This document shows, one piece after another, positions 1-64,000 of a stretch of 64,000 bases of DNA. Made by a program: the position numbers and the translations under genes. Where the stretch lies: NCBI GenBank assembly GCA_043804695.1, contig JAZDIV010000048.1, positions 5,941-69,940 on the forward strand, in the 5' to 3' direction. The notes under the pieces are model-generated. The model saw only the letters and a list, made by a program, of their open reading frames with translations, was not told the DNA's origin and ran no database searches. Within the stretch, counting starts at the first letter, position 1, and every line of letters starts with the position of its first letter. The DNA comes from PVC group bacterium. Lineage in GTDB: Bacteria > Auribacterota > Erginobacteria > Erginobacterales > Erginobacteraceae.

Positions 1-14
1 AGCCAGGAGCAGAC

Positions 15-1574
15 GTGACCCCCATCTGGCATCACATAATTATCCGGGGCGCGCGGGTGGTGGACGGGAGCGTCGGACCTGCCTTCCGGGCGGATGTCGG
101 GGTCCGGGACGGCGTGATCGCGGCGGTTGGCGATCTCAGGGAAGAAAAAGCTGATCGCGTTATCGACTGCCCCGGCTCCGTTCTCTGTCCCGGGTTCATC
201 GACATTCACTCCCACTCCGACTTCACCATTCTGATCGATCCCCGGGCCGAGGGCAAGGTTCGGCAGGGGGTGACGACGGAGGCGATCGGGCAGTGCGGCG
301 GTTCCGCGGCACCCCTTTTTGGCGAGAAGCTGGAGCGGGTGCGGGGACAGTACCCGGAACTATCTATCAACTGGACGACACTCGGCGAGTACCGGAAGAG
401 AGTCGAGGATCAGGGGACGGCGGTTAACCTCGTCCCTTTCACCGGGCAGGGAAATATCCGGGGATCGGTTATCGGGTATGGCGGGGGGGCGCCCTCGCGA
501 GAGGAGATGAAGTGGATGCTCTCCCTCCTGGAGGAGGAAATCGCGGCGGGGAGCCGGGGCATCTCGACCGGCTTGGTCTATCCACCCGGGAGCTTTGGCG
601 GGTTCGGAGAACTGACTGAACTGCTCCGACTGGTCGCCGGGGCGGGGGGGATATACGCCACCCACATGCGGAATGAAAGCGACCAGGTGGAGGCGGCGGT
701 GGAGGAGGCGATCAGACTGGCCGAAGAGACCGGGATATCGCTTCAAATCTCCCACCTGAAAGCGCAGGGGCGGCGGAACTGGCACCGGCTCTCCGCCTGT
801 TTCGAGAAGATCGAAGGCGCCCGGGCCCGGGGATTGAATGTCAACTGCGACCGGTACCCGTATCTCGCTTCGGCAACGGGACTCGACATCCTGCTGCCAG
901 CGGGGGCCAGTGAAGGTGGCGCGGCGGAGGAACTGAGACGCTTGAAGGACCCTGCGGAACGACGCAGGATGGCGGAGGAGGTCGACCGGGACGACTGGGA
1001 CGGTGTGGTCGTCTCCCATGTCTCGACGGAGGCGAACCGTGATCTCGAAGGTTTGAACCTGGAAGAGATCGCGGAAAGGAGAGGCGTCTCCCCGCTCGAC
1101 TGTTTCTTCGATATTTTGGTCGAGGAGGAGTTGAACGTGGAGGCGCTCTTCTTCGGGATGAGCCTCGACAACCTCCGGCGGATCCTGCAAAAGCCCTACT
1201 GCATGGTCGGGTCGGACGCCTCGGCGCGGGCGGTGACCGGACCGCTCTCCCGGGGCAAGCCCCACCCCCGGACCTTCGGGACCTTCCCCCGGGTCCTGGG
1301 CGAGTTCGTCAGGAACGGCACCCTGGCACTGGAAGAGGCGGTCTTCAAGATGACGGGTCTGCCGGCTCGAAAACTGGGACTGAAGGACTGCGGGGTCATC
1401 AGGGAAGGGGCGGTGGCCGACCTGGTCATCTTCAGCCCGGATAGAATCAAAGACCGGGCGACCTACCGGGACCCGAAGCAGTACCCCTCCGGGATCGAGT
1501 ACGTGATCGTCAACGGAGAGATCGTGGTGGAAGACGGGGAGCATACCGGGCGACTCCCCGGGCGCTTTCTGTAA
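15..1574 (+). CDS. D-aminoacylase / N-acyl-D-amino-acid deacylase (amidohydrolase superfamily)
   Basis: 519 aa ORF with the HSHSDF metal-binding motif and overall D-aminoacylase-like layout. GTG start at 15, preceded by AGGAG 5 nt upstream. Confidence 0.75.
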   Translation: MTPIWHHIIIRGARVVDGSVGPAFRADVGVRDGVIAAVGDLREEKADRVIDCPGSVLCPGFIDIHSHSDFTILIDPRAEGKVRQGVTTEAIGQCGGSAAPLFGEKLERVRGQYPELSINWTTLGEYRKRVEDQGTAVNLVPFTGQGNIRGSVIGYGGGAPSREEMKWMLSLLEEEIAAGSRGISTGLVYPPGSFGGFGELTELLRLVAGAGGIYATHMRNESDQVEAAVEEAIRLAEETGISLQISHLKAQGRRNWHRLSACFEKIEGARARGLNVNCDRYPYLASATGLDILLPAGASEGGAAEELRRLKDPAERRRMAEEVDRDDWDGVVVSHVSTEANRDLEGLNLEEIAERRGVSPLDCFFDILVEEELNVEALFFGMSLDNLRRILQKPYCMVGSDASARAVTGPLSRGKPHPRTFGTFPRVLGEFVRNGTLALEEAVFKMTGLPARKLGLKDCGVIREGAVADLVIFSPDRIKDRATYRDPKQYPSGIEYVIVNGEIVVEDGEHTGRLPGRFL

Positions 1575-1689
1575 ATACGGCTTCTTTTAAGTGCGGATCA
1601 GTCAGATCGGACTGATCCGTTGAACGTAGAGCACACGATGTTCATCCTTCTTTACTTTCGTTGCCTCTTCACGGTTTCATGATACGGTT

Positions 1690-3273
1690 GTGTTCATGAC
1701 CCATTTTCGCACAATGAGATTGGCCGCACTGATGATTCTGCTGGCCTTTAGCGGGTGCGGTTCGCGGAATGGGGAGGAAGAGAACTTTCTCCGCCTCCGG
1801 CTGAAGGATGACCCGTCCACTCTCGACCCGGCCTACATCGTGGACGTTCCGGGCGGGGCGCTGGCGGCCAAGATCTTCAACGGGCTGGTTCGTTTCGATG
1901 CGGATGGGAAGATCGTGCCCGACCTCGCCGCTCGCTGGGAGGTCACGGAGGATAGCCGGACCTACCGGTTTTTTCTGAGAGAAGGGGCGCGTTTCACCAA
2001 CGGCCGGGAGGTGACGGCGGAGGATGCTGTCTTCTCCCTTCGCCGTATCCTCGATCCCGCGGTCAACTCGCCCCGGTCCTGGCTCCTGAAGGCGGTGCAG
2101 GGCGCCCCCGGCTTCATGGCCGGAGAATCGGCGGAACTGCCCGGGATCAGAGCGGCCGGTAAGAATACGGTCGAGATCGAACTGAGCGAGCCGTCCGCCC
2201 TTTTCCTGGATTTCCTGGCCATGCCCAACGCCTCCATCATCCCCCGGGAAGAGACGGAGAAACCCGGAGAGACGTTTTCGGATCATCCCTGCGGGACCGG
2301 TCCTTTCCGGCTCGTCGAGTGGGGGCACAACAACCGGATCGTCCTGGAGCGGAACCCGGATTACTTTGACGGGCCGCCGCGCCTGGCGGGGATCCTCTAC
2401 CGGGTGATCCCGGAAACGCTGACCGCGGTGGTGGAATTCGAGCAGGGGAACCTCGATATCATGGAAGTTCCCCGGGCCGAGTTTGGCAAATACACGACCG
2501 AATCGCCCTGGAAAGAGATGGTCCAGAGCCGGGTCGGGCTCAACTGTTATTACCTCGGGTTTAACTGCCGGCGCCCCCCCTTCGACGATCCCCGGGTCCG
2601 TCAGGCCTTCAACTATGCGATCGATCGGGAGAAAATCATCGGCGTTCTCCTGGAGGGGGGGGCCGTCCCCGCCGCCGGCCCCGTGCCGCCGGGTCTTCTC
2701 CCGGCCCGCCCCGCCGGCTACCGGTATGACCCGGCCCGGGCCGGAGAGCTGCTGGCCCGGGCGGGGGTTGACCTCCCCCTCAGGGCCGCGTTTCTCTTCA
2801 AGGCCGACCGGGAGGTTCTCAGCATCGCCGAGGTGATCCAGGACTATCTGAAGAAGGTCGGCATCGAGCTGACCCTCGTTCAGCGGGAGTGGAGCTCGTT
2901 CAAGCAGCTGGTCGATGAAGGGGAGTTCGACATTTTCTACCTCTCCTGGTGGGGCGATTACCCGGACGCGGAGAACTTTCTTTACCCGACATTCCACTCA
3001 ACCAACATCGGACCCGGGGGCAACCGGTCCCGCTTCAGCGATCGGGAGGTTGATGAGAAGCTGGCCGCCGCCGGCCGGGAAACGGACGGGGAAGAGCGGA
3101 CCCGGCTGCTGACAGAGGCGGCGGAACGGGTAGCCGAGCGTGCCCCCTGGGTTTTTCTCTGGCACAAGAAGGACGTGGTGATCTGCAGTCCCCGGGTGGA
3201 GAATTACCGGATCCCGCTCATCTACAACGGGGATAAGTTCACCGGCATTCAGTTATTAATCCGACCGTGGTAG
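1690..3273 (+). CDS. ABC transporter substrate-binding lipoprotein, family 5 (peptide/nickel, OppA/DppA-like)
   Basis: 527 aa with N-terminal lipoprotein signal (LLAFSGCGS) and SBP_bac_5-like conservation. The last codons and stop lie inside a palindromic repeat. Confidence 0.75.
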   Translation: MFMTHFRTMRLAALMILLAFSGCGSRNGEEENFLRLRLKDDPSTLDPAYIVDVPGGALAAKIFNGLVRFDADGKIVPDLAARWEVTEDSRTYRFFLREGARFTNGREVTAEDAVFSLRRILDPAVNSPRSWLLKAVQGAPGFMAGESAELPGIRAAGKNTVEIELSEPSALFLDFLAMPNASIIPREETEKPGETFSDHPCGTGPFRLVEWGHNNRIVLERNPDYFDGPPRLAGILYRVIPETLTAVVEFEQGNLDIMEVPRAEFGKYTTESPWKEMVQSRVGLNCYYLGFNCRRPPFDDPRVRQAFNYAIDREKIIGVLLEGGAVPAAGPVPPGLLPARPAGYRYDPARAGELLARAGVDLPLRAAFLFKADREVLSIAEVIQDYLKKVGIELTLVQREWSSFKQLVDEGEFDIFYLSWWGDYPDAENFLYPTFHSTNIGPGGNRSRFSDREVDEKLAAAGRETDGEERTRLLTEAAERVAERAPWVFLWHKKDVVICSPRVENYRIPLIYNGDKFTGIQLLIRPW

Positions 3274-3397
3274 TATTTACATCAACGATTGCGGTCATTG
3301 CGAGCGCAGTGAAGCAATCTCTTGCTGTGCATAGAGTTGAGATTGCTTCGTCGCTCCGCTCCTCGCAATGACATGTCCATACAATTATGGACTGACT
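3250..3397. repeat. Palindromic 'GTCATTGCGAG...CGAAGCAATCT' hairpin element, copy A (with flanking extension)
   Basis: Inverted halves gtcattgcgag...cgaagcaatct / agattgcttcg...ctcgcaatgac. The whole 3250-3397 block is the reverse complement of 23593-23762. Confidence 0.8.
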
Positions 3398-3573
3398 AAT
3401 AAAATAGGGGTCGCGTCTGCCCGCGGCTGATTTCGTTCCATTTCCTAATGAGGTCTGATAGGTAATTAGCCGGGAGCAGACGTGACCCCTATTTGCGGAT
3501 TGCCTAACGGGGAGGGGAGTGCTATGCTGGGCGGCATAGTGAAGTTCCGGAACGGGAACCGGGAGGCCGGCGG

Positions 3574-4617
3574 ATGGCCATCGATCACAAGACGGTTGAA
3601 ACAATCGAGCGCTTGCCCAAGGTGGAACTCCACCGGCACCTGGAAGGGTGCGTATCGGCGGAGCTCCTGCTGGAGATTGACCGGGAGTATCATATCAAGC
3701 TTCCCTCGAATAAGCTGGAGGAACTCCGTTCCCATGTCCAGATTAAAGGCCAGGCCGGAAGCTTGCGGGAGTTTTTAGAGAAATTTTTCTGGATCGGGAT
3801 GGCCTTTCCCACCCTGGAGGCGATCGAGCATGTCTCCTACTGTGTCTGCCGGGACTGTGCCCGGGACAATATCCGGGTGCTCGAACTCCGGTTCAGCCCG
3901 GTCTTCATGACCCTGGAGACGCCTCACGGCTGGGAAGAACTGCTCCACGCGGTTTTGAAAGGCGCCCGGCAGGCGGAGGAAGAATTCAATATCGATGTCG
4001 GATTTATTGTTGGCATCTCCCGTTCCAACGGCCTGAAGCTCGCGCTGCGGGCCGTCAATACCGCGGCCGATTACACCGGCCTGGGAGTGGTGGGGATCGA
4101 CCTCTTCGGCGACGAAGCCGCCTTCGGGCCGGAACTCTTCATCACCGCGTTCAAGGTTGCCCAGGAGAACGGCCTCAATGTCACCATCCACGCCGGCGAG
4201 GGAGGGGGGGAGACCAATATCCGGGTCGCGATTGAAACGCTGGGAGCCCAGCGGATCGGCCACGGGATCCGGATCGTCAATGATCAGGAGATGATGGCCT
4301 GGGTGCGGGACCGGGGGATACCCCTGGAGATCTGCCTGACCAGCAACGTGAAGACGAAGACCGTCCCCAATCTGCCTTCTCATCCGGTCCGGAGACTGTA
4401 CGATTACGGGATCCGGATATCCCTCAACACCGACGATCCCGCCATCTGCGACACCACCTTCTCGAGAGAATTGCTGCTGGCGATGGAGTACTTTCACTTC
4501 ACCCTGGATGAGATCAAGGGGCTGATGATCTCGGCGCTGGACCAGTCATTCCTGGAGCCGTACCGGAAGAAGATCCTCCGGCCGAAACTGGAGCGGGAAC
4601 TGGCCGCGAGTAACTAA
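3574..4617 (+). CDS. add: adenosine deaminase
   Basis: 347 aa; N-terminal LPKVELHRHLEG metal-binding motif and C-terminal SLNTDDP motif typical of adenosine/AMP deaminase fold. Confidence 0.85.
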   Translation: MAIDHKTVETIERLPKVELHRHLEGCVSAELLLEIDREYHIKLPSNKLEELRSHVQIKGQAGSLREFLEKFFWIGMAFPTLEAIEHVSYCVCRDCARDNIRVLELRFSPVFMTLETPHGWEELLHAVLKGARQAEEEFNIDVGFIVGISRSNGLKLALRAVNTAADYTGLGVVGIDLFGDEAAFGPELFITAFKVAQENGLNVTIHAGEGGGETNIRVAIETLGAQRIGHGIRIVNDQEMMAWVRDRGIPLEICLTSNVKTKTVPNLPSHPVRRLYDYGIRISLNTDDPAICDTTFSRELLLAMEYFHFTLDEIKGLMISALDQSFLEPYRKKILRPKLERELAASN

Positions 4618-4663
4618 ATTACATACAATCCATTCGTCAGCAGCTCTATATACCCACGAAAAT

Positions 4664-4740
4664 CACGAAGGACACGAAGAATAACGGGAAACCGGATTCA
4701 ATTTTCCCCGCTTTCTTCGTGTCCTTCGCGTCCTTCGTGG
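4664..4740. repeat. Tandem-unit hairpin, CACGAAG family (copy 1)
   Basis: Left arm ccacgaa-aat-cacgaag-ga-cacgaag, right arm cttcgtg-tc-cttcgcg-tc-cttcgtgg, separated by a ~30 nt loop. Confidence 0.8.
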
Positions 4741-4886
4741 TATTTTTATTTTTCCTCCGGAATAATAAAAAATATCAGGCTAATATAAAAGTTACATAGT
4801 GGGGGGGAGATGTGGGCTGGGGTGTTAAAGATGTCTTTTAATTGTGCAGCCTAGTGTCACGTCTCAGAAATGTCTTGAATATTTTT

Positions 4887-4990
4887 GTCATTGCGAGCCG
4901 AAGCCGCGAGCGCAGCGTGGCGGGCAGCGAAGCAATCTCAATTCGTTGCAATACAATAGATTGCTTCGTCGCTCTGCTCCTCGCAATGAC
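4887..4990. repeat. Palindromic 'GTCATTGCGAG...CGAAGCAATCT' element, copy C
   Basis: gtcattgcgagccgaagccgcgagcgc...cgaagcaatctcaattcg...agattgcttcgtcgctctgctcctcgcaatgac. Confidence 0.8.
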
Positions 4991-5150
4991 CGAATTATCT
5001 AATGCGATTTCCGAGACGGCACACTAGGGATGGGAACTGAAAAAACCGCCAAGACGCAGAGAACGCAAAGATGAACGGCAAAAAAACAGACCCGGATGCA
5101 TCTTTGCGATCTTTGCGGCCCGGCGGTTCGGAAAAATTGCCTGGCCCATC

Positions 5151-6395
5151 CTATCCGCGGAAGCGCCTGAAGATCAGGGTGCCGTTGTGTCCCCCGAAAC
5201 CGAAAGAGTTGCTGAGGGCGAACTCGATCTCCGCTTCCCGGGGCTGGTTGGGAACATAGTCAAGATCGCAATCAGGATCCGGGAACTCATAGTTGATGGT
5301 GGGCGGAATCAGACTGTGTTCCATCGCAAGCAGACAGGCGACGGCTTCCACCGCGCCGGCTGCGCCCAGAAGATGGCCGTGCATCGACTTGGTGGAACTG
5401 ATGGGGACCCTGGAAGCGTGGCTGCCGAAGACGGCCTTGATCGCCATGGTCTCAAACTTGTCGTTGAGCGGGGTCGATGTCCCGTGGGCGTTGATGTAAT
5501 CCACGTCTTCCGGGGCGATCCGGGCGTAATCGAGCGCCATCTTCATGCTCCGCGCGGCTCCTTCCCCACCGGGGGCGGGCGCCGTCAGGTGATAGGCGTC
5601 GCACGAACAACCGTACCCGGTGAGCTCCCCGTATATCTTCGCACCCCGCCGGCGGGCATGCTCCAGTTCTTCCAGAACCAGCATCCCCGCGCCCTCGGAC
5701 ATGACGAATCCGTCGCGCTCCCGGTCGAACGGGCGGCTGGCCTTTTCCGGGGCGTCGTTCCGGGTGGAGAGGGCTTTCATCGAACAGAACCCGGCCAGCC
5801 CGAGTTTGGTGTTCGACGCTTCCGCGCCGCCGGCCACAATCACATCGGCCAGACCATTGCGGATGCCCCAGAGCGCATCGCCGATCGAATGGGTGGCGGT
5901 GGCGCAGGCGGTCACCACGGCCAGGTTGGGGCCCTTGAGGCCGAAGATCATGGCGATCTGCCCCGGCAGCAGATTGATGATCATCATGGGCACCAGCAGG
6001 GGAGAGACCCGGCCGGGTCCTTTCTCCAGCATGATCTGGTGCTGAGTTTCAATGGTATTGAGCCCGCCGATCCCGGAACCGGCGTAAACGCCGATCCGGT
6101 TCAGGTCTTCGAGTTCGAGATCCAGACCTGAGTCCTCCAGCGCCTGCTTGGCGGCGATCACGCCCAGCTGACAGAACCGGTCCATTCTCTTCAATTGCTT
6201 CCGATCGAGGTGCTGGTCCGGGTCGAAGTTCTTGATCTCCCCGGCAATCTGGCTATCGAAGCCGGAAGGATCAAACGCCGTAATCCGGCCGATCCCGCTC
6301 CGGCAGGAAGCTAACGCATCCCAGAACTCAAACGGATTATTGCCGATCGGGGTTACGACTCCCATCCCGGTGATAACAACTCTCCGTTCGGCCAT
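5151..6395 (-). CDS. fabF: beta-ketoacyl-ACP synthase II
   Basis: 414 aa, MAERRVVITGMGVVTPIGN start, Cys-His-His KAS II architecture. Confidence 0.9.
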   Translation of the reverse strand: MAERRVVITGMGVVTPIGNNPFEFWDALASCRSGIGRITAFDPSGFDSQIAGEIKNFDPDQHLDRKQLKRMDRFCQLGVIAAKQALEDSGLDLELEDLNRIGVYAGSGIGGLNTIETQHQIMLEKGPGRVSPLLVPMMIINLLPGQIAMIFGLKGPNLAVVTACATATHSIGDALWGIRNGLADVIVAGGAEASNTKLGLAGFCSMKALSTRNDAPEKASRPFDRERDGFVMSEGAGMLVLEELEHARRRGAKIYGELTGYGCSCDAYHLTAPAPGGEGAARSMKMALDYARIAPEDVDYINAHGTSTPLNDKFETMAIKAVFGSHASRVPISSTKSMHGHLLGAAGAVEAVACLLAMEHSLIPPTINYEFPDPDCDLDYVPNQPREAEIEFALSNSFGFGGHNGTLIFRRFRG

Positions 6396-6506
6396 TCCTT
6401 CCTCCTTTTTTGGAAATATAAAACCTGCCCGGACCCGCCGTCGAAAAGACGGCGGGTACGGGCCGGCCGGCTAATCCGGCTATGGGGCCGGAGCCCTCAG
6501 CCACGT

Positions 6507-6746
6507 TCAGGACTTGGCGTTTTCTTCGATGTACTTGATGGCGGCGCCGACGGTGGTGAGCTTCTCCGCTTCCTCATCGGGGACCTCGATCTCGAAGGCC
6601 TCTTCCAGGGCCATGACCAGCTCGACGGTATCCAGAGAGTCCGCTCCCAGATCGTCAATAAAAGACGCCTCCTCGGTCACCTCTTCCGGGTTGACGCCCA
6701 GCTGCTCCACGATGATATCCTTGACCTTCTGTGTCACTTCAGACAT
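6507..6746 (-). CDS. acpP: acyl carrier protein
   Basis: 79 aa with the DLGADSLD phosphopantetheine attachment motif. Confidence 0.9.
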
Positions 6747-6954
6747 TTTTCTTCCTCCTTTTGCAGATTAAGCCGCCGCCCCGGGCGGGGCGGGACTTCA
6801 TTGACTTCGATTTCGTTGCCGACAAACTGACTTTCGTTCTGCCTGATTGCCGCTACCGTGTGAAAAGCCGATCAAAATAAATAACCTTATCGCACCTCCC
6901 TGTTGTTTAAACAAAAGCTGCATCCTGGAGGCAACATCGTAAAAAGTAGCGCCG

Positions 6955-7695
6955 CTAAATATGCATGCCGCCGTCAACAACTAAAACCTGACCGGTGATA
7001 TAGGAAGCGCCGGGGGAGGCCAGGAAGGAAACCGCCCCGGCCACGTCTTCCGGAGTCCCCATCCTGGCCAGCGGAATCGCCCCTATCATCGCCTCCCTGA
7101 TCTTCTCGGGGATCCGGTCGGTCATCTCGGTCGCGATGAACCCGGGAGCGACCGCGTTGACCCGGATGCCGCGGGGGGCCATCTCCTTCGCCAGCGACTT
7201 GGTAAGAGCGATCAGGCCGCCCTTGGAAGCCGCGTAGTTGGCCTGGCCCGCGTTCCCCATCAGCCCGATGATGGAGGCGATGTTGATAATGCAGCCGGAC
7301 CGCTGTTTCATCATGCTCCTGGCGACGGCCCGGCTCAGATTAAAAGCTCCGCCGAGATTGACCGCGATCACCTGCTGCCAATCTTCCTCGCTCATCCTGA
7401 TCAAGAGCGCATCACGGGTGATCCCAGCGTTGTTGACCACTATATCCACGCTCCCCCAGAGGTCAAGCACTTTATTCACCGCCTCCTCAACCGCCGAAAA
7501 CCGGGAGACGTCGACCGGAAAGGCCGGTGAATTCCGCCCGGACTTCTCGATCGAGGCGGCCGTTTCCCGCGCCCCCGTTTCATCCCTATCCAGGACCGCT
7601 ATGTCAGCGCCCCTCCCGGCCAGTTCGATCGCGATCGCCCGGCCGATCCCTCTGCCGGCGCCGGTGACGATGGCCTTCTTGCCTTCTAAAAACAT
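6955..7695 (-). CDS. fabG: 3-oxoacyl-ACP reductase
   Basis: 246 aa SDR with TGAGRGIG Rossmann motif and YAASK active site. Confidence 0.9.
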   Translation of the reverse strand: MFLEGKKAIVTGAGRGIGRAIAIELAGRGADIAVLDRDETGARETAASIEKSGRNSPAFPVDVSRFSAVEEAVNKVLDLWGSVDIVVNNAGITRDALLIRMSEEDWQQVIAVNLGGAFNLSRAVARSMMKQRSGCIINIASIIGLMGNAGQANYAASKGGLIALTKSLAKEMAPRGIRVNAVAPGFIATEMTDRIPEKIREAMIGAIPLARMGTPEDVAGAVSFLASPGASYITGQVLVVDGGMHI

Positions 7696-7896
7696 ACCTC
7701 TTCTCCCGCTCAGTAAACAGATGATTAGATACTGTGTTTCCCTCTACCCCGGCCCCTTTTTTAACAGACGATTGAATGTGATTGAATAGGATTTATGGCC
7801 TATACCCGGGCCTCTAAAGACGGTAAACGATAAAAGTGCAGACCCGGTGCCGGGCCAACCGTTTACTGATCACTGCTTACTGATTACCTGTTTTCG

Positions 7897-7937
7897 GTTC
7901 AACGTTCAACGTTGGACGTTCGATGTTCGACGTTCAT
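7897..7937. repeat. Heptamer tandem TTCRACG (GAACGTTC palindromes) in fabH 3' region
   Basis: ggttcaacgttcaacgttggacgttcgatgttcgacgttcat immediately downstream of the fabH stop. Confidence 0.7.
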
Positions 7938-7946
7938 CCCTTATTG

Positions 7947-8933
7947 TTACCATCTGACCAGCGACGCCGCCCAGGTCAGTCCGCCCCCGAAGGCGACCAT
8001 CAGGAGCAGATCGCCCCTCTTGAGAACTCCATTGTGATCCATCTCCGCCAGGCCGACCGGGACCGTCGCCCCGGACATGTTCCCATAGCGGTCCACGTTG
8101 ATGTAGACCCGCTCTTCCGGTATCTTCAGGCCCTTGGCCACCGCTTTCATGATTCTCAGGTTCGCCTGATGAGGGAGAAGCCAGTCAACATCCTGCGGGG
8201 TCAGGCCGGCCTGGCTCAGGACCCGCCGGGCGGCGGAGACCATGGAGGAAACGGCGAGCTTGAAGACCTTGTTTCCTTCCATCCGTATGTACTGCCGGCG
8301 CTGGTCAAGAATCTGGTGAGTGATCGGGCAGGCTGAGCCGCCGGCTTCCACCTGCAGAAGCGAAGAGTACGCCCCGTCGGCCCCGATATAACAGTCGACG
8401 ATCTCGCCGTTAGCCGCGCCCTTGCTCAGGACCGCCGCCCCGGCGCCGTCGCCGAAAAGAACGCAGGTATTGCGATCCTCCCAGTCCGTCATCACCGAGA
8501 GCACTTCCGAGGCCGCGACCAGGGCGTGGCGGTATCTTCCCCCGCGCAGCAGCTTTTGTGCCAGCTCCAGGGCATAAATGAAACCGCAGCAGGCGGCGGA
8601 GATGTCGAAACAGGCAGCGGTCGTGTTCCCCAGCCGGGCCTGAAGCAGGCACGCGGCCGCGGGGAGCGGTGCATCGGGGGTAAAGGTGCCGAGAATGATC
8701 AGATCAAGCTGCTCCGGCTTCAGGCCGGCGCTTTTCAGGGCCTGCCGGGACGCTTGCTCGGCCATCGAGGCAGCCGTCTCTCCGGGAGCGGCAATCCGCC
8801 GCTCATTGATGCCGGTCCGGGCCAGAATCCATTCATTCGACGTGTCGACCATCTTCTCCAGGTCGGCATTGGTCAAGACTTTCTCGGGGACGTAAAAACC
8901 CGTTCCTGCAATCCCGATTTTTTCCTGGGCCAT
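7947..8933 (-). CDS. fabH: beta-ketoacyl-ACP synthase III
   Basis: 328 aa, typical FabH N-terminus (GTGFYVPEKVLTNADLEKMVDTSNEWI) and active-site Cys/His/Asn. Confidence 0.9.
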   Translation of the reverse strand: MAQEKIGIAGTGFYVPEKVLTNADLEKMVDTSNEWILARTGINERRIAAPGETAASMAEQASRQALKSAGLKPEQLDLIILGTFTPDAPLPAAACLLQARLGNTTAACFDISAACCGFIYALELAQKLLRGGRYRHALVAASEVLSVMTDWEDRNTCVLFGDGAGAAVLSKGAANGEIVDCYIGADGAYSSLLQVEAGGSACPITHQILDQRRQYIRMEGNKVFKLAVSSMVSAARRVLSQAGLTPQDVDWLLPHQANLRIMKAVAKGLKIPEERVYINVDRYGNMSGATVPVGLAEMDHNGVLKRGDLLLMVAFGGGLTWAASLVRW

Positions 8934-8957
8934 GTCTTTCTCCCTTGAAATTCGAAT

Positions 8958-9140
8958 CTATCCTTCCTTCACTTCCGCCGCCGCTCTCCCCTTGTAATAG
9001 CCGCAGTGCGGGCAGATCCGGTGCGGAGGACGGGGACGGCGGCAGTGCGGACAGAGGACGGTCCGGGGGAGGTCGTAGGCCTTCCCCGACTGACGATTTC
9101 TTTTTCGACTCTTGCTGATCTTTCTTTTCGGAACGGCCAT
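8958..9140 (-). CDS. rpmF: 50S ribosomal protein L32
   Basis: 60 aa MAVPKRKISKSRKRNR... with CxxC...CxxC zinc ribbon. Confidence 0.9.
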   Translation of the reverse strand: MAVPKRKISKSRKRNRQSGKAYDLPRTVLCPHCRRPRPPHRICPHCGYYKGRAAAEVKEG

Positions 9141-9181
9141 GGCGGTACTATCCTTTTCAGTTCTAACTCATTTGTTTTATC

Positions 9182-9625
9182 CTATAACCCCGCAAACGGG
9201 GAGTCTTCCCGAGCAGACTGACAGCCGCATTGTTTCTCATTCAGATCCTGCCCGCAAACGGGGCAGATCCCCCGGCAGCCGGGCTGACAGAGCGGTTTGA
9301 GCGGGAGGGCGAGAATAATATCGGTCCTGATTTCATCTGTCAAGTCGATTGTGCCCGCAGGATCGGCAACCTCTTTCTGGACGTCAAAGCCCGGAACTTT
9401 GAGCGGAAGCTCAACATTTTTCAGGCAGCGGGCGCAGGAAAAGCGGACCCGGGTCTGCAGTCTTCCCCGGACCAGAAGCAGATGCCCGACCAGATCAACA
9501 TTCAATTCATAATCGATCGGCTCCCGAAATTCGGTCCCCGGATCACCGATATCAATAATCGCGGGGGATTCCTTTCCCCGCACGGTCATCCCCCCGCGCG
9601 GGACCAGCTGCAGGTTAATGATCAT
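9182..9625 (-). CDS. yceD: YceD/DUF177 family protein (23S rRNA accumulation protein)
   Basis: 147 aa with C-terminal CxxC...CPxCG; conserved position upstream of rpmF. Confidence 0.75.
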   Translation of the reverse strand: MIINLQLVPRGGMTVRGKESPAIIDIGDPGTEFREPIDYELNVDLVGHLLLVRGRLQTRVRFSCARCLKNVELPLKVPGFDVQKEVADPAGTIDLTDEIRTDIILALPLKPLCQPGCRGICPVCGQDLNEKQCGCQSAREDSPFAGL

Positions 9626-10130
9626 TGATCTCTTTGAAAGCTTCCACTACCGGGGGAGGGACAAAATGGGAAACATCCCCTCCCAGGAAAAATATCTCTT
9701 TTACCATCCGGGAGCTGATGTAGGAATACGCTTCGGCGGGCATCAGGAAGATCGTTTCCAGGTCGGGGGAAAGCTTCCGGTTGGTGAGCGCCATCTGAAA
9801 TTCATACTCAAAATCAGCGACCGCCCGCAGTCCCCGGATCACAACCCGCGCCCCCCGCCGGGCGGCAAAGTCGATCAGCAGCCCCGAGAATGACTCCACC
9901 TCAACCCCGGGGAAAGAGGAAACGCACTCCTGCACCAGAGCAAGTCTTCGGGGGAGGGGAAAACACGGGGTCTTCTCCATGTTCTCCGTGACGGCAATGG
10001 TCAGCCGGGGGAAGATCCGGATGGCCCGCCGGATCAGATCCAGATGCCCGAACGTGACCGGGTCGAAGCTCCCCGCGTAGACGGCGTGGTTGCCGTTGGA
10101 TTGATTCTGGCTCACGGCATTAAATCGCAA
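9615..10130 (-). CDS. coaD: phosphopantetheine adenylyltransferase
   Basis: 171 aa, AVYAGSFDPVTFGHLDLI nucleotidyltransferase motif. Confidence 0.9.
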   Translation of the reverse strand: MRFNAVSQNQSNGNHAVYAGSFDPVTFGHLDLIRRAIRIFPRLTIAVTENMEKTPCFPLPRRLALVQECVSSFPGVEVESFSGLLIDFAARRGARVVIRGLRAVADFEYEFQMALTNRKLSPDLETIFLMPAEAYSYISSRMVKEIFFLGGDVSHFVPPPVVEAFKEINDH

Positions 10131-10695
10131 TTATGCTATAAATCGTCAAGCCGGTCCGGCCATATCTCTTCGCTTGCAGCCGGCGCCAGGCGCCCGGGGG
10201 CAGGACAGGCTCCAACCCGTATAAGTGCTCGACCGCCACCAGCCCATCTTGCTGCAGGGTACCAGAACCGTCGATCCGAGACAAGATATTTTCCCCCGGG
10301 GAACCGTTCATTTCTCCGCCGGCCCGATACGGCGGGTCGGCCAGAATCAGGCCGAATCTCTCCCCACGCTCTCCCAAGCGGGCCAGCGCGGAACGCCAGT
10401 CGGCGGCCATGATCTCGCTCTCCGCCTCCCGCCCGAGGCCGGAGATATTGGCCCTGATGACTTCCAGGGCCGGGCGGTGGTTCTCCACGAAAACAACCTT
10501 CGCCGCCCCTCTGCTCAACGCTTCCAACCCCAGCGCCCCGGTCCCCGCGAAGAGATCCAGGACCCGGATCCCGGGAACCGCGCCGCCGAGGATGCTGAAC
10601 AACGCCTCCCGGACCCGGTCGGCGGTCGGACGGGTTTTCTCGCCCGGAACCGACTTCAGCTTCCGGCCCTTAAATCGTCCCGCGATGATCCTCAT
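10120..10695 (-). CDS. rsmD: 16S rRNA (guanine966-N2)-methyltransferase
   Basis: 191 aa, MRIIAGRFKGRKL start, DLFAGTGALGLEALSRGA SAM motif and DPPY motif. Confidence 0.85.
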   Translation of the reverse strand: MRIIAGRFKGRKLKSVPGEKTRPTADRVREALFSILGGAVPGIRVLDLFAGTGALGLEALSRGAAKVVFVENHRPALEVIRANISGLGREAESEIMAADWRSALARLGERGERFGLILADPPYRAGGEMNGSPGENILSRIDGSGTLQQDGLVAVEHLYGLEPVLPPGAWRRLQAKRYGRTGLTIYSIIAI

Positions 10696-10920
10696 AATAA
10701 ATTAGCGCCTCCGGCGCTAATTTAGAAGAATTGGAGTGAATTGTACCTTTTAAACGTGTAACAGACTGATAATTACCCAAGAATTAGTTTGAACGCAGCT
10801 GCTCAATAAACAACGGTAAGCCCTTAGTGTAATAAAACAAAATATTTTTTCCTGGTTGCTTTTTCGCCTGTTTCGGGAGTTCAATAATTGGATCTTTCCG
10901 ATTATTGAAATTCCGAAACA
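10696..10920. repeat. ~225 bp dispersed repeat (family 2), copy 1; begins with start-codon hairpin B and ends with A'-A palindrome
   Basis: About 95% identical to 27414-27644. Contains ttagcgcctccggcgctaa at the rsmD ATG and tgtttcgggagttcaataat...attattgaaattccgaaaca at the distal end. Confidence 0.85.
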
Positions 10921-11004
10921 TGAACTTAGCTTCGCAACTGTGGGAGGGCTTTCCAAGCCCGATAATCGGGGTTCATCGGGGCTCCATTCGTTCTGCGGCG
11001 GGCA

Positions 11005-11060
11005 CCGTTCGACGTTGGGCGTTGAACGTTGAACGTTGAACGTTCATTGTTCGATGTTCA
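11005..11060. repeat. Heptamer tandem (GAACGTT/TTSRACG) in recG 3' region
   Basis: cgttcgacgttgggcgttgaacgttgaacgttgaacgttcattgttcgatgttcat just downstream of the recG stop. Confidence 0.7.
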
Positions 11061-11067
11061 TCCCTCC

Positions 11068-13140
11068 TTACCCCACATCCCCCAGCTCGAAGTTGTCCCC
11101 GTAGCGGCGCCGGAGACGGCGGCGGACCTCCTCCAGTCCCGGATCTTTCAGCCGGGGGTCTTTTTCGAGGAGATGAAAAGCCTGCCGGCGGGCGAACTCC
11201 ATCAAACGCACATCCGCCACGATGTTCCCGATCCGGAGCTCGGGCAGCCCGGTCTGCTGGGTCCCGAAGAACTCCCCCGGTCCCCGGATCTCCAGATCCT
11301 CCCGGGCGATCAGGAAGCCGTCGTCTATATCCTTGATCGCCTGCAGGCGGCGGGCGGCATCCTCCGTCCGCGGATTGCCCTGGAGAATGCAAAAGGCGGG
11401 GTAGCGGCTTCTCCCCACCCGGCCCCGGAGCTGATGAAGCTGGGCCAGGCCGAAGCGTTCGGCGTTCTCGATCAGCATGACAGTCGCGTCCGGGATGTCG
11501 ATCCCGATCTCCACCACCACCGTTGAAACCAGGATCATCGTCTTCTGGCGGCGGAATTGCTCCATCGCTTTTTGCTTCTGATCGGACGGCAGTCGGCCGT
11601 GAATCAATCCCACCGGGATGCCGGGGAAAACCCGGCTCCGCAGGTGATCGAACATTGCGACAGCGGCTTTTAACTCCAGCCCCTCCGATTCCTCCACCAG
11701 CGGGTAGACGATAAAAGCCTGCCTGCCTTCTTCCACCTGCCGCCGGATGAAGGCGTAGGCCCGGTCGAGACGGTCGGGGCTGATCCAGTAGGTCTTCACC
11801 TTTGCCCGCCCGGGGGGCATCTCGTCCAGAACCGAAAAATCGAGATCGCCATAGACGGTCAGGGTCAGGGTCCGGGGGATCGGCGTCGCCGTCATCACCA
11901 GCACGTGCGGCTGAACTCCCTTCTGTCTTAAATCCGCCCGCTGCCGGACGCCAAATTTATGCTGCTCGTCGATCACGATCATCCCCAGGTGATGAAAGGA
12001 GACGTGCTTCTGGATCAGGGCGTGCGTCCCCGCCACCACCTGAATGGTCCCCGCCGCGATCTCTTCCAGAGCCCGTCTCCGCTGCGCCCCCTTCACCCCC
12101 GACGTCAGCAGGACCGTCCGCACCCCCAGGGGGGAGAGCTCCCGATCGATGTTGGCATGATGCTGAGCCGCCAGAATCTCCGTCGGGGCCATGATCGCCC
12201 CCTGGTAGCCGCTGTCCACCGTAGTCAAAAGAGCGCAGACGGCGACCACGGTCTTTCCGGACCCGACGTCTCCCTGGAGCAGGCGGTTCATCGCCCGCGT
12301 CCCCGTCATGTCGTCCTTGATCTCCCGGACCGCCCGCTCTTGCGCCCCGGTCAGCCGGAAAGGGAGCCGCGCGATGTAGCGGTCGCGCAGGGGCGTATCG
12401 GTCGAATGGGGCAGGCTACGCACCTGCCGGGCCCGTTTCTCCCGGCGGGATCCCAGCGCCAGCTGAAGGATGAAAAATTCGTCAAGGATCAGTCGCTTGC
12501 GGGCCTCTTCCAGCGCGGAGGGATCGGACGGGTAGTGGATGTCCCTGACGGCCCGGTGGAGAGGAACAACCCGCCACCGTTCCCGGAGATCGCCGGGGAG
12601 CAGTTCGGGACAGGCAGGAAGGCACTCATCGAGGGCCCGTTCGATAATCCCCCGCAGCATCTTCTGATTCAGCCCCTCGGTCAGGGGATAGACCGGAATA
12701 ATCCGGCCGGCCTGGCTGAGGCCGTCTCCTTCCGGCCCGAGCCGTTCGTATTCAGGGTTCACCATCTGGAGCGTGCGGTACCGATGCACCGGCCCGGTAA
12801 AGGCGGCCTCCTCTCCCTCCCGGAAGGTGTTTTCCAGGTAGGACTGATTGAACCAGATGCAGGATATTTTCCCGCTCCCGTCGGCAACCACCAGACGGAA
12901 CACCTTTTTCCCCGATCGGGTCCTGCTCAGTTCCCGGGCCAGAATGTTACCCCTGACGGTGGCAAAGTCGCCTTCCCGGAGGGCGGCGATGGGAGATATC
13001 CGGCGGCGGTCCTGGTAATTCCGGGGGAAAAAATACAGAAGGTCCTCCACCGTCTCGACGCCCAGCCGCTGGAGAAGCATCGCCCGGCGGGGGCCGACTC
13101 CCTTGAGATACTGGACGCTGTTATGTAAAGGTGACTCCAT
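11068..13140 (-). CDS. recG: ATP-dependent DNA helicase RecG
   Basis: 690 aa; wedge domain followed by DEQH helicase motifs (GDVGSGKT, DEQHKFG). Confidence 0.9.
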   Translation of the reverse strand: MESPLHNSVQYLKGVGPRRAMLLQRLGVETVEDLLYFFPRNYQDRRRISPIAALREGDFATVRGNILARELSRTRSGKKVFRLVVADGSGKISCIWFNQSYLENTFREGEEAAFTGPVHRYRTLQMVNPEYERLGPEGDGLSQAGRIIPVYPLTEGLNQKMLRGIIERALDECLPACPELLPGDLRERWRVVPLHRAVRDIHYPSDPSALEEARKRLILDEFFILQLALGSRREKRARQVRSLPHSTDTPLRDRYIARLPFRLTGAQERAVREIKDDMTGTRAMNRLLQGDVGSGKTVVAVCALLTTVDSGYQGAIMAPTEILAAQHHANIDRELSPLGVRTVLLTSGVKGAQRRRALEEIAAGTIQVVAGTHALIQKHVSFHHLGMIVIDEQHKFGVRQRADLRQKGVQPHVLVMTATPIPRTLTLTVYGDLDFSVLDEMPPGRAKVKTYWISPDRLDRAYAFIRRQVEEGRQAFIVYPLVEESEGLELKAAVAMFDHLRSRVFPGIPVGLIHGRLPSDQKQKAMEQFRRQKTMILVSTVVVEIGIDIPDATVMLIENAERFGLAQLHQLRGRVGRSRYPAFCILQGNPRTEDAARRLQAIKDIDDGFLIAREDLEIRGPGEFFGTQQTGLPELRIGNIVADVRLMEFARRQAFHLLEKDPRLKDPGLEEVRRRLRRRYGDNFELGDVG

Positions 13141-13270
13141 TAATAAATTAGCTCGCTGCGCTCGCTACTTTATAATGGACCCGATTGATTCAATCGGGGT
13201 CTGTTGGTTAATTAAGATATTTTCACCGAGGCAACAATATACAAAAGCCTTTCCAACATCAGCCAACATT
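13141..13270. repeat. ~130 bp dispersed repeat (family 3), copy 1
   Basis: taaattagctcgctgcgctcgctactttataatggacccgattgattcaatcggggtctgttggtta... also found at 43292 and 47397. Confidence 0.85.
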
Positions 13271-13458
13271 TGTCTTCCGGGATATGATTTTTCTGTTGGC
13301 TTACGGTAACCCACTCTGATTTTTTCGAAGAAAAAATCAGATTATTGAAATTCCGAAACAGCGAGATAACTTTATCCTTGTTTAACGTTCTTCCCTGTGC
13401 TAAACAAGGCTTCCTCAATCAACCGAAAAGGGATGACTTAATTAAGGATTATAACACC

Positions 13459-13686
13459 ATGTCACAAGTCTGCGCAATCTGCGGGAAGCAGCCTCATTCC
13501 GGGAACAAGATCAGCCGGCGTGGTCTGGCCAAAAAGAAAGGCGGGGTGGGAAAAAGAGTGACCGGCGTCTCCCGGAGAACATTCTTACCCAACCTTCAGA
13601 AAGTCAGGGCCGTGATCGATGGCGAGGTCGTTTCCATCCGGGCCTGCACGCAATGCATCCGTTCCGGCAAGGTTGTCAAGCCTTGA
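13459..13686 (+). CDS. rpmB: 50S ribosomal protein L28
   Basis: 75 aa MSQVCAICGKQPHSGNKISRRG... L28 family; the start is taken at an internal ATG of the longer track ORF. Confidence 0.85.
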   Translation: MSQVCAICGKQPHSGNKISRRGLAKKKGGVGKRVTGVSRRTFLPNLQKVRAVIDGEVVSIRACTQCIRSGKVVKP

Positions 13687-13791
13687 ATTTCCCCTTTCAG
13701 ATCAACTGATGTAAAAGGGGAAATGTAAACCGGGAATGCCGAAGGCATTCTGATCCAACAGGTCCCCTGTATAGCCGGGGACGAGACCGCA

Positions 13792-16527
13792 TCACTTCCC
13801 CCGCTTCCTCCGGTGCCAGAGGAGAAGCACCGGGCTGGCGATATAGATGGACGAGTATGTCCCCACCACCACCCCCACCATCAGCGCGAACGCGAAATCT
13901 TTGATCACCGCGCCCCCGAAAAGAAAGAGGAAAATCACCACGATCAGGGTGGTGAGCGAAGTCAGGAGCGTCCTGTTCAGCACCTGATTGATGCTGGTAT
14001 TGATGATCGTCTCATCCGATTCTCCCCGCATCTCTTTCATATTCTCCCGGATCCGGACAAAGACCACGATGGTGTCGTTCAGGGAATACCCCACGATGGT
14101 GAGGAGGGCGGCGATAATCGGGATACTGAACTCCCGGATCGGGAGCAGGAAGAATCCCGACAGGAAACCGACCGTGATGATAACATCGTGAACGAGGGCC
14201 AGAACCGCTCCCAGCGCGAACTTGAACTCATTAAACCTGAACCAGATATAGGCCCCGATCGCCAGGAAGGCCAGGATAATCGCCCCCAGCGCCTGGGTTC
14301 TCAGCCGGCTCCCCACTTTCGGCCCCACCATCTCGGTGCGCTGCTCGTAGGTTTCAGGATCGAGAAGGGAGGGGAGCGCTTTCTTGATCGCGTCATCGAT
14401 CTGCTGGGAAGAAGGCACGGAAGCCCGGATGATGACCCCCCTCCCTTCTCCGTACTGCTGGACCGAACTGCTTTCCAGGCCGATCCCGTTCAGGATCTCC
14501 CGGATTTTCACCGCCGGCACTTCCTCCGTGAACTGGCGCTGGATCAGAATCCCCCCGCTGAAATCGATGCCGAAGTTTTTCTCGCCGTTATAGATAAAGA
14601 CGAGGATACTCCCGATCATCAGAATTCCGGAAATCAGGAATGCCGTCCGGAGTTTGCTGATGAAAGCGAAGTTCGGGTTCTTAAACATCTGGAACATCTT
14701 GAGATCGGTAAACCGCGGGCTCAGGCAGAAGAGGTCGAAAACGACCCGGGTCACCACCAGGGCGGTGAACATGCTGGCGCAGATGCCGACCGACAGCGTC
14801 AAAGCGAACCCCTTGATCGGGCCCGACATGGGAAGGAAACTGAACCCCAGCGGGTTCAAAAGGACCAGGGCGGCGATCAGAGTCGTGAGGTTGGCGTCGA
14901 AAATCGTCAGAAACACCTTCTCATACCCGGCGGAGATGGCGCGCCGGATTCTCTTCCCGGCGGCCAGTTCCTCCCGGATCCTCTCAAAGATGAGAATGTT
15001 GGCGTCCACCGCCATTCCGATGGTCAGAATGATCCCGGCGATCCCGGGGAGGGTTAACGTCGCTTTGAAGCCTTTGAAGAGGAACGGCAGCAGGCAGAGG
15101 ACCCCGATGATGAAACCGACATTCAGGCAGAGAGCGAAATCGGCCACCAGACCCGCGACCAGGTAATAGATGGCCATGAAGACAATGACGATGATCAGTC
15201 CGGCCAGGGCGGCTTTGATTCCCTGCCGGATGGAGTCTTCTCCCAGCGACGGGCCGACCGAGCGCTGCTCCTTGATCATCAGCGGGGCCGGGTAGGCTCC
15301 GGCGGAAAGCTGGCTGGCCAGGAGCTTGGCGGAGTCAAGGTCAAAGTTGCCCTCGATGTATCCCTCCCCGCGCGGGATGTGGGTCCGGATCATCGGGGCC
15401 GAGAGAACATTGCCGTCAAGGATCATGGCCAGACGGCGGCCGGGAGGATTGTCATCCGCGTTGTACTGCTTGGTAATCCGCGAGAAGATCCGCGCTCCCT
15501 TGCGGTCGAACTTGAAATGAACGATCGGCTCGCCCGTTCCCCCTTTCGTCCCGAAATAAGCGGTGACCAGGCTTTCGCCGTTCAACTCGCTCTTGTCGAC
15601 CAGGAGCAGGCTCTCCTCGCCAACCGTGCCGTCGGGGTTCACCTTCCCGTAGGTCTTCAGCGTGAAGCCGGGCGGGGCTTCGCCGTCCGCGATCGCCTTT
15701 TCCAGGCGTTTCTCATCGTCGTCAACCAGCTTGAATTCTAAAAATGCCTGGCCCTGAATCAGCTCCAGGGTCTGCTCCGGGTCCCTGACCCCGGGCAGCT
15801 GGATCAGGAGCTCGTTCCGGCCCTGCTTCTGGATCTCCGGCTCGGAGACGCCGAACTTGTCGACCCGGTTCCGGAGTATTTCCAGGGATCCCAGGTTGGC
15901 GGCCTGAATCTCCCGGGCGAAGTTGTCGAAAACCTGCTCGTTGTTCTCAATCTCATCTGCCTGAAGATCGTATTTATCCTGATAATGCTGCTGATAATAC
16001 CTGGCCAGGCTGATACCCCGCTTTTTAACTGCTTCTTTCAAAACGTCCAGGGGTTCCCTGACCGAGCCGGCGGCCTGTTCTTCAACAGTATCCATCAGGG
16101 CGGTGAAATCTTCGTCGACGTTGTCGGCCCCTTTCCGGATCAGCGCCAGCTCATCCACCGACAGGATGACGTGCATCCCCCCGCGCAGATCAAGCCCCAG
16201 GTTCAGGTGTCCCTTGGTTTTCCGTTCGATCCGCTTGATGGCTTCCTTGTTATCCTCGCTTTCCGGGAAGTATCTGGTCAGGTCGATCCCGGAAGCCCGG
16301 ACTTCCTTTTTCAAAAGCTCGATCCCGGAGATGGGGATCTTGCGTTCTTCCATCCCGTACTCGCGGTCCATCGCCTGGAGCAGCCGCTGAAACGCCTCAT
16401 CCTGGTTAACCGCTTCCTTCTTCAGATACTCCCGAACGTTCAGCTCGGTCAGCGGGAAGGAAATCACGGCCAGGAGGGCGACAACCCCCAGGATAACCAG
16501 GATCTTCCATCTCAGCCCTTTTGACAT
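13792..16527 (-). CDS. secDF: protein translocase subunit SecDF (fused)
   Basis: 911 aa with two sets of 6 TM segments and a periplasmic domain; SecD and SecF signatures. Confidence 0.9.
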   Translation of the reverse strand: MSKGLRWKILVILGVVALLAVISFPLTELNVREYLKKEAVNQDEAFQRLLQAMDREYGMEERKIPISGIELLKKEVRASGIDLTRYFPESEDNKEAIKRIERKTKGHLNLGLDLRGGMHVILSVDELALIRKGADNVDEDFTALMDTVEEQAAGSVREPLDVLKEAVKKRGISLARYYQQHYQDKYDLQADEIENNEQVFDNFAREIQAANLGSLEILRNRVDKFGVSEPEIQKQGRNELLIQLPGVRDPEQTLELIQGQAFLEFKLVDDDEKRLEKAIADGEAPPGFTLKTYGKVNPDGTVGEESLLLVDKSELNGESLVTAYFGTKGGTGEPIVHFKFDRKGARIFSRITKQYNADDNPPGRRLAMILDGNVLSAPMIRTHIPRGEGYIEGNFDLDSAKLLASQLSAGAYPAPLMIKEQRSVGPSLGEDSIRQGIKAALAGLIIVIVFMAIYYLVAGLVADFALCLNVGFIIGVLCLLPFLFKGFKATLTLPGIAGIILTIGMAVDANILIFERIREELAAGKRIRRAISAGYEKVFLTIFDANLTTLIAALVLLNPLGFSFLPMSGPIKGFALTLSVGICASMFTALVVTRVVFDLFCLSPRFTDLKMFQMFKNPNFAFISKLRTAFLISGILMIGSILVFIYNGEKNFGIDFSGGILIQRQFTEEVPAVKIREILNGIGLESSSVQQYGEGRGVIIRASVPSSQQIDDAIKKALPSLLDPETYEQRTEMVGPKVGSRLRTQALGAIILAFLAIGAYIWFRFNEFKFALGAVLALVHDVIITVGFLSGFFLLPIREFSIPIIAALLTIVGYSLNDTIVVFVRIRENMKEMRGESDETIINTSINQVLNRTLLTSLTTLIVVIFLFLFGGAVIKDFAFALMVGVVVGTYSSIYIASPVLLLWHRRKRGK

Positions 16528-16533
16528 TATAAA

Positions 16534-16890
16534 TTAACTCCCTTCGGGTTTTCTTTCCACGGCGGAGACATTGCTGCGGTTGACCTCCAGCTTCACATTA
16601 TCGGCCACCTTGACGATGATCGTCTTTTCCTTCACGCTGCTGATGACCCCGTGAATGCCCCCCGTGGTCACCACCAGGTCTCCTTTCTGGAGTTCCGAGA
16701 CCAGCTTCTGATGCTCTTTCTGCCGCTTCTGCTGGGGACGGATCAGGAGGAAATAAAAAACGGCAAACATCAATATCAGGGGAATCAGCATCCCCCCCAG
16801 TCCGCCTTTCCCCCCTTCACCCTGCTGGCATCCCATGCCGCCGCCTTCGCCGCCTCCCGGCGCCATCGCGATTGGTATATACTGCATCAT
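16534..16890 (-). CDS. yajC: preprotein translocase subunit YajC
   Basis: 118 aa, single TM segment, then DLVVTTGGIHGVI motif. Confidence 0.85.
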   Translation of the reverse strand: MMQYIPIAMAPGGGEGGGMGCQQGEGGKGGLGGMLIPLILMFAVFYFLLIRPQQKRQKEHQKLVSELQKGDLVVTTGGIHGVISSVKEKTIIVKVADNVKLEVNRSNVSAVERKPEGS

Positions 16891-16993
16891 TGACCTCCTT
16901 TCAATATTTTTTCCTTGTTCTTGTATTCCTGTTTAACAGGTAAAGGCGTCGATAGTACTACAACCACCCGGTCAGCGCAACCCACAACCGTTC

Positions 16994-18169
<1,176 letters not shown>

Positions 18170-18196
18170 TCAAGAAAAACAAAGATTTATAAAATA

Positions 18197-19234
18197 TTAA
18201 ATTATCAGCATGGCATCGCCGTAACTGTAGAAACGATACTTCTCCCTGATCGCCTCCCGGTACGCCTCCATGATTGTCTCTCTCCCAGCCAGGGCAGAAA
18301 CCAGCATGAGCAATGTTGAGCGGGGGAGGTGGAAGTTGGTGATCAGGTTGAAATCATTCCTGAAACGGTAGCCGGGGTAGATGAAGATACCGGTTGCGGC
18401 CGCCCCGTGTTCCACCCTCCCGTCCTCCCGGGTGCCGCTCTCCAGGGCACGCACGGTCGTGGTGCCCACCACCCAGAAACGTCCCCGGCGGGAGTTGATC
18501 CGGTCCGCGGTCTCCAGGCTTATCTCATAATACTCTTCATGCATCCGGTGCTCTTCCACCAGGTCGGCCTTGACTGGCTGGAAGGTGCCGTAGCCCACGT
18601 AGAGCGTCAGACAGACGATTTCCACGCCCTTATTCCTGATTCCATCCAGGAGTTCCTCAGTAAAATGGAGCCCGGCGGTCGGAGCGGCGACAGCGCCGGG
18701 TCGATGGGAGAAGACCGTCTGGTATCTCTCCCGGTCCATCCGGCGCATTTCCTCCGGATAGTTTTCCGGGTCACGTTTGATATACGGCGGCAGCGGCGGC
18801 AGCCCGATCTTTTCAACGGCTTCGAGAACGCTGCCGGCCCCGGGAAAATCGATAACGACCATCCCTCCCGACCGCTCCCGGATCACGCCGACGATCCCTT
18901 CTCCGAAATCGATCTCCGTCCCCGGCCGGGACCGACGGGCGGGTCTGATCAGGGCGTTCCATCCGCTTTCATCCGCCGGCTGCAGGAGCAGGACCTCCAC
19001 CCTCCCCCCCGTGGGGATTCTCCGGCCGTAGAGCCGGGCGGGGATGACGCGGGCATTATTGAGAACCAGCAGATCCCCCTTGGAAAAATATTCCAGAAGG
19101 TCGGGGAATTGACGATGCTCAACCCCGCCGGTCTTTCGATTCAAGACCATCAGGCGAGCATCTTCTCTCTTCCCGGGAGGATGCTGGGCGATGAGTTCGG
19201 TGGGAAAATCGTAATCGAAATCAGCTGTCTTCAT
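18197..19234 (-). CDS. queA: S-adenosylmethionine:tRNA ribosyltransferase-isomerase
   Basis: 345 aa, FDYDFPTELIAQHP start typical of QueA. Confidence 0.9.
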   Translation of the reverse strand: MKTADFDYDFPTELIAQHPPGKREDARLMVLNRKTGGVEHRQFPDLLEYFSKGDLLVLNNARVIPARLYGRRIPTGGRVEVLLLQPADESGWNALIRPARRSRPGTEIDFGEGIVGVIRERSGGMVVIDFPGAGSVLEAVEKIGLPPLPPYIKRDPENYPEEMRRMDRERYQTVFSHRPGAVAAPTAGLHFTEELLDGIRNKGVEIVCLTLYVGYGTFQPVKADLVEEHRMHEEYYEISLETADRINSRRGRFWVVGTTTVRALESGTREDGRVEHGAAATGIFIYPGYRFRNDFNLITNFHLPRSTLLMLVSALAGRETIMEAYREAIREKYRFYSYGDAMLII

Positions 19235-19779
19235 TGTTTTAAATTTTTCCCGGGAAATTTAAAACGCTCGTACTCGCTGTAGAGACATCCGCAGTACTGC
19301 TGCTTATAGAGACCATATCGCTCGGTCAGGTCCCAGTGCTCCTTCCATCCTTCCCGGAAATCCCGGTAGAGGAATTCGATCCCTGTCTCCCGGGAAACGT
19401 CTTCGGCAATCTTCCTGGCCAGCTCATGCTTCTGCTGCTTGCTGATCAATAAAGTGGTTGTAAACGCATCGTACCGCCCCTTCCGGGCAACCGCGGTGGT
19501 CTGCCTCAGACGCAGATAATAACAGTAGCGGCAGCGGGCAGCCTCCCGGAAGGCCGTCAGGCGGAAGAACTCTTCCATATCGTAACGGGGGGCAAAGATT
19601 ACCTTCACGCCCGTCTTCTCCGCGTACCCGCCGACGGCTTCTTTGCGCTTCAGATATTCCCGGTAAGGGTGAATGTTGGGGTTGTAGAAATAGCCGTCAA
19701 CCTGATGCCCTTCTTCGGAGAGAATCTTGAATGGATAGGTGGCACAGGGCCCGCAGCAGATGTGGAGTAAGATCCTCAT
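19231..19779 (-). CDS. queH: epoxyqueuosine reductase QueH (DUF208)
   Basis: 182 aa, LLHICCGPC N-terminus and conserved Cys pattern of QueH; adjacent to queA and tgt. Confidence 0.75.
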   Translation of the reverse strand: MRILLHICCGPCATYPFKILSEEGHQVDGYFYNPNIHPYREYLKRKEAVGGYAEKTGVKVIFAPRYDMEEFFRLTAFREAARCRYCYYLRLRQTTAVARKGRYDAFTTTLLISKQQKHELARKIAEDVSRETGIEFLYRDFREGWKEHWDLTERYGLYKQQYCGCLYSEYERFKFPGKNLKQ

Positions 19780-19845
19780 AACATTAAAAAATGGAGATCA
19801 GATAATCAGTAGGGAGTTGATCAGGAAATACATAAGAAGGTTATC

Positions 19846-20050
19846 GGATGATCAGGAAATCAGCAGGCAGATTATCGGGGTATTAAGGTTATCAGTCAGG
19901 GGGGCTCGCAATCTGATCACCTGATCTTCCGGTATCCCTTCCAAGGATATCAGATGATCAGGAAATCAGTAGGCAGATGATCAGGGTATAAGGTTATCAG
20001 GCAAGGGGGCCTCGCAATCTGATCACCTGATCCTCCGGTATCCCTCCCAC
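19846..20050. repeat. Tandem direct repeat (~108 bp period, about 2.5 copies), TGATCAG-rich
   Basis: gatgatcaggaaatcagcaggcagattatcggggtattaaggttatcagtcaggggggctcgcaatctgatcacctgatcttccggtatccc repeated at 19955-20045 with about 90% identity; a partial unit lies at 19800-19845. Confidence 0.8.
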
Positions 20051-20133
20051 TGATACCCTGATCACCTGATATCCCTTCCTTAGGTATCCCTCCCACTGAT
20101 ATCATGTTTTCCTGATACGCTATCTTCCCCTCT

Positions 20134-21153
20134 TTACAACAACTCACCCTGAGAACCCCGGGGCAGTTTTATCTCCAGGTGGCGGTAGGCGAGAGGTGTG
20201 GCGCAGCGTCCGGTGCGGGTGCGCTTGAGGTAACCCTGCTGAATCAGGTACGGTTCGTACACTTCGGCCAGGGTGTCTCCTTCTTCGCCGATGGCAACGG
20301 CGATGGTCTCGATTCCGACCGGTCCCCCCTCAAACTTCCGGATGATCGTTTCCAGGATGCGCTTGTCCATCTCATCGAGGCCTTTCTCATCGACGTCCAG
20401 CATGCTGAGCGCCCGGTGGGCGATCTCCGGGGTGATCTTATTATCCGCCCTGACCTGGGCGTAATCTCTCCCCCGCTTGAGAAGGGAATTGGCGATCCGG
20501 GGCGTACCCCGCGAGCGACGGGCGATCTCCCAGGCGCCATCCCCGGTAATCTCGACCTGGAGAATACCGGCCGCGCGGAGCACTATCTCCTTCGGTTCTT
20601 CCGGCCGGTAAAAATCCAGCCGGTTGACCAGGCCGAAACGGTTCCGGAAAGGCGCCGTCAGCAGACCGTACCGGGTGGTCGCGCCAACGAGGGTGAAATG
20701 AGAGAGATTGAGACGCACCGAGCGGGCCGACGGGCCCTGATCGATCATGATATCGATCACGAAATCCTCCATGGCCGGGTAGAGATATTCCTCCACGATA
20801 TGGGTCAGGCGATGAATCTCGTCAATAAACAGGATATCCCCGGTCTTCAGATTGGTTAAAAGGCCCGCCAGGTCTCCCGGTTTTTCGATGGTGGGCCCCG
20901 AGGTGGTTTTGATATCACAATTCATCTCCGAGGCGATGATATAGGCAAGGGTGGTCTTGCCGAGTCCGGGCGGCCCGAAAAAGAGAAGATGATCCAGAGG
21001 TTCGTTCCGCCCCCGGGCGGCCTGGAGCGCGATCTGGAGCCGGTCCTTGATCTTTTCCTGCCCGGTGAACTGATCAAAGGCGGACGGCCGCAGCTGGCGA
21101 TCGAGCGAGGCATCATGCTCTTTCAAGGTCTGATTGATAAACCGATCTGACAT
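20134..21153 (-). CDS. ruvB: Holliday junction branch migration ATPase RuvB
   Basis: 339 aa, AAA+ Walker [10 protein letters not shown] and RuvB C-terminal winged helix. Confidence 0.92.
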
Positions 21154-21154
21154 C

Positions 21155-21245
21155 GAATTTGGGATTTGTGATTTGTAATTTATTTGTTATTTGGAATTTG
21201 TGATTTGTAATTTATTCCCATTAATCGCATTAACGTATTAGTTAA
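21155..21245. repeat. AT-rich tandem repeat (TTTGTGATTTGTAATTTATT x2) between ruvA and ruvB
   Basis: gaatttgggatttgtgatttgtaatttatttgttatttggaatttgtgatttgtaatttatt. Confidence 0.7.
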
Positions 21246-21265
21246 TAAGTATCAATCACTGTGTT

Positions 21266-21865
21266 CTATAAGTACTTGAGAGCCCCTTTTAACAACCTCT
21301 CCACCGGCCAATCCGGTTCAGAGCCGGCCAGCGCCCGGCTCAATGCCTGCTGAGCCGCCGACTGCCGGTAACCGAGAGAGAGGAGCGCCCGCATCACGTC
21401 GGCGATTTTATCCTCGGCCCCCTCGAGGCCGGCCTTCCCCGCCGCTTTTCGGAGACGGGGGAGGAGTGTGATTTTATCCTTCAATTCGAGAATCAACCGT
21501 TCCGCGGTTTTTTTCCCGATTCCATGGATCGTAGAGAGGAGGTCAACGTCACCGGATACGACCGCCGTCTGGAAGGCGGAGACCGTGATCCCGCCGAGCA
21601 CTCCGAGAGCTACTTTCGGTCCTATTCTCGAAACACCGAGAAGCATTCTGAAGAGCTCCCTCTCCTCCCCGGTGGCGAAACCGTAAAGGGTTTGCTCATC
21701 TTCGCGAACGTACAGGTGGGTCAGAATGGTTAATTCCGTTTCGGGAACCGGGAGTCGTTCAAACGTGCTGACCGGGATGAGGAGGCGATAGCCGGTATTA
21801 TTTACCTCCACAACGGCGTAATCAGGAGCCGAGCTGACCAGTGTGCCTTTCAGATACTCGATCAT
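21266..21865 (-). CDS. ruvA: Holliday junction DNA helicase RuvA
   Basis: 199 aa, MIEYLKGTL start, HhH motifs. Confidence 0.9.
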   Translation of the reverse strand: MIEYLKGTLVSSAPDYAVVEVNNTGYRLLIPVSTFERLPVPETELTILTHLYVREDEQTLYGFATGEERELFRMLLGVSRIGPKVALGVLGGITVSAFQTAVVSGDVDLLSTIHGIGKKTAERLILELKDKITLLPRLRKAAGKAGLEGAEDKIADVMRALLSLGYRQSAAQQALSRALAGSEPDWPVERLLKGALKYL

Positions 21866-21899
21866 AAATAACTAAGCTCCGCAACTTTTTTGACAGGAC

Positions 21900-22020
21900 G
21901 ATTTGGGGACAGGACGATTACCCCCAACCTCACCCCCTTTTTAGCAGGACGATTATACGGCAGGACTATTAATTATAAGGGTTTTATTTTGTCTGAATTA
22001 TTTATCCTTCATCGTACTGT
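21900..22020. repeat. Tandem-unit hairpin, CAGGACGATT family
   Basis: gacaggacgatt x2, agcaggacgatt and ggcaggactatt on the left arm, with ataaatcgtcctgct on the right. Confidence 0.65.
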
Positions 22021-22068
22021 CGATAAATCGTCCTGCTTATACTCAGGAGAACATTAAATAGTACACAT

Positions 22069-22147
22069 GTCATTGCGAGGAACGAAGTGACGAAGCAATC
22101 TTAGCCAATTTAAAAACAAGAGATTGCTTCGCTCCGCTCGCAATGAC
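22069..22147. repeat. Palindromic 'GTCATTGCGAG...CGAAGCAATCT' element, copy D
   Basis: gtcattgcgaggaacgaagtgacgaagcaatcttagcc...agattgcttcgctccgctcgcaatgac. Confidence 0.8.
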
Positions 22148-22213
22148 CATCACAAAAGATGTAATCTATTTAATGTTCTTCTTAGTAAGTCGATTATTTA
22201 AATTCCGAACACC

Positions 22214-22714
22214 TTATTTTTCCGCAGGAAAAATAGTATCGTGAAAGTACGTAATCCCCAGGGCCAGGGCGTCCGAAACATCGAATGGAGTGGGGAGCGC
22301 ATCCAGTTTCAGCAGGACCTGAACCATTTTCTGGACCTGTCTTTTATCAGCCGCGCCGTTCCCGACCACGGCTTTCTTTACCCGTCGGGCGGCATAGGTG
22401 GAGACCGGGATATCCCGCCGGGCCGCGGCCAGACTGCACACACCCCGTACCTCTCCCAGGGTTAATGTCGATCTGATGTTCTTATGATAAAAGACGTCTT
22501 CGAGAATAAATCTCCGGGGATGGTACCGCTCAATCAGTCCTTCTATTGCGGAGTGGATACGGGCCAATTTTTCCGCCGAAGTCTTCAGCCCCTTGCCGGT
22601 AATTGTACCGGCAGCCAGGAGAATTATATCTTCGCCCCGTTTCTCGAGAACGCCATAGCCGGTCACATTGATTCCAGGGTCAACGGCGATGATGCGAAGG
22701 GCATTAGGGGTCAC
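22214..22714 (-). CDS. ruvC: crossover junction endodeoxyribonuclease RuvC
   Basis: 166 aa, RIIAVDPGINVTGYG RNase H-like start. Confidence 0.9.
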   Translation of the reverse strand: MTPNALRIIAVDPGINVTGYGVLEKRGEDIILLAAGTITGKGLKTSAEKLARIHSAIEGLIERYHPRRFILEDVFYHKNIRSTLTLGEVRGVCSLAAARRDIPVSTYAARRVKKAVVGNGAADKRQVQKMVQVLLKLDALPTPFDVSDALALGITYFHDTIFPAEK

Positions 22715-22737
22715 GGTTTCTCCCTGAAGGTTTCCAT

Positions 22738-23484
22738 CTATTCCAACTCGGCAAGAATCTCCTCGGGGATATCACAGTTTGAATAGACATTCTGCACATC
22801 GTCATGCTCTTCCAGCTCTTCGAGAAGTCCGAGCACCCGGCGGGCGTCATTCCCCTTGACGGGAACTTCATTGGTGGGGATCTCGGTGACCTCTCCGTGA
22901 CTGATCTGATACCCGTTCTCCAGCAGAGTGCTCTTAACCGCTTCGAAGTCAGACGGATCGGTATAAATTTCGAAACCGTCTTCCTCGGCTTTGAAGTCTT
23001 CCACCCCCGCATCCAGGACCAGAGAGAACAGCGCTTCCTCATTGACGCCGGAGGCGCCCACAGTGATAAAGCCTTTCTTCTCGAACAGATATGACACGCT
23101 TCCCGGGCCGGCAATGCTCCCCCCCTTTTTATCAAAGATGTGCCGGATCTCGGCGACGGTCCGGTTCTTGTTGTCGGTCAGCCCCCGGATCAGGATGGCA
23201 ACGCCTCCCGGGCCGTATCCTTCATACGCGGTTTCTTCGTAACTGGCGCCGGGAAGCTCGCCGGTGCCTTTTTTAATGGCCCGTTCGATATTCTCCACCG
23301 GCATGTTGGCGTCACGAGCAGCCTGCACCACGGCCCGCAGCTGCGAATTGGCGTCGATCTCCCCGCCCCCGCGGCGGGCGGCCACGGTGATCTCTTTCAC
23401 CAGCTTGCTGAAAAGCTTGCCGCGTTTCGCGTCCTTCGCTCCTTTCTTGTGCTTGATACTCGCCCACTTTGAATGACCGCTCAT
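22738..23484 (-). CDS. yebC: YebC/PmpR family DNA-binding transcriptional regulator
   Basis: 248 aa, MSGHSKWASIKHKKGAKDAKRGK start. Confidence 0.9.
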   Translation of the reverse strand: MSGHSKWASIKHKKGAKDAKRGKLFSKLVKEITVAARRGGGEIDANSQLRAVVQAARDANMPVENIERAIKKGTGELPGASYEETAYEGYGPGGVAILIRGLTDNKNRTVAEIRHIFDKKGGSIAGPGSVSYLFEKKGFITVGASGVNEEALFSLVLDAGVEDFKAEEDGFEIYTDPSDFEAVKSTLLENGYQISHGEVTEIPTNEVPVKGNDARRVLGLLEELEEHDDVQNVYSNCDIPEEILAELE

Positions 23485-23505
23485 TTGTTCCTCCGGAACA
23501 GTTTT

Positions 23506-23590
23506 AAGTGTAAAGTTTAAAGTGTAAGGTGTAAAGAATTCGCTTCTCTTGGCATTTAGACAGCAGCAGCAATCTTTACACTTTACACTT
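23506..23590. repeat. Tandem-unit hairpin, GTGTAAAG family (copy 1)
   Basis: gtgtaaagtttaaagtgtaaggtgtaaag...ctttacactttacac; related copies at 26965 and 35646. Confidence 0.75.
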
Positions 23591-23592
23591 AT

Positions 23593-23762
23593 CAGTCAGT
23601 CCATAATTATATGGACATGTCATTGCGAGGAGCGAAGCGACGAAGCAATCTCAACCCCATGCGCGGCAAGGGATTGCTTCGCGTAGTCTACCCCGATTTA
23701 TCGGGGCTCGCAATGACCGCAATCGTTGATGTAATTACTATAACGGTCGGATTAATAACACT
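23593..23762. repeat. Palindromic 'GTCATTGCGAG...CGAAGCAATCT' element, copy B (full length, inverted relative to copy A)
   Basis: agtcagtccataattatatggacatgtcattgcgagg...cgaagcaatct...ctcgcaatgaccgcaatcgttgatgtaattactataacggtcggattaataac is the reverse complement of 3250-3397. Confidence 0.85.
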
Positions 23763-23774
23763 TAATACATCCAC

Positions 23775-23825
23775 ACATCGCACATCCCCCCTCCTCCCGC
23801 GCCGGCGCGGGAGGAGGGGAGTGGT
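23775..23825. repeat. GC-rich near-perfect palindrome (15 bp arms)
   Basis: cccctcctcccgcgccggcgcgggaggagggg. Confidence 0.7.
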
Positions 23826-24045
23826 TTAGGAGAGATAGCAAAATAGTCACCAGTCATATCTCCCTCGACGCAGGGTCGTTGGTGGATAAAAAAAATTTCA
23901 AAGAACTAAAGTGTTACCAATAATCCAGATATCGCGGCTTTCGGTGTTACTGTTTTGGATTTGGAATTTTGGTCATTTGAAATTATTTTAGGATTTAGAT
24001 ATTATGATTTAGGATTTTAAAGCTTACGAGCTTGGCGAGCAAGCT

Positions 24046-26175
24046 CTACCCCTCTTCTTCCTTCTCATTTTTGGTCAACGCGATTACCTTCTGAGAGATC
24101 GTGGCAGGAACTTCCTCATACCTCTCGAACTCCATCGTGAACACCCCCTTGCCCCCGGTCAGCGATCGGAGTTCCGGGGTATACTTCAACATCTCCGCCA
24201 TCGGCACCTGAGCCTGGACGATCTGGCGGGAGCCGTCGGGCGTCATCCCCAAAATGCGGCCGCGCCGGGAGTTCAGGTCGCCGGTGATGGCCCCCATGTA
24301 CTCGGTGGGGACGGTGATCGAGACATTCATTATCGGCTCCATCAGAACCGGCTGGGCGCTCCGGGCACATTCCTTGAAGCCCTGGCGCCCCGCGATCTGA
24401 AAGGCGATGTCCTTGGAATCAACCGGATGGGTCTTGCCGTCATAAACGGTGGCGATGACATCCATCATGGGGTAACCGGCCAGCACCCCGCTTCCCATGG
24501 CGCTCAAATAGCCTTTCTTGACGCTCTGGACCAGCTGAGCCGGTATGTGGCCTCCCACTACCGCATCGGAGAAAAGCAGCTTCCCCCCCCAGGGGAGCTC
24601 AATCAGCTCTCTTTTCGCCTTGCCTTCCGCGTTTTCCGCCCCGGTGGTGTAAGGCTGAACGTGCATCCAGACCTCGGCGAACTGCCCCGCGCCGCCGGTT
24701 TGTTTCTTGTGGCGGTACTTGGTCTCCCCCTTTCCCCTGATCGTTTCCTTGTAAGCGACCCGGGGCGTTCTCAATTCGACATCGACATTGAAGATCTTGC
24801 TGAGCCGGTTGACGACGATCTGGATCTGGACCTCGCCCATCCCCGAGAGAACGTACTCTTTCGTCAGCGGGTCGAGGCGCCCCTTCAGGGTCGGATCTTC
24901 GTCGATCAGCTTGTGAAGCCCCTCGGCGATCTTGTCCTCGTCCCCCCGGTTCCTGGCGTAGACCGCCATCAGGGCGGTCGGCGAAGGAAAACGGAGCGCA
25001 GGAAACTGGCAGCTCTGCCCCGGCGCGCAGAGGGTGTCTCCGACCGACGTCTCCTTGAGCTTGGTCAGGGCGATGATATACCCGGGTATCGCCTGGGGGA
25101 TTTTAATCTGCTCCTTGCCCCGGAGGACGAAGAGATGGCTGACCCGCTCCTTGTGGCCGCTGGTGGAATTGAAGACCTCCGACTCCGCCGGAAGACAGCC
25201 TGACCAGACCCGGATGTACGACAGCTGCCCGACAAAAGGATCGTTGACGCTCTTGAAGACCCGGGCGCAGAAAGGAGCGTCTTTTCCGGGGGACATCCTG
25301 TCGTCTCCGACGGTTATCTCCCCCCGATCAGCCGGGGAGGGGAAGAGATCGCAGAAGCTCTGGAGCAGCTCATCCACCCCGACGGCGGTCAGGGCGCTGC
25401 CACAGAAGACCGGGCAGACGCCGCCGCGGGCGAAAGCGGCCCGGAAACCATCCCGGATTTCCGCCGGCTCCAGGGTTCCGTTCTCCAGGTATTTCTCGAT
25501 CAGGCTGTCCTGCGTCTCCGCGGCCGCTTCCATGATCTTCTCCCGGAAACCGTTGATTTGATCCCTCAAGCCGGCGGCGGCGGTATCCCCGGCCTTGCCG
25601 TCGAGGAGCCCGCACACCGTCGTGAAGGAGGAGTGATCCCCGCCGGGAAGGCATACCGGAAGCACGGGCGCCCCCAGTTCATCCCGGATGGCGGCCAGCG
25701 CTTTCGAGAACTGGGAATTCTCCCGGTCAAGCTTGTTGACAAAAAAAGCGACCGGCAGATTCCGGGAACGGGCCTCTTCCCATATCCGCCGGCTGCCGGT
25801 GTCGATCTCCCCCGTTCCGTCCACCACAATCAGAACGCTGTCCACCACTTCCAGGGCCACGACGACCTCTCCCCAGAAATCCATGTATCCCGGCGCATCC
25901 AGCAGAAAGAGATTCTTTCCCGCGACGGCACAGTTCAGGGGCGTGGTGCGCACGCTGCCTTTACGGGCCTTCTCCTCCTCATCGGTGTCCGAGATCGAAT
26001 TCCCTTCATCGACGCTGCCCTGCCGGCTGTTGGCCCCGGCCTTGTACATCAGGGCGTCGGCCAGGGTGGTCTTGCCGCAGCCGTTGCCGCCGAAAATCCC
26101 GATGGTCCGGACGTCCTTCACTTCATAATCAGCCATGGTCTTAACCTCGAAGATAGCCCTCGATAGTCCAGGCAT
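24046..26175 (-). CDS. elongation factor G family translational GTPase (EF-G paralog)
   Basis: 709 aa with G3 DAPGYMDF and G4 NKLD motifs; EF-G domains II-V including C-terminal FERYEEVP. G1 is divergent (GGNGCGKTT instead of AHxDxGKTT). The start may be the MADYEV ATG at about 26136. Confidence 0.75.
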   Translation of the reverse strand: MPGLSRAIFEVKTMADYEVKDVRTIGIFGGNGCGKTTLADALMYKAGANSRQGSVDEGNSISDTDEEEKARKGSVRTTPLNCAVAGKNLFLLDAPGYMDFWGEVVVALEVVDSVLIVVDGTGEIDTGSRRIWEEARSRNLPVAFFVNKLDRENSQFSKALAAIRDELGAPVLPVCLPGGDHSSFTTVCGLLDGKAGDTAAAGLRDQINGFREKIMEAAAETQDSLIEKYLENGTLEPAEIRDGFRAAFARGGVCPVFCGSALTAVGVDELLQSFCDLFPSPADRGEITVGDDRMSPGKDAPFCARVFKSVNDPFVGQLSYIRVWSGCLPAESEVFNSTSGHKERVSHLFVLRGKEQIKIPQAIPGYIIALTKLKETSVGDTLCAPGQSCQFPALRFPSPTALMAVYARNRGDEDKIAEGLHKLIDEDPTLKGRLDPLTKEYVLSGMGEVQIQIVVNRLSKIFNVDVELRTPRVAYKETIRGKGETKYRHKKQTGGAGQFAEVWMHVQPYTTGAENAEGKAKRELIELPWGGKLLFSDAVVGGHIPAQLVQSVKKGYLSAMGSGVLAGYPMMDVIATVYDGKTHPVDSKDIAFQIAGRQGFKECARSAQPVLMEPIMNVSITVPTEYMGAITGDLNSRRGRILGMTPDGSRQIVQAQVPMAEMLKYTPELRSLTGGKGVFTMEFERYEEVPATISQKVIALTKNEKEEEG

Positions 26176-26376
26176 AGTTAGAAACGGATTGAAATAAGTG
26201 CCTAAAGTTCAAAGTGCCTAAAGTGCCTAAAGTTAAAACTGCCCGCCGTGACTCTTGGCCGGGCGGGCCGGAACCGCCGGCGGAGCAATACTATAATTAC
26301 CGCAAGGAATGCCGAAGGCATTCCGATCCGGCAAGTCCCGGAGCGAAGCGACTGGACGATACTACATCTGTTCCAT

Positions 26377-26937
26377 TCACGCCCGCCCCAGGTATTCGCC
26401 GGTTCGGGTGTCGATCTTTATCTTCTCCCCCTCTCGGATGAAAAGCGGAACATTCAGCTCGAGGCCGGTCTCCATCCGGGCCGGCTTGCGGACATTGGTG
26501 GCGCTGTCCCCCTTCAGTCCTTCCGGCGCGGCGGTCACCGTCAGCGCCACGCTGGAGGGGAGTTCCAGCTGAATCGGGACATCCTCGTCGCTGCAGACCA
26601 GGTCATACTCGGCTCCCTCGACAATGTAATCCTGAGCAGATCCGACCAGGTTCTCATCGACCGTGACCTGATCAAATGTCTCGGGGTCAACAAAGACATA
26701 ACCCGGCCCGTCCCGGTAGCTGTACTGCAGCTTCTTCCTGGTCAGTGAAACGATCTCCACCGGCTCGGTGGACGAGAACCTGACCTGGGAAGAGCGGCCG
26801 TTCCGCAGATTGCGCAGAACCGCCTGAACATACGCGCCGCCCTTGCCCGGCTTGACCCGATCGAGGTCGAGGACCAGGCAGATATCGTCGTTATAACGGA
26901 CGGCATTCCCCCGTTTCATATCGTTGGCGATGGCCAT
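26377..26937 (-). CDS. efp: elongation factor P
   Basis: 186 aa; KPGKGGAYVQ loop carrying the conserved modified Lys. Confidence 0.9.
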   Translation of the reverse strand: MAIANDMKRGNAVRYNDDICLVLDLDRVKPGKGGAYVQAVLRNLRNGRSSQVRFSSTEPVEIVSLTRKKLQYSYRDGPGYVFVDPETFDQVTVDENLVGSAQDYIVEGAEYDLVCSDEDVPIQLELPSSVALTVTAAPEGLKGDSATNVRKPARMETGLELNVPLFIREGEKIKIDTRTGEYLGRA

Positions 26938-26964
26938 ATAAGTTAGCGCCTCCGGCGCAACTTG

Positions 26965-27026
26965 GTGTAAAGTTTAAAGTGGAAAATGTAAGGGATCTTT
27001 ACACTTTACACCTGACACTTTACACA
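26965..27026. repeat. Tandem-unit hairpin, GTGTAAAG family (copy 2)
   Basis: gtgtaaagtttaaagtggaaaatgtaagggatctttacactttacacctgacactttacac. Confidence 0.75.
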
Positions 27027-27107
27027 GCTGTATTGAAATTCCGAAGCAGCAAGTTAGCGCCTCCGAAGCTGCTAATGATATTATTTTTGCACAGCAAAAA
27101 TAATAAC

Positions 27108-27398
27108 TCAGCCTTTCACCGCCACCTCGAACCCCTCCCGGACCGGGGCTTCGCGGTAGAGCGGGTAGGAGGCGCGCTGCTCGAGATAGAGATTTACCTC
27201 CTCGCTCGCCTCGGCGTCCTTCCTGCTCTCCCAGATGGTGACGGAAATCGCTTTCGATCGTTCCCGGTCGATGAGCAGGTAAAAGTTCCGGTACCCTTTC
27301 TGAACCTTGATCTCGGGGTTGATATACTCCTCGTACAGCTCCCGGAACTCGTCGATCTTATCCGGCTTGATCGAGATCGTAATAAGCTGGGCGTACAT
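27108..27398 (-). CDS. antibiotic biosynthesis monooxygenase (ABM)/Dabb-family small protein
   Basis: 96 aa; ferredoxin-like ABM pattern (ITISIKPDKIDEFRELYEEYI...TIWESRKDAEA). Confidence 0.55.
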   Translation of the reverse strand: MYAQLITISIKPDKIDEFRELYEEYINPEIKVQKGYRNFYLLIDRERSKAISVTIWESRKDAEASEEVNLYLEQRASYPLYREAPVREGFEVAVKG

Positions 27399-27413
27399 AT
27401 GATACCCTCCCCT

Positions 27414-27644
27414 TATAAATTAGCGCCTCCGGCGCTAATTTAGAAGAATTTGGAGTGAATTGTACCTTTTAAACGTGTAACAGACTGATGATTACCCAAG
27501 AATTAGTTTGAATGTAACTGCTCAATAAACAACGGTAAGCCTTGAGTGTAATAAAATAAAACAAAATATTTTTTCCTGGTTGCTTTTTCGCCTGTTTCGG
27601 GAGTTCAATAATCGGATCTTTCCGATTATTGAAATTCCGAAACA
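27414..27644. repeat. ~225 bp dispersed repeat (family 2), copy 2
   Basis: Near-identical to 10696-10920; carries hairpin B at the ABM gene's ATG and an A'-A palindrome distally. Confidence 0.85.
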
Positions 27645-27833
27645 GGCACGTTAGCTCACGCATTAGATACTACAAAGCATACTCTCACGTCAATAAAACA
27701 AACGTACGGGCGGCACGTGGTGGAGAAAAAAGCAGGACTTCCGTTACATAAAAAAACCAGATAGACGAATCTATCCGGGAAAAAAGATTACTACAGCCAC
27801 AGTTTAAGAGAGAGAGACTGTGTAACAGTTTAA

Positions 27834-28091
27834 TCATGTTCTGATTATCTGCTCGTGCTCCTCCACTTTTTCGCCTATCGTATCTAACTTTTGATCTATT
27901 TTGCCTATTTGCTCTTGCAAATTTTTTGCCACCAAATTAAGTTTTAGCTCAGTTTCCCGATTAAGCTCCCGAGCCTCTTCCCTCACTTCACCGATGTCCC
28001 TCCTTAAAACTTGATGGCCCTCCAAGATCACATCAAATTTCCGGTCCATATGTTCCATGAGCACTTCAAATCTTTCTTTTTCATCCGGCAC
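27834..28091 (-). CDS. hypothetical small coiled-coil protein in AT-rich island
   Basis: 85 aa charged helical ORF inside a ~550 bp low-GC (~40%) segment downstream of the 5S rRNA; no recognisable family. Confidence 0.3.
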   Translation of the reverse strand: MPDEKERFEVLMEHMDRKFDVILEGHQVLRRDIGEVREEARELNRETELKLNLVAKNLQEQIGKIDQKLDTIGEKVEEHEQIIRT

Positions 28092-28221
28092 AGCTTTATT
28101 TCCTTTTGTTATTTATCGGCAATTATTATGGCTTAAACTTAAAATTTTAACAAGATATTTTTAATCGGACATAAAATAAGGGAGTGATTGCGCATTTTCG
28201 AAGAAAATGCGCAAAAAAATA

Positions 28222-28339
28222 GCCCCGCGGCAACCTACTCTCCCCCCCAGTCTCCCGGGAAGTACCATCGGCTCAGAAGGGCTTCACGACCGTGTTCGGG
28301 ATGGGAACGGGTGTTTCCCCTTCGATATGGCCACGGGAC
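28222..28339 (-). rRNA. rrf: 5S ribosomal RNA
   Basis: Reverse complement reads GTCCCGTGGCCATATCGAAGGGGAAACACCCGTTCCCATCCCGAACACGGTCGTGAAGCCCTTCTGAGCCGATGGTACTTCCCGGGAGACTGGGGGGGAGAGTAGGTTGCCGCGGGGC. 5' and 3' ends pair as helix I. Confidence 0.9.
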
Positions 28340-28522
28340 TAATTTTTTCGCTTCGCGAAAAAATTATTGTTATCTCAAGCCAACAATTTCTCCACGAAGC
28401 ACAAATAAATTAAGGTCAGTATCTTGTCTGTTAACTACTTCAAAAAGCTTCGGCGGGGATCTTAAACTATTTTATTTATCCCTCCCCGGAACGAACGTTC
28501 CGGGGAGGGAAAATAAAATATA

Positions 28523-31591
<3,069 letters not shown>

Positions 31592-31691
31592 AGTAAATAA
31601 TAATTTACCGATCTGCCTCGACTTCTTGCAGTACTCAAGACTTCCCGGAGGACAGACACTGCTCCCCCGGAATGCCTCAAGACCCTGACCT

Positions 31692-31707
31692 CAATTGTCA
31701 AAGAACA
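31692..31707 (-). promoter_or_regulatory. boxA-like antitermination element in the tRNA-Ala to 23S spacer
   Basis: Minus strand TGTTCTTTGACAATTG; matches E. coli boxA TGCTCTTTAACAATTT. Confidence 0.6.
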
Positions 31708-31745
31708 TAAAATTTTTCCGTACCGGAAAAATTTTATTAATAAAA

Positions 31746-31818
31746 TGGAGCTGAGGGGTTTCGAACCCCTGACCTCAGGCTTGCAAAGCCCGCGCTCTCC
31801 CAGCTGAGCTACAGCCCC
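31746..31818 (-). tRNA. tRNA-Ala (anticodon TGC)
   Basis: Reverse complement GGGGCTGTAGCTCAGCTGGGAGAGCGCGGGCTTTGCAAGCCTGAGGTCAGGGGTTCGAACCCCTCAGCTCCA; G3:U70 identity pair present. Confidence 0.92.
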
Positions 31819-31923
31819 TTAAAATTTTTTCCGAAGAAAAAATTTTAAGGACACATTACCATACCAGACATTTAATCAAAAGAGCAAATATCCAACAATA
31901 CTTCGCATCAGTCCACTCAGACA

Positions 31924-31997
<74 letters not shown>

Positions 31998-32235
31998 TTA
32001 TTTTTTTGCTCCGCAAAAAAATAATGTGTAGCGCCTTCGTCGCTACCAATTCTAATTCAAGGCGTTGATCTCAATTATCAAATCTTTATATAGATCCCGC
32101 TGAATATATTTTTTATTACGACGCAAAGCGTCGTAATCGCCTTTTTATTTCCTCCGCCGTTTTCCCTTGGAAAACGGCGGAGGAATATAAAAAGAATGGC
32201 AAGACGGGTCCAGCACGGAAGCCGTTGCTACTCTT

Positions 32236-33836
<1,601 letters not shown>

Positions 33837-33882
33837 GATTAAGAATTGATCCGGCTTCCGTACTGGAGCCCGTCTTACCATT

Positions 33883-33898
33883 CAATTGTCAAAGAACA
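33883..33898 (-). promoter_or_regulatory. boxA-like antitermination element in the 16S leader
   Basis: Minus strand TGTTCTTTGACAATTG, identical to the copy at 31692-31707. The adjacent leader pairs with the 16S trailer (ggtaagacgggctccagtacggaagccgg pairs with ccggcttccgtgctggacccgtcttgcc at about 32190-32218). Confidence 0.6.
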
Positions 33899-33994
33899 AA
33901 AAAAATGCATCCGCAGATGCATCGATGAATACCTGCGAAGAAATGTGGTGCTGCTTACATTGTAAAGGAACACCTCAATTTCATCAGCTTGCCA

Positions 33995-34050
33995 TTACCA
34001 TATACCACGAGGCGTCGTCTGTCAAGAGGAAAATGAAATTATTTTTTCGG
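33995..34050 (-). promoter_or_regulatory. candidate rrn P promoter with UP element
   Basis: Minus strand aaaaaataatttcattttcctcTTGACAgacgacgcctcgtggTATATGgtaatgg; consensus -35 with an AT-rich UP-like tract upstream. Confidence 0.45.
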
Positions 34051-34054
34051 GATA

Positions 34055-35278
34055 TCACCCAGCCAGCGCGATCCGGCAAAAATGCCGTTTGCCCAGCTTG
34101 AGAACGTCATTAGCTTTGACCGCGATCAGGGCCTCGTGTTCAACTATTTTTTCTCCGTTTAAACTGACCGCTCCCTCCTTGATCTTCCGGCGGGCCTCCG
34201 CGTTGCTGGAGACCAGCGATGCCTTCCGGAGCAGGGTTACGATGTTGATCATGCCTTCGGCCAGATCATCCGGCCCCAGCCGGAGAGACGGCATCTCCCG
34301 GGGCGCTTTTTTCTTCTGGTGGACCGTCTCAAAAGTCCGCTGCGCCTCGCGGGCGTCCTGACTCGAAGTAAACCGTTCGGCGATCTCGAAGGCCAGGTTC
34401 TTCTTCCAGATCAGGGGATTGGTCCCCGCGGCGCAGGCCCGCTTCGCCTCTCCGATTTCCTCGGCGCTCCGATCGGACAGCAGCTCGAAATAGCGCCACA
34501 TCATGTTGTCGGAGATGGACATTATCTTGCCGTAGATATCCCGGGCCGGCTCGCTGATCCCCACGTAGTTCCCCAGGCTCTTGCTCATTTTCTGCACCCC
34601 ATCGGTCCCTTCCAGCAGGGGGAGGGTCATGACCGTCTGCGGGGGCTGCCGGTATTCCCGTTGAATTTCCCGGGCCAGGAGCAGGTTAAAGGTTTGATCG
34701 GTCCCCCCCAGCTCCAGGTCGGACCGGACGATAACCGAGTCATACCCCTGCATCAGGGGATAGAGGAACTCCAGCACGCTGATCGGGCGCCCCGCCCGGT
34801 AGCGTTCCGAGAAATCATCGCGTTCCAGCATGCGGGCCACCGTATACTTGGAGGTGAGCTCAATGATATCGGAAAACTTCAGCGGCGAGAGCCAGGAGCT
34901 GTTGTAAACCACCTCGGTCTTTTCCCGGTCGAGAATCTTGAACACCTGCTCCTGATAGGTGCGGGCGTTCTCCATGATTTCGTCCCGGGAGAGGCGGCGG
35001 CGGGTCCTGGTTCTTCCGGAAGGATCGCCGACCAGCGCGGTGAAGTCACCGATGATGAATACGACCAGGTGGCCCAGATTCTGGAACTCGCGCAGCTTGC
35101 GGAGGGGAACGGTATGCCCGAGATGGATGTCGGGAGCCGAGGGGTCGGCGCCGTACTTGACCCGGAGCGGCCGCCCGGAGGAGAGGGAACCTCGGATTTT
35201 GACCGCCAGATCGTCTTCCGGAATGATCTCGACGGCGCCCCGCCGGATGATTTTCAGTTGCTGTTCTACCGGATCCAT
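34055..35278 (-). CDS. tyrS: tyrosine--tRNA ligase
   Basis: 407 aa; HIGH-type motif (HLGH), KMSKS, C-terminal S4 domain. Confidence 0.92.
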   Translation of the reverse strand: MDPVEQQLKIIRRGAVEIIPEDDLAVKIRGSLSSGRPLRVKYGADPSAPDIHLGHTVPLRKLREFQNLGHLVVFIIGDFTALVGDPSGRTRTRRRLSRDEIMENARTYQEQVFKILDREKTEVVYNSSWLSPLKFSDIIELTSKYTVARMLERDDFSERYRAGRPISVLEFLYPLMQGYDSVIVRSDLELGGTDQTFNLLLAREIQREYRQPPQTVMTLPLLEGTDGVQKMSKSLGNYVGISEPARDIYGKIMSISDNMMWRYFELLSDRSAEEIGEAKRACAAGTNPLIWKKNLAFEIAERFTSSQDAREAQRTFETVHQKKKAPREMPSLRLGPDDLAEGMINIVTLLRKASLVSSNAEARRKIKEGAVSLNGEKIVEHEALIAVKANDVLKLGKRHFCRIALAG

Positions 35279-35289
35279 CTATAAATTAG

Positions 35290-35465
35290 CGCCTTCGGCG
35301 CAACTTGGTTACGGCCAGGGTAACGATGCCCGTTTCGGCAAAGGTAACGGTAACGGCCACTCCGCCTGGCGCACGTAACCGTAACCGGCAGACGAAACCC
35401 CGATAAATCGGGGCAGGCTGGGCCTCGTAACCGTAACCGTAGCCGTTATTGAAATTCCAAAGCAG
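35290..35465. repeat. ~170 bp dispersed repeat (family 4, GTAACGG-rich), copy 1
   Basis: ggttacggccagggtaacgatgcccgtttcggcaaaggtaacggtaacggcc...gtaaccgtaaccgtagccgttattgaaattcc; about 85% identical to 38812-38960. Confidence 0.85.
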
Positions 35466-35468
35466 GAA

Positions 35469-35607
35469 CTTAGCCCTCACTTCGCTCGGGCGACTAAATA
35501 AAACTACGAATTACGCGAATTACACGAATTTTCTTTAAAATATCCCTGCACTGTCGGTTCAATGCTTGCACATTCTTATTTTTCCGGAGGAAAAATAAGA
35601 TTATTGA
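35469..35607. repeat. ~135 bp dispersed repeat (family 5), copy 1
   Basis: ctacgaattacgcgaattacacgaatt...gttcaatgcttgcacattcttatttttccggaggaaaaataag; second copy at 44153-44300. Confidence 0.8.
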
Positions 35608-35645
35608 AATTCCGAAACAGCAAGTTAGCGCCTCCGGCGCAACTT

Positions 35646-35700
35646 GGTGTAAAGTTTAAAGTGTAAGGAATCTTTACACTTTACACCTGACACTTTACAC
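35646..35700. repeat. Tandem-unit hairpin, GTGTAAAG family (copy 3)
   Basis: gtgtaaagtttaaagtgtaaggaatctttacactttacacctgacactttacac. Confidence 0.75.
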
Positions 35701-35917
35701 AGCTTTATTGAACTCCCGAAACAGGGAATGAGCGCCTTCGGGGATGACTTCTATTCCGGCAAAGGTTGGGGTGATTACTTCCAAAATGGATATCGGATTA
35801 TCAGCATATCAGTGGGAAGGACATCAGGAACTTAGGAGAACAGGTAAGGGCTCGGCCTCGCCTGATAATCTGATATCCTGAGGCCCTTCCCACAGATATG
35901 CTGATTCCCTGGTATCC

Positions 35918-37756
35918 TTATTTCTCTTCTCCCCCTTCATCCGCGGGGGCGGTGTCTTCCCCTGACATTTCAGAAGCCGGGGTGGCCGGCCCGGCTATCG
36001 ATTCGGCCAGTTTTTCCAGGCCGTCCTTGAGGCGGGTGTCGACATCTTTCATCCGGGGCCGCACCGTCTCCGCACCGGCGGGCGGTTCCTGCTCCAGCCC
36101 TTTTCCCTGGAGATAGTTTTTAATGCTCAGGGCGATCCGCCGCTCGTCCTTATCGATATTGATCACCTGCGCCTTGACCGCGGCGCCTTCCGCAATGACG
36201 TCTTTAATGTTCTCAAACGGCTTGTCGCTGACCTGGGAGATATGCACCAGCCCCTCGATGCCGGAGTCAAGCTCCACAAACACGCCGAAGCCGGTGACCT
36301 TGGTCACCTTCCCTTCGACAACATCGCCCGGCATATACCTGCTGGTGACCTCCTCCCAGGGATCGATCCCCATCTGCTTGGTCCCCAGGGAGATTTTTTT
36401 ATTTTCAGCGTCAATCGAAAGAACAACCGCCTCCACCTTGTCGCCCCGCTTGAACAGCTGAGAAGGATGGGCTATCTTCTTCGTCCAGGACATGTCGGAG
36501 ACGTGAATCAACCCGTCGATGCCCTCCTCCAGCTCAAGAAACGCCCCGTAGGAGGTCATGTTCCGGATCTTCCCCTTAACGACACTGCCCACCGGGAACC
36601 TGTCGGCAACCTGCGTCCAGGGGTTGACCTCGAGCTGCTTGATCCCGAGCGAGATTTTTTCTTCTTCCGGCTGAGTCTTCAGGACCACGATCTCGATGAC
36701 ATCGCCGATCGCGAGAATATCGGTCGGGTGGTTGATCTTGCGGGTCCAGGAGAGCTCGGAGATGTGGACCAGTCCCTCCACTCCGTCTTCCAGCTCGACA
36801 AAAGCCCCGTAGGGCATGATGTTCACCACCCGTCCCTGGACTTTCTTGCCGGGAGGATACTTTTCGCCCACCGACTCCCAGGGGTTGGGGGTCTTCTGCT
36901 TGAGTCCCAATGAGACCCGTTCCCGTTCCCGGTCATACTTCAGAATCTTGACTTCGACCTCATCCCCCACCGCCAGCAGCTCGGAGGGATGGCTGATCCG
37001 GCCCCAGGACATGTCCGTGATATGGAGGAGGCCGTCCAATCCTCCCAGATCTACGAAAACCCCGAAGTCGGTTATGTTCTTGACCACGCCTTTCCTGATG
37101 TCGCCTTCCGCGATCTCGGAGAGGAGCTTGGTCCGGGCACGGGTGCGCTCTTCTTCCAGAAGTTCCCGGCGGGACAAAACGATATTCCGCCGGCGTTCAT
37201 TGATTTTGATGATTTTGAACGCGAATTCCCGGCCCATCAGGCTGTCTTTATCTTTAATGTAGTGGATGTCGATCTGGGAGGCGGGCAGAAAAGCGTCCAG
37301 GCCGATATCGACCATCATCCCGCCTTTCACCCGCCGGGAGATAACCCCGGAAATGCTGTCCCCTTCCTGATACTGGGAGACGACCCGCTCCCAGTTTTTC
37401 AGCTTGTCCGCCTTCTGCTTGGAGATGCAGACCATCCCGTCCCTGTCTTCCAGACGCTCGAGGAAAACCTCCACCGTGTCCCCGGTCTGGAGGCTGGTCT
37501 CGGTCTCAAATTCACTCAGGGGGATCAGGCCCTCGGACTTGTAGCCGATATCGATAACCACGTATTCAGAACGGATCCCGTAAATCCGGCCGGTTACCAT
37601 CTTCCCTTCTTCGAGATGCTGCATGGTCGCCTCGACCATCCCCGCCAGCTCTTCCCGGGACATCGTCTCCCCGGCGCCGCTTTCTTGAATCGGTTGGGTT
37701 GTTTCGTTCGTCAGTTCCGTCATCTCACGTATTCCTTCCTGTTGCGGATATCCCAT
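35918..37756 (-). CDS. rpsA: 30S ribosomal protein S1
   Basis: 612 aa with six S1 domains and an acidic C-terminal tail; the start may be the MTELT ATG 11 codons in. Confidence 0.9.
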   Translation of the reverse strand: MGYPQQEGIREMTELTNETTQPIQESGAGETMSREELAGMVEATMQHLEEGKMVTGRIYGIRSEYVVIDIGYKSEGLIPLSEFETETSLQTGDTVEVFLERLEDRDGMVCISKQKADKLKNWERVVSQYQEGDSISGVISRRVKGGMMVDIGLDAFLPASQIDIHYIKDKDSLMGREFAFKIIKINERRRNIVLSRRELLEEERTRARTKLLSEIAEGDIRKGVVKNITDFGVFVDLGGLDGLLHITDMSWGRISHPSELLAVGDEVEVKILKYDRERERVSLGLKQKTPNPWESVGEKYPPGKKVQGRVVNIMPYGAFVELEDGVEGLVHISELSWTRKINHPTDILAIGDVIEIVVLKTQPEEEKISLGIKQLEVNPWTQVADRFPVGSVVKGKIRNMTSYGAFLELEEGIDGLIHVSDMSWTKKIAHPSQLFKRGDKVEAVVLSIDAENKKISLGTKQMGIDPWEEVTSRYMPGDVVEGKVTKVTGFGVFVELDSGIEGLVHISQVSDKPFENIKDVIAEGAAVKAQVINIDKDERRIALSIKNYLQGKGLEQEPPAGAETVRPRMKDVDTRLKDGLEKLAESIAGPATPASEMSGEDTAPADEGGEEK

Positions 37757-37960
37757 CCGGGGACAACCGCCGCGGTTGCGCCGGCCGCTAGGACGACCGG
37801 CGGGGTTGTGTTATTTTTGCCGCCCCGGCAAAATCGGGGCGGTAAAAACAACGGTGTATTTTTGAGCCAAAGGGGGCGGAGGATAGCACCGGAGCGTTTC
37901 TGAGTCAATATCTAACTGGATTCGGTGTCCGACAATTGTCCGCCTATGATAAATGACGAA

Positions 37961-38108
37961 ACTCGAATGTCGAATGACGAAAGAATGACAAATTTAAAAT
38001 GACCAATGACGAACCCTCCCCGCCTGGGTGATGGGTTTATTTGTCATTAGACATTCTTTCGGCATTCGTTATTCGGATTTCGTCATTCGTCACTCATTCC
38101 TCATTGCG
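37961..38108. repeat. Tandem-unit hairpin, GAATGACGAA family (copy 1), between cmk and rpsA
   Basis: Left arm aaatgacgaa / gaatgtcgaa / tgacgaa units; right arm cattctttcgg / cattcgtt / atttcgtcattcgtc. Confidence 0.8.
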
Positions 38109-38118
38109 ATCTCGATTA

Positions 38119-38811
38119 TTACTTAATGTACTCCAGTATCTTCCGCAAGTTGACCTCCACATCATCCGTGTCCCCGGTATCGATCACGATCCCGTCTTCG
38201 GCCAGGCGGAGAGCCCCGACCGGCCGGGTCTTGTCCGCGTGATCCCTTTTGATCAAATCTTTTTCGACTTCCTCCCGGGTGGTTTTGAGACCATTCTGGA
38301 GGAATTCCCGGTGGCGCCGGCCGGTCCTTATTTCAAGGGGAGCATCCACGAAAAACTTATAGTCGGCATCCGGGAAGACGACGGTGCCGGTGTCCCTCCC
38401 TTCCGCCACCACGCTCCTCGAGGCGGCGATCGCCCGCTGCTGGGTAACCAGCTCCTTCCTGACCTCCGGGACATCCGCCAGAAATTTTACCGTGTTGGTC
38501 ACTTCCGGGGTACGGATCACCCTGGTCACCTCCTGGCCGTCGACAAAAACCCGGGTCCCCTCCTCCCCCTTTCTCAAGCGGATCTCGGTGTTCTTCGCCA
38601 GTTCGATCAGGCCGTCTTTATCCTCCATCTCCACCGGCGACCGGAGCGCCTTCCAGGTGATCGCCCGGTAGATGGCGCCGGTGTCGAGATAAATCACCCC
38701 CAGCCGTTCGGCCAGGCGCCGGGCGATCGTGCTCTTCCCCGAGCCGCAGGTCCCATCCATGGTTATTGTAATCCTTCTTTCTTGTGCGCTCATGGATAAT
38801 ATTCTTATCAT
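38119..38811 (-). CDS. cmk: cytidylate kinase
   Basis: 230 aa; P-loop DGTCGSGKST and cmk NMP-binding region. The start may be the second in-frame ATG. Confidence 0.9.
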   Translation of the reverse strand: MIRILSMSAQERRITITMDGTCGSGKSTIARRLAERLGVIYLDTGAIYRAITWKALRSPVEMEDKDGLIELAKNTEIRLRKGEEGTRVFVDGQEVTRVIRTPEVTNTVKFLADVPEVRKELVTQQRAIAASRSVVAEGRDTGTVVFPDADYKFFVDAPLEIRTGRRHREFLQNGLKTTREEVEKDLIKRDHADKTRPVGALRLAEDGIVIDTGDTDDVEVNLRKILEYIK

Positions 38812-38960
38812 TCAGTGCCTTCGGCGCAACTCGGTTACGGCAAGGGTAACGATGCCCGTTTCGGGAAAGGTAACGGTAACGGCCGCCCCGCTTGGCGCAC
38901 GTAACCTTAACCGGCAGACGAAACAGGCCTCGTAACCGTAGCCGTAGCCGTAGCCGTTAT
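38812..38960. repeat. ~150 bp dispersed repeat (family 4), copy 2
   Basis: Begins with degenerate hairpin B (gtgccttcggcgcaac) at the cmk ATG, then ggttacggcaagggtaacgatgcccgtttcgggaaaggtaacggtaacgg...gttattgaaattccg. Confidence 0.85.
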
Positions 38961-39059
38961 TGAAATTCCGATGATATTCTGATCCCCTTCCCACTAATCT
39001 CCTGATTATCTGATCCCCTTATATTATATGACTTTGATCCCCTGATGCTTTTTGTTTCT

Positions 39060-39971
39060 TTATCCTTCGCGCCTGCGCGCTGTAGCGCTTCGGCGCGCAA
39101 GCGTACTCTTTGTGGTTTTACTGAGTTTCTGCCGGCGGAGGCTGGCCTTCCGCAGCCAGGCGCTGATCCGGGACGGATCACCTGACTGCATCTGTTCCCT
39201 GACCAAAACCAGGGTCTCGAGCAGGCCGTCGATCTGCCCGAGCACCTCTTTTTTGTTTTCCATGATGATCTCCGTCCAGAGGAGGGGGCTGGCGGCGGCG
39301 ATCCGGGTCATGTCCATCAGTCCGGGACCACTGAACTGCAGAAGATTTTCATCGCCGATCCGGTTGATCAGGGCCGCGGCGGCCAGATGAGGGAGGTGGC
39401 TGACGGCGGCGACCACCCGGTCATGCCGGGCCGGCGCCAGGGAGATAACATTCATTCCCAGCGCCTGCCAGAGTTTCTGGATCTCACCGATGGCGGGTTT
39501 CTTGGTAGAGCGCACCGGCGTGATCAGGCAAACCCGGCCGGCGAACAAATCGGCCCGGGCTGACGCCGCGCCGGACTCATCCGAGCCGCCCAGAGGATGG
39601 GAACTCACGTAATATCGTCTGGGGCCGGTCAAACCGGTCAGGGTATCAACCACTCCGCCCTTGACGGAGAGGAGGTCGGTGATCAGGCACCCGGGGGGTG
39701 CCTGGGCGAACCATTCCGGAGCCAGACGGAGAGTGGCCGCGGACGGGGTGGCGAAAACCAGCAGATCAGCCCCGGCCAGCGCGTCCTCCCGTTCCAGCGT
39801 CCCCCGATCGATCGCCCCCCGTTCCCGGGCTTTTTCTATCCTCTCCCTGCTCCTGCCCCACCCGACAACTTCCCCGGCCAGATTTTTCAGCTTAAGGGCC
39901 AGCCCCAGCGAGCCTCCCATCAGACCGACGCCGACGATCGTAACCTTCTTATAGAGCGTTTTCTCCGGCAT
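39060..39971 (-). CDS. tyrA: prephenate/arogenate dehydrogenase
   Basis: 303 aa; N-terminal Rossmann motif VTIVGVGLMGGSLGLALK and PDH-family C-terminal domain. Confidence 0.8.
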   Translation of the reverse strand: MPEKTLYKKVTIVGVGLMGGSLGLALKLKNLAGEVVGWGRSRERIEKARERGAIDRGTLEREDALAGADLLVFATPSAATLRLAPEWFAQAPPGCLITDLLSVKGGVVDTLTGLTGPRRYYVSSHPLGGSDESGAASARADLFAGRVCLITPVRSTKKPAIGEIQKLWQALGMNVISLAPARHDRVVAAVSHLPHLAAAALINRIGDENLLQFSGPGLMDMTRIAAASPLLWTEIIMENKKEVLGQIDGLLETLVLVREQMQSGDPSRISAWLRKASLRRQKLSKTTKSTLARRSATARRREG

Positions 39972-40004
39972 TGAAATCTCACATTGAGTTAATTGCCCAA
40001 AGAG

Positions 40005-40143
40005 AAAAATGACGAGAACCGAATGACGAAATCCGAATGACGAATCCCCTCCCCCGGCGGCGGGGTGGGTGTATATGTTACCTGGTCATTTGTCATTAAT
40101 ACATTCTTTCGGATTTCGTCATTCGGGTTTCGACATTCTTATG
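40005..40143. repeat. Tandem-unit hairpin, GAATGACGAA family (copy 2), between tyrA and aroB'
   Basis: aaaatgacgagaaccgaatgacgaaatccgaatgacgaatcc...tcatttgtcattaatacattctttcggatttcgtcattcgggtttcgacattc. Confidence 0.8.
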
Positions 40144-41136
40144 TCATTTCTCCACGATGCTCTCCCTGATCTTCGTCCCGAAGTGCCTTCCCCCCTCCTC
40201 AAAGTATGCCATCACCTCGTCACCTTTTTTCAGCGCCGCCACCGAGACCGGCCGGCCGGAAGGGCGGACCAGGCGGATGGTCTCCGCGTTCTGGAGGATC
40301 AGGCTGACCTCGCTCTTTTTCGCTTTCGCCTTTACCAGGAGCATCGGGCGTTTCTCCACTTTCGTCCGGCCGACAATGGCCGGCCGGGTCACTCCCCGGA
40401 AAGTCACCGCGAGCACCTCGCTCCCGATCGCGATCTCGGAGAGATAGCAGGTTTTTCCGTCCGGGAGCAGGGTATAGGCGTGGATGCCCCCGGCATTGAC
40501 CCGGAAGGGACGGGGAGCCACATAGGGGTTCCTGACGCTCTCGGCGTGGACCAGAAAGAAAGCCGAACCGGTGTTCCCCACCAGCATCCCCTCCCCCGGG
40601 CCCATTGCGGTGCAGGTGTCGACACAGACCCGGTCGCCCAGACCGAGTTCCCTGATCTCCGTGACCCGGGCCGGGGACGGAGCCAGTTTTTCCCGGGCGC
40701 CCTTGACCAGGTTGATGATCGCCCCGATCACCGCCGGATCCGCATTTTTCACCACCACCCCGGCAACGCCCTTTTCCAGGATTCCCAGGGCGGTCCGGGC
40801 CGCGGAGAGACTTTCCACGCGTGCCATCACCGCCCCCGATCGGGCGATGATATTTTCAAGCGGGATGATCTTCCAGTTCCCTCCGGAGACGATCACCGTC
40901 TTGCCCTTGCCCAGGGCCAGGATCCTGTCTTCGTCCGCCTGTTTTTTGATCTCGATCTCGACCACCGCCCTTCCCATTTTCAGGTCGCCGTCCGGACCGA
41001 CCGTGGTCAGCCTCCCCAGCTCCCGGACCGCTCCGGTCTTGCCCCGGGGGACGATGACTGCATCGGCGCCGTTTTCCAGGGCGGTCAACACCTTCTTCTT
41101 CGACCAGGGGCGGCAGTCTACCCATACTTTTTTCAT
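40144..41136 (-). CDS. aroB': 3-dehydroquinate synthase II (archaeal-type, AroB')
   Basis: 330 aa; strong resemblance to the DHQS-II family: MKKVWVD...W start, GDRVCVDTC, ENPYVA.RPFRVNAG, ILQNAETIRLV. Confidence 0.85.
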   Translation of the reverse strand: MKKVWVDCRPWSKKKVLTALENGADAVIVPRGKTGAVRELGRLTTVGPDGDLKMGRAVVEIEIKKQADEDRILALGKGKTVIVSGGNWKIIPLENIIARSGAVMARVESLSAARTALGILEKGVAGVVVKNADPAVIGAIINLVKGAREKLAPSPARVTEIRELGLGDRVCVDTCTAMGPGEGMLVGNTGSAFFLVHAESVRNPYVAPRPFRVNAGGIHAYTLLPDGKTCYLSEIAIGSEVLAVTFRGVTRPAIVGRTKVEKRPMLLVKAKAKKSEVSLILQNAETIRLVRPSGRPVSVAALKKGDEVMAYFEEGGRHFGTKIRESIVEK

Positions 41137-41165
41137 TAATCTTACCTATTTAGCCACCAAGACAC

Positions 41166-41345
41166 TAAGGCACCAAGGAAATAATTAGGAAGAGCGCCTA
41201 AAAAGAACTAATATGAAACGACGTGCCTGAAGTTGCAGTAATCTAATTCCTATTAGACGCGACCGCATGGGCCGGAATTATAATCATCCCGTAGCCCTGG
41301 CGTCATTACTTTACTCTTTTCTTCGTGCCTTGGTGCCTTGGTGGC
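41166..41345. repeat. Tandem-unit hairpin, CCAAGGCAC family
   Basis: Left arm ccaccaagacactaaggcaccaagg, right arm cgtgccttggtgccttggtgg, with a ~130 nt loop. Confidence 0.7.
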
Positions 41346-41347
41346 AT

Positions 41348-42145
41348 TTATTTTTTCTCCAGCAGTTGCATAGCCTCGGAAATGGACTTGTTCTCATGGA
41401 CCAAAAGATCGATGGACTTGATGATGGCGATCGGGTCTTCATGCTGGAAGACGTTTCTGCCGATGGAGACGCCACAGGCGCCCGCCTCCAGCGCCCCCCG
41501 GACCATGGCGAGCAGTTCCCGGTCGGTCTCCATCTTTTCCCCGCCCGCGATCACCACCGGGACCGGGCAGCCGGCGATCACCTCCCGGAAGCTCTCCGGA
41601 GTGCCGGTGTAATTAACCTTGACGATGTCCGCCCCCAGCTCCGCCCCGACCCGGGCGGCATGCTTGACGTACTTGACGTCGAACTGGTCCGTGATCCCTT
41701 CGCCCCGGGTGTACATCATCGCCAGCAGCGGCATCCCCCAGTCCCGGCAGTTCCTGGCCACGGTTCCCATGATTCCGAGCATCCGGCTGTCGGTCGGCGC
41801 GCCCAGGTTGACGTGGATGGAGACCGCGTCGGCGCCGAGCCGGACCGCCTCCGCCACCGTGCAGACCAGCACTTTGTCATGGGGATCGGGGCTCAAAATC
41901 GTGCTGGCGGAGAGATGGATGATCAGACCCACATCCTTGCCGCGCCCCCGATGTCCGGCCTTGACCATCCCCTTGTGCATGATGATCGCATTTGCCCCTC
42001 CGTTGACCACCCGGTCGATGGCCCGGCTCATGTCGGTCAAACCCGGGATCGGACCCAGAGTGATGCCATGGTCCATGGGGATGATGATGGTCCGGGCCGA
42101 GTCCCGGTTCATGATCCGTTCCATCCTGATTTCTTTGCCAACCAT
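41348..42145 (-). CDS. aroA': 2-amino-3,7-dideoxy-D-threo-hept-6-ulosonate synthase (ADH synthase, AroA'; DhnA-type class I aldolase)
   Basis: 265 aa; near-collinear with archaeal ADH synthase (PMDHG, GANA...[37 protein letters not shown], Schiff-base Lys region). Confidence 0.85.
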
Positions 42146-42226
42146 TTTCTTCTCCTCCCTTCAACATCAATACTGAATTATTATCCTGGAGAGATCATAC
42201 ATGTTTCCTGAATCCAATAGTTTATT

Positions 42227-43291
42227 TCATACCTGACCTGCCGGATAGGAGCCGAGAAGCTTCATGAACGTGCTGTTGCGCTCCAGCTCCTCCAGAGCTT
42301 CCCGGACTTTTTTCGATCGCCGATGGCCCTCCAGGTCGACAAAGAAGTAATACTCCCACGCCTTCTTCCGGGACGGCCTCGACTCTATTTTGGTCAGGTT
42401 GATCCCGCGCTTTTTGAACGCGTTGAGGGCGTCATGAAGAGAGCCGGCCCGGTGGGGAAGCGAAAAAAGAACCGAGGTGCGATCCCGGCCGGTGGGAAGC
42501 GGAGCGGTCTTCCCGATGACCAGGAAGCGGGTAATGTTGCTGGCGCTGTCCTCCACGTTCCGGCGGACGATCTTCAGTCCGTAGATCGAGGCGGAGAGGC
42601 TTCCGGCCAGGGCGGCGCTTCTCTTCTCCGCGGCGGCGATCTCCGCCGCCCGGGCGGTGCTGGCAGCCTCCCTCAATTCGGCCCGGGGCAGGTTCTTCTG
42701 CAGAAAACGCCGGCATTGGCCGAAGACACTGGGGTGGGAATAGACCCTTTCGATCCGGGAGAGGGCCGCGGTGGAGAGCAGGCAGTGAGAGACCCGGGGA
42801 AAAACCTCCGAGCAGACCTGAAGAGGAGAATCCAGGAGCATGTCAAGGGTGGAGGTGACCGCCCCCTCCAGAGAGTTCTCTATCGGGACCACCCCGTAGT
42901 CGGCGGCGCCGGTCTCCGCTTCCTGAAAGACCCCGCCGACGCTCTCCGCCGGAATGAAGACCGCGGCCGCTCCGAATTGTTTCCGGGCGGCGGCATGGGT
43001 GAAGGTCGGCTCCGGTCCCAGATAGGCAACCCGGACCGGACCCGACAGCTTTCGACAGACGGACAGTATCTCTCGGTACACAGCCCGGACCGAAGAGTTC
43101 TCCAGGGGGCCGGTATTCTGCCGTATCACCTTCCGGAGGACCTTTTCTTCACCGGCCGGATTATATCCGGCGGTTTCTTTTTTCCCGGCCGCACCGCCGG
43201 CCTGACGGGCAAGCCGGCCCCTCCGATTGAGAAGGTGGAGCACCTTCTCATCCAGCCCGGCGATCTTTTTTTGAATATCTTTGCGGTCCAT
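42227..43291 (-). CDS. pheA: bifunctional chorismate mutase / prephenate dehydratase
   Basis: 354 aa; N-terminal AroQ chorismate mutase helix, PDT domain (ESRP motif) and C-terminal ACT domain. Confidence 0.88.
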   Translation of the reverse strand: MDRKDIQKKIAGLDEKVLHLLNRRGRLARQAGGAAGKKETAGYNPAGEEKVLRKVIRQNTGPLENSSVRAVYREILSVCRKLSGPVRVAYLGPEPTFTHAAARKQFGAAAVFIPAESVGGVFQEAETGAADYGVVPIENSLEGAVTSTLDMLLDSPLQVCSEVFPRVSHCLLSTAALSRIERVYSHPSVFGQCRRFLQKNLPRAELREAASTARAAEIAAAEKRSAALAGSLSASIYGLKIVRRNVEDSASNITRFLVIGKTAPLPTGRDRTSVLFSLPHRAGSLHDALNAFKKRGINLTKIESRPSRKKAWEYYFFVDLEGHRRSKKVREALEELERNSTFMKLLGSYPAGQV

Positions 43292-43425
43292 TTTATAAAT
43301 TAGCTCGCTGCGCTCGCTACTTTATAATGGACCCGACTGCGTCGGGTCTGTTGGTTAACTAAGATATTTTCACCGAGGCAACATTATAAAAAAGCCTTAT
43401 AATCTCAGCCAACATTTACCCCATG
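43292..43425. repeat. ~130 bp dispersed repeat (family 3), copy 2
   Basis: ataaattagctcgctgcgctcgctactttataatggacccgactgcgtcgggtctgttggttaactaagatattttcaccgaggcaacat... Confidence 0.85.
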
Positions 43426-43486
43426 GAATATAATTTATCTATCGGTTTCAAAAATACCATTCTTATTTTTTCGCCCCGCCCCGAAG

Positions 43487-44149
43487 TTACACGTTCGACG
43501 CCGGACGTTCATCCTTTTCTTCTGAATTCTGACTCCCGACTTCTGGCTCCCGACTCCCGACTTCCGATTCCTCGCTTCTCAGGTCGCTGCTGGAGGCAAT
43601 CTTTTTCGCCGTCGGCCGCTCCCTCGATTCCAGGGAAGGCAGATCGGCGAGAGAGTTGAGCCCGAAATACTCCAGAAACATCCGGCAGGTCCGGTAGAGG
43701 TAAGGGCGCCCCACGACTTCCTTCTGCCCTGCTATCTTGATCAGTTCCCGTTCCAGCAAGCTCTTCAGGATGCCGTCCACGCTCACGCCCCGGATCAGTT
43801 CAATCTCGGTCTTGGTGATCGGCTGCTTGTAGGCGATGATCGCCAGGGTTTCCAGCGCCGGTTTGGAGAGATGCACCGTCCGGCGGGTCTGGTAGAGTTT
43901 CCTGATCCAGGGGGCATAGACATCCCTGGTCCTCAGCTGGTAGCCGTTGGCCACCTTCCTGATCGAGAAACTCCTCCCCTCTTCCTCGTATTCACGCTCC
44001 AGGTCCGTCAAAACCTCTTTCACGCTCTCCCCCTCCTGCCATATCCCTCCGGTCATCTCCTCCAGCCGGGAGGGGGGAAGGGGCTCCGAGGCAACGAAGA
44101 GAATCGCTTCCACCACGCGCTTTAAATCAAGCTGTTTCTTTATACCCAT
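43487..44149 (-). CDS. scpB: segregation and condensation protein B
   Basis: 220 aa; ScpB winged-helix pair (VEAILFVASEPL...). Confidence 0.88.
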   Translation of the reverse strand: MGIKKQLDLKRVVEAILFVASEPLPPSRLEEMTGGIWQEGESVKEVLTDLEREYEEEGRSFSIRKVANGYQLRTRDVYAPWIRKLYQTRRTVHLSKPALETLAIIAYKQPITKTEIELIRGVSVDGILKSLLERELIKIAGQKEVVGRPYLYRTCRMFLEYFGLNSLADLPSLESRERPTAKKIASSSDLRSEESEVGSREPEVGSQNSEEKDERPASNV

Positions 44150-44152
44150 ACA

Positions 44153-44300
44153 TTAGCTCACTCCGCTCGGGCAATTCAATAGAACTACGAATTACGCGAA
44201 TTACACGAATTTACTTTAAAATAAGTCAACGATATTAGTTCAATGCTTACACACTATTATTTTTTAGCCCCGAGCCAAAGTATTAATCGGGGGAGAAAAA
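44153..44300. repeat. ~140 bp dispersed repeat (family 5), copy 2
   Basis: ctacgaattacgcgaattacacgaatttactttaaaataagtcaacgatattagttcaatgcttacacactattattttttagccccgagcc... Confidence 0.8.
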
Positions 44301-44309
44301 AATAATACA

Positions 44310-45041
44310 TTACTGCACCGCCGCCTCGACCTTCCTGATCATGATCTCGCTGAAATGGCCCCGCTGGAAAACCTGCACCAGCTTCTGCCGGATCAGCTCC
44401 AGCAGGGCTAAAAAAACCACCACCACCCGGGTCCGGGATTCTCCTTTTTCGAACAGGCGGTGAAACAAAATCGGGCCCCGGCGCTGTAATCTCTCCAGCA
44501 CCCGGTGACGGCCGTCCTCCAGGGTAAAGTTGTCCGGTTCGAACTCGGGGGGACGCCGTTTTTCAGCTTCGTTCAAAACCTGGGAGAAAGCGTCGAGCAG
44601 CTGGAACAGGTCGATCTCTTCCAGGGGGAGTTCCCGGGAAGGGGGGGCCTCGACGGGAACCCGGTTCCGGGGGAAGGTTTTTTCCTGATCCAGTTCCAGG
44701 ACATGAAAAACGTCCGCCGCCTCCTTAAACTGCTTGTATTCCAAAAGCTGCCGGACCAGGTCCCAGCGGGGGTCTTCTTCTTCCTCCTCCTCTCCTCTCT
44801 CCTCGGGAGGGAGGAGGAGGCGCGATTTGATATGCATCAGCGTCGTCGCCATGGCCAGGAATTCACCGGCGATGTCCAGATCGAGGATTTTCATCAGCTC
44901 CAGATACTTCAGGTACTGCTCGGTGATCTTCTGGATGGGGATGTTATAGATATCGACCTCGTTCTTCCTGATCAGGTAAAGCAGGAGGTCGAGCGGCCCC
45001 TCGAAAATTTCCAGATGGAATTGCTGGTTTTGGTCGATCAT
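44310..45041 (-). CDS. scpA: segregation and condensation protein A
   Basis: 243 aa; FEGPLDLLLYLIRKNEVDIYNIPI kleisin N-terminus. Confidence 0.88.
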   Translation of the reverse strand: MIDQNQQFHLEIFEGPLDLLLYLIRKNEVDIYNIPIQKITEQYLKYLELMKILDLDIAGEFLAMATTLMHIKSRLLLPPEERGEEEEEEDPRWDLVRQLLEYKQFKEAADVFHVLELDQEKTFPRNRVPVEAPPSRELPLEEIDLFQLLDAFSQVLNEAEKRRPPEFEPDNFTLEDGRHRVLERLQRRGPILFHRLFEKGESRTRVVVVFLALLELIRQKLVQVFQRGHFSEIMIRKVEAAVQ

Positions 45042-45052
45042 TATAAATTAGC

Positions 45053-46051
45053 TCAGAATTTGATTGCTGCCCGTACCAGCTCCATGGTCTCGGCGGCGGC
45101 GGAGCGGGCCCGGGCCGCGCCTTCTGCCAGCACGTCCTCAATCCGGTGATCCCGGAGCCAGTAGTTTCGCTGTTCCTGAAGCGGCTCTAAAAACCTGATC
45201 AGGGCGCCGGCCAGGCAGTTCTTGCACTCCGTGCATCCCCGCTTCGCGTTCCGGCACCAATCCTCGACCTCCGGCAGCATCCCGGCGTTGAGAAGCCGGT
45301 GATAGGCAAAGACGGTGCAGTCCTCCGGATGGCCCGGATCCCGGAGCCGGATCCGGCGGGTGTCGGTTATCATCCCCCCGACTTTGTTCCGGATCACTTC
45401 CGGCGGATCGGCCAGGGCGATAAAATTGTCGTAGCTCTTGCTCATCTTCCGGTTATCCAGACCCGGCAGCCTCGATGACGCGGTGAACAGGGGCCGGGGC
45501 TCCGGGAAAACGGGCGCATACAGGTTATTGAAGCGCCGGGCGATCTCCCGGGTCAGCTCCAGGTGCGGGACCTGGTCAATCCCGACCGGCACCGCCGTCG
45601 CCCGGTAGATCATGATGTCCGCCGCCTGGAGGACGGGATACCCCAGGAAACCATAGGTCAGAAGGTCTCTCCCCCTGATCTCCCTCAGCTGCTCCTTGTA
45701 CGTCGGACACCGCTCCAGCCACGGCAGGGGGGTCAGGGACGACAGCAAGAGGTGCAGCTCGGCGTGTTCTTTCACGTCGGACTGGACGAAGATAGTGCTT
45801 CTTGCCGGATCGAGCCCGGCGCTGAGCCAGTCGGCGGCACATTCCCGGACATATTTCCTGATCAGGCCGGGGTTTTCATACTCGCTTAAAAAAGCGTGCC
45901 AGTCGGCCACCATGTAAAAACACTGATATTCGTCCTGGAGCGAGACCCAGTTGAAGAGAGCGCCGAAGAGGTGCCCGAGATGGAGAGGCCCGGTCGGCCG
46001 CATCCCGCTTAAAATTTTTCTTCGAAAAATCTTATTATTATCTTTTTCCAT
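45053..46051 (-). CDS. trpS: tryptophan--tRNA ligase
   Basis: 332 aa; MRPTGPLHLGH (HIGH) and KMSKS motifs. Confidence 0.9.
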   Translation of the reverse strand: MEKDNNKIFRRKILSGMRPTGPLHLGHLFGALFNWVSLQDEYQCFYMVADWHAFLSEYENPGLIRKYVRECAADWLSAGLDPARSTIFVQSDVKEHAELHLLLSSLTPLPWLERCPTYKEQLREIRGRDLLTYGFLGYPVLQAADIMIYRATAVPVGIDQVPHLELTREIARRFNNLYAPVFPEPRPLFTASSRLPGLDNRKMSKSYDNFIALADPPEVIRNKVGGMITDTRRIRLRDPGHPEDCTVFAYHRLLNAGMLPEVEDWCRNAKRGCTECKNCLAGALIRFLEPLQEQRNYWLRDHRIEDVLAEGAARARSAAAETMELVRAAIKF

Positions 46052-46085
46052 AAATAAACCCGGAATTATTGAGTCTCCGTTTATA

Positions 46086-47396
46086 TCAATGCTTTTTTAA
46101 CTTGTCAACCAACTGATGAGCCAACCTGAGTTCTTCTTCCCGCGACCGAACCATACCGTCGAGGCGGGCGGCGAGCAGCTCGTGCAGGATCCTTTTGTAT
46201 GCCGGCCCCGGGGGCAGACCGAGTTCTTTCAGGTCTTCGCCCCCCACCTCGCCCGCGGCCGACCGGTAGCCGCTCAGGTAGGTTCTGATCCGGCGGTCGG
46301 ACTCATCCGAGCCGATCCGGGACATGATAATCAAAACGATCTCCGGGGAGCGCCCCTGGAGGAGGAAGAAAATCCGGCTGGGCGGGACATCATCCGGGGA
46401 AGACAACACCCGGGCGATCTCCCTTGCGTCTTTTTTCCCGGCCAGCAGCTGATCGAGGTACTGCCGGGACAGATTGAACTTCTCCCCGGTCCGGGCGGTA
46501 TCAGCCGCCGAGAGGGGGACCAGGAGGGCGCCGAAGTACAGCCGGAAACGGCTGACATCCTCAGCGGGAAAGGCCCGCCTGAACCAGTCGTGATTCCGAT
46601 TGACCCGGTCCAGAAGAGCCGCCAGTTCCCGGGAGTAGGCAAGACGGGGGTGGATAAACCGGAGTTCGTCATACCGGGCCATGGCGGCGACCGCGGACGG
46701 AGGATCCGGCTCCCGGAAGATCAGTTCCAGCTCATGCCGCAGCCGTTCCGGAGACACCTTCTCGAAGAGCCGGAGATCGACCGCGGTCCTCATCAGCTCT
46801 TCCGTCCGCGGCTCGATCATGAAACCGAGCCGCTGCTGGAAACGGACGGCCCGGAAAATGCGGGTCGGATCATCCCGGAAGCTCCGCTCGTGCAGCACCC
46901 TGATAACGCGGGCCCGGAGATCGGCCAGCCCTCCGCAGAGATCGATCAGCCGGCCGAACCGCCCCTCGTTCAGAGAGAAGGCCATGGCGTTGATGGTGAA
47001 GTCCCTGCGGAGCAGATCCTCTTTCAGCGATCCGGGCAGGATCCGGGGGAGAGCTCCGGGCTCGGGGTAATATTCCTCCCGGGTGGTGGTGACATCAATC
47101 TTGATCCCGCCGGGCATGATCACCAGGGCGGTGGCGAAGCGTCGATAGAGCTTATAACAGCCGCCGACCGAGCGGGCGAATTCGCGGGCGAACTGGAGAC
47201 CATGAGCCTCGACCAGGATGTCGAGGTCGAAGTTGTCTCTTCCCCCTTCCAGCAAGTCCCGCACCGAGCCGCCCACGCAGAAGACGTTCCAGCCCCGGGC
47301 ATCGGCAAAGCGGCCGATCATACGCAGGATTTTTATCAGGCGGGGAGACAGCCTCTCGCTGATGATCGGGTTCAGGTCAATTGATTCATCCATCAT
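46086..47396 (-). CDS. tRNA nucleotidyltransferase (CCA-adding) / poly(A) polymerase family protein
   Basis: 436 aa; class II NTase head GGSVRD...DxD and RDFTINAMA; no HD domain evident. Confidence 0.75.
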   Translation of the reverse strand: MMDESIDLNPIISERLSPRLIKILRMIGRFADARGWNVFCVGGSVRDLLEGGRDNFDLDILVEAHGLQFAREFARSVGGCYKLYRRFATALVIMPGGIKIDVTTTREEYYPEPGALPRILPGSLKEDLLRRDFTINAMAFSLNEGRFGRLIDLCGGLADLRARVIRVLHERSFRDDPTRIFRAVRFQQRLGFMIEPRTEELMRTAVDLRLFEKVSPERLRHELELIFREPDPPSAVAAMARYDELRFIHPRLAYSRELAALLDRVNRNHDWFRRAFPAEDVSRFRLYFGALLVPLSAADTARTGEKFNLSRQYLDQLLAGKKDAREIARVLSSPDDVPPSRIFFLLQGRSPEIVLIIMSRIGSDESDRRIRTYLSGYRSAAGEVGGEDLKELGLPPGPAYKRILHELLAARLDGMVRSREEELRLAHQLVDKLKKH

Positions 47397-47530
47397 ATTA
47401 ATTAGCGCCTTCGGCGCTACTTAATAGCGGACCCCGATTGATTCAATCGGGGTCTGTTGGTTAACTAAAATTCTTACATCGATTCGCCATTATACAAAGG
47501 CCCCATAACCTCAGCCAACTTTTATTCTTG
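47397..47530. repeat. ~130 bp dispersed repeat (family 3), copy 3
   Basis: ttaattagcgccttcggcgctacttaatagcggaccccgattgattcaatcggggtctgttggttaactaaaattc... Confidence 0.85.
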
Positions 47531-47596
47531 AAGTATCCGTTAGCCGCAGGCCACAAGTTTCACAATTTTTTATTTTTTCACAGAAAAAATAAAAAA

Positions 47597-47674
47597 CCAC
47601 GAAGAGCACGAAGAGCACGAAGAGGGAAAAACACCTTATCCCGGTTTTCTTCGTGACCTTCGCGAGCTTCGTGG
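47597..47674. repeat. Tandem-unit hairpin, CACGAAG family (copy 2)
   Basis: ccacgaagagcacgaagagcacgaagag...cttcgtgaccttcgcgagcttcgtgg. Confidence 0.8.
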
Positions 47675-47727
47675 CAAATTGCTTTCTTCTGACTGCCGGG
47701 AGAATAACTCTCTCCGATCAGACCGGG

Positions 47728-48648
47728 TTACGGGATATGCGCTTTTTGGCTATCCTTCCGGGGGCGGCCTTTTTTTCTCCGCAACAGGCCGAAAATACCC
47801 CGCGCTTCGAACGCGCGATAATTCTGATAAAAGGCTTCACGGGTTATCCCGTATTTCTTGCAGATCGATCCGACATGGGGTTTGGGGGAGGTCGCCGACT
47901 CGCGGATCATCTCCAGCTTGACCTGGGCGGGATCCTGCCAGTTGAGAAAAGAATGGAGGCTGTAGGTCCTCGCTTCCGGCTTTTTCTCCAGGAAAGGGAA
48001 CGGGATGAAGCCCGGCAGCTGCTTCAGGTATAGCCGGGTCTCTCCGTATTGAGCGATCAGTTTCTTCAGTTCCCGCTGGCCGATGACCCCGAGCAATCCC
48101 CACACTTTAAACTTATTCAGATAGTTGTAGAAATCCTGGCGGGAGAAACTGAAGAAAGAGCTGATGGCCTTCACCCTCAGCTCCGGCTGCGCGTGCACCA
48201 GACGGAGATATTCGTATCGGTTGAGGAACTCATCTTCCAGAGGATAGTGGTACTTCCCGTTCAGCCGGATCAGCTCATTCCGCTGCTGGTCAAGGTAATA
48301 CCGGACCGCGTCGCGGATCCGGGACAGCTCGAACGGCTTGGTGATATAATCATCCACCCCCGCTTTCAGGGCCCGGACCGCGATCTCTTCCGAACCCCTC
48401 CCGGTCAAAATGATTACCTTGGCGAAAGGGAAGAGCTCCTTGATCTCCGGGAACAGTGCCAGCCCGTCAACGCCCGGCATCATGTAATCAAGCAGCACCA
48501 GGTTGGGAATAAAATCCTCCATTTTCCGCAATGCTTCTTTCCCCGAAGAGACCGCGTTGACCGAAAACCCCAGCCGCTGGAAATACTGGACGAGTAGCTC
48601 CCGGACCTGTTTTTCATCATCAACAATCAATATCTTTTTTGAGAACAT
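47728..48648 (-). CDS. response regulator with CheY-like receiver and C-terminal tandem transposase-type HTH domains
   Basis: 306 aa; REC domain (DDE...D...K). The C-terminal half carries two HTH segments resembling IS3-family OrfA HTH (…ICKKYGITREAFYQNYRAF…). Confidence 0.7.
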   Translation of the reverse strand: MFSKKILIVDDEKQVRELLVQYFQRLGFSVNAVSSGKEALRKMEDFIPNLVLLDYMMPGVDGLALFPEIKELFPFAKVIILTGRGSEEIAVRALKAGVDDYITKPFELSRIRDAVRYYLDQQRNELIRLNGKYHYPLEDEFLNRYEYLRLVHAQPELRVKAISSFFSFSRQDFYNYLNKFKVWGLLGVIGQRELKKLIAQYGETRLYLKQLPGFIPFPFLEKKPEARTYSLHSFLNWQDPAQVKLEMIRESATSPKPHVGSICKKYGITREAFYQNYRAFEARGIFGLLRRKKGRPRKDSQKAHIP

Positions 48649-48784
48649 GGTATGCTGGCCTCCTTCATAAATTTGCTCACTTCGCTTGCAAATTAATGTT
48701 AATCACGACTTCAATATAATAAACATACATTGCTGTTGAGACAATAGCTATACCCTATTCGAAAAACTTATCCCTTGGAAACAA

Positions 48785-48874
48785 AACTAATTAAAACCAC
48801 GGAGGACACAGAGCACACGGAGAATTTTAAAAAAATGTGCGAAATCTATTCATTAACATCTATTTTTTCTCCGT
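48785..48874. repeat. Tandem-unit hairpin, CACGGAG variant of the CACGAAG family (copy 3)
   Basis: ccacggaggacacagagcacacggag...ctccgtgatctccgag; both arms changed in parallel relative to copies 1 and 2. Confidence 0.75.
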
Positions 48875-49123
48875 GATCTCCGAGATAGAATTCAAGCCAT
48901 ATTCGAGAATAAGCCGCTTAAAATACCTTTTCGAGTAAGGTATCACTATCCTTACCATAGTTAAAAGGTTTACAGATAGCAAGGATAATTTTTCCTCCGG
49001 GGAAACGGCCCCGCGCAACGCCGCCCCTCCGCGCGCCGCCGACCGCCCGCCTCCCCGGCCGGGGGACGGCGATTTCTCCGCCGGCCGGCGCCCGGGGGGA
49101 CAGCGCGAGACAATGACCGGCTT

Positions 49124-50065
49124 CTATCCGCGGGGATGAAAGCGCCGGTGCACTTCCTTGAGGCGCTCGCGGTCAACATGGGTGTAGATCTGGGTGGTGC
49201 TGATGTTGGAGTGGCCGAGCAGCTCCTGGACCACCCGGAGGTCCGCCCCCTGGCTGAGGAGATGGGTGGCGAACGAATGGCGGAGCGTATGGGGGCCGGC
49301 CTTTTTCTTGATCCCGGCCCGGCGAAGGTAGGTCTTCACCAGACACCAGAGCCATTGCCGCGTAAAGTGCTTTCCCTGCCGGGAGAGGAAAAGGTCCGGG
49401 GAGGCGGACTTCTTGAGCAGAAGCGGACGGGACCACTCCAGGTAATCGGAAAGGGCCCGGGCGGCTTTCCGGCCCAGGGGCACTATCCGCTCCCGGGCTC
49501 CCTTCCCCCAGGCGCGGACAAACCCCGACTGCAGGTTGACGTCATCGACCCGGAGACCGATCAGTTCGGAAGCCCGCAGCCCGCTGGCATACAGCAGCTC
49601 CAGAACCGCCCGGTCTCTTAAACCCAGGGGGGTGGAAAGATCCGGCTGGCCGAGAAGAGATTCCACTTCCGCGATGGAGAGGACCTGGGGGAGTATCTTC
49701 CAGAGACGGGGAGACTCCACCACCTCGGTCACATCCCGCCTCAGGTATCCCTCCAGGGTCAGAAACCGGAAGAGCATCCGGATCGAGACGAGCGTCCGGG
49801 AGAGGGAACGAGGTGTCAGACCGCGATCCTTCTCGGCCAGCAAAAAATCCATCACGTCGTCCCGCTCGACGGCCGCCAATCCTCCTGGGCCCTTCCGGCT
49901 CAAGAACGTGATGAACTTCTCCAGATCGGTCCGGTAACTGCAGGTCGTGTTGGGGCTCAACCCCCGTTCGACATCGAGGTAGCGGATGAACTCATCCAGG
50001 TAGATTTTTCCCGAGGGGAAAAATCTATCGAGTGAAGAAGCCTGGGTAACGTTATCTCGCCCCAT
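49124..50065 (-). CDS. xerD: tyrosine recombinase XerD/XerC
   Basis: Phage-integrase N-terminal SAM-like domain and catalytic R...HxxR...Y (HTLRHSFATHLL...GHSNISTTQIYTHV). The start is taken at the internal ATG (50065) to avoid a 70 nt overlap with the upstream gene. Confidence 0.85.
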   Translation of the reverse strand: MGRDNVTQASSLDRFFPSGKIYLDEFIRYLDVERGLSPNTTCSYRTDLEKFITFLSRKGPGGLAAVERDDVMDFLLAEKDRGLTPRSLSRTLVSIRMLFRFLTLEGYLRRDVTEVVESPRLWKILPQVLSIAEVESLLGQPDLSTPLGLRDRAVLELLYASGLRASELIGLRVDDVNLQSGFVRAWGKGARERIVPLGRKAARALSDYLEWSRPLLLKKSASPDLFLSRQGKHFTRQWLWCLVKTYLRRAGIKKKAGPHTLRHSFATHLLSQGADLRVVQELLGHSNISTTQIYTHVDRERLKEVHRRFHPRG

Positions 50066-50090
50066 AGCTGCGCCGGTTACATTTCCACTA

Positions 50091-50738
50091 TTATTTTTCA
50101 CCAGGAAAAATAATAAAGGGGTTGGAATTCCTTTCTTCGCCGATGGTAGAATGGGGGCCATGACCGGGAAGAATCATCGTATCATCCGGGAAAGACAGCA
50201 GGCGATTCTTGATGCTCGCCATGAGTTGATTCATGGATCCTCCGGGAAAATCAGTGCGGCCGACTCCCCCCGCGAAGAGGGTGTCGCCGGTGAAGACAAG
50301 ATCCGGCTCATCGCCGCGGGGAAGCCGGAGACAGACACTTCCCGGGCTGTGCCCGGGAGTGGACACGACCTTCAGCTTCAGCCGGCCGACCTCGACCTCA
50401 TCATCATCCTGAAGTTCCCGGTCGCAGGCAGGCGAATCGATTCGCCCGAGGCCGAGCAGACTCAAATTACGATCCGGATCGGCCAGAGCACCGGCATCCG
50501 CATGATGAATGAGCAAAGGAACCCCGTACTGCTCTTTCAACGCCCGGTTGGCGGCGATGTGATCGATATGGCCGTGGGTGTTGATCAAGACGACCGGGGT
50601 GAGGTTCTCCCTTTCGATCACCGAGACAATCACATCCGGGTCCCCGCCGGGATCGATGATTGCAGCCTGCCCGTCGTCATCGGCCAGAATGTAACAGTTA
50701 GCCTGAAGAGTCCCGACGACCAGCCTTTTAATCTTCAT
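50091..50738 (-). CDS. MBL-fold metallo-hydrolase (glyoxalase II-like)
   Basis: 215 aa; HxHxDH zinc motif (THGHIDH). Confidence 0.8.
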   Translation of the reverse strand: MKIKRLVVGTLQANCYILADDDGQAAIIDPGGDPDVIVSVIERENLTPVVLINTHGHIDHIAANRALKEQYGVPLLIHHADAGALADPDRNLSLLGLGRIDSPACDRELQDDDEVEVGRLKLKVVSTPGHSPGSVCLRLPRGDEPDLVFTGDTLFAGGVGRTDFPGGSMNQLMASIKNRLLSFPDDTMILPGHGPHSTIGEERNSNPFIIFPGEK

Positions 50739-50785
50739 CTGACGCTTCTCTCCTCTTAAAAAGTATTTTTAACTTGTTATCAGGT

Positions 50786-50850
50786 ATTCTTTCGGATTGC
50801 GTCATTCGTAATTCGACATTCCTTCGGATTTCCTCATTTGAATTTCGGAA
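50786..50850. repeat. GAATGACGAA-family half element (right-arm type only)
   Basis: cattctttcggattgcgtcattcgtaattcgacattccttcggatttcctcatttgaatttcgg. Confidence 0.6.
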
Positions 50851-50851
50851 T

Positions 50852-51538
50852 TTACATCATGCCATGCTCCGCCATGCTGAAATATCCGTCCGTGGTCACG
50901 ATGATATGGTCCAGGATGTCGATCCCGACCGCCCCGCAGGCAGTTTTCAGGCGGACGGTGATCTCCCTGTCCTCGGGGCTGGGGCGCAGGCTTCCTCCCG
51001 GATGGTTGTGGGCGAAGATCAGGCGGGTGGCGTTGTTTCTCAAAGCCGCCGAGATGACTTCCCGGGGATGGACGGCCGACCGGTCGACCGTACCCTGGAA
51101 AAGCTGCTCCGCCTCGATGATCATGTTGGCGTTGTTCAGAAAGACGACCTGGAAAACCTCTTTCTGAAGGCCTCCCAATGACTGCCGGAGGAAATGAAAG
51201 ACCGCCCGGGGAGAACCGGCCAGGGGCCGGGACGCGGCCTCCTCCTTCAGGTAAAGGCCGACCGCCTCCCGTATCAACTGGAGGCCGAATATGTTCTTCG
51301 GCCCCAGCCCCTCGATCTCGCACAGCTGCCCGGGGTCGGCGTTCAAAACCCCTTTCACCGATCCGAATTTTTTGAGCGCGGCCTTGGCCGGGCCCTTGGT
51401 GTCCGTCCGGGGAGTCCCCAGAGACAGAAGAAGTTCAATCACCTCATAATCCTGAAAGCCGCTCAGCCCGGTCCGCCGGAATCGTTCTCTGAGACGCTGC
51501 CGGTGGCCGGATGCGTCGTCTGCCTGCTGTTTCTCCAT
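50852..51538 (-). CDS. radC: RadC-family JAB/MPN domain protein
   Basis: 228 aa; HhH region plus JAMM motif HNHPGG...SPxD. Confidence 0.85.
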   Translation of the reverse strand: MEKQQADDASGHRQRLRERFRRTGLSGFQDYEVIELLLSLGTPRTDTKGPAKAALKKFGSVKGVLNADPGQLCEIEGLGPKNIFGLQLIREAVGLYLKEEAASRPLAGSPRAVFHFLRQSLGGLQKEVFQVVFLNNANMIIEAEQLFQGTVDRSAVHPREVISAALRNNATRLIFAHNHPGGSLRPSPEDREITVRLKTACGAVGIDILDHIIVTTDGYFSMAEHGMM

Positions 51539-51654
51539 TGCCGGTCTCCCGAAAAAATATCTTTATTAATTCCGTTATAATATATTACTATATGGGCTCT
51601 CATCAAACTAACCTAACAACATACTATAAATGAATTGGGTTAAGGAGGCTTCTC

Positions 51655-51984
51655 ATGGAAATAAAAAAATGCGACGGGATCCTGGTAGTGTCGATGGTCC
51701 CGCGGTTCGATGCTTATTCCGCCAAGGAGGTGGAAGCGGACCTGAATCAAGCCATTCTATCCGGAACCGAAAAAATTCTCTGCGATTTTTCCGATACCGA
51801 ATACATATCCTCGGCAGGGCTGAGGGTGCTTCTCGCTACCGCCAAGGCGCTCAAGAAGATCAGGGGAGAGATCGCTCTCTGCGCTCTTAAACCATCCGTT
51901 AAAGAAGTGTTTGAAACAGCCGGCTTCACCCCCCTCTTCAATATCTATGACGGGGAGAAAGAAGCCCTGGCCGGGATGGCGTAA
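51655..51984 (+). CDS. STAS-domain anti-sigma-factor antagonist (SpoIIAA-like)
   Basis: 109 aa; conserved phosphorylatable Ser context (DTEYISSAGLRVLL). Confidence 0.8.
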   Translation: MEIKKCDGILVVSMVPRFDAYSAKEVEADLNQAILSGTEKILCDFSDTEYISSAGLRVLLATAKALKKIRGEIALCALKPSVKEVFETAGFTPLFNIYDGEKEALAGMA

Positions 51985-52069
51985 TAATCCCGTCCCCGGT
52001 TAACGCCGGCACCAGGTAATCGGAGCCAGCATGCTCACGGCCCCGGCGAGAAATTCGCCGGGGCTGTTT

Positions 52070-52942
52070 TTATGGAACGGAGCAGCGAATGTCGACATGG
52101 TCCCGACGTTCGGCAGTATTCTTCTTCAAGCCCGCGGCGAAATACACCAGCGCCGCCATCAGAAGCAGATACCCGTATGCATTGAGCAGAACGCTCAACC
52201 CGGGGGCTAAAAAGCCTGCACCGATGTCTCCAGTTTTGAGCCACCCATTGATCAACAGCGAGATTAAAAGCGGGGAACCGGAAAGAACCACTACAAAGGA
52301 TAAAGTGGAATACAGGTTGGCCCGCACCACCCGGAAACTGTACACGACCGCTTCCACGATCCCGGCGCCTTCAACAACCACGCCCGGGTAAGAAAAGACC
52401 AGGGCGAACATGAGTGCAACTCTCCCCCAGTTGACCACCAGGAGTATGAGGTAATACATGATCCTCTCGCTCGTCAGAGACAGTAAAACTCGCGCTATGG
52501 CCGTTGGTATCAGTATTACCGCCGCCTGCACTATCCCGACCCCGAGGAAACGCCAGAAATAATGCTTCCCGCTCTCCATGACCGCGGCCAGGCTCCATCC
52601 TCCCAGGCCGAGAATAACATCCAGACTTCCCATAATCCCGGCATGAAAAAAGACCAAGACCAATCCAAGGCAGACTATAAAGAATACACTCGTCCAGACC
52701 GGGAGCCCGGCAACATTAAAAATATACCTGCCGGCCGCACAGAAGATGGCGATACCCAGCCACAAAATAACCAGGCAGGGATGTGAATGTACCATCCTCA
52801 GCGCCTGGATGATGGTCTCACCCCTTGGAGGACCTTCAGGCATTCTTCCGGTCATACCGGGAGCTTCACCGATTTTCCGTCGTAGCGCTGCCCCTCTGTC
52901 TGTCTCATGATCGTTCATTTCAAGGCGAGGCACCCCCGTCAC
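52070..52942 (-). CDS. hypothetical polytopic membrane protein (about 6 TM)
   Basis: 290 aa; hydrophobic helices after a ~50 aa charged N-terminus; no family recognised. Confidence 0.4.
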   Translation of the reverse strand: MTGVPRLEMNDHETDRGAALRRKIGEAPGMTGRMPEGPPRGETIIQALRMVHSHPCLVILWLGIAIFCAAGRYIFNVAGLPVWTSVFFIVCLGLVLVFFHAGIMGSLDVILGLGGWSLAAVMESGKHYFWRFLGVGIVQAAVILIPTAIARVLLSLTSERIMYYLILLVVNWGRVALMFALVFSYPGVVVEGAGIVEAVVYSFRVVRANLYSTLSFVVVLSGSPLLISLLINGWLKTGDIGAGFLAPGLSVLLNAYGYLLLMAALVYFAAGLKKNTAERRDHVDIRCSVP

Positions 52943-53973
52943 GACCCGGGGGTATTTTCTTTACCTCTCAGGCTGAAAAGCCTGGACTCGATCATGTCAT
53001 TCACAACAAGCCTGATCTGGGGATCGTTGGGGTCGAAGCCCCGGTAAACCAGCAGGTCCCGGGCGATCGAGAGGGCGCGGGACTTTTTCTCCTCCGGGGT
53101 AATCCGGGAGGGGGCGACTCCTCCTTTCATCGCCGACCGGGAGGCCTGCTCGGCAGCCTCCACCGCGGTCTCCGTCAGGCTCTTGATCACCTCGAAAACG
53201 AAGTCCCTTCCCTTGACGTCATCGATCAGCCGGGTCCAGATCAGGGTAAACCAGCGCTGATAGTGCCGGCCCAGCCAGGGAAGGTTGCTCAGGATAAAAT
53301 GAAGAATCAGGAGAAGCACAGCCGAGGCGGCGTAGGTACTGACGGTAAGGAAATGAGCGACAAAATCCTCCCGGAAAGTCCTCAGGAATGCCGACGCCAT
53401 ATCGGCGAATGATTCATAGCGGGGACGGTCGAGTTCCTCCTTTATCTCGCGGACCTGTTTGGCCTCCGGCGGTGATCCGTAAAAGAACAGGGAGCCCCCG
53501 GCACCGGAGGGATAAATAACCAGCTGATCCGGTTCGATTCCCAGGGAAATCCGGTCGGAGAGGTTCAGTAACTTTTCCCTCATCGAAGAGCCGCTCAGAT
53601 GGAGAAGCGGAAGGGGCACCAGTACGGGTGGGCCTTCGGCGGGAGGGTAGAGCCGGTCCAGGTACTCAGCGACGCGCAGCGCTTCCTCGACCTCGTCCCC
53701 CCTCCCCCGCAGGAAGAGCATTCCCTCTTCAGTGCCGAGGATCGGGAGATGAAGGTACTGCAGGGAAGAGAATATCCCCCAGGTCCGGGCAATGAGATCG
53801 AGGGCGCCCTCGATCTGAGCGGGGGTGGCATTGCGGACCACGACCGGGGCTACCGTCCGGTCATAGGCAGCGGGAGGCTGTCCGACGCCGGCCCGGGCCT
53901 CCTCGGGAGGTTGAGAAAAGCCGGCGGCGGCAGAGAAAACAAACCCGAGAATGACACCGGCAAGGAGCTTCAT
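52939..53973 (-). CDS. hypothetical bitopic protein: signal peptide, periplasmic alpha/beta domain, single C-terminal TM, cytoplasmic tail
   Basis: 344 aa; 4 nt overlap with the downstream membrane gene suggests translational coupling. Confidence 0.4.
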   Translation of the reverse strand: MKLLAGVILGFVFSAAAGFSQPPEEARAGVGQPPAAYDRTVAPVVVRNATPAQIEGALDLIARTWGIFSSLQYLHLPILGTEEGMLFLRGRGDEVEEALRVAEYLDRLYPPAEGPPVLVPLPLLHLSGSSMREKLLNLSDRISLGIEPDQLVIYPSGAGGSLFFYGSPPEAKQVREIKEELDRPRYESFADMASAFLRTFREDFVAHFLTVSTYAASAVLLLILHFILSNLPWLGRHYQRWFTLIWTRLIDDVKGRDFVFEVIKSLTETAVEAAEQASRSAMKGGVAPSRITPEEKKSRALSIARDLLVYRGFDPNDPQIRLVVNDMIESRLFSLRGKENTPGS

Positions 53974-53976
53974 GAC

Positions 53977-54603
53977 CTATCCTTCCGGGGCCGGGCCGGG
54001 AAAATCCTTCTTTAAAATCTTCTTTTCCGCTTCCATGTGACTGAGTTCCCCCTTGAATATCTTCCGGTCGGTCTCTTCGGCCGCCAGTTCTTTCTCCAGC
54101 CCGGCAACTCTTTTTTCTTCCATCTCCTTCTGCTTCTTCAGCCTGATATCTTCCGCCTTTTCTTTCTCGAGCCGTTCCTTCAGTTTCCCCGGACCGGGGG
54201 TTTTCTTCCCTGCTTTTATTTCCCCGGCACACCTCTCCTGATCGGCGTGAAGCTTACCTTCCACTTCCTCCAGTTTTGCCGAGATATCTTCGACCTCGGC
54301 CTTTTCCTCCCGGAGCTGGCCCTTGAAAGTATTTACTTCCTTCACCGAGAAGGCCAGCTCTTCATGGAGCCTGCCGTCCAGATCTTCGACCAGCTCCCGG
54401 GCCACCGGCCTGAGCCGGTTCAGCTCTGCGGAGTACCTCGCGGCGGTCGCAAGGTATTTCTTGTGATGGCGACGGTTCCGGCAGTTTGCCGCCAGCTGAC
54501 GGTACTCCTCCCCCCGGCGATTCATCCGTCGGATCTTCTTCAGGAGTGTGTTTTTACGAATAATGTCCGTCTTGATGGCGTTTTCTATTGCAGTGTGATT
54601 CAT
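53977..54603 (-). CDS. hypothetical charged coiled-coil protein
   Basis: 208 aa, K/E/R-rich heptad-like sequence, no TM segment. Confidence 0.4.
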   Translation of the reverse strand: MNHTAIENAIKTDIIRKNTLLKKIRRMNRRGEEYRQLAANCRNRRHHKKYLATAARYSAELNRLRPVARELVEDLDGRLHEELAFSVKEVNTFKGQLREEKAEVEDISAKLEEVEGKLHADQERCAGEIKAGKKTPGPGKLKERLEKEKAEDIRLKKQKEMEEKRVAGLEKELAAEETDRKIFKGELSHMEAEKKILKKDFPGPAPEG

Positions 54604-54663
54604 GATGTCCCCCTTTCTTGTTTTTCCTCCGGAAAAACAAGAATAACATTAATCGTTCTTATC

Positions 54664-55419
54664 TCATTTTTCAAGCTCATTCACATCTGAGTATGTTAAA
54701 ACTTCCAAGTTGTCATGATAAACCGTGCCCGTCCGGCCGGAATGATGGCCCAGGAGAAGGGGAAGATGCGACCTGCCGTAGGTCAGGCGTTTGCGGGAAT
54801 AATACACCAGATCGCCATCAATCCGGAACTCGACAAAGCCGCTGTCTGTAACCAGTATCTCGTAGGTGTGCCACCCGCCAAGATAATGATCGCGATAGGG
54901 CCGCCGGCTGATCTCCAGGTCTCCGTCTTCATCCACCAGGCAGCAGGTGAGAGTGCCTCCTTCCGGGATGATCCCCCCCGTCCATCCGAGATGGCCGAGG
55001 TAGTCGTAGCTCATCCCGACCAGCCAGTCCGGCCAGACACCCTGTAGAAAAGCGTCCGGGTTCCGGGGGAATCCGAAGGAACCCCCGAAGCAGACGGAAC
55101 CGCTTCGGCCGGAAATAAATAGATCGCAGCGGACAACCATCCCCGGAGAGAGATGAAAGACCCGCTTGCTCAGCAACCCGTTCTTCTCCCCGGCGGCGCC
55201 GGTGTCCAGGGCGGGGGCGGGATTGCCGTGACGAGCGTTGATCCGCGGACCGGGCCGAGCAAAGAAATGCCACTTCTGTTCCGGCTCACCGGAAAAATCG
55301 TCATGAAATATCCGGTGCCCGGACGGCGACGCGACGGAGGCCGGCGGGCAGGAGAGAGCGGAGAGGCAGAGGAGAACAAGCGGGCAGGGAACGATCCTCA
55401 ACAGGACTGCTCGTCTCAA
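54664..55419 (-). CDS. secreted protein, possibly concanavalin/LamG-like beta-sandwich
   Basis: 251 aa with signal peptide; alternative (TTG/GTG) start likely; weak resemblance only. Confidence 0.35.
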   Translation of the reverse strand: MRRAVLLRIVPCPLVLLCLSALSCPPASVASPSGHRIFHDDFSGEPEQKWHFFARPGPRINARHGNPAPALDTGAAGEKNGLLSKRVFHLSPGMVVRCDLFISGRSGSVCFGGSFGFPRNPDAFLQGVWPDWLVGMSYDYLGHLGWTGGIIPEGGTLTCCLVDEDGDLEISRRPYRDHYLGGWHTYEILVTDSGFVEFRIDGDLVYYSRKRLTYGRSHLPLLLGHHSGRTGTVYHDNLEVLTYSDVNELEK

Positions 55420-55433
55420 CTGCAGCCTCTTCT

Positions 55434-55469
55434 GATGTTGAACGATGAACCTTGGACGTTGAAGTTCAT
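55434..55469. repeat. Heptamer tandem (GAACGTT type) in intergenic region
   Basis: tgttgaacgatgaaccttggacgttgaagttcat. Confidence 0.6.
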
Positions 55470-55472
55470 CTC

Positions 55473-56126
55473 TTATTCCCTGACCAGTTCCTCCTCCACC
55501 TGCGCGATCAGCTTCTTCAGAGTTTCAATCCCCGCCGCGGGAAGAAGCTGAGAAAGCTCAACAGTATTTTTCACCGTCCGCAGGGAACCGAGCACTCGTT
55601 TCAGCGCCTCCTGCCGCTTCGTTGCCCAGGCTTCCTCGGGATCGAGAGTCGATTCCCGGGCGGCCTGGAGGAGACTCCGGTACTGGCGGCCGATTTCTTT
55701 CGGCCGCATCTCATCATCAAAGACCGCCGAGCGGAGTTTACCGTAATCTTCTTCGGAGATCGCCTTTTTGGCCCGGGCCATCCGGAGGACGTTGACGCTC
55801 TCATAATCCGGAAGCTTCTCGATCCGGTCTCCATCTTCCAGGAAGGCGGAAAGACTGGCCGGTTCTTCCCTCTTCAAGAACAGGTACGAGCGGAGGAGCT
55901 TGTCCACCGTCTGCTGCCGCAGCTTCAGTTCCCGGGTGCAGTAGCTCTCAAAGGTCGGGAACCCCCACTCCCGGAAGGACTGCTTTTTCCCCACCACGCT
56001 CACGAACCGGCCCAGTTCCAGCCAGTTTCCCTTGAACTTCCTGACCGCATCCAGCACCTGGAAACGGAGGCTCTCCGGGTCCAGGTGTTCCATTTTTCCC
56101 TCGATCTCGCTGATTGTTCTCGTCAT
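55473..56126 (-). CDS. hypothetical protein
   Basis: 217 aa, soluble, helical, no recognisable domain. Confidence 0.35.
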   Translation of the reverse strand: MTRTISEIEGKMEHLDPESLRFQVLDAVRKFKGNWLELGRFVSVVGKKQSFREWGFPTFESYCTRELKLRQQTVDKLLRSYLFLKREEPASLSAFLEDGDRIEKLPDYESVNVLRMARAKKAISEEDYGKLRSAVFDDEMRPKEIGRQYRSLLQAARESTLDPEEAWATKRQEALKRVLGSLRTVKNTVELSQLLPAAGIETLKKLIAQVEEELVRE

Positions 56127-56246
56127 TATTTTTTACTCCGTAAAAAATGAATACTTCCGATTGTCCGGAGTTTAACATAATTGAAGTTCGGCTGGTAGAA
56201 AATATGTCATATTTACCTTCTTCACCACGGGTGGTATTCTCCCTCC

Positions 56247-56867
56247 ATGTCCGGGAATAACGAATCGAAGACGGCCCTGACCCGACCGGGCTTTTTCCAC
56301 CGGAGCCATAAGCCGCTGGCGGCGGCGGTGGCGGTCCTGATTCTCTCCTACGCGCCGGTGGCTCGTCCGATTCAGTTCTTCCTGCGAACGTCGCTGGGGC
56401 CGGAAGGAATGATGCTGTTTGTTCTGCTCATCTTCCTGGCCGGCGGCGTTCTTTTCTTTTCCTCCTCCCGTCTCTGGAAACTTCCGTTGAAGAATATCAT
56501 TCTTACGATCACGGTCTTTCTGGCCGGGCTTATTTACTCCTTCACCCTCCGCCTCCCCGAAGAAAGAATCCACCTGGTGCAGTTCGGACTGCTGGGCCTG
56601 CTGGCCTGTCCCAGCCTGAAGGGGCAGGCCTCCGGTGGATGGAGATGGCTCTGGAAGCCGCTGCTCTTTGTCTCCCTGGTCGGGGCGGCCGATGAAGTTT
56701 TTCAGTGGTTCCTGCCGGACCGGTTCTTTGATCTCCGCGACATCCTCTTCAACGCCCTCGGCGGCGTCTGGGGGATACTGCTTTACATGACGGTGAGGGG
56801 GAGAAGCGGTGAAAAGATGAACATCGAACGTTCAACGCATAAAGATACGGTGATCCGTTATCAGTAA
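56247..56867 (+). CDS. VanZ-like family membrane protein
   Basis: 206 aa; 4 TM segments and the VanZ signature region (DEVFQWFLPDRFFDLRDILFNALGGVWG). Confidence 0.7.
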   Translation: MSGNNESKTALTRPGFFHRSHKPLAAAVAVLILSYAPVARPIQFFLRTSLGPEGMMLFVLLIFLAGGVLFFSSSRLWKLPLKNIILTITVFLAGLIYSFTLRLPEERIHLVQFGLLGLLACPSLKGQASGGWRWLWKPLLFVSLVGAADEVFQWFLPDRFFDLRDILFNALGGVWGILLYMTVRGRSGEKMNIERSTHKDTVIRYQ

Positions 56868-56940
56868 TCAGTTGTCAGTACCTCTCCCGGTCGGCCGATA
56901 CTGATTACCGATCACCGATTACTGATTACCGTCATTACAT

Positions 56941-57849
56941 ATGAAAATAATCTCCTGTATCTTGCTCTGGATCTTTTTTCTCCTTCCCACGATCAGGGCG
57001 GAAGATAACAGCGCTCTGGAGCTGCATTTCATCGACGTCGGTTACGGGGACGCCATCCTGATCAAATCCCCTTCGGGGCGATTCGCCTTGATCGACACCG
57101 GGTATCCGGAAGCCGCCGGCCGTGTATCCGCCTACCTCAGGGAGAGGAATGTCGAAACGCTTGATCACCTGATCATCACCCACCCGCATCCCGACCATCT
57201 GGGAGGAGCGGCCGGTCTGCTGAAACAATTCCGGGTTGAGCAAATATACGACAACGGCCAGAAAATCGATCAATTTGATGAAAGGCTGACCGTGTCCAGG
57301 GGCCGAGAATACGAAAGATCGGTCCGGGAACGGGAGTCGTACCGGGTGCTAAAGGCGGGTGACACGATTCAATGGGATGGGGTCTCCCTGGAAGTCCTCT
57401 GGCCCCCGGACACCCGGGCGGGAAGAGACTGGAACGCGAACTCGCTGTCAATCATGCTTTGCTATGACGGTTTCCGGGCGTTCCTGGCGGCCGACAACAA
57501 TACGGTCAGCGAACAGGAACTCTTGAAAAAGGGCGAACAGGCCCTGAAAGCCGGCCTTCTGAAAGTCGGCCACCATGACGCCGGGGACGCCACCGGGCCG
57601 GCGTTTCTCCGCGCGGTTTCCCCCCGCTGGGCGGTCGTCTCGGTCGGAGAGAGCCCCTGGAACTATCCCTCGCCGGCGGTGCTGCGCCGGCTGGAGGGTC
57701 AGTGCGAGCGGGTCTTCCGGACCGACCGGGACGGGAACATTATCGTCATGATTCTCCCTTCCGGGGAAATCCGGACAATAAAGACCAGCCGGAGTAGTGT
57801 GCCCGTATGGCACTGCATCGATACCGGCTCCGGCATTGTTCAAAATTAA
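56941..57849 (+). CDS. secreted MBL-fold hydrolase, ComEC/Rec2 C-terminal domain-like
   Basis: 302 aa; signal peptide, HFIDVGYGDAILI, ITHPHPDHLGGA, KVGHHDAGD motifs. Confidence 0.75.
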   Translation: MKIISCILLWIFFLLPTIRAEDNSALELHFIDVGYGDAILIKSPSGRFALIDTGYPEAAGRVSAYLRERNVETLDHLIITHPHPDHLGGAAGLLKQFRVEQIYDNGQKIDQFDERLTVSRGREYERSVRERESYRVLKAGDTIQWDGVSLEVLWPPDTRAGRDWNANSLSIMLCYDGFRAFLAADNNTVSEQELLKKGEQALKAGLLKVGHHDAGDATGPAFLRAVSPRWAVVSVGESPWNYPSPAVLRRLEGQCERVFRTDRDGNIIVMILPSGEIRTIKTSRSSVPVWHCIDTGSGIVQN

Positions 57850-57919
57850 CCCGATTTATTCCTGCCTGCCGGCAGGCAGGAATAAATCGGGTTAAGGTTA
57901 ACAGCCAAGGCTGACCTCA

Positions 57920-60067
57920 ATGAAACGTACGATAAAAATTATTATCTTCGCTTCCTTTATTCTTGGGATTGCGTTACTGCTAACCGCATTGGTATACCGC
58001 GGTGAATTGCTCGGGCATTTCCATGCCCGGGCCGGCATCTCCGATCTAAGGAACGGGAATGTTGAGTCGGCATTACATCATCTAAAAAAAACGGTCGAGG
58101 CGTGCCCTTTCGACCGGCAGGCGAACAGCATTTTTGGACGCTGGATGCGCTATTTCGGCAAGCGGGATGAGACCGTCGGTTTTTATAGGGATCTGGTGAA
58201 GATTTATCCCCGGGAGCCCATATTTCACTATTTCCTGGGAATGAATCTCTTAACACCCCGCCAGTATGAAGCGGGGGTACGCGAACTGGGAAAAGCCCTG
58301 AAGATAGATCCTGGTTATTATCCGGCCTATTACGGCCTTGGTATCTATCACACCCTGATGGGCGAAGCGGAGATAGCCGAGGATAATTTCCGGAAGTGCC
58401 GGGAGCTGGCCCCGGACTCAGATCTCTCTTATCTGGGCCTGGGCTATCTCAATAACTCCCGGCGGTGGGATAACGAAGCCCTGCGAGAATTTGAAACGGC
58501 TTGTCAAAAACGTCCGGACGACTTTCTCTGCCATAAAATATTGTTCACGTTATATTCTTCAACCGGGCAAAGAGACAAGGCAATCGCGGCGATGCAGAGG
58601 GCGTTATCTCTCTGCCCGTATCTGCCCCATTACGATACTCTCCGGAAGCAGTTAAAAAAGTATTCTTCCCAGGAAATCAAGCAGGTACCACCATTGCCGC
58701 CTGAGCAGGAAGAACGAATTCGTGAAAAGGAAAGAGCCGCTTTCGCCCGTTGGCAGAGAGAAGCCGGAGAGCAAGTTGACCCGGCGCGAGCTAACCTCAC
58801 TATGGCTAAAAAGATCTATGGCGAGTTTGATATTGAAAAGTATCTTGAAGAGATCAATCGGATGGCCGAAGACCTGGGACCTGTAATCCGTTTACTCACC
58901 TCACCCCGTGAGAAGATAAAGCGAATCAATCAATATCTATTTCAGGAAATAGGGATCACGGTGCCCTGGATCAAAGGCGACCCGAACGATGTATTTCTGA
59001 ACCGGGTTCTGGAGAGAAAACAGGGGAACTGTCTCGGCCTCAGTTGTCTCTATGTCTCATTAGGCCGGAGATTGAATCTCCCGATTTACGCGGTGGTTGC
59101 GTACCGGCATATATTCTGCCGGTATGATGACGGCCGGGAGAGAATAAATATCGAAACTCAGTCCCGGGGAGAAGAATTACCCGATTCACTCTATCGACTC
59201 TCTCTCCCCCCGGCCTGGATTGAGAGAGGGATATATTTAAAGAATGCAACCTCTGAAGAGTTGACCGCCATCCTGCTTCATGGTCGCGGTTGGGTTTCAA
59301 TGGCGAATAAAAAATACCAGTATGCGGCGGACGATTATAAAGAAGCGCTTAATCTGACATCTGATTTAGCCGGGCTCTGGTTCGGGATGGGTCTCGCAAG
59401 TTACCTGACCAGCAATTACGAAGAAGCAATTGATTACTTTGAAGCATCCTTACAATTGGAACCGGGCTATGACAACGCTCTCTACAATCTTGGAAAAGCA
59501 TACAACCGGAGAGGAAACACGGGGATGGCAATTCAGAGCCTCCAAGAAGCCCTCTCAGTCACCCATAATCGTTTCATCTCTTTCAAGATCTTTCTGGAAC
59601 TGGGAAGGGCACAGCGTAAAAGACGCGACTATCAAAAATCGATCGAAGCTTATCAGGCAGCATTGCGGTTAGAGCCGGATTCAATTTCAGCCAAGGATGA
59701 TCTGGCATTTACATACCGTAGTTTTAATGAATTTGATAAGGCGAAAAAACTCTACCAGGAGATATTAAAGAGAGAACCGAACAACGACAGGGCTTTATTA
59801 GGCCTGGGCATGATCTCTACCGATTTGAAGGATCACGAAGTGGCGTTACCCTATTTCAAACAATCGGTCGAGGCCAAACCCGGAATTCCTTATCACCATT
59901 ACCGGTTAGGACTGTGCTATGCCCGCCTGGGAGATATAGAAAATGCTGAGCGTCAGCAGATTATTATAAAAGACCTGGAGCCGCGTCTCGCGAACAGGCT
60001 ATTACAGGCCATAAAAGTGAAGTCGAAAGATGGGAGAGGAGAAAAGAGAGGAACCAGTAATCAGTGA
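57920..60067 (+). CDS. membrane-anchored TPR-repeat protein with embedded transglutaminase-like (SirB1/YchA-type) domain
   Basis: 715 aa; N-terminal TM segment, multiple TPR units, central KQGNCLGLSCLYVSLGRRLNLP Cys-containing core with downstream His/Asp. Confidence 0.65.
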   Translation: MKRTIKIIIFASFILGIALLLTALVYRGELLGHFHARAGISDLRNGNVESALHHLKKTVEACPFDRQANSIFGRWMRYFGKRDETVGFYRDLVKIYPREPIFHYFLGMNLLTPRQYEAGVRELGKALKIDPGYYPAYYGLGIYHTLMGEAEIAEDNFRKCRELAPDSDLSYLGLGYLNNSRRWDNEALREFETACQKRPDDFLCHKILFTLYSSTGQRDKAIAAMQRALSLCPYLPHYDTLRKQLKKYSSQEIKQVPPLPPEQEERIREKERAAFARWQREAGEQVDPARANLTMAKKIYGEFDIEKYLEEINRMAEDLGPVIRLLTSPREKIKRINQYLFQEIGITVPWIKGDPNDVFLNRVLERKQGNCLGLSCLYVSLGRRLNLPIYAVVAYRHIFCRYDDGRERINIETQSRGEELPDSLYRLSLPPAWIERGIYLKNATSEELTAILLHGRGWVSMANKKYQYAADDYKEALNLTSDLAGLWFGMGLASYLTSNYEEAIDYFEASLQLEPGYDNALYNLGKAYNRRGNTGMAIQSLQEALSVTHNRFISFKIFLELGRAQRKRRDYQKSIEAYQAALRLEPDSISAKDDLAFTYRSFNEFDKAKKLYQEILKREPNNDRALLGLGMISTDLKDHEVALPYFKQSVEAKPGIPYHHYRLGLCYARLGDIENAERQQIIIKDLEPRLANRLLQAIKVKSKDGRGEKRGTSNQ

Positions 60068-60388
60068 TCAGTAATCAGTAATCAGTGATCAGTAGGCCAC
60101 CGCCCGGCGAAACACTGACTACTGATTAAGCTTTGAGATAAAAGCATTCTGGGCGCTTCTATTAATCGGTTGATCCGGCTTTGCCGTGGGGAAACCGGCA
60201 GACTGGGTATAACCGATACTCCTGGCGATCATACTCGACGGGATTGCTGAAAGCCCCGCCTCCGGCCCGGCGACGCGGGCGCCTGCGAAGAGAACGCTCC
60301 GGCCGCTCCCCGCGCTATCTTTTCAATATTCTGTGGACGTATGATAGATCCCTCGATATTTCACTCACGCACACACCTCGCCCGGAAC

Positions 60389-62362
60389 TCACCTGGTAAC
60401 CGGCATATCGCCGGCAACGCCGAAGTACACCCGGGTCACGCCCCGGACCGACCACAATCCGGCCTCGGGACGGAAGATGCCTCCCGTCTCCTGGGCGCCG
60501 CCGGTAAAACGCCCGGCGAAGGGGATGTCGCCGGGGCGGCCGAAATAGACGCGATCGCCGCCCCGGACCGCCCAGAGGCCGGTCGACGGCCGGAAGACGG
60601 CGATATCCGCCGCCCACTGTATCTGTGCTCCGTACCAAACGTAGTCGGCCGGGACCGGCGTGTCACCGGCGGTACCGAAATACGCCCGGGTCACCCCCCG
60701 GACCGCCCAAAGGCCGGTCGACGGCCGGAAGATCCCGATATTATCCAGGCCGTCACCGTTATAATCGGCCGGGACCGGGAAATCACCCGCCGTTCCGAAA
60801 TAGGCGGCGGTCACGCCCCGCACCGACCAGAGGCCGGTCGTTTTGTTGCAAACGGCGAAATCACAGCTGCCGTTTCCGTCATAATCGCCCGGCACGGGCA
60901 GATCGGATGAACTGCCGAAATAAACCCGGCTCACCTCCTTGATCGCCCAGAGGCCGGTCGACGGCCGGAAGATCCCGACATCGGCGAAGCCGTCACCGTC
61001 ATAATCTCCGGAGACCGGGATGTCCCCGGCGGCGCCGAAATAAACCCGGCCCAGGTTCCGGACCGCCCAGAGGCCGGATGAGGGGCGGAAGACGGCCAGA
61101 TCGGAATTTCCGTTGCCGTTATAGTCCCCCGAAGAAAGAACCATGTATTCCGGCGTCGGCGCCGGGGTCGGCGTCGGCGAGGGGAGGGTGTAGGAGAAGA
61201 TCACTCCGTAATCGTACACACCGCCGCAGGAAGTCATCCCGTAGAGAGTGTTGTCGGCAAGGAGCAGGCCGTTTAAAAGGAGAAAGGTCCCATCCCCGGT
61301 CTGCACGCTGAAGTCATGGAGGATGGTATACCCGGACCCGTCCTTCTCCATCGCGAAAAGTGTCCCCCCGTAGTACCCTCCCCCTCCCCCGCCGCCGAAT
61401 ATGGTCGTCCCGTAGAGGCGGGTGCCGTCGGAGACCAGGGTCGCTCCCGGAGCGAGGCCGTCTTCCGCGAAGTCGGGGAAGTTATGAATAATTGTATAGT
61501 CCGAACCGTCGGGGTTGAGGGAAAAAACAGTCCCGTCATAGTTCGTTCCTCCATAGGCCGTCGTCCCGTAGAGGCGGCTGCCGTCGGAAAGGATGCCGCT
61601 TATCGGCAGGGCGCCGTCATCGGTCTGGACGCCGAATTGGTGAAGTATGGTATATGAACTCCCGTCGGTTTCCAGGGAGTACAGTGTCCCGGAAAGCGGC
61701 AGCGGCAAGGTCAGCGTGGTGGTTCCGTAGAGCGTCCCGGAATCGAGGGTCACGGTCGCGTACGGCAATGCCCCGTCCCCCAAAAACGCGGGAAAACTGT
61801 GGAGGACGGACGCGGAAGAAACGTTGGGTTCCAGCGAAAAAACCGTGCCTCCCCCGATCGTCCCGCCCCAGACAGTTGTCCCGTAGAGCATCGTTCCGTC
61901 GCCGACCAGGCCCCCATAGGGGTTTCTCCCATCACCGGGATAGGTGCTGAAGCCGTGCAGATCGGTATAACCGGTCCCGTCGGTGTTAATGGCGAAGACC
62001 GTTCCGTAATAATTGGGACCGTAGTATGACGTCGTTCCGTAGAGCACGCTCCCGTCGGAGACCAGGCTTCCCGTCGGGGCAGCACCCGAGTCGGTCTGGA
62101 GACCGAAGTGATGAATTATGGTATAACCGGAGCCGTACGGGGCGATGGAAAAAATCGTTCCGTAATCCGCCGAGCCGCCGTAAGAGGTTGTTCCGTAAAT
62201 CATGCTCCCGTCGGAGACGAGTGTCCCCCGCGGCTTCGCTCCGTCGTTATCGGTCCACCCGGCGAAGCTGTGCAGGATCGTGTAGCCGGTCTGGGGCGCC
62301 GCGGCAACGGGAATGGTGACACACAAAATCATGATTGCGGACAGTGCAACAGAAACCTTCAT
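60389..62362 (-). CDS. secreted repeat protein: N-terminal ~48 aa beta-propeller-like repeats plus C-terminal FG-GAP/VCBS-like repeats
   Basis: 657 aa; signal peptide; at least 8 units of 'GYTxLHSF..DGxxPxGxLVSDGSxLYGTTxxGG...GTVFSI', then 6 units of 'GDYDGDGxxDxxxFRPSTGLWAxRGVTRxYFGxxGDxPV'. Confidence 0.65.
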   Translation of the reverse strand: MKVSVALSAIMILCVTIPVAAAPQTGYTILHSFAGWTDNDGAKPRGTLVSDGSMIYGTTSYGGSADYGTIFSIAPYGSGYTIIHHFGLQTDSGAAPTGSLVSDGSVLYGTTSYYGPNYYGTVFAINTDGTGYTDLHGFSTYPGDGRNPYGGLVGDGTMLYGTTVWGGTIGGGTVFSLEPNVSSASVLHSFPAFLGDGALPYATVTLDSGTLYGTTTLTLPLPLSGTLYSLETDGSSYTILHQFGVQTDDGALPISGILSDGSRLYGTTAYGGTNYDGTVFSLNPDGSDYTIIHNFPDFAEDGLAPGATLVSDGTRLYGTTIFGGGGGGGYYGGTLFAMEKDGSGYTILHDFSVQTGDGTFLLLNGLLLADNTLYGMTSCGGVYDYGVIFSYTLPSPTPTPAPTPEYMVLSSGDYNGNGNSDLAVFRPSSGLWAVRNLGRVYFGAAGDIPVSGDYDGDGFADVGIFRPSTGLWAIKEVSRVYFGSSSDLPVPGDYDGNGSCDFAVCNKTTGLWSVRGVTAAYFGTAGDFPVPADYNGDGLDNIGIFRPSTGLWAVRGVTRAYFGTAGDTPVPADYVWYGAQIQWAADIAVFRPSTGLWAVRGGDRVYFGRPGDIPFAGRFTGGAQETGGIFRPEAGLWSVRGVTRVYFGVAGDMPVTR

Positions 62363-62450
62363 ATCCTACCTCCTAAGAAGAGAACAACTCCGTTAAATTT
62401 GCGCCGCCGGTGCTAATTTATGGAATAATACAATAATCTTCCGTTCCGGA

Positions 62451-64000
62451 TCAATGTTTTTCCGGTTCATTCACCCCTTCTTCTCTCTCGATCTTCTCCC
62501 TCCAGGTGAGGGCCGGGGGGTAACCCGGAGAAAGCCTGAGCGCCTCGTTCATCCGGGCGGCCGACTCGGGGAGACGACCCTGGCGGTAATAGACAACCCC
62601 GAGATTGAAGACCGCCTCCACCATTTCCGGCTGCAGCTCCAGCGCCTTCCCGTAGGCTTTTTCGGCTTCATCGAACCGCCCCAGCCGGGTGTAGATCGAG
62701 CCCAGGTTGTTGTGCGTTGACGGGGACAGCGGATCGATCTCCAGCGCTCTCTGAAGAACCCGGAGCGCGTCCTGCGATCGCCCGGCCAGTCCGTAGGCGG
62801 CCCCCAGCAGCGAGAGCGAAACCGGGCGGCCGGGGTCGAGCGACACCGCCGTCTCGTACTCCCGGACCGCCTCCGGTACCCGGTGAAGCCGGAGGAGGGT
62901 GTTGCCCAGGTTCCGGCGGCAGGCCGCGTCCCGGGGCTTGAGCCGGAGCGCCTCCCGGTACTCTCTCTCCGCCTCGTCGAGACGCCCCTCCGCCAGGTAG
63001 GTGTTTCCGAGGTTATACCGGGCCCGGGGGCTGCCCGGGGAGCGGCGGGCGGTCGCCCGGTAAATCGTCGGGTTGTCCTTCCAGTCCAGGTTCCGCCGGA
63101 TGGTGAGGGCGGAGAAAAAAACGAGCGCCGAGAGAATTACGACGACCGCCGACGGGCGGCTGCCGGCTTGACCGCCGGGCCGGAACAGGCACGTTTCCAT
63201 CGCCAGGGCCACAAGCAGGAAAAAACCGGCCGAGGGAAGATACAGCCAGTGTTCGGCCATCTCGGCGTTGAGGGGGAACCAGTTCAGATAAGGAAGAAGA
63301 CCGATGCCGAACCAGGCGATCCCGAAGAGGATTAACGGGAAACGCCGGCGCGCCCGGAGAACGGCGAGCGCCGCTCCGGAGAGAAAAATCGCCGGCCCCA
63401 GCACCGAGGGAGAAAAAAAAGACCCGGCCGGAGAAACAACCCGTTCCATCCGCAGGCCCACCGGGATCAAAAGCACCTTGAGATAGAGAAGAAGCACCTT
63501 CCAGCCGGTGAGAAACCTTTCATAAAAAGGATAGGGATTCGAGGTCAGCGGGACCGTTCCGCTTCTGAAGACCGCGGCCCGGGCCGCCAGGTAGAGAAGG
63601 GCGATTAAAAAGAGCGCCGCGACATACCGGCCGAAAGCGGGAGCGGGCGACGCACCGGGCCCGCCTCCCTTTTTCCGTGAGATGGCGGCGGCGCCCAGGA
63701 GAACAAGGAGGGGCAGGACCAGGGAGGATTCCTTGGACAGGAGAGCGAGCAGAAAGCAGACCGCCGACAGGAACAGGAATCCTCGCCGTATTACCCCGGC
63801 TGATGGAGTTGAACCCGCATTTTCTTTTTCCGCCAGGAAAAAGAAAAGGGAGAGCAAAACGAAGAACGCGGCCAGCAGGTCGGCCCGGCCGGAGACATAG
63901 GCAACCGCCTCCGTCTGGACGGGGTGGATCAGGAAAACGAGCGCGGCCAAAAAAGCTATCGGCCGGCGGCCGCCGATCATCGTCAGGATGCGCAACACCA
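62451..64000 (-). CDS. polytopic membrane protein with C-terminal TPR repeats (O-antigen-ligase/TMTC-like architecture), 5' end beyond window
   Basis: At least 515 aa; about 10 TM helices followed by 5-6 TPR units; the ORF runs off the window end. Confidence 0.55.
   Translation of the reverse strand, partial: VLRILTMIGGRRPIAFLAALVFLIHPVQTEAVAYVSGRADLLAAFFVLLSLFFFLAEKENAGSTPSAGVIRRGFLFLSAVCFLLALLSKESSLVLPLLVLLGAAAISRKKGGGPGASPAPAFGRYVAALFLIALLYLAARAAVFRSGTVPLTSNPYPFYERFLTGWKVLLLYLKVLLIPVGLRMERVVSPAGSFFSPSVLGPAIFLSGAALAVLRARRRFPLILFGIAWFGIGLLPYLNWFPLNAEMAEHWLYLPSAGFFLLVALAMETCLFRPGGQAGSRPSAVVVILSALVFFSALTIRRNLDWKDNPTIYRATARRSPGSPRARYNLGNTYLAEGRLDEAEREYREALRLKPRDAACRRNLGNTLLRLHRVPEAVREYETAVSLDPGRPVSLSLLGAAYGLAGRSQDALRVLQRALEIDPLSPSTHNNLGSIYTRLGRFDEAEKAYGKALELQPEMVEAVFNLGVVYYRQGRLPESAARMNEALRLSPGYPPALTWREKIEREEGVNEPEKH

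Follow-up and report, generated by a model that had tools for sequence, protein, structure and literature searches.

What the long hairpins in the spacers of this locus are, and why their two arms match, is the question raised by the 64,000-nt stretch analyzed here (the window), chromosomal DNA from a bacterium of the PVC group that is related to Auribacterota. A first-pass annotation had described at least ten hairpins of one architecture, with loops of 20 to 45 nt, and had read them as the product of selection on secondary structure. The shared architecture is real, and the loci it named are mostly inverted pairs of tandem-unit arrays; however, those at 26190 and 50786 are one-armed and the four 'CGAAGCAATC' sites are another element. 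In total, the window was found to contain some 17 inverted pairs and no fewer than seven solo arrays of 6- to 10-nt tandem units, nearly all of them intergenic (Table 1). Loops range from 18 to 135 nt, the longest being that of 41153-41345, and are unrelated in sequence, so the elements do not descend as degenerate copies from a single MITE.

The intergenic hairpins are genuine, and chance comes nowhere near explaining them. A strict test, requiring an exact 6-mer twice at 7- to 14-nt spacing and, within 160 nt, two copies of its reverse complement, returned six loci, compared with 0.02 ± 0.14 expected from 100 block-wise dinucleotide shuffles. Intergenic DNA makes up 17.5% of the window, yet it holds 19 of the 27 chains of at least three copies of a 5-mer. 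RNA folding z-scores fell between -4 and -8.5 in 11 of the 13 window elements folded, and at least nine unit families occur within 11 kb of spacer in this single genome. The 'CGAAGCAATC' palindromes form a distinct family, with one conserved arm of about 32 nt and without tandem units; they also occur at two further loci (L016 and L046), and one viral CACGAAG hairpin (L120) carries such a palindrome inside its loop.

Table 1. Repeat elements of the window (new, missed by the first-pass annotation)
Element	Position	Strand	Arms	Setting and relatives	Folding
CACGAAG hairpin	4654-4740		3+3 units, 9-nt period, 31-nt loop	between convergent ada and fabF; T-run next on + strand	dG -44.7, z -8.5
CGCAAAGA/CGCAGAGA family hairpin	5044-5128			family also in Euphemobacter (L044, cmk->S1) and Syntrophaceae (L035)	z -6.2
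Two neighboring ATCAG-type (GATATCAG/GTGATCAG) hairpins (new)	19839-19937, 19945-20074			3' of ruvB	z -8.1
CAGGACGATT family, weak	21894-22037		one arm 3-4 units, other about 2		z -3.3
GTGTAAAG family hairpin	23506-23590			yebC 22 nt downstream	
GTGTAAAG family hairpin	26965-27025			5' of efp	z -5.9
GTGTAAAG family hairpin	35646-35700			S1->tyrS spacer; kept at orthologous L042 site	
Long ATCAG-type hairpin (new)	35783-35922			begins at S1 stop codon	z -8.3
GAATGACGAA-type hairpin with inner GC hairpin	37947-38092			cmk->S1	z -7.5
CGGTTA/CGGCTA hexamer-array hairpin (new)	38832-38950			second copy of the about 130-nt element at about 35300-35450	
GAATGACGAA-type hairpin	40005-40140			3 nt past DHQS-II stop	z -5.9
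CCAAGGCAC arms	41153-41345		135 nt apart	fills entire deoC->DHQS spacer	
CACGAAG hairpin	47597-47674		3+3	3' of response-regulator gene; minus strand continues with TTTTTTATTTTTT and AT hairpin; kept in L042	z -6.1
CACGGAG/CACAGAG family, weak	48797-48884		CACGGAG/CACAGAG x3 vs CTCCGTG/CTCCGAG x2		z -2.5
ATCAGTA / TACTGAT (TACCGAT) heptamer pair (new)	56858-56933				
ATCAGTA/ATCAGTG array (new)	60055-60130		x5.5, plus short complementary arm	overlaps stop of ORF 57920-60067	z -4.6
Solo GAACGTY heptamer array (new)	7897-7946	-		immediately past fabH stop	
Solo GAACGTY array (new)	11013-11067	-		immediately past recG stop	
Degenerate solo GAACGTY array (new)	55420-55472	-		past stop of ORF 55473-56126	
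Solo CAAAT-type heptamer array (new)	21157-21207	-	7 copies	ruvB-ruvA spacer	
Solo TGCCTAAAG/TTCAAAG array	26190-26233		one-armed	5' of EF-G gene	
Solo GAATGACGAA-type array	50786-50850		one-armed		
Nested palindrome GTCATTGCGAG...GAAGCAATC / GATTGCTTC...CTCGCAATGAC ('CGAAGCAATC' sites)	3294-3372, 4887-4990, 22069-22147, 23619-23717				

Judged from sequence, each hairpin is two facing tandem arrays of a purine-rich 6- to 10-nt unit with 0- to 3-nt spacers, and the array, rather than a base-paired RNA, seems to be the primary entity. The arrays follow rules that the first-pass annotation does not give. The purine-rich strand nearly always runs 5' to 3' toward the center from either side; CACGAAG arms occur in the left-then-right order 26 times and never in the reverse, the purine-richer arm comes first in 20 of 21 palindromic repeat elements of the window, and the same polarity holds across families and genomes (15 versus 4, p = 0.019). 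The spacers of CACGAAG hairpins are 87% purine on the purine strand in both arms, and the outer boundary is sharp, TTTnAC giving way directly to CACGAAG. The 7-mers of these hairpins are about 97% at consensus, but since the viral search fixed one arm to the CACGAAG consensus, conservation beyond the needs of pairing is argued mainly from the purine-biased, noncomplementary spacers and the sharp boundary. Of 117 triple arrays, 63 lack any partner closer than 300 nt; with more than half of the arrays solo, the hairpin cannot be their sole reason for existing.

Pairing was evaluated on 21 nonredundant, independent CACGAAG hairpins. As annotated, only the units pair, with Watson-Crick pairs at 420 of 441 unit positions and 42 of 126 spacer positions, the latter at chance level (47 ± 5.5 in permuted pairs). 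The first-pass annotation had further claimed that the arms drift in sequence yet keep their pairing, and these 21 hairpins do not support this: standard pairs reach 88.9% with the own partner arm and 89.5% with 3' arms reassigned (428 of 500 shuffles at or above the observed value), the covariation score is 0.089 versus 0.097 shuffled (reached by 393 of 500), so that no covariation is seen, the result that the annotation itself had named as counting against its reading, and where a unit departs from consensus (21 cases), the opposite arm never carries the matching change. One element even sets three CACAAAG units opposite three CACGAAG units. The G in place of A on both arms at 48785, offered as a compensatory change, is literally there, but it is a difference between families rather than covariation within one. 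On the transcribed strand, G·U mismatches show no excess over A·C (60 versus 58; about 28 versus 33 in tandem-unit hairpins), so RNA-specific selection on pairing is not visible. The arms are complementary for the sole reason that both are built from the same unit; they change independently, with the pairing and sequence of spacers and loops unconstrained except for the purine bias of the spacers.

Among related genomes, elements are acquired and lost, and one family can replace another in a given spacer. In locus L042 (TyrA identity, 78%), three elements of the window are conserved, two spacers hold a different family, with TGGAGTA-family elements at the sites of 37947-38092 and 41153-41345, and one element has no counterpart in the window. 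The hairpin at 40005-40140 is kept in L042 and missing from Euphemobacter, where the spacer is 31 nt; Euphemobacter has no elements at DHQS->tyrA and tyrA/cmk, and other families at other sites. At L044, two arms flank the entire deoC gene, and some arrays face a partner from another unit family. No target-site duplication or strain-level insertion event was seen, so the case for mobility comes only from presence and absence at about 78% protein identity. Members of the class turn up in more than one phylum, indeed in several, and also in phage contigs: the array at 7897-7946 is identical at 30 of 30 positions to one in a Desulfobacterales MAG (L010), that at 60055-60130 at 26 of 27 to L002, and CACGAAG triplets occur in at least 120 viral stretches, representing at least 84 groups, compared with 41 and 36 stretches for shuffled units of the same period, which gave 1 and 0 convergent pairs.

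Arrays in the window begin 0 to 26 nt past stop codons, and in viral co-directional spacers the median distance is 24 nt; convergent spacers with arrays outnumber divergent ones (12 versus 3). In the window and in L042 alike, the orthologous CACGAAG hairpin has a U-run behind it. What comes after most viral copies is GTnAAA rather than a U-run, and a terminator scan showed no enrichment (27 versus 20.5). In the window's 23S rRNA, helix 45 is lengthened by a tandem-unit design like that of the intergenic hairpins, with G·U pairs valid on the RNA strand only, indicating that the design works as RNA.

The reading we favor, tentatively and at somewhat less than even confidence, is that these are horizontally shared, REP/BIME-like repeat modules that fold into transcript hairpins just past stop codons. 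Such modules would be intergenic, turn over fast, and pass between lineages, comparable to REP/BIME. They might persist because head-to-head arrays fold back on themselves in any transcript: the purine arm would be transcribed first and the pyrimidine arm paired at once, giving a long bulged stem-loop immediately past the stop codon. This stem-loop could put a barrier at the 3' end of the mRNA, provide a processing site or, with a U-run behind it, work as a terminator, and would leave operon expression intact. The 7-mer itself, rather than pairing, seems to be maintained, suggesting that a putative sequence-specific factor or copying process acts on the arrays.

Among the three options of the first-pass annotation (structured RNAs, slipped-strand or cruciform DNA, and binding-site arrays), the last suits the sequence rules best. 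On this reading, the arrays would be double-stranded DNA sites for oligomerizing proteins, such as ribbon-helix-helix or nucleoid proteins, with one dimer per 7- to 9-bp unit and convergent arrays forming one bipartite site. Among ribbon-helix-helix proteins, omega of pSM19035 recognizes arrays of heptads in direct or inverted order and MetJ recognizes 8-bp boxes in tandem; both are precedents for binding to tandem short units. Units at consensus on both arms with variable spacers and loops, uncompensated pairing, an arm distance reaching a whole gene, common solo arrays, fixed orientation with a sharp boundary motif, and the lack of wobble asymmetry are all consistent with this, and a global regulator or IHF-HU was already invoked for comparable sites in Geobacter metallireducens (Aklujkar et al. 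2009; PMC2700814). Nevertheless, we consider it unlikely, since at least nine unit families in one genome would each require their own protein, independent proteins would not be expected to share a purine-first rule, periods of 7, 8, 9, and 10 nt do not match a single binding geometry, and the units also occur in phage contigs and distant phyla without a common neighboring gene.

A functionless mutational by-product, in which slippage builds the arrays, template switching at quasi-palindromes copies them onto the other strand, and spacers tolerate them, is improbable. Mrazek 2007, as summarized in PMC4679880, describes long simple repeats in many bacteria, with heptamers commonest and slippage as the proposed cause. 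Perfect 9-mer triplets confined to one arm (47597, + strand; L072), a variant across an entire arm (L070), the quick turnover, and the absent covariation agree with such an origin. However, the similarity of neighboring spacers does not exceed chance (14 of 84 versus 11.6) while the 7-mers stay near consensus, so recent slippage is not evident; template switching predicts complementary spacers at birth, and spacer complementarity is at chance level. The 26:0 polarity, the TTTnAC boundary, the 30/30 cross-phylum identity, and the excess over shuffled-unit controls are left unexplained.

Nonautonomous transposons of the MITE or REPIN type, with the arrays as terminal inverted repeats and a transposase acting in trans, would account for the fixed polarity, the conserved terminal motif at both ends, the variable presence among relatives, and the spread over phyla and phage contigs; in G. 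metallireducens, insertion sequences enter at a constant distance from the class 1 sites (PMC2700814). We regard this as quite improbable, because the interior is wholly unconserved and can shrink to 18 nt, half of the arrays stand alone, target-site duplications were not seen, no transposase, RAYT, or other common gene was found near the elements, and the GTAG tetranucleotide that REP elements conserve is missing. Least probable is the leading idea of the first-pass annotation, structured RNAs or DNA cruciforms under selection for secondary structure: very stable folding, the double G variant of 48797-48884, and the helix 45 extension speak for it, but for the CACGAAG family it is largely refuted by the negative covariation test, the uncompensated deviations, chance-level spacer pairing, G·U pairs no commoner than A·C, unconstrained loops, the solo and other-family arrays, and the lack of an Rfam match in any spacer, even at an E value of ≤1.

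The modules that we favor probably belong to a class already on record, even though the first-pass annotation knew of none. The "class 1-3 paired sites" of G. metallireducens, recorded in 2009 (Aklujkar et al., PMC2700814, supplementary Figs. S3 to S5), match the window elements in architecture and polarity. The class 2 unit TCTCCGTS is the reverse complement of CACGGAGA and is shared with 48797-48884, and the class 3 unit MTYCTGA resembles the core of the ATCAG-type hairpins at 19839-20074; all eight class 3 pairs follow the layout of the window elements.

Inverted repeats with 2-4 units of 6-10 nt in each arm were found at 17 loci of the window. Head-to-head pairs, in which two tandem arrays of a unit face each other, were the commonest form, and at least nine unit families coexist in the window, within 11 kb of its spacer DNA. 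The first-pass annotation had listed 17 loci as hairpins with arms of tandem units; eleven are indeed inverted repeats with arms of 2-4 tandem units, and six are otherwise. Its hairpins at 50786 and 26190 proved to be one-armed arrays, and its four 'CGAAGCAATC' loci belong to a separate nested palindrome with one conserved 32-nt arm. Moreover, the loops span 7-135 nt in the window, instead of the 20-45 nt given there, and 18-110 nt in the viral copies among the matches listed. Further hairpins and solo arrays, which have one arm only, were added to this set, as compiled in the table together with neighboring repeats.

Repeat elements and small hairpins (positions in the window; L042, contig of the nearest relative)
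Feature	Position	Setting or remark
Hairpins missed in the first pass	19839-19937, 19945-20074, 35783-35922, 38832-38950, 56858-56933, 60055-60130	
Solo arrays missed in the first pass	7897, 11013, 55420, 21157	
Solo direct arrays of ~7-nt units	7897, 11013, 21157, 26190, 50786	
~130-nt element, two copies	35300-35450, 38832-38957	Arrays of CGGTTA/CGGCTA hexamers, with their complements, flank a GC hairpin
Conserved hairpin, CACGAAG		After the response regulator; U-run and following AT hairpin also kept in L042
Conserved hairpin, GAATGACGAA		After the type II 3-dehydroquinate synthase gene; window and L042
Conserved hairpin, GTGTAAAG		Before tyrS; window and L042
Nested palindrome	3294-3372, 4887-4990, 22069-22147, 23619-23717	
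GGAGG-loop hairpin	10698-10724, 27412-27446, 62394-62420	
GGAGG-loop hairpin, related forms	35574-35600, 54615-54643	
GGAGG-loop hairpin, placed by eye	~26938-26964, 35279-35305, 47397-47425	
Dispersed palindrome TGTTTCGGGAGTTCAATAATYGGA / TCCGATTATTGAAATTCCGAAACA	10869-10920, 27590-27647	Half copies at ~13380, 22195, 27030, 35610

These arrays exceed chance expectation. Under a strict definition (two copies of an exact 6-mer spaced 7-14 nt apart and, within 160 nt, two copies of its reverse complement), the window holds 6 loci versus 0.02 in block-wise dinucleotide shuffles. It also has 27 chains in which at least three copies of one 5-mer follow each other 6-12 nt apart; non-coding sequence, 17.5% of the window, contains 19 of these chains. 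When folded as RNA, most confirmed window elements were far more stable than shuffles (z of -4 to -8.5), with weak folding at 48797-48884 (z of -2.5) and 21894-22037 (z of -3.3).

The earlier proposal held that pairing is preserved while the sequence drifts, as expected from selection on secondary structure. Covariation was evaluated in CACGAAG, the sole family with enough copies. A search of IMG/VR with CACGAAGnnCACGAAGnnCACGAAG gave at least 120 stretches, forming at least 84 non-redundant contig groups; since loci in this collection are redundant, non-redundant sequences or groups were counted, and its "viral" contigs may contain host DNA. The aligned set comprised 21 non-redundant hairpins of 3+3 units from the window, L042, and the viral matches listed. 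Unit positions were Watson-Crick paired in 420 of 441 cells. Conservation of the 7-mer is partly due to ascertainment because the viral search holds one arm to consensus. Spacer positions were paired in 42 of 126 cells, versus 47 ± 5.5 when arms of different elements were paired with each other. None of the 21 departures from the unit consensus was mirrored on the partner arm, and in one element CACAAAG x3 faces CACGAAG x3. Standard pairs made up 88.9% of the alignment versus 89.5% in shuffles (the observed value was reached by 428 of 500), and the covariation score was 0.089 versus 0.097 (reached by 393 of 500). Therefore, the arms of the CACGAAG hairpins pair because both are made of the same unit and not through repair of pairing, and the claim of selection on structure fails on this alignment. 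The G in place of A on both arms at 48797, which had been offered in its favor, is present; it is a difference between unit families.

The elements do follow other rules. The purine-rich strand runs 5' to 3' toward the center from both flanks: among the matches listed, all 26 neighboring CACGAAG/CTTCGTG pairs stood in purine-inward order, with no case of the opposite, and the purine-richer arm came first in 20 of the 21 palindromic repeat elements of the window. In a stringent set of 20 elements, drawn from the window and 12 loci (13 sequences), this polarity held by 15 to 4 (p = 0.019), and one TGGAGT-family element is an exception. Ordinary non-repeat hairpins of the window, such as those at 23788-23819 and 57846-57895, are pyrimidine-first, and the rule is thus specific to the tandem-unit class. 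Spacers of the CACGAAG hairpins are 87% purine on the purine strand of both arms, which is why they are often unable to pair. The outer boundary is sharp, reading T-rich, n, A (90%), C (82%), and then the first unit in 127 arms among the matches listed. The loops of 22 CACGAAG hairpins show no relation in sequence or length, and one of them holds a complete GTCATTGCGAG element.

The array itself need not be paired. Among the matches listed, 63 of 117 triple arrays had no partner within 300 nt, and some partners come from another unit family; in Candidatus Euphemobacter, a GTGACTAAAG array and its complement sit on either side of the entire deoC gene. Shuffled heptamers with the same 9-nt period, searched as controls, gave 41 and 36 viral stretches, with 1 and 0 convergent pairs; many of the control stretches look like long same-strand arrays of up to 457 nt. 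A search for empty versus filled sites in related viral contigs found redundant loci 100% identical and a sole 78-nt indel away from the array.

The window, with about 57% G+C and nearly all genes on the minus strand, has a housekeeping content: fabF/G/H, recG, secDF, yajC, tgt, queA, queH, ruvABC, yebC, the EF-G and EF-P genes, one rRNA operon, tyrS, rpsA, cmk, tyrA, pheA, xerC, and genes for a type II 3-dehydroquinate synthase (DHQS-II), a DeoC-type aldolase, the CCA-adding enzyme, and a response regulator. No transposase or integrase gene besides xerC was found in the 64 kb. Apart from the entry for the window's own contig (100%), its TyrA is 78% identical to that of the L042 MAG contig and 71% to that of Candidatus Euphemobacter frigidus, and all JGI matches reached at most 71%; its DHQS-II is 59% identical to that of Ca. 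Tritonobacter lacicola (Auribacterota). No strain-level relative was found, the nearest other genome by TyrA being the one at 78%, and the ada protein (3574-4617) had no record in the protein collection searched. At 40144-42145, the DHQS-II gene (PF01959) adjoins the DeoC-family aldolase gene, a pairing kept in every relative fetched. This arrangement points to the archaeal-type (ADH/DKFP) route as the putative start of the shikimate pathway for this PVC-group lineage.

Comparison with these relatives revealed fast turnover. L042 is fully syntenic with the window over 34-50 kb, and three hairpins occupy orthologous spacers in both, with units largely kept and spacers and loops that differ, as judged by eye. 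At the cmk-rpsA and deoC-DHQS spacers, the L042 hairpin is of the TGGAGTA family and the window element of another, and the cca-trpS spacer holds a hairpin in L042 versus just 34 nt in the window. In Euphemobacter, the DHQS-II/tyrA gap is 31 nt, tyrA and cmk overlap, and the families GGTTCA, CTTTAGTCA, and CGCAAAGA occur at other places; two more relatives carry GATTACT, GGCAGTGGG, and GATACCG arrays. These differences indicate that elements were gained, lost, and replaced over the time of genus divergence.

The units are also shared over long distances. A heptamer array (ACGTTGGACGTTCGATGTTCGACGTTCATC) at window positions 7909-7938 is identical over 30 of 30 nt to positions 5855-5884 of L010, a Desulfobacterales MAG with 39% G+C versus the 57% of the window; it stands solo directly after the fabH stop codon in the window and forms one arm of a ~190-nt hairpin in L010. 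Positions 60068-60094 match the sequence L002 at 26 of 27 nt, and similar hairpins were seen in Syntrophaceae and Desulfobacteraceae loci.

Several observations bear on a role in the transcript. In its favor, window arrays start 0-26 nt downstream of stop codons. Among the viral matches listed, co-directional spacers had arrays at a median of 24 nt from the stop codon and convergent spacers with arrays outnumbered divergent ones by 12 to 3, which are trends only because the gene calls are crude (53 arrays fall "inside" ORFs, probably spurious). T/U-runs follow 4654-4740, 40005-40140, and 47597-47674, the last kept at the orthologous site in L042. Furthermore, helix 45 of the 23S rRNA (30287-30330, minus strand; gene 28523-31591) exceeds the Rfam model by an insertion of 23 nt, and each arm of this extension is made of two tandem 9-nt units (UUGAACGGU x2 / CUGUUUGAA-type) with G.U pairs valid on the rRNA strand only, indicating that the same design functions as RNA. 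Against such a role, the U-run is absent after most viral CACGAAG copies among the matches listed, many arrays are solo, and a terminator/promoter scan showed no enrichment of terminator-like sites. Nor was wobble asymmetry seen on the transcribed strand of co-directional window spacers (60 G.U versus 58 A.C mismatches).

Tentatively, and with less than even confidence, we favor the reading that the elements are horizontally shared, fast-turnover intergenic repeat modules, REP/BIME-like, in which the evolving entity would be the tandem array and which may fold behind the stop codon. The head-to-head layout would then be tolerated, and probably useful, by placing a long bulged stem-loop just behind the stop codon in any transcript. 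Given the purine-first order, the pyrimidine arm would never be single-stranded in RNA, and the inverted-repeat symmetry would extend this protection to transcription from either side. What the sequences show is the anatomy, the polarity, the lack of covariation, the turnover, and the distribution; an RNA role, a horizontal route, and a sequence-specific factor for the arrays are what we infer.

It is unlikely that the arrays are instead binding sites on double-stranded DNA. The purine-biased spacers, sharp boundary, and fixed orientation do suggest recognition at the level of DNA or sequence, but one protein per family is hard to reconcile with so many families in 11 kb of spacer, a shared polarity, and no linked gene: ORF clustering over the at least 84 viral contig groups gave no family in more than 6 groups, and no gene for an IHF/HU-type or other candidate regulator lies beside the elements in the window or the listed viral copies. 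Somewhat less probable still is a functionless product of slippage and template switching. Adjacent spacers were alike in 14 of 84 cases versus 11.6 by chance, that is, no signal of recent slippage, which argues that the arrays are more than fresh products of slippage.

We regard transposon ends as improbable. Neither a RAYT nor a transposase gene was found in the 64-kb window or within ~7 kb of the viral copies among the matches listed. Equally improbable, in our estimate, is that the arrays are products or targets of an undescribed sequence-specific process common to phages and several bacterial phyla. In one version, (unit + purine spacer)n would be added by templated synthesis to the 3' ends flanking a break before joining, with the geometry of a head-to-head telomere fusion; templated addition alone would yield strict polarity, unrelated filler loops, and sharp outer boundaries. 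In another version, a trans-acting factor would recognize the purine-strand 9-mer. If true, either version would make the arrays micro-elements of a new kind and not REP-like hairpins. Least probable of all is a structured RNA under selection, since the CACGAAG alignment lacks covariation and no curated covariance model matched, Rfam giving only rRNA and tRNA at the gathering score and no match in the spacers at an E value of ≤1.

Several known element types were also rejected. A MITE would have a conserved interior, and the loops of the 22 CACGAAG hairpins are unrelated; where it would have a target-site duplication, the flanks here extend the inverted repeat (TTTnAC ... GTnAAA), with no direct repeat. 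CRISPR arrays were dropped for lack of regular unique spacers, integron attC sites for lack of a cassette context, and iterons for lack of a replicon context.

Other repeats also occur in the window. The nested palindrome (GTCATTGCGAG...GAAGCAATC / GATTGCTTC...CTCGCAATGAC) has a variable center and is purine-first; it also occurs in a Thermodesulfobacteriota MAG (L016), in L046, and inside the loop of one CACGAAG hairpin from a viral contig (L120), and is a family across phyla. A small hairpin with GGAGG (or GAAGG) in its loop lies ~12 nt 5' of minus-strand start codons, as TTAGCGCC-GGAGG-CGCTAA or as an AT-rich stem with the same loop, in L042 too; it looks like a lineage-wide 5'-UTR motif with the Shine-Dalgarno sequence in the loop. 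The dispersed palindrome of the table, also present in L042, often adjoins tandem-unit hairpins in a BIME-like mosaic. The palindrome at 23788-23819 is perfect over 32 nt (CCCCTCCTCCCGCGCC/GGCGCGGGAGGAGGGG), pyrimidine-first, and similar to the multicopy class 4 element of Geobacter metallireducens, a CCYTC-based sequence with reported look-alikes in many genomes (PMC2700814). The small hairpin CCCCGATTGA(ATC)AATCGGGG occurs at 13180-13198 and 47434-47452, and in Ca. Euphemobacter (L043, 15254-15272) at 19 of 19 nt. A second insertion of ~23 nt lies in the 23S rRNA at model positions 1258-1271. Finally, the NiCo riboswitch model of Rfam gave a match below threshold at 8575-8670 (plus strand; 30.3 bits versus a gathering score of 37, E = 0.0097); this match is antisense within the fabH coding region and probably due to chance.

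In this lineage, the elements take up much of the intergenic DNA and lie within housekeeping operons that are otherwise conserved. They are turned into spurious small proteins by gene callers, and the repeats may hamper metagenome assembly. A factor that reads the units, or a process that copies them, could if found point to a general way in which operons are punctuated or to a new horizontal route for very small DNA elements.

Among known systems, REP/BIME sequences and REPINs of Enterobacteria and Pseudomonas have been proposed to protect mRNA 3' ends and to bind proteins. Like these, the window elements are abundant extragenic palindromes in operons and 3' UTRs, with mosaics and lineage-specific families. 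However, a REP arm is a single conserved imperfect palindrome of ~20-40 nt with a 5' GTAG and a RAYT link, whereas the window arms are tandem 6-10-nt units without GTAG. Rho-independent (bidirectional) terminators share a stem-loop right after the stop codon with a purine (A)-rich 5' side and a pyrimidine (U)-rich 3' side, but the window stems are 25-65 bp long with periodic internal loops and loops of up to 135 nt. The ribbon-helix-helix proteins omega of pSM19035 and MetJ (metboxes) bind contiguous 7-8-bp units, direct or inverted, with one dimer each; such arrays are confined to a small number of promoters or centromere sites on a single replicon, each with a cognate gene. In contrast, the window has dozens of sites and many families, and no cognate gene was found.

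TAACTGA heptamer arrays, almost all direct, occur in Beggiatoaceae, Cyanobacteria, and Bacteroidetes, with horizontal transfer and an RNA-binding partner proposed (MacGregor 2015, PMC4679880); BOGUAY has 169 direct sets versus 1 inverted (PMC4679880). Heptamer arrays of Nostoc are reported to have regulatory effects, with a partner left unidentified there (bioRxiv 10.1101/2022.06.06.494920). These STRR/TAACTGA arrays and ours have in common intergenic short heptamers near start or stop codons and a patchy distribution across phyla, suggestive of horizontal transfer, and similar ATCAGTA/TTACTGA-type units occur in the window and its relatives. Direct ~7-nt arrays enriched in gene intervals, as in the LSSR/STRR/TAACTGA type, are present in the window, but not the single favored direct unit of that type; head-to-head layouts are common and many families coexist.

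A literature search found no paper naming or explaining the head-to-head class, and string searches with GTCATTGCGAG and CACGAAG dimers returned primers only. The closest match is the class 1-3 putative global regulator binding sites of G. metallireducens (Aklujkar et al. 2009, PMC2700814, Figs S3-S5), which come in pairs, one site per strand, with a varying distance between the two. These are intergenic, multicopy sites of 3-5 tandem repeats of 7-9 nt, namely GTTGCTYN x4 (class 1, 24 pairs), TCTCCGTS[Y] x3 (class 2, 21 pairs), and MTYCTGA x5 (class 3, 8 pairs), and their binding by IHF/HU-type global regulators is a guess of the authors (PMC2700814). Reverse-complemented, the class 2 unit TCTCCGTS gives the CACGGAGA unit at 48797-48884, the core of class 3 is similar to the window ATCAG family, and the class 3 table has a window-like polarity, with pyrimidine-rich 3' ends outward. 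The window elements agree with the paired sites in repeats, layout, and units and, as we read them, belong to the same class; since G. metallireducens is cultivable and carries it, experiments are possible. That description covers one genome in supplementary alignments only and does not report polarity, missing covariation, purine spacers, turnover, or spread to phyla and phage contigs, nor the other window families. The window adds these unit families and 10-nt units. With the rules found here (the polarity is fixed, the units are conserved and separated by purine spacers, covariation is absent, turnover is fast, and different phyla and phage contigs share the arrays), what was a footnote to a single genome paper becomes a defined class whose properties can be tested.

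Follow-up and report, generated by a model that had tools for sequence, protein, structure and literature searches.

The question raised by this locus is why one small hairpin (motif B, here hairpin B) should recur immediately before the start codons of unrelated genes in an uncultured Auribacterota bacterium. A sequence-only reading of the window, that is, of the whole 64-kb stretch of DNA analysed, had placed it at the rsmD, efp, ABM, tyrS, cmk and cca starts. It is present on the minus strand at every one of these (Table 1), although the reading spoke of at least seven genes and its list names six. NCBIfam and Pfam confirm the gene names at the listed sites. The search string that had been proposed, TTAGCGCCNNNNGGCGCTAA, has one base too many and gives no matches. 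The type-1 core is GCGCC-GRA-GGCGC (GCGCCGRAGGCGC), with six exact copies in the window, all of them intergenic and all on the minus strand, which is the gene strand; four of the six abut a start codon. Allowing up to two mismatches raises the count to 23, against 8.3 +/- 2.9 in shuffled sequence, and none of 100 shuffles reached 23. The sequence CTAATTTAT occurs seven times where 0.14 occurrences are expected. Hairpin B is thereby confirmed as real and non-random.

The element is structure-constrained. Its stem, originally described as 7-8 bp of G+C, consists of five G-C pairs extended by two to seven A-T pairs, with a bulged T and a GTAG head in some copies. Of the proposed loop lengths of 3-4 nt, 3 nt (GGA or GAA) is correct and 4 nt is not; on the sense strand the loop always reads G-N-A, with GGA, GAA, GCA and GTA all represented. 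Unbiased variant copies show compensatory changes (G-C to A-T, C-G to G-C, A-T to T-A, and one added pair). The flanks covary, AAGTT occurring with TAACTT, AATTA with TAATTT and AATGA with TCATTT; the covariation scores are modest and, this being a repeat family, partly reflect the copying of a few alleles. The stem has a predicted stability of -9.5 to -16 kcal/mol and is present in both the MFE and the centroid fold of six native contexts, in most of which the stretch from hairpin to AUG is open. When whole intergenic regions are folded, the difference between sense and antisense is small (-2725 vs -2587 kcal/mol), with 284 and 225 G.U pairs respectively.

A second form, xxxx-GA-GC-GNA-G(C/U)-GA-xxxx (type 2), substitutes for type 1 at the same position of the same cassette. 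Its tandem G.A pairs and G-C/G.U alternation pair on the sense strand only, where it is predicted to be 1.6-3.6 kcal/mol more stable. It contains no Shine-Dalgarno (SD)-like sequence and, with GA opposite GA, is not a DNA palindrome. The variant TAGC-GAGCGCAGCGAG-CTA had been assigned to recG, pheA and scpA/scpB. It is found at recG and pheA; scpB has only a related form and scpA only the 3' half, GCTAATTTATA. The third copy in this family is a related form upstream of a response regulator.

Table 1. Hairpin B copies and associated features of the window.
Feature	Position	Strand	Remarks
rsmD leader cassette	10697..10925	-	230 nt, motif A to hairpin B end; repeated at 27415-27649
rsmD type-1 hairpin	10698..10724	-	TAAATTAGCGCC-GGA-GGCGCTAATTTA; 12-bp perfect stem; 50.8 bits; -15.9 kcal/mol; then TT and ATG 10695-10693
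Minimal form	10922..10938	-	AGTT-GC-GAA-GC-TAAGTT, then motif A; left boundary of rsmD cassette
recG type-2 hairpin	13142..13174	-	TAGC-GA-GC-GCA-GC-GA-GCTA, then ATTTATTA, ATG 13140; E = 0.01
secDF GTTAATTTATA	16528..16538	-	abuts secDF ATG; holds upstream gene's stop; no full hairpin
efp type-1 hairpin	26940..26963	-	AAGTT-GCGCC-GGA-GGCGC-T-AACTT, bulged T; then AT and ATG 26937-26935; in MFE and centroid folds
Long hairpin	26964..27029	-	GTGTAAA words and reverse complement; directly 5' of efp hairpin; module recurs at 35646-35700
Degenerate hairpin TTAGCAGCTTCGGAGGCGCTAA with motif A	27030..27075	-	weak, E = 4.9; upstream of long hairpin and efp hairpin
ABM-gene type-1 hairpin	27416..27442	-	identical to rsmD copy; then TAAGGGGAGGGTATCAT with canonical SD, ATG 27398
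B-like hairpin GTAGCGAC-GAA-GGCGCTAC	32028..32046	-	in 16S-23S spacer, within a known transcript; upstream of AT-rich hairpin and tRNA-Ile
tyrS type-1 hairpin	35283..35306	-	GAA loop; then ATAG and ATG 35278
Type-2 hairpin TTAGTCGCCC-GAGCGAAGTGA-GGGCTAAGTT	35446..35497	-	motif A follows
Type-1 hairpin with motif A	35601..35645	-	hairpin 35622-35645, motif A 35601-35621 directly after; not start-adjacent
cmk degenerate type-1 hairpin GTTGCGCCGAAGGCAC	38815..38830	-	core 38815-38827; first ATG 3 nt after, next in-frame ATG 21 nt after
pheA type-2 hairpin	43294..43326	-	ATG 43291; cassette as at recG and cca
pheA-cassette promoter-like site	43383..43412	-	sigma-70-type, TTGGCT-18-TATAAT
scpB type-2-like hairpin TTGCCCGAGCGGAGTGAGCTAATGT	44150..44174	-	abuts scpB ATG 44149
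scpA 3' flank alone	45042..45052	-	trpS stop to scpA ATG; no hairpin
cca type-1 hairpin	about 47397..47426	-	GAA loop; ATG 47396; final module of promoter-leader cassette; predicted leader fold z = -5.4
cca-cassette promoter-like site	47489..47518	-	sigma-70-type, TTGGCT-18-TATAAT
Response-regulator type-2-like hairpin	48669..48694	-	AATTTGC-AAGCGAAGTGA-GCAAATT, in leader; then SD AAGGAGG, ATG 48648
Response-regulator promoter-like site	48716..48744	-	TTGTCT-17-TATTAT; about 20 nt upstream of type-2 hairpin
B-like hairpin TAAATTTGCGCC-GCC-GGTGCTAATTTA	62392..62422	+	26 bits on +, 16.5 on -; inverted relative to both flanking genes

Across the 185,579 species genomes scanned, the motif is almost confined to four Candidatus Auribacterota MAGs, and it is in this sense phylum-restricted; hundreds of copies per genome are estimated in the lineage, at unrelated genes. 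Its placement is not random with respect to starts; random placement was what the sequence-only reading had named as one refutation. At 34 of 70 distinct sites the ATG of an ORF of at least 80 codons lies 6-14 nt after the core (mode 9), compared with 6% of random positions, and at a further six an ATG-led ORF follows at 20-24 nt, mostly with AAGGAG, a canonical SD, in between. On the antisense side no site out of 70 has an ATG-led ORF. The hairpin is thus gene-polar, with a loop polarity relative to the gene of 40 vs 0; in L040 the polarity follows the gene and not the replication strand, even for convergent neighbours 3.8 kb apart. Among 20 sampled downstream ORFs, 19 are real, unrelated genes, and their Pfam alignments often start at residues 1-4. 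The motif is start-adjacent in the relatives' genomes at SecA, ThrRS, NAD kinase, FtsW and others, and five start-adjacent copies occupy short same-strand intercistronic spacers. Start adjacency is the majority pattern and not a rule, since up to 11 of the 70 copies abut a convergent gene's stop codon, about 9 are followed by motif A, and the plus-strand copy in the window is an exception to the polarity. Type-1 copies are few in the close relatives L069-L075, and the hairpin is therefore dispensable at any given gene.

Hairpin B is also modular and mobile. It forms, together with an AU-rich tail (TAAYTTRTA), the 3' end of longer leader cassettes, and abuts either the start codon or a canonical SD. 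The other modules are motif A (GCTGTTTCGGAATTTCAATAA), long hairpins made of 7-9-nt word arrays and further hairpins, and certain families also include a predicted sigma-70 promoter. The two 230-nt units at rsmD and ABM are near-identical save for one 5-nt indel, tyrS and cmk have in common a 119-nt block that is 91% alike, and recG, pheA and cca carry the same cassette; repeat families are 94-100% alike and copies inside the genome 91-100%. The palindromes described away from starts do adjoin motif A (about 27054-27075, and 35622-35645), and at scpA and secDF the tail is found without a hairpin, as TAATTTATA-ATG. Predicted promoters lie 20-80 nt upstream, and with the one at pheA the 5' UTR would reach hairpin B after about 50 nt. 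At orthologous genes, where coding identity is about 80%, the intergenic regions cannot be aligned with those of relatives, and cassettes are swapped or absent (as at cmk of relative L031). The same cassette families are retained in different classes of the phylum. The original suggestion of a portable module, not specific to any gene, is borne out by the near-identical cassettes before unrelated genes and by the start-adjacent copies in relatives.

On the basis of these observations we propose, with a probability of about 0.5, that motif B is the 3'-terminal stem-loop of mosaic, mobile, Auribacterota-specific leader cassettes, and that it acts in RNA for SD-independent starts. Most likely the hairpin acts in the mRNA rather than as a ribosome-binding site. 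It would be transcribed with the gene, in the 5' UTR or an intercistronic spacer, because the gap between hairpin and ATG is too short to hold a promoter, and would work as sense-strand RNA; the B-like hairpin within the rRNA spacer counts in favour of such transcription. The stable stem with its C(GNA)G triloop would close off the structured upstream leader and leave the following AU-rich sequence of about 9 nt and the AUG single-stranded, as a start region independent of an SD, with initiation of an S1, AU-rich or standby type. A further probable role is to shield the message downstream from decay that depends on the 5' end, or to mark a site of processing. We infer this action as RNA, and the effect on stability or translation.

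The sequence-only reading had instead taken GGAGG or GAAGG, spanning the loop, for the ribosome-binding site itself, displayed or sequestered for shared translational control. The 16S 3' end does contain CCUCC, rsmD and efp have GGAGG as their only SD-like sequence at a constant 11-12 nt, and GGA loops are enriched at starts (28/34, vs 20/36 elsewhere), but this explanation now looks highly improbable. The middle loop base is free to be A, C or T, and SD-less type-2 hairpins occupy the same position. Only 3 nt are unpaired, and GGAGG would be buried in the stem at 11-12 nt from the ATG, whereas the strong SDs (AGGAGG) of other window genes are mostly 5-7 nt away (range 3-10). A separate canonical SD follows six copies, and the ABM gene has its own, GGGGAGGG, between hairpin and ATG, contrary to the claim that the loop was the sole SD-like sequence. 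Another reading is a selfish repeat: hairpin B would be the terminal recognition hairpin of a non-autonomous REP/REPIN, PATE or MITE-type element, mobilised as single-stranded DNA by an HUH or other transposase, and start adjacency would reflect target preference and purifying selection, not function. We regard this as unlikely, though less so than the other alternatives. The family is dispersed, with closely similar copies and with presence/absence and cassette swaps at orthologous loci. Units begin right after one B-like 3' end and close with the next, giving directly oriented hairpins like the ends of IS200/IS605-type elements, and the bulged T and GTAG head of some copies fit as well. C-G-closed GNA triloops are best known as exceptionally stable DNA mini-hairpins, so a single-stranded-DNA role would suit the loop equally. 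Against this, an element landing within 0-6 nt of an ATG pushes the SD away, which is expected to be strongly deleterious unless it supplies a start-site function, and yet start adjacency is the commonest context. Polarity tracks the gene, and the same cassette families recur in different classes of the phylum. Neither a target-site duplication nor a terminal inverted repeat was seen, and a crude motif search over about 680 kb of DNA sampled from the lineage, which is a weak test, found no HUH/Y1 motif.

Written as RNA, AAAUUA-GCGCC-GNA-GGCGC-UAAUUUAU has the A-rich flank, G+C stem and U-rich tail of an intrinsic terminator or leader attenuator, and could serve as a weak terminator in both directions, closing upstream units or limiting how much transcription reads through into the gene. 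The A and T tracts of the palindrome, the copies at convergent stop codons, and the attenuator-like layout between predicted promoter and ATG are consistent with this, and a terminator scan with lenient settings accepts the tyrS copy. That is the only window copy called terminator-like, however; the tail is interrupted (UAAUUUAUA), and the U tract nearly disappears once the A-U extension pairs. Housekeeping genes (efp, tyrS, SecA, ThrRS) would be shut off by efficient termination at 3-9 nt upstream of the ATG, termination has no need of a strict GNA polarity, and a B-like copy lies within the rRNA operon transcript. No conserved alternative (antiterminator) pairing was found, and we consider termination improbable. 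Least credible is a double-stranded DNA operator for a global dimeric regulator or nucleoid protein, which has very little probability. The perfect inverted repeat with half-sites TTAGCGCC and conserved TTAGC...GCTAA ends lies between promoter and start codon, a placement that resembles that of CIRCE. The compensatory half-site changes and the inserted pair, however, preserve pairing and not sequence, and the type-2 form is no DNA palindrome; the strict loop polarity and the estimated copy number at unrelated genes also speak against an operator.

Several known systems resemble the leader cassettes in part. Intergenic tandem arrays of 7-nt words, such as accompany hairpin B, occur as the STRR of heterocystous cyanobacteria; the words differ, and in the cassettes each array and its reverse complement pair into long hairpins joined to motifs A and B. 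The apical C-G pair closing a G-N-A loop is that of d(GCGAAGC)-type mini-hairpins, and the minimal copy in the window is literally GCGAAGC. Such mini-hairpins, known from phage origins and from DNA elsewhere, are a physico-chemical motif rather than a genetic element; the likeness does not tell RNA from DNA as the active form. In the ompA leader, Bacillus 5' stabilisers and engineered 5'-UTR insulators, a stable stem-loop 5' of the initiation region protects the mRNA and decouples the start region from upstream sequence. Such elements are gene-specific or synthetic, whereas hairpin B is repeated, mobile and genome-wide, and it is not necessarily 5'-terminal, the predicted transcription starts lying 15-80 nt upstream.

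Among mobile repeats, Correia elements (Neisseria) and ERIC/IRU (enterobacteria) lie near genes, are transcribed into hairpins that alter mRNA processing and stability, and sometimes supply promoters. They have terminal inverted repeats, TA target duplications and variable start spacing, none of which is seen here. REP/BIME elements are mRNA stabilisers; REPs are mainly found at 3' ends and in both orientations, unlike hairpin B. Like the cassettes, Streptococcus BOX (boxA-boxBn-boxC) and enterobacterial BIME/REP mosaics are short interspersed intergenic repeats of interchangeable modules, with predicted RNA stem-loops and co-transcription with neighbouring genes (predicted, in the present case). 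There is no sequence relationship, and here a fixed C(GNA)G terminal hairpin stands 0-6 nt (plus tail) from the start, with strict gene polarity and conservation between the classes of a phylum. A stimulating effect of boxA and boxC on the expression of downstream genes is reported, and an effect of ERIC is mentioned in the same work (PMC3049150). Putative mobile promoters are families of upstream regions, 50-100 nt or more in length and 80% or more identical, that precede non-homologous genes within a single genome (Matus-Garcia et al. 2012, PMC3488235). By this definition the rsmD/ABM, tyrS/cmk and recG/pheA/cca cassettes belong among them, and one family has the TTGGCT-18-TATAAT site. Putative mobile promoters are, however, defined by similarity only, whereas here a common structured module closes all the different cassette families, suggesting that they share a post-transcriptional part.

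Hairpin B is a short G+C stem-loop with a G-N-A loop, found just 5' of many start codons. The consensus proposed for it in the sequence-only reading is correct, with the same gene-strand element present at every listed site. In the form designated here as type 1, it has a 5-bp G+C core, GCGCC-GRA-GGCGC, with a loop of 3 nt and a stem lengthened by A-T pairs. The extension is TAAATTA...TAATTTA at rsmD and the gene for the ABM-like protein (ABM), giving a perfect stem of 12 bp, and AAGTT...T-AACTT, with one bulged T, at efp and tyrS. At the listed window sites the hairpin is followed by 2–4 A/T-rich bases and then the ATG. The search string suggested originally, TTAGCGCCNNNNGGCGCTAA, has no match in the window even when three mismatches are allowed, because the loop is 3 nt long and the string contains one N too many. 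The exact core is present in six copies in the window, all of them intergenic and on the minus strand. With up to two mismatches there are 23, compared to 8.3 ± 2.9 in shuffled sequences, and CTAATTTAT occurs seven times in the window against an expectation of 0.14.

A covariance model was seeded with 55 copies of the hairpin and searched against the window and its relatives. It recovers the six window copies, the variants at recG and pheA and an inverted copy, together with 14 non-seed variants in the relatives. Among these, a G-C pair is replaced by A-T (TTAACGCC...GGCGTTAA), a C-G pair by G-C (GCGGC...GCCGC, seen twice) and an A-T pair by T-A (TTTGCGCC...GGCGCAAA); there is also an inserted extra pair (GCGACC...GGTCGC) and one G.U pair. 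Their loops are GGA, GAA, GCA or GTA, with one GGG. The flanks covary, AAGTT being found with TAACTT, AATTA with TAATTT, and AATGA with TCATTT. The formal covariation score is modest, as is to be expected when a repeat family derives from few alleles, and the ungapped alignment also misreads the bulged class.

The variant hairpin, type 2, has the layout xxxx-GA-GC-GNA-G(C/U)-GA-xxxx, with tandem G.A pairs and a position that is either G-C or G.U. As DNA it is not palindromic, and its sense strand folds more stably than its antisense strand, by 1.6–3.6 kcal/mol. Since type 2 substitutes for type 1 at the same position in the same cassette (a mosaic leader ending in hairpin B), the common denominator is a sense-strand stem capped by C(GNA)G and followed by TAAYTT. 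In six native contexts the hairpin is present in both the minimum free energy and centroid folds (z-scores −0.4 to −5.4), and in most of these folds the stretch between hairpin and AUG is unpaired. Folding of whole intergenic regions in sense and antisense, as a test of selection at the RNA level, gave only a small bias. Hairpin B is constrained as a structure.

The relation to start codons was analysed at 70 distinct core sites, in the window and the listed Auribacterota loci, for which the flanking sequence was adequate. At 34 of these, an ATG that starts an ORF of 80 codons or more lies 6–14 nt past the core (mode 9). At a further six, such an ATG lies at 20–24 nt, mostly with a canonical AAGGAG or GGAGG in between. 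The core is followed next by motif A, a recurrent intergenic element, at about nine sites (seven by the classifier, plus loci L053 and L057 in relatives), and adjoins the stop codon of a convergent gene at no more than 11; the context of the remaining sites is unclear. On the antisense side, none of the 70 sites has a start within 32 nt. Random positions are start-adjacent in 6% of cases. Random placement with respect to starts, named in the sequence-only reading as what would refute it, is therefore not what is seen. When 20 of the downstream ORFs were sampled, 19 were real, unrelated genes, with several Pfam alignments beginning at residues 1–4. They include SecA, ThrRS, threonine synthase, PhoH, NDK, NAD kinase, glutathione synthetase, FtsW/RodA, glycosyltransferases and an M48 peptidase. 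At one locus in a relative (L040), two convergent genes 3.8 kb apart each have a hairpin in their own orientation. The polarity of the hairpin tracks the gene and not the chromosome strand.

A scan for KTWGCGCCGRAGGCGCTAAYTT in 185,579 species, one genome each, gave at least 68 loci. Apart from four single matches, evidently due to chance, the matches listed belong to four MAGs: MFD02416.bin.2.262, DRR093004_bin.13, Candidatus Euphemobacter frigidus and Candidatus Tritonobacter lacicola. The last two represent two separate classes of Candidatus Auribacterota, which belongs to the PVC group. The paper describing Auribacterota MAGs makes no mention of repeats, hairpins or promoters. One context is present in three copies, on adjacent MFD02416 contigs (47319, 47322 and 47323; L032, L048 and L062). 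It was considered as the end of an insertion sequence and rejected, as a region of 6–7 kb is duplicated over these contigs at 96–99.9% identity; the copies are probably variants of strain or assembly, not a mobile element. A hairpin GCGCC-UUC-GGCGC at a distant rpsA locus (L079), 3' of a TTGACA-17-TAATAT promoter and without TAA flanks, was judged to be unrelated.

The window is syntenic with a contig of MFD02416, to which it is approximately 80% identical in nucleotide sequence, and with one of Euphemobacter, at 74–80%; this points to an Auribacterota genome. Compared with these relatives, coding sequence is about 80% identical and gene order is kept, while the intergenic regions are unalignable. 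At tyrS, the window has a type 1 hairpin with a GAA loop behind a GGTTACG hairpin, and the relative's locus L031 has type 1 with a GGA loop behind a TACACTT hairpin; L070 has a type 2 form, L071–L073 are degenerate and L069 has only a word array. At cmk, the full cassette of the window is replaced in L031 by a plain Shine-Dalgarno (SD) sequence. At pheA, the window has type 2, L031 a minimal GCGAAGC form, L070 an AT-rich hairpin, and L072 and L073 a plain SD. The promoter cassette at cca corresponds in L069 to motif A, a word array and a decayed hairpin B. Type 1 copies are rare in the Antarctic relatives. No single copy is essential; it is the architecture that is maintained.

The intergenic regions of the window are long, and assembled from recurring modules. 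These comprise motif A (gene-strand sequence GCTGTTTCGGAATTTCAATAA), long hairpins with one arm of tandem 7–9-nt words, such as GTGTAAA, GGTTACG and GACGAAT, and the other of the reverse complements of those words, AT-rich triloop hairpins of 12–14 bp, and other palindromes. At efp, tyrS, cmk and many MFD02416 genes the layout is [B]-A-long hairpin-B-ATG; at recG, pheA and cca it is promoter-hairpin-B-ATG. The leaders of rsmD and ABM have in common a 230-nt unit, nearly identical except for one 5-nt indel, which begins at a motif A directly past another B-like 3' end and ends at GCTAATTTAT; repeat families are 94–100% alike. The tyrS and cmk leaders match over 119 nt at 91%, and those of recG and pheA over 48 nt at 96% and 75 nt at 77%. 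As judged from sequence comparison, these features indicate that the cassettes are mobile or recombining, because identity is high within a genome, conservation is lacking between genomes, and the module types persist across classes.

Motif A lies nearly always past a B-type hairpin, and an inverted copy is its pairing partner in the cassettes of rsmD and ABM. The GGAAUUU within it is similar to an RNase E-type site, and its first nine nucleotides are similar to the E. coli boxA; both resemblances are leads only. Identification of motif A as an rrn-type boxA was rejected, as the rRNA operon's own boxA, GTTCTTTGACAATTGA, shows no convincing alignment to it.

The recG, pheA and cca cassette has an invariant TTAGTTAACCAACAGACCCC, a co-varying hairpin GACCCCGATTG-AAT-CAATCGGGGTC and promoter-like TTGGCT-18-TATAAT sites, and its leader is also found in three other Auribacterota MAGs. 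A further promoter-like sequence, TTGTCT-17-TATTAT, precedes the hairpin of the response regulator by about 20 nt. Sigma-70-type promoters are in use here, since the same scan detects the rRNA and rpsA promoters. Outside the main word-repeat cassette families, 32 sites were examined for a fixed promoter directly 5' of the hairpin, and neither a positional TANNNT nor a −35 signal was present. The rsmD/ABM-type leader forms an alignable family of about 130 nt (L064, L050, L024, L039, L052 and L020 in relatives, and two members in the window), with conserved blocks GTTGGAT...ACT..., ATCAATCT and AATTCACTAAA separated by variable stretches. Alignment with the MFD02416 copies revealed no recognisable promoter or known RNA; the leader may represent a structured RNA, or else a promoter that is not of the sigma-70 type.

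Other repeats accompany these modules. Tandem word arrays fill intergenic regions, where a long hairpin is often made up of an array together with its reverse complement. In orthologous spacers of relatives, the corresponding place is taken by arrays of other words. The arrays recall the STRR heptamers of cyanobacteria. The hairpins of a second family have AT-rich stems of 9–14 bp and 3-nt loops (TTATTTTTCC-NNN-GGAAAAATAA). Members of this family flank every RNA gene within the rRNA operon, and those at 54615 and 56128 lie directly 5' of an SD or ATG, in the position of hairpin B. Nested palindromes, GTCATTGCGAG...CGAAGCAATC...GATTGCTTCG...CTCGCAATGAC, are dispersed in the window.

The window has a G+C content of 49–63% across 2-kb segments, and its genes are mostly housekeeping genes on the minus strand. 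The names originally given to rsmD, efp, the ABM-like gene, tyrS, cmk, cca, recG, pheA, rpsA and the response regulator agree with NCBIfam and Pfam, as do those of trpS, scpA, scpB, tyrA, DHQ synthase II, EF-G and SecDF. Adjoining pheA and tyrA are genes for an archaeal-type 3-dehydroquinate synthase II and a DeoC-family aldolase, a pair that suggests an alternative (ADH) entry to the shikimate pathway. The gene for an FG-GAP repeat protein has internal DNA repeats of 120–156 nt.

Positions of the features described, in window coordinates
Feature	Position	Strand	Remark
Motif A	10902-10930, 13342-13370, 22194-22222, 27030-27058, 27626-27654, 35446-35474, 35601-35629, 35705-35733		
recG, pheA and cca promoter-leader cassette	13197-13271, 43344-43418, 47450-47524		
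rsmD/ABM-type leader	10726-10860, 27444-27580		
Inverted copy of hairpin B	62392-62422		covariance model
Word arrays (examples)	7897-7936, 11012-11044, 21157-21213, 23506-23536, 26196-26243, 37952-38092, 43531-43571, 56895-56931, 60055-60094		
AT-rich hairpins	4743-4771, 13315-13341, 22215-22235, 27079-27105, 28188-28214, 28340-28366, 31707-31737, 31998-32024, 35574-35600, 47566-47596, 54615-54643, 56128-56148		
Nested palindromes	3310-3350, 4928-4968, 22091-22131, 23641-23681		
rRNA operon	28222-33835		one operon; includes tRNA-Ile, tRNA-Ala
rRNA operon promoter	34025-33997	-	TTGACA-17-TATGGT; promoter scan
Canonical boxA, two copies in rRNA operon	33882-33897, 31691-31706	-	hairpin before each
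DHQ synthase II and DeoC-family aldolase	40144-42145	-	
FG-GAP repeat protein	60389-62362	-	
NiCo riboswitch aptamer match	8575-8670	+	30.3 bits (gathering 37), E = 0.0097

In the sequence-only reading, the hairpin loop was named as the only SD-like sequence, and the element was likened to a portable ribosome-binding module or a shared translational control structure. The 16S 3' end is canonical (GGAUCACCUCCUUU, with CCUCC); set against it, copies with a GGA loop read GGAGG and those with a GAA loop GAAGG. The GGA loop is also commoner in start-adjacent copies (28/34) than in the others (20/36), which favours the loop as SD, although the enrichment may equally reflect which cassette family is common. 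Against it, GGAGG or GAAGG lies 11–13 nt from the ATG of the hairpin genes, beyond the SD spacing of about 4–9 nt; AGGAGG-type sequences, found in about one quarter to one third of the window's other genes, are when strong mostly 5–7 nt from the start (range 3–10). Only three of the nucleotides are unpaired, in a stem of −9.5 to −16 kcal/mol that is formed in the native context. GCA-loop, GTA-loop and type 2 copies have no such sequence, and ABM and several genes of the relatives have a separate SD after the hairpin. On these grounds the loop is unlikely to be the SD. The AU-rich tail may be the actual initiation context, because it stands alone, with no hairpin, at two tight gene junctions, scpA (TGAGCTAATTTATA-ATG) and secDF (GTTAATTTATA-ATG). 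A terminator or attenuator is weakened by the tail, UAAUUUAUA, which is not an uninterrupted U tract (only the tyrS copy passes a lenient scan), and by the start-adjacent copies, which include divergent and promoter-proximal contexts rather than 3' ends of transcription units. An operator role is likewise weakened. CIRCE, the operator of HrcA, has the form TTAGCACTC-N9-GAGTGCTAA and lies upstream of chaperone operons; here the spacer is 3 nt and not 9, the inner bases differ and the genes are unrelated housekeeping genes. TAAYTT as the −10 element of leaderless transcripts was rejected for its position only 0–6 nt from the ATG, and a sigma-54 reading of hairpin B plus motif A for a GG-N9-GC spacing that, on inspection of the sequence, is one off. 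The Rfam covariance models found only rRNA and tRNA above threshold, with no overlap with the cassettes even at E ≤ 0.5; a subthreshold match to the NiCo riboswitch aptamer, antisense in a minus-strand ORF, is probably due to chance.

C(GNA)G is equally a hallmark of stable DNA hairpins. The hairpin may also belong to a selfish single-stranded-DNA element with co-opted ends. As regards REP/REPIN elements, the 5' GTAG head is seen in few copies, most having TTAG or GTTG, and flanking B copies lie in direct rather than inverted orientation. A crude search of low power for the HUH/Y1 transposase motif gave no candidates in about 680 kb of sampled lineage DNA. The 230-nt unit, bounded by motif A and the end of hairpin B, has neither the pair of terminal inverted repeats nor the target-site duplication of a MITE. 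Integron attC sites (RYYYAAC ... GTTRRRY) were rejected because the order here is reversed (GTT...AAC) and the genes flanked are syntenic core genes, and dif-like sites because the core motifs are in the wrong order. A selfish origin is compatible with the reading we favour, in which hairpin B is a sense-strand RNA stem-loop. There is no space for a promoter between hairpin and ATG, so that the hairpin must be transcribed with the gene or overlap the transcription start. Placement in RNA also follows from the predicted upstream promoters, and from copies in short intercistronic spacers and one inside the rRNA spacer.

On the basis of these observations, we infer that the RNA stem-loop would insulate a start region that is AU-rich and SD-independent against the structured leader, and that it probably stabilises the message or marks a processing point. 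A more ambitious version, which we consider unlikely (a probability of about 0.15), is that hairpin B is a dedicated, phylum-wide RNA signal, in which a factor reads the C(GNA)G stem and UAAYUU tail to generate short-leader, SD-less mRNAs, and recombination of cassettes at hairpins spreads the signal. The factor might be the ribosome platform, or an endoribonuclease that cleaves at the stem base, comparable to Cas6/Csy4 in engineered insulators. Such a signal would serve genes as a mobile, standardised adaptor for expression. If the hairpin acts in the way proposed, a candidate phylum would have standardised the last 30 nt before many of its starts, with a mobile structure-defined module replacing the SD. 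This would be a natural counterpart to synthetic 5'-UTR insulators and a clear example of regulatory DNA spread as cassettes. It would also make SD-independent initiation and mRNA processing accessible to tests in an uncultured PVC lineage, and provide a compact part for predictable expression. Whatever its function, the motif shows where genuine start codons and the limits of transcription units lie in Auribacterota MAGs, and serves as a sequence signature of the lineage.

Hairpin B lacks the defining features of MITE, CIRCE, attC and terminator elements, in most copies the GTAG head of REP/RAYT, and the spacing and accessibility of an SD. The rsmD/ABM, tyrS/cmk and recG/pheA cassettes do fit the definition of putative mobile promoters, as sequences of at least 50–100 nt with at least 80% identity upstream of non-homologous genes of one genome (PMC3488235). 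These, together with 5' stabiliser hairpins and the mosaic interspersed repeats BOX, BIME/REP, Correia and ERIC, are nearest in function and architecture. What is new is the combination: a structure-defined end module that is common to different cassette families, locked to the start codon, strictly polar, and kept across a candidate phylum.

Follow-up and report, generated by a model that had tools for sequence, protein, structure and literature searches.

We found that motif A is a real repeat in the window (the whole stretch of DNA that was analysed, 64 kb), and that it may be the terminal module, recognised by its sequence, of short, strand-specific, non-autonomous and non-coding intergenic cassettes that resemble REPIN, NIME and IS200/IS605 derivatives. 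We tentatively consider it likelier to be the end of a selfish element than a conserved gene switch, and the cassette family, which fills gaps between genes in this uncultured bacterium, is perhaps confined to one set of Candidatus Auribacterota-like (PVC) bacteria. A pattern search of the window returned nine matches with three or fewer mismatches, against 0.02 expected by chance, and none of 100 shuffled sequences attained that number. Loosening the threshold to five mismatches added the copies at 22193 and 38956, for a total of 11, all of them intergenic (Table 1). The preliminary description had counted at least 10 copies in one orientation. The polarity of the repeat is established, with nine copies on the plus strand, but the other two are minus-strand inverted partners, each spaced 12 nt from a plus-strand copy, as in the inverted pair A'-N12-A already described. 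Several positions given earlier were shifted (13338 to 13341, 22195 to 22193, 26998 to 27029, 35443 to 35445, 35593 to 35600, 35706 to 35704 and 38941 to 38956), and the GC content, put at 62%, is about 57% for the window overall and about 49–62% per 2 kb. The core GAAATTC, described as self-complementary, is not strictly so, because its reverse complement is GAATTTC; GGAAUUUC can pair with itself on the sense RNA only, through G-U pairs.

The boundaries of the units that contain motif A are also established. On the coding (minus) strand, A' (TGTTTCGGAATTTCAATAAT) follows a B-type hairpin whose tail reads GCTAAnTTnC, and it marks the start of a unit A'-X-B. In this unit X is variable, and B, a GC hairpin with the tail TAAnTTAT, runs up to either the following unit or a start codon. 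The earlier observation that motif B follows A holds in a sharper form, as the unit continues ...AAACA-G-nAAnTTAGC, the 5' half of a B-type hairpin. The interior X is a tandem-heptamer hairpin, an AT-rich palindrome (C) with a promoter-like body, or an inverted second A with a 170-nt body. Units of the last kind (type 1, 224–231 nt) carry 52-nt palindromes formed by a copy of A and its inverted partner. The two are 97% identical, and their identity ends at the exact outer edges of A and B; we found neither target-site duplications nor terminal inverted repeats at these edges, and the flanks are unrelated.

Table 1. Copies of motif A and associated modules in the window
Feature	Position	Strand	Context
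Motif A, variant A2 (ATTATTGAACTCCCGAAACA), 2 mismatches	10869-10888	-	Inner arm of palindrome 1; 12 nt from partner
Motif A, exact	10901-10920	+	Outer arm of palindrome 1; sense-strand 5' end of 224-nt unit upstream of rsmD
Motif A, exact	13341-13360	+	Divergent recG/rpmB spacer; preceded by palindrome C (13316-13340)
Motif A, degenerate, 4 mismatches	22193-22212	+	1 nt past ruvC stop codon, upstream of ruvA
Motif A, 3 mismatches	27029-27048	+	First module of efp unit
Motif A, variant A2, 2 mismatches	27593-27612	-	Inner arm of palindrome 2; 12 nt from partner
Motif A, exact	27625-27644	+	Outer arm of palindrome 2; 5' end of 231-nt unit upstream of ABM-domain ORF
Motif A, 3 mismatches	35445-35464	+	Opens third tandem unit, rpsA-tyrS spacer
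Motif A, exact	35600-35619	+	Opens second tandem unit, rpsA-tyrS spacer
Motif A, A2-type variant, 3 mismatches	35704-35723	+	Opens first tandem unit
Motif A, truncated/degenerate, 5 mismatches	38956-38975	+	Opens unit upstream of cmk; first 6 sense-strand bases replaced
Unit type 1, copy 1	10697-10920	-	Palindrome A'-N12-A2, body of ~170 nt, B hairpin 10699-10723 at rsmD start codon
Unit type 1, copy 2	27414-27644	-	Upstream of ABM-domain ORF 27108-27398; B hairpin 27417-27441
Array of three A'-X-B units	35283-35723	-	Occupies most of rpsA-tyrS spacer
B hairpin	35622-35645	-	AAGTTGCGCC-GGA-GGCGCTAACTT on sense strand; tail GCTAACTTGC directly before A'
AT-rich palindrome C	35575-35599		CTTATTTTTCC-N3-GGAAAAATAAG; adjoins motif A

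The rpsA–tyrS spacer parses as [A'-hp-B][A'-C-body-B][A'-hp-B]ATG. Its first unit (35622–35723) runs from A' through a GTGTAAA-heptamer hairpin to B, its second (35466–35619) from A' through palindrome C and a conserved 110-nt body to a B-type hairpin, and its third (35283–35464) terminates in a B hairpin at the tyrS start codon. The efp unit (26938–27048) likewise consists of A', a heptamer hairpin and B, and terminates at the efp start codon. Hairpins of the kind found at 35622–35645 also occur at the start codons of rsmD, efp, the ABM ORF, tyrS and cmk, and the B loop beside start codons is GGAGG or GAAGG. Identity is 91% between the tyrS-proximal and cmk upstream units and 85% between the efp and 35.7-kb units. 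Unit edges are partly blurred: the cmk copy begins 6 nt inside A', and the efp and 35.7-kb units have half of the preceding B in common. Palindrome C forms a family of 11 copies in the window; as described earlier it comes before A in two cases (13316–13340 and 35575–35599), and it follows A at 22213–22236, where a C-type palindrome overlaps the end of ruvC. An rRNA-operon terminator lies upstream of the copy at 27625–27644.

Turnover of motif A between relatives is established as well. An exact consensus is common to different species, and the motif is also present in one related MAG and sporadically in metagenomes; doublets are its dominant form in MAG MFD02416. No match was found in viral contigs or in plasmid and phage collections, and the motif was not found in the literature. 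A same-genus relative (L036; 16S 97.5%, coding DNA ~79% identical, syntenic over 20 kb) keeps only the copy upstream of tyrS, and its efp gene has B-ATG without A'. The order B-A'-hairpin-B-ATG is nevertheless present in this relative and in locus L033. Locus L040 has two degenerate copies in other spacers, and L037, L039, L041 and L042 have none. A conserved regulon site is not supported, as the orthologous spacers of close relatives mostly lack the motif. The variety of the genes downstream of A, which include those for acetate kinase, an SNase-domain protein, an EamA-family transporter and a GNAT acetyltransferase as well as rsmD, efp, tyrS and cmk, also argues against a regulon. By contrast, a 110-nt interior module is 92–95% identical between species with only 79% identity in their genes, which suggests host-function selection or recent transfer rather than neutral junk and points against a selfish cassette.

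Motif A appears to be read by its sequence and not by its structure, because it is nearly invariant across species, is unstructured when folded alone (folding energy 0) and shows no covariation or compensatory changes among its copies, whereas the neighbouring B hairpin does show compensatory changes. As DNA, the doublets fold into perfect 26-bp hairpins (−29 kcal/mol); their arms are invariant, and the mismatches in A2 are uncompensated.

Among the options offered by the preliminary description, a mobile-element end fits, because A marks the precise edge of discrete, duplicated units and its positions turn over between same-genus genomes. A polar architectural sequence with replication-linked polarity does not: at loci with genes on both strands, the orientation of the motif tracks the adjacent downstream gene, and one divergent spacer (L025) holds two opposite copies, each directed towards its own gene. 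The earlier proposal is thus partly supported. We infer that the cassettes are mobile, with a mechanism and a mobilising protein to match. The cassettes sit with a single orientation immediately 3' of the tail of a B-type hairpin already in place, at the junction of GCTAAnTTnC and TGTTTCGG, which recurs in ~35 copies, none of them picked by an exact-match search. They therefore stack in tandem from an upstream hairpin to the following start codon, with each restoring a B hairpin before the gene. Spread would proceed by strand-specific copying without target duplication. Candidate routes are an enzyme of the HUH/Y1 type acting on single strands, like that of REP/REPIN and IS200/IS605 derivatives, or recombination between hairpins of the kind proposed for Neisseria NIMEs. 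Motif A would be the part read by the mobilising protein, the 52-nt palindromes a REPIN-like doublet form and the degenerate single copies fossils. Consistent with this, the consensus is exact across species and A' has decayed within otherwise well-kept paralogous units, the pattern expected of active masters and fossils. We found no transposase, RAYT or other candidate enzyme, and the only tyrosine recombinase in the window is the housekeeping XerD; a tblastn search with Y1 query sequences over 361 kb of DNA, short of whole genomes, was negative, which is a weak test. No empty and filled site pair with clean junctions and near-identical flanks was obtained.

The gene-linked orientation of A could equally be explained by function. 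It is possible, though unlikely, that A serves the host as a DNA site, located upstream of promoters, for a putative abundant lineage-specific DNA-binding protein, with an upstream activating, insulating or nucleoid-organising role directed at the downstream gene; in this model, single copies would be bound by a monomer and the 52-bp palindrome by a dimer. A' faces the downstream gene in ~19 of 23 scorable single copies, divergent spacers included, and A'-C lies ~30–75 nt upstream of the −35 box in both credible cases of a sigma-70-type promoter, those of recG (TTGGCT-N18-TATATT, ~75 nt from the copy at 13341–13360) and of a type-2 module (TTGACT-N18-TGTAAT, 44.2 kb). The invariance of A without covariation and the variable 6–7-bp centre between invariant arms of the doublet would also suit such a site. 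However, predicted paralogous promoter modules at 43.3, 44.2 and 47.4 kb lack A', its distance to the start codon ranges from 90 to 430 nt, and complete units directed towards the 3' end of a convergent gene exist (L002 7647/7847 and L031). The decay of A' in conserved units, its absence from the same-genus relative's orthologous spacers and the unrelated functions of the downstream genes weigh against this reading too.

We give a similarly low probability to A' being a putative signal for RNA processing, stability or protein binding, acting as single-stranded AU-rich sequence in intercistronic or leader RNA. In such a model A' would lie exposed between stable hairpins, with B upstream and C, a heptamer hairpin or its own partner downstream, and would be sequestered in doublets. 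The strict sense orientation relative to genes agrees with this, as do the predicted unpaired state of A' between strongly folding hairpins (z-scores −5.2 and −5.8), the compensatory pairs that indicate structural selection on B, the GGAGG or GAAGG loops beside start codons and the G-U self-pairing confined to sense RNA. Yet the recG and type-2 promoters sit downstream of A', which would place it outside those leaders, and 10 of 25 single copies have a divergent gene as their upstream neighbour, so A' is not the end signal of an upstream transcript. A' itself does not covary, and no Rfam family was matched, even at an E-value of 5.

It is improbable that the palindromic form is the core site of a site-specific recombinase, with single copies as half-sites left by recombination. 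The geometry AATAATCGG-N6/7-CCGATTATT, with its variable centre and invariant arms, and unit edges free of target duplication are compatible with such a site, but a hairpin loop predicts a variable centre equally, arms of 20–24 bp exceed usual core sites, the sole recombinase seen is a standard XerD, and single copies, whose outer flank is conserved, far exceed the recombination scars expected. Coding, promoter and known-RNA signals are absent from motif A, and its identity as a promoter or as the start of a small leader peptide, the most improbable reading, is largely refuted: although A contains TTGAAA and A' contains AATAAT, which are similar to −35 and −10 hexamers, and a GGAGG-loop B hairpin precedes A' at the same distance as it precedes real start codons, a promoter scan found no site at any copy, partner hexamers at 16–18 nt are absent on both strands, and the frame that reads LFRNFNN on the reverse complement, as noted earlier, lacks a canonical start codon, stops at arbitrary places and accumulates substitutions without codon-phase bias (30/22/25 at positions 1/2/3), which makes the small ORFs spurious, as the preliminary description held. 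The palindromic form of the motif also speaks against coding.

Several known families come close to the cassettes described here. REP/REPIN elements, hairpin-forming REP doublets reportedly mobilised by RAYT Y1 transposases, share with motif A a short, extragenic, lineage-specific and strand-specific arrangement, the presence of singlets and inverted doublets with long hairpins, a consensus kept in related species while individual copies decay, and the absence of target duplication. Unlike them, A itself is non-palindromic, its palindromic partner lies in a distinct module (B), a RAYT gene was not found, and the copies keep to the 5' side of genes and delimit units whose interiors vary. Enterobacterial BIMEs and Neisseria NIMEs, the latter RS units with flanking dRS3 repeats, also build spacers as mosaics of a hairpin repeat, other conserved motifs and variable units, in tandem arrays with the hairpin as recurring boundary and modules shuffled between loci. 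They have no sequence similarity to the units described here, whose array is polar towards the next start codon, whose boundary hairpin has a Shine-Dalgarno-like loop and whose modules include tandem-heptamer hairpins. PATEs derived from IS200/IS605 match, by the geometry of IS608, in asymmetric ends, single orientation, lack of target duplication, hairpins ~20 nt in from the left end and ~8–10 nt in from the right, an insertion point 3' of a conserved short sequence and possible tandem insertion. However, the left and right hairpins of IS200/IS605 elements are alike, whereas here the hairpin after A' (left end) is highly variable and dissimilar to that of the right end; there is no TnpA or TnpB nearby, and orientation tracks genes rather than, demonstrably, replication. 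MITEs (Correia, ERIC and RUP), which can bring promoters and change mRNA, are likewise small, non-coding, intergenic and hairpin-forming, but the present units lack terminal inverted repeats and target-site duplications, and only the 52-nt doublet is palindromic. Finally, intergenic TAACTGA heptamer repeats occur in Beggiatoaceae, cyanobacteria and Bacteroidetes (PMC4679880). The spacers of the window are similarly rich in tandem heptamers, although these vary from spacer to spacer and build inverted hairpins, and A is a single 20–30-nt motif rather than a tandem heptamer.

Motif A, the AT-rich 20-mer ATTATTGAAATTCCGAAACA, is a real, strongly non-random, lineage-specific polar repeat. We found 9 matches at three or fewer mismatches, compared with 0.02 expected from dinucleotide shuffles of the window, which rules out a chance origin and bears out the enrichment over shuffled sequence that the preliminary description had anticipated. 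Raising the mismatch cut-off from 3 to 5 added the copies at 22193 and 38956. All 11 copies are intergenic, with neighbouring copies 104 to 8852 nt apart, and the two inverted copies pair with + copies to form two palindromes of 52 nt each. The window is housekeeping chromosomal DNA (rsmD, recG, rpmB (+), secDF, ruvABC, EF-G, efp, an ABM-domain open reading frame (ORF), tyrS, rpsA, cmk and a complete rRNA operon), and its minus strand holds nearly every gene from 5 to 56 kb. The coding strand carries the reverse complement of A, termed A' (TGTTTCGGAATTTCAATAAT), for 9 of 9 single or outer copies. Several coordinates in the preliminary description were wrong by 2–31 nt, and its GC content of 62% is corrected to a window average of about 57%.

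Coordinates of motif A and associated repeat features; positions refer to the window unless a foreign locus (L-number) is named
Feature	Coordinates	Strand	Remark
Motif A	10901, 13341, 22193, 27029, 27625, 35445, 35600, 35704, 38956	+	pattern search
Motif A, inverted partners	10869, 27593	-	each 12 nt from a + copy
Three tandem units, rpsA-tyrS spacer	35723-35622, 35619-35466, 35464-35283, then ATG	-	clean spacer parse
B hairpin	10699-10723, 26940-26963, 27417-27441, 35283-35306, 38815-38827, 47399-47422; L036 1181-1203, 9975-9997
110-nt module	35466-35575; L004 560-692; L002 5135-5260, 7648-7840; L003 6586-6732; L005 7367-7550
Shared module of ~130 nt	13197-13271 + 13140-13187; 43292-43418; 47397-47524		upstream of start codons
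Heptamer hairpins	26975-27025, 35650-35700, 23500-23540, 11010-11060, 7900-7940, 35300-35440, 38820-38955, 37980-38110, 40000-40140, 4660-4740, 47600-47680, 41140-41340, 19790-20130
Mini-palindrome, 16 nt	about 10950, 13185, 23860, 35395, 47440; L002 7700-7730; L005 7440-7470
Palindrome, ~40 nt	3310-3350, 4928-4968, 22091-22131, 23641-23681		family unrelated to motif A

At foreign loci whose genes lie on both strands, a crude ORF call showed A' pointing to the next gene downstream in 18 of the 23 single copies that could be scored, or about 19–20 of 23 after checking for miscalls. One divergent spacer (L025) carries two opposite copies, each directed toward its own gene. The exceptions were complete units directed toward the 3' end of a convergent gene (L031 and L002 7647/7847) and a unit inverted relative to its neighbouring genes (L006). 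The upstream neighbour was divergent in 10 of 25 cases, which rules out A as a 3'-end signal or element of the upstream gene. An intrinsic terminator was rejected on the same divergence and because a terminator scan called 0 copies of A. The rRNA operon has its own canonical terminator (27757-27778) upstream of the second palindrome.

The conserved sequence extends beyond the 20-mer. Directly 5' of A' we observed GCTAAnTTnC, which is the 3' half and tail of a hairpin of type B, a GC-rich module (AAnTTGCGCC-GGA/GAA-GGCGCTAAnTT). This junction is kept in about 35 copies, none picked by exact-match searches, and together with A' it makes a conserved element about 30 nt long. A' (20 nt) is always followed by a hairpin of variable kind (the AT-rich palindrome C, a tandem-heptamer hairpin or an inverted A), and at the other end a B-type hairpin with a tail of 8–10 nt closes every unit, adjoined by the next A' or by a start codon. 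The units thus have the form A'-X-B, in which X is variable, and their left edge reads TAAnTTnC/TGTTTCGG. The efp spacer has the order C, B, A'-hairpin-B, ATG, which recurs in the foreign loci L033 and L036. Two units headed by the A palindromes (10697-10920 and 27414-27644) are 97% identical, with identity that runs from precisely the outer edge of B to precisely the outer end of A. The sequences on either side are unrelated and share no direct repeat, so that no target-site duplication was found, and the unit ends (A' and the B hairpin tail) are unrelated sequences rather than terminal inverted repeats. The tyrS-proximal and cmk-proximal units are 91% identical, and the cmk copy lacks the first 6 nt of A'.

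We searched genomes of 185,579 species (one genome per species) and found the exact 20-mer repeated in just one, the soil MAG MFD02416.bin.2.262, at 12 loci; four single matches in AT-rich Bacteroidota lacked the conserved flanks and are due to chance. Seven distinct loci of this MAG carry A doublets, as do 10869-10920 and 27593-27644. In JGI metagenomes the 20-mer occurred on about 14 contigs of 45–55% GC with the same extended junction. A phage, plasmid or viral origin was rejected, as A had no match among 72,556 plasmids, 50,697 phages and viral contigs. The searchable literature contained no paper with the A sequence and none describing repeats in this lineage. The window's EF-P matches an NCBI protein of a 'PVC group bacterium' MAG without any difference, and relatives at 72–78% identity include Candidatus Euphemobacter frigidus, which has been placed in Candidatus Auribacterota (SURF-CP-2) (PMC9324843). 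From rpsA to secDF, over 20 kb, locus L036 is syntenic with the window (16S 97.5%, genes about 79% identical) and has one A copy, in front of tyrS; at its efp start the B hairpin is present and A' is missing. In the more distant syntenic locus L040, two degenerate copies lie on the sense strand of other spacers, and four further relatives have 0 copies within 14–20 kb. These comparisons indicate that positions of A are not conserved and that copy number differs strongly between close relatives. Where the window has a palindrome-headed unit between the rRNA operon and the ABM ORF, L036 has a PhdYeFM/PIN toxin–antitoxin pair (8594-9288).

We tentatively read A as the sequence-recognised end of strand-specific, non-autonomous cassettes, a reading that is possible and somewhat short of probable. 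Such cassettes would insert 3' of a B-type hairpin tail, and an inserted cassette would restore a B hairpin in front of the gene. A repeat element is favoured by the sharp-edged units, by their one-orientation tandem stacking at a conserved junction with no target duplication, by exact consensus copies across species together with decayed A in well-kept units, and by strong turnover between same-genus genomes in front of unrelated downstream genes. From this we infer mobility, a mobilising enzyme and a single-strand mechanism. Against mobility, the hairpin after A' lacks the conservation expected of IS608-like elements and some unit boundaries are blurred. The window has no transposase near A and no RAYT (Y1 HUH) gene, the repeat-flanked partner of REPs and REPINs, and tblastn of 361 kb of loci with IS200 TnpA and E. 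coli RAYT sequences, a weak test, gave no match. A fuller version is doubtful as a whole: A'-X-B would be a mobile 'gene-start cassette' of a strand-specific kind not described before, which causes no target duplication, inserts between leader hairpin and start codon, re-creates at its 3' end a hairpin and ribosome-binding module, and shuffles promoters, leaders and hairpins among unrelated Candidatus Auribacterota genes, with A as the recognition sequence of the mobilising enzyme.

At a distance of 2–20 nt, B hairpins precede the start codons of rsmD, efp, the ABM ORF, tyrS, cmk and one other gene. Their loop and 3' stem always carry GGAGG or GAAGG on the coding strand, and the genes behind them mostly lack another Shine–Dalgarno sequence. 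B is also conserved in L036 at the orthologous tyrS and efp starts, and compensatory changes are seen in it. B may be a hairpin-presented ribosome-binding module. The exceptional L006 unit (3195-3430, identical in L011 and L013) is palindrome-headed and inverted, yet its B loop is flipped, so GGAGG still lies on the coding strand of the adjacent gene, suggesting that loop orientation is selected separately from the other parts of the unit. A non-coding interior module of 110 nt (AATGTGCAAGCATTGAACCGACAGTGCAGGGATATTTTAAAGAAAATTCGTGTAATTCGCGTAATTCGTAG...GAGGGCTAAGTTC) shows 92–95% identity when the window is compared with several MAG MFD02416 loci, as against about 79% for coding genes of the same-genus L036. 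This points to selection on at least the 110-nt module, or to recent exchange, and is at odds with a purely selfish picture. The module tolerates mini-hairpin insertions at two fixed points and is perhaps a small RNA present in multiple copies, or else a promoter–leader under strong constraint.

As an alternative, which we consider unlikely, A might be bound upstream of genes, as a directional DNA site, by an abundant protein specific to the lineage. Credible promoters were read at two places, recG (TTGGCT-N18-TATATT) and 44.2 kb (TTGACT-N18-TGTAAT), with A'-C upstream of the -35 box at both; paralogues of both promoter modules occur without A'. A conserved operator of a translation-gene regulon was rejected, as the motif precedes unrelated genes in relatives and is missing from orthologous spacers. 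In a comparison by eye, none of the IHF, Fur, LexA, parS, dif, boxA and attC consensuses matched A. A module of about 130 nt precedes the start codons of three unrelated genes (recG and those starting at 43291 and 47396) and contains a good sigma-70-type promoter (TTGGCT-N17/18-TATAAT; TATATT in the recG copy), a leader hairpin and a B-variant hairpin adjoining the start codon. It looks like a propagated promoter–leader cassette.

An RNA-level signal, single-stranded between hairpins, is similarly improbable. A alone is unstructured (free energy 0 on either strand), being palindromic only as a doublet or in the separate B, and the doublet folds into a perfect hairpin of 26 bp (-29 kcal/mol for DNA). 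In the palindrome-headed unit, compared in nine copies from two genomes, the arms hardly change and the 6–7-nt centre is variable. Mismatches of the recurrent variant A2 (GAACTCCCG) in the palindrome arm are uncompensated, and compensatory changes are present in the B hairpin of these units. Structured RNA in the 170-nt body of the units at 10697-10920 and 27414-27644 was rejected, as folding the alignment gave the palindrome and B alone and supported no helix inside the body. An Rfam scan of the window returned rRNA and tRNA alone at gathering thresholds; the comparison proposed earlier found no family at A or its units, even at an E-value of 5. In a fold of the sense RNA, the A' core GGAAUUUC (35456-35463, 35604-35611 and all A' copies) can pair with a second A' by way of two G–U pairs, and self-pairing on the opposite strand would require A–C mismatches.

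It is very improbable that A is a recombinase core site; the window's integrase-family gene (49124-50161) is XerD. Promoter and leader-peptide readings are essentially excluded: a consensus scan of all spacers with A found no sigma-70-like site overlapping it on either strand, no pair of -35 and -10 hexamers 16–18 nt apart was called and the credible promoters lie downstream of A', sigma-54, ECF, sigma-28 and sigma-32 spacings on both strands did not fit its conserved positions by eye, and A' is not coding, as its copies have no ATG, GTG or TTG at a fixed place and substitutions per codon phase in the LFRNFNN frame (30/22/25) show no third-position excess. The spurious 'conserved' small ORFs (LFRNFNN) are, as first proposed, accounted for by the motif, together with the cassettes. 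A CRISPR repeat was rejected for want of regular spacing, and a tandem-repeat scan found no array.

Other repeats were noted as well. Many spacers contain long hairpins in which both arms are tandem heptamers in inverted orientation, with a heptamer that differs by spacer (GTGTAAA, CGTTGAA, GGTTACG, GACGAAT, CACGAAG, CCAAGGCA and others). They recall known intergenic heptamer repeats (PMC4679880) and differ in being inverted and sequence-diverse. A 16-nt mini-palindrome, CCCCGAT(A/T)(A/T)ATCGGGG, often followed by TAGAC, is scattered in spacers, with MAG copies inserted inside other repeat modules; it makes up a second family of repeats, REP-like and lying within the first. Four copies of a roughly 40-nt palindrome (CGAAGCAATCT-N17-19-AGATTGCTTCG) occur, and a larger inverted repeat (GTCATTGCGAG...CTCGCAATGAC) surrounds each. 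An 85-aa ORF with no family match (27834-28091, minus strand) separates the 5S rRNA gene from the rRNA-operon terminator. A 657-aa ORF (60389-62362, minus strand) matches FG-GAP weakly and contains DNA repeats 156 nt (and 120 nt) long; it is a gene for a repeat protein and the source of the window's direct-repeat families D1, D4 and D5.

The motif and its cassettes account for the long, AT-rich, repeat-laden spacers and are probably behind assembly breaks in these MAGs, and the exact 20-mer is a lineage-specific marker in metagenomes. If A does mark the end of mobile cassettes, an uncultured candidate phylum would have its own rich system of intergenic mosaic repeats, unusual in being polar to gene starts, in lacking inverted ends and target duplications, and in ending in a hairpin with a Shine–Dalgarno-like loop at the start codon. 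It would show regulatory DNA being copied from gene to gene in nature and offer a way to find a new mobilising enzyme.

We compared the units with known systems, among them IS200/IS605 (IS608), REPIN and BIME/NIME elements. Unlike DDE-derived MITEs, they have neither terminal inverted repeats nor target-site duplications. They resemble IS200/IS605 elements in their asymmetric ends, subterminal hairpins, lack of target duplication and location just 3' of a conserved short sequence (GCTAAnTTnC); by contrast, the left and right hairpins of those elements are alike and both bound by TnpA, whereas A' is followed by hairpins of several kinds that are not similar to B. Like REPs and REPINs, A is extragenic and multi-copy and occurs as singlets and as inverted, hairpin-forming doublets, although a REP unit is itself a short imperfect palindrome and A alone is unfolded. 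The likeness to BIMEs and NIMEs, whose spacers are also an ordered mix of a hairpin repeat, other conserved motifs and variable units, is one of kind only, the E. coli and Neisseria motifs being unrelated in sequence. Motif A falls in a known kind, that of intergenic mosaic repeats and REPIN-like elements.
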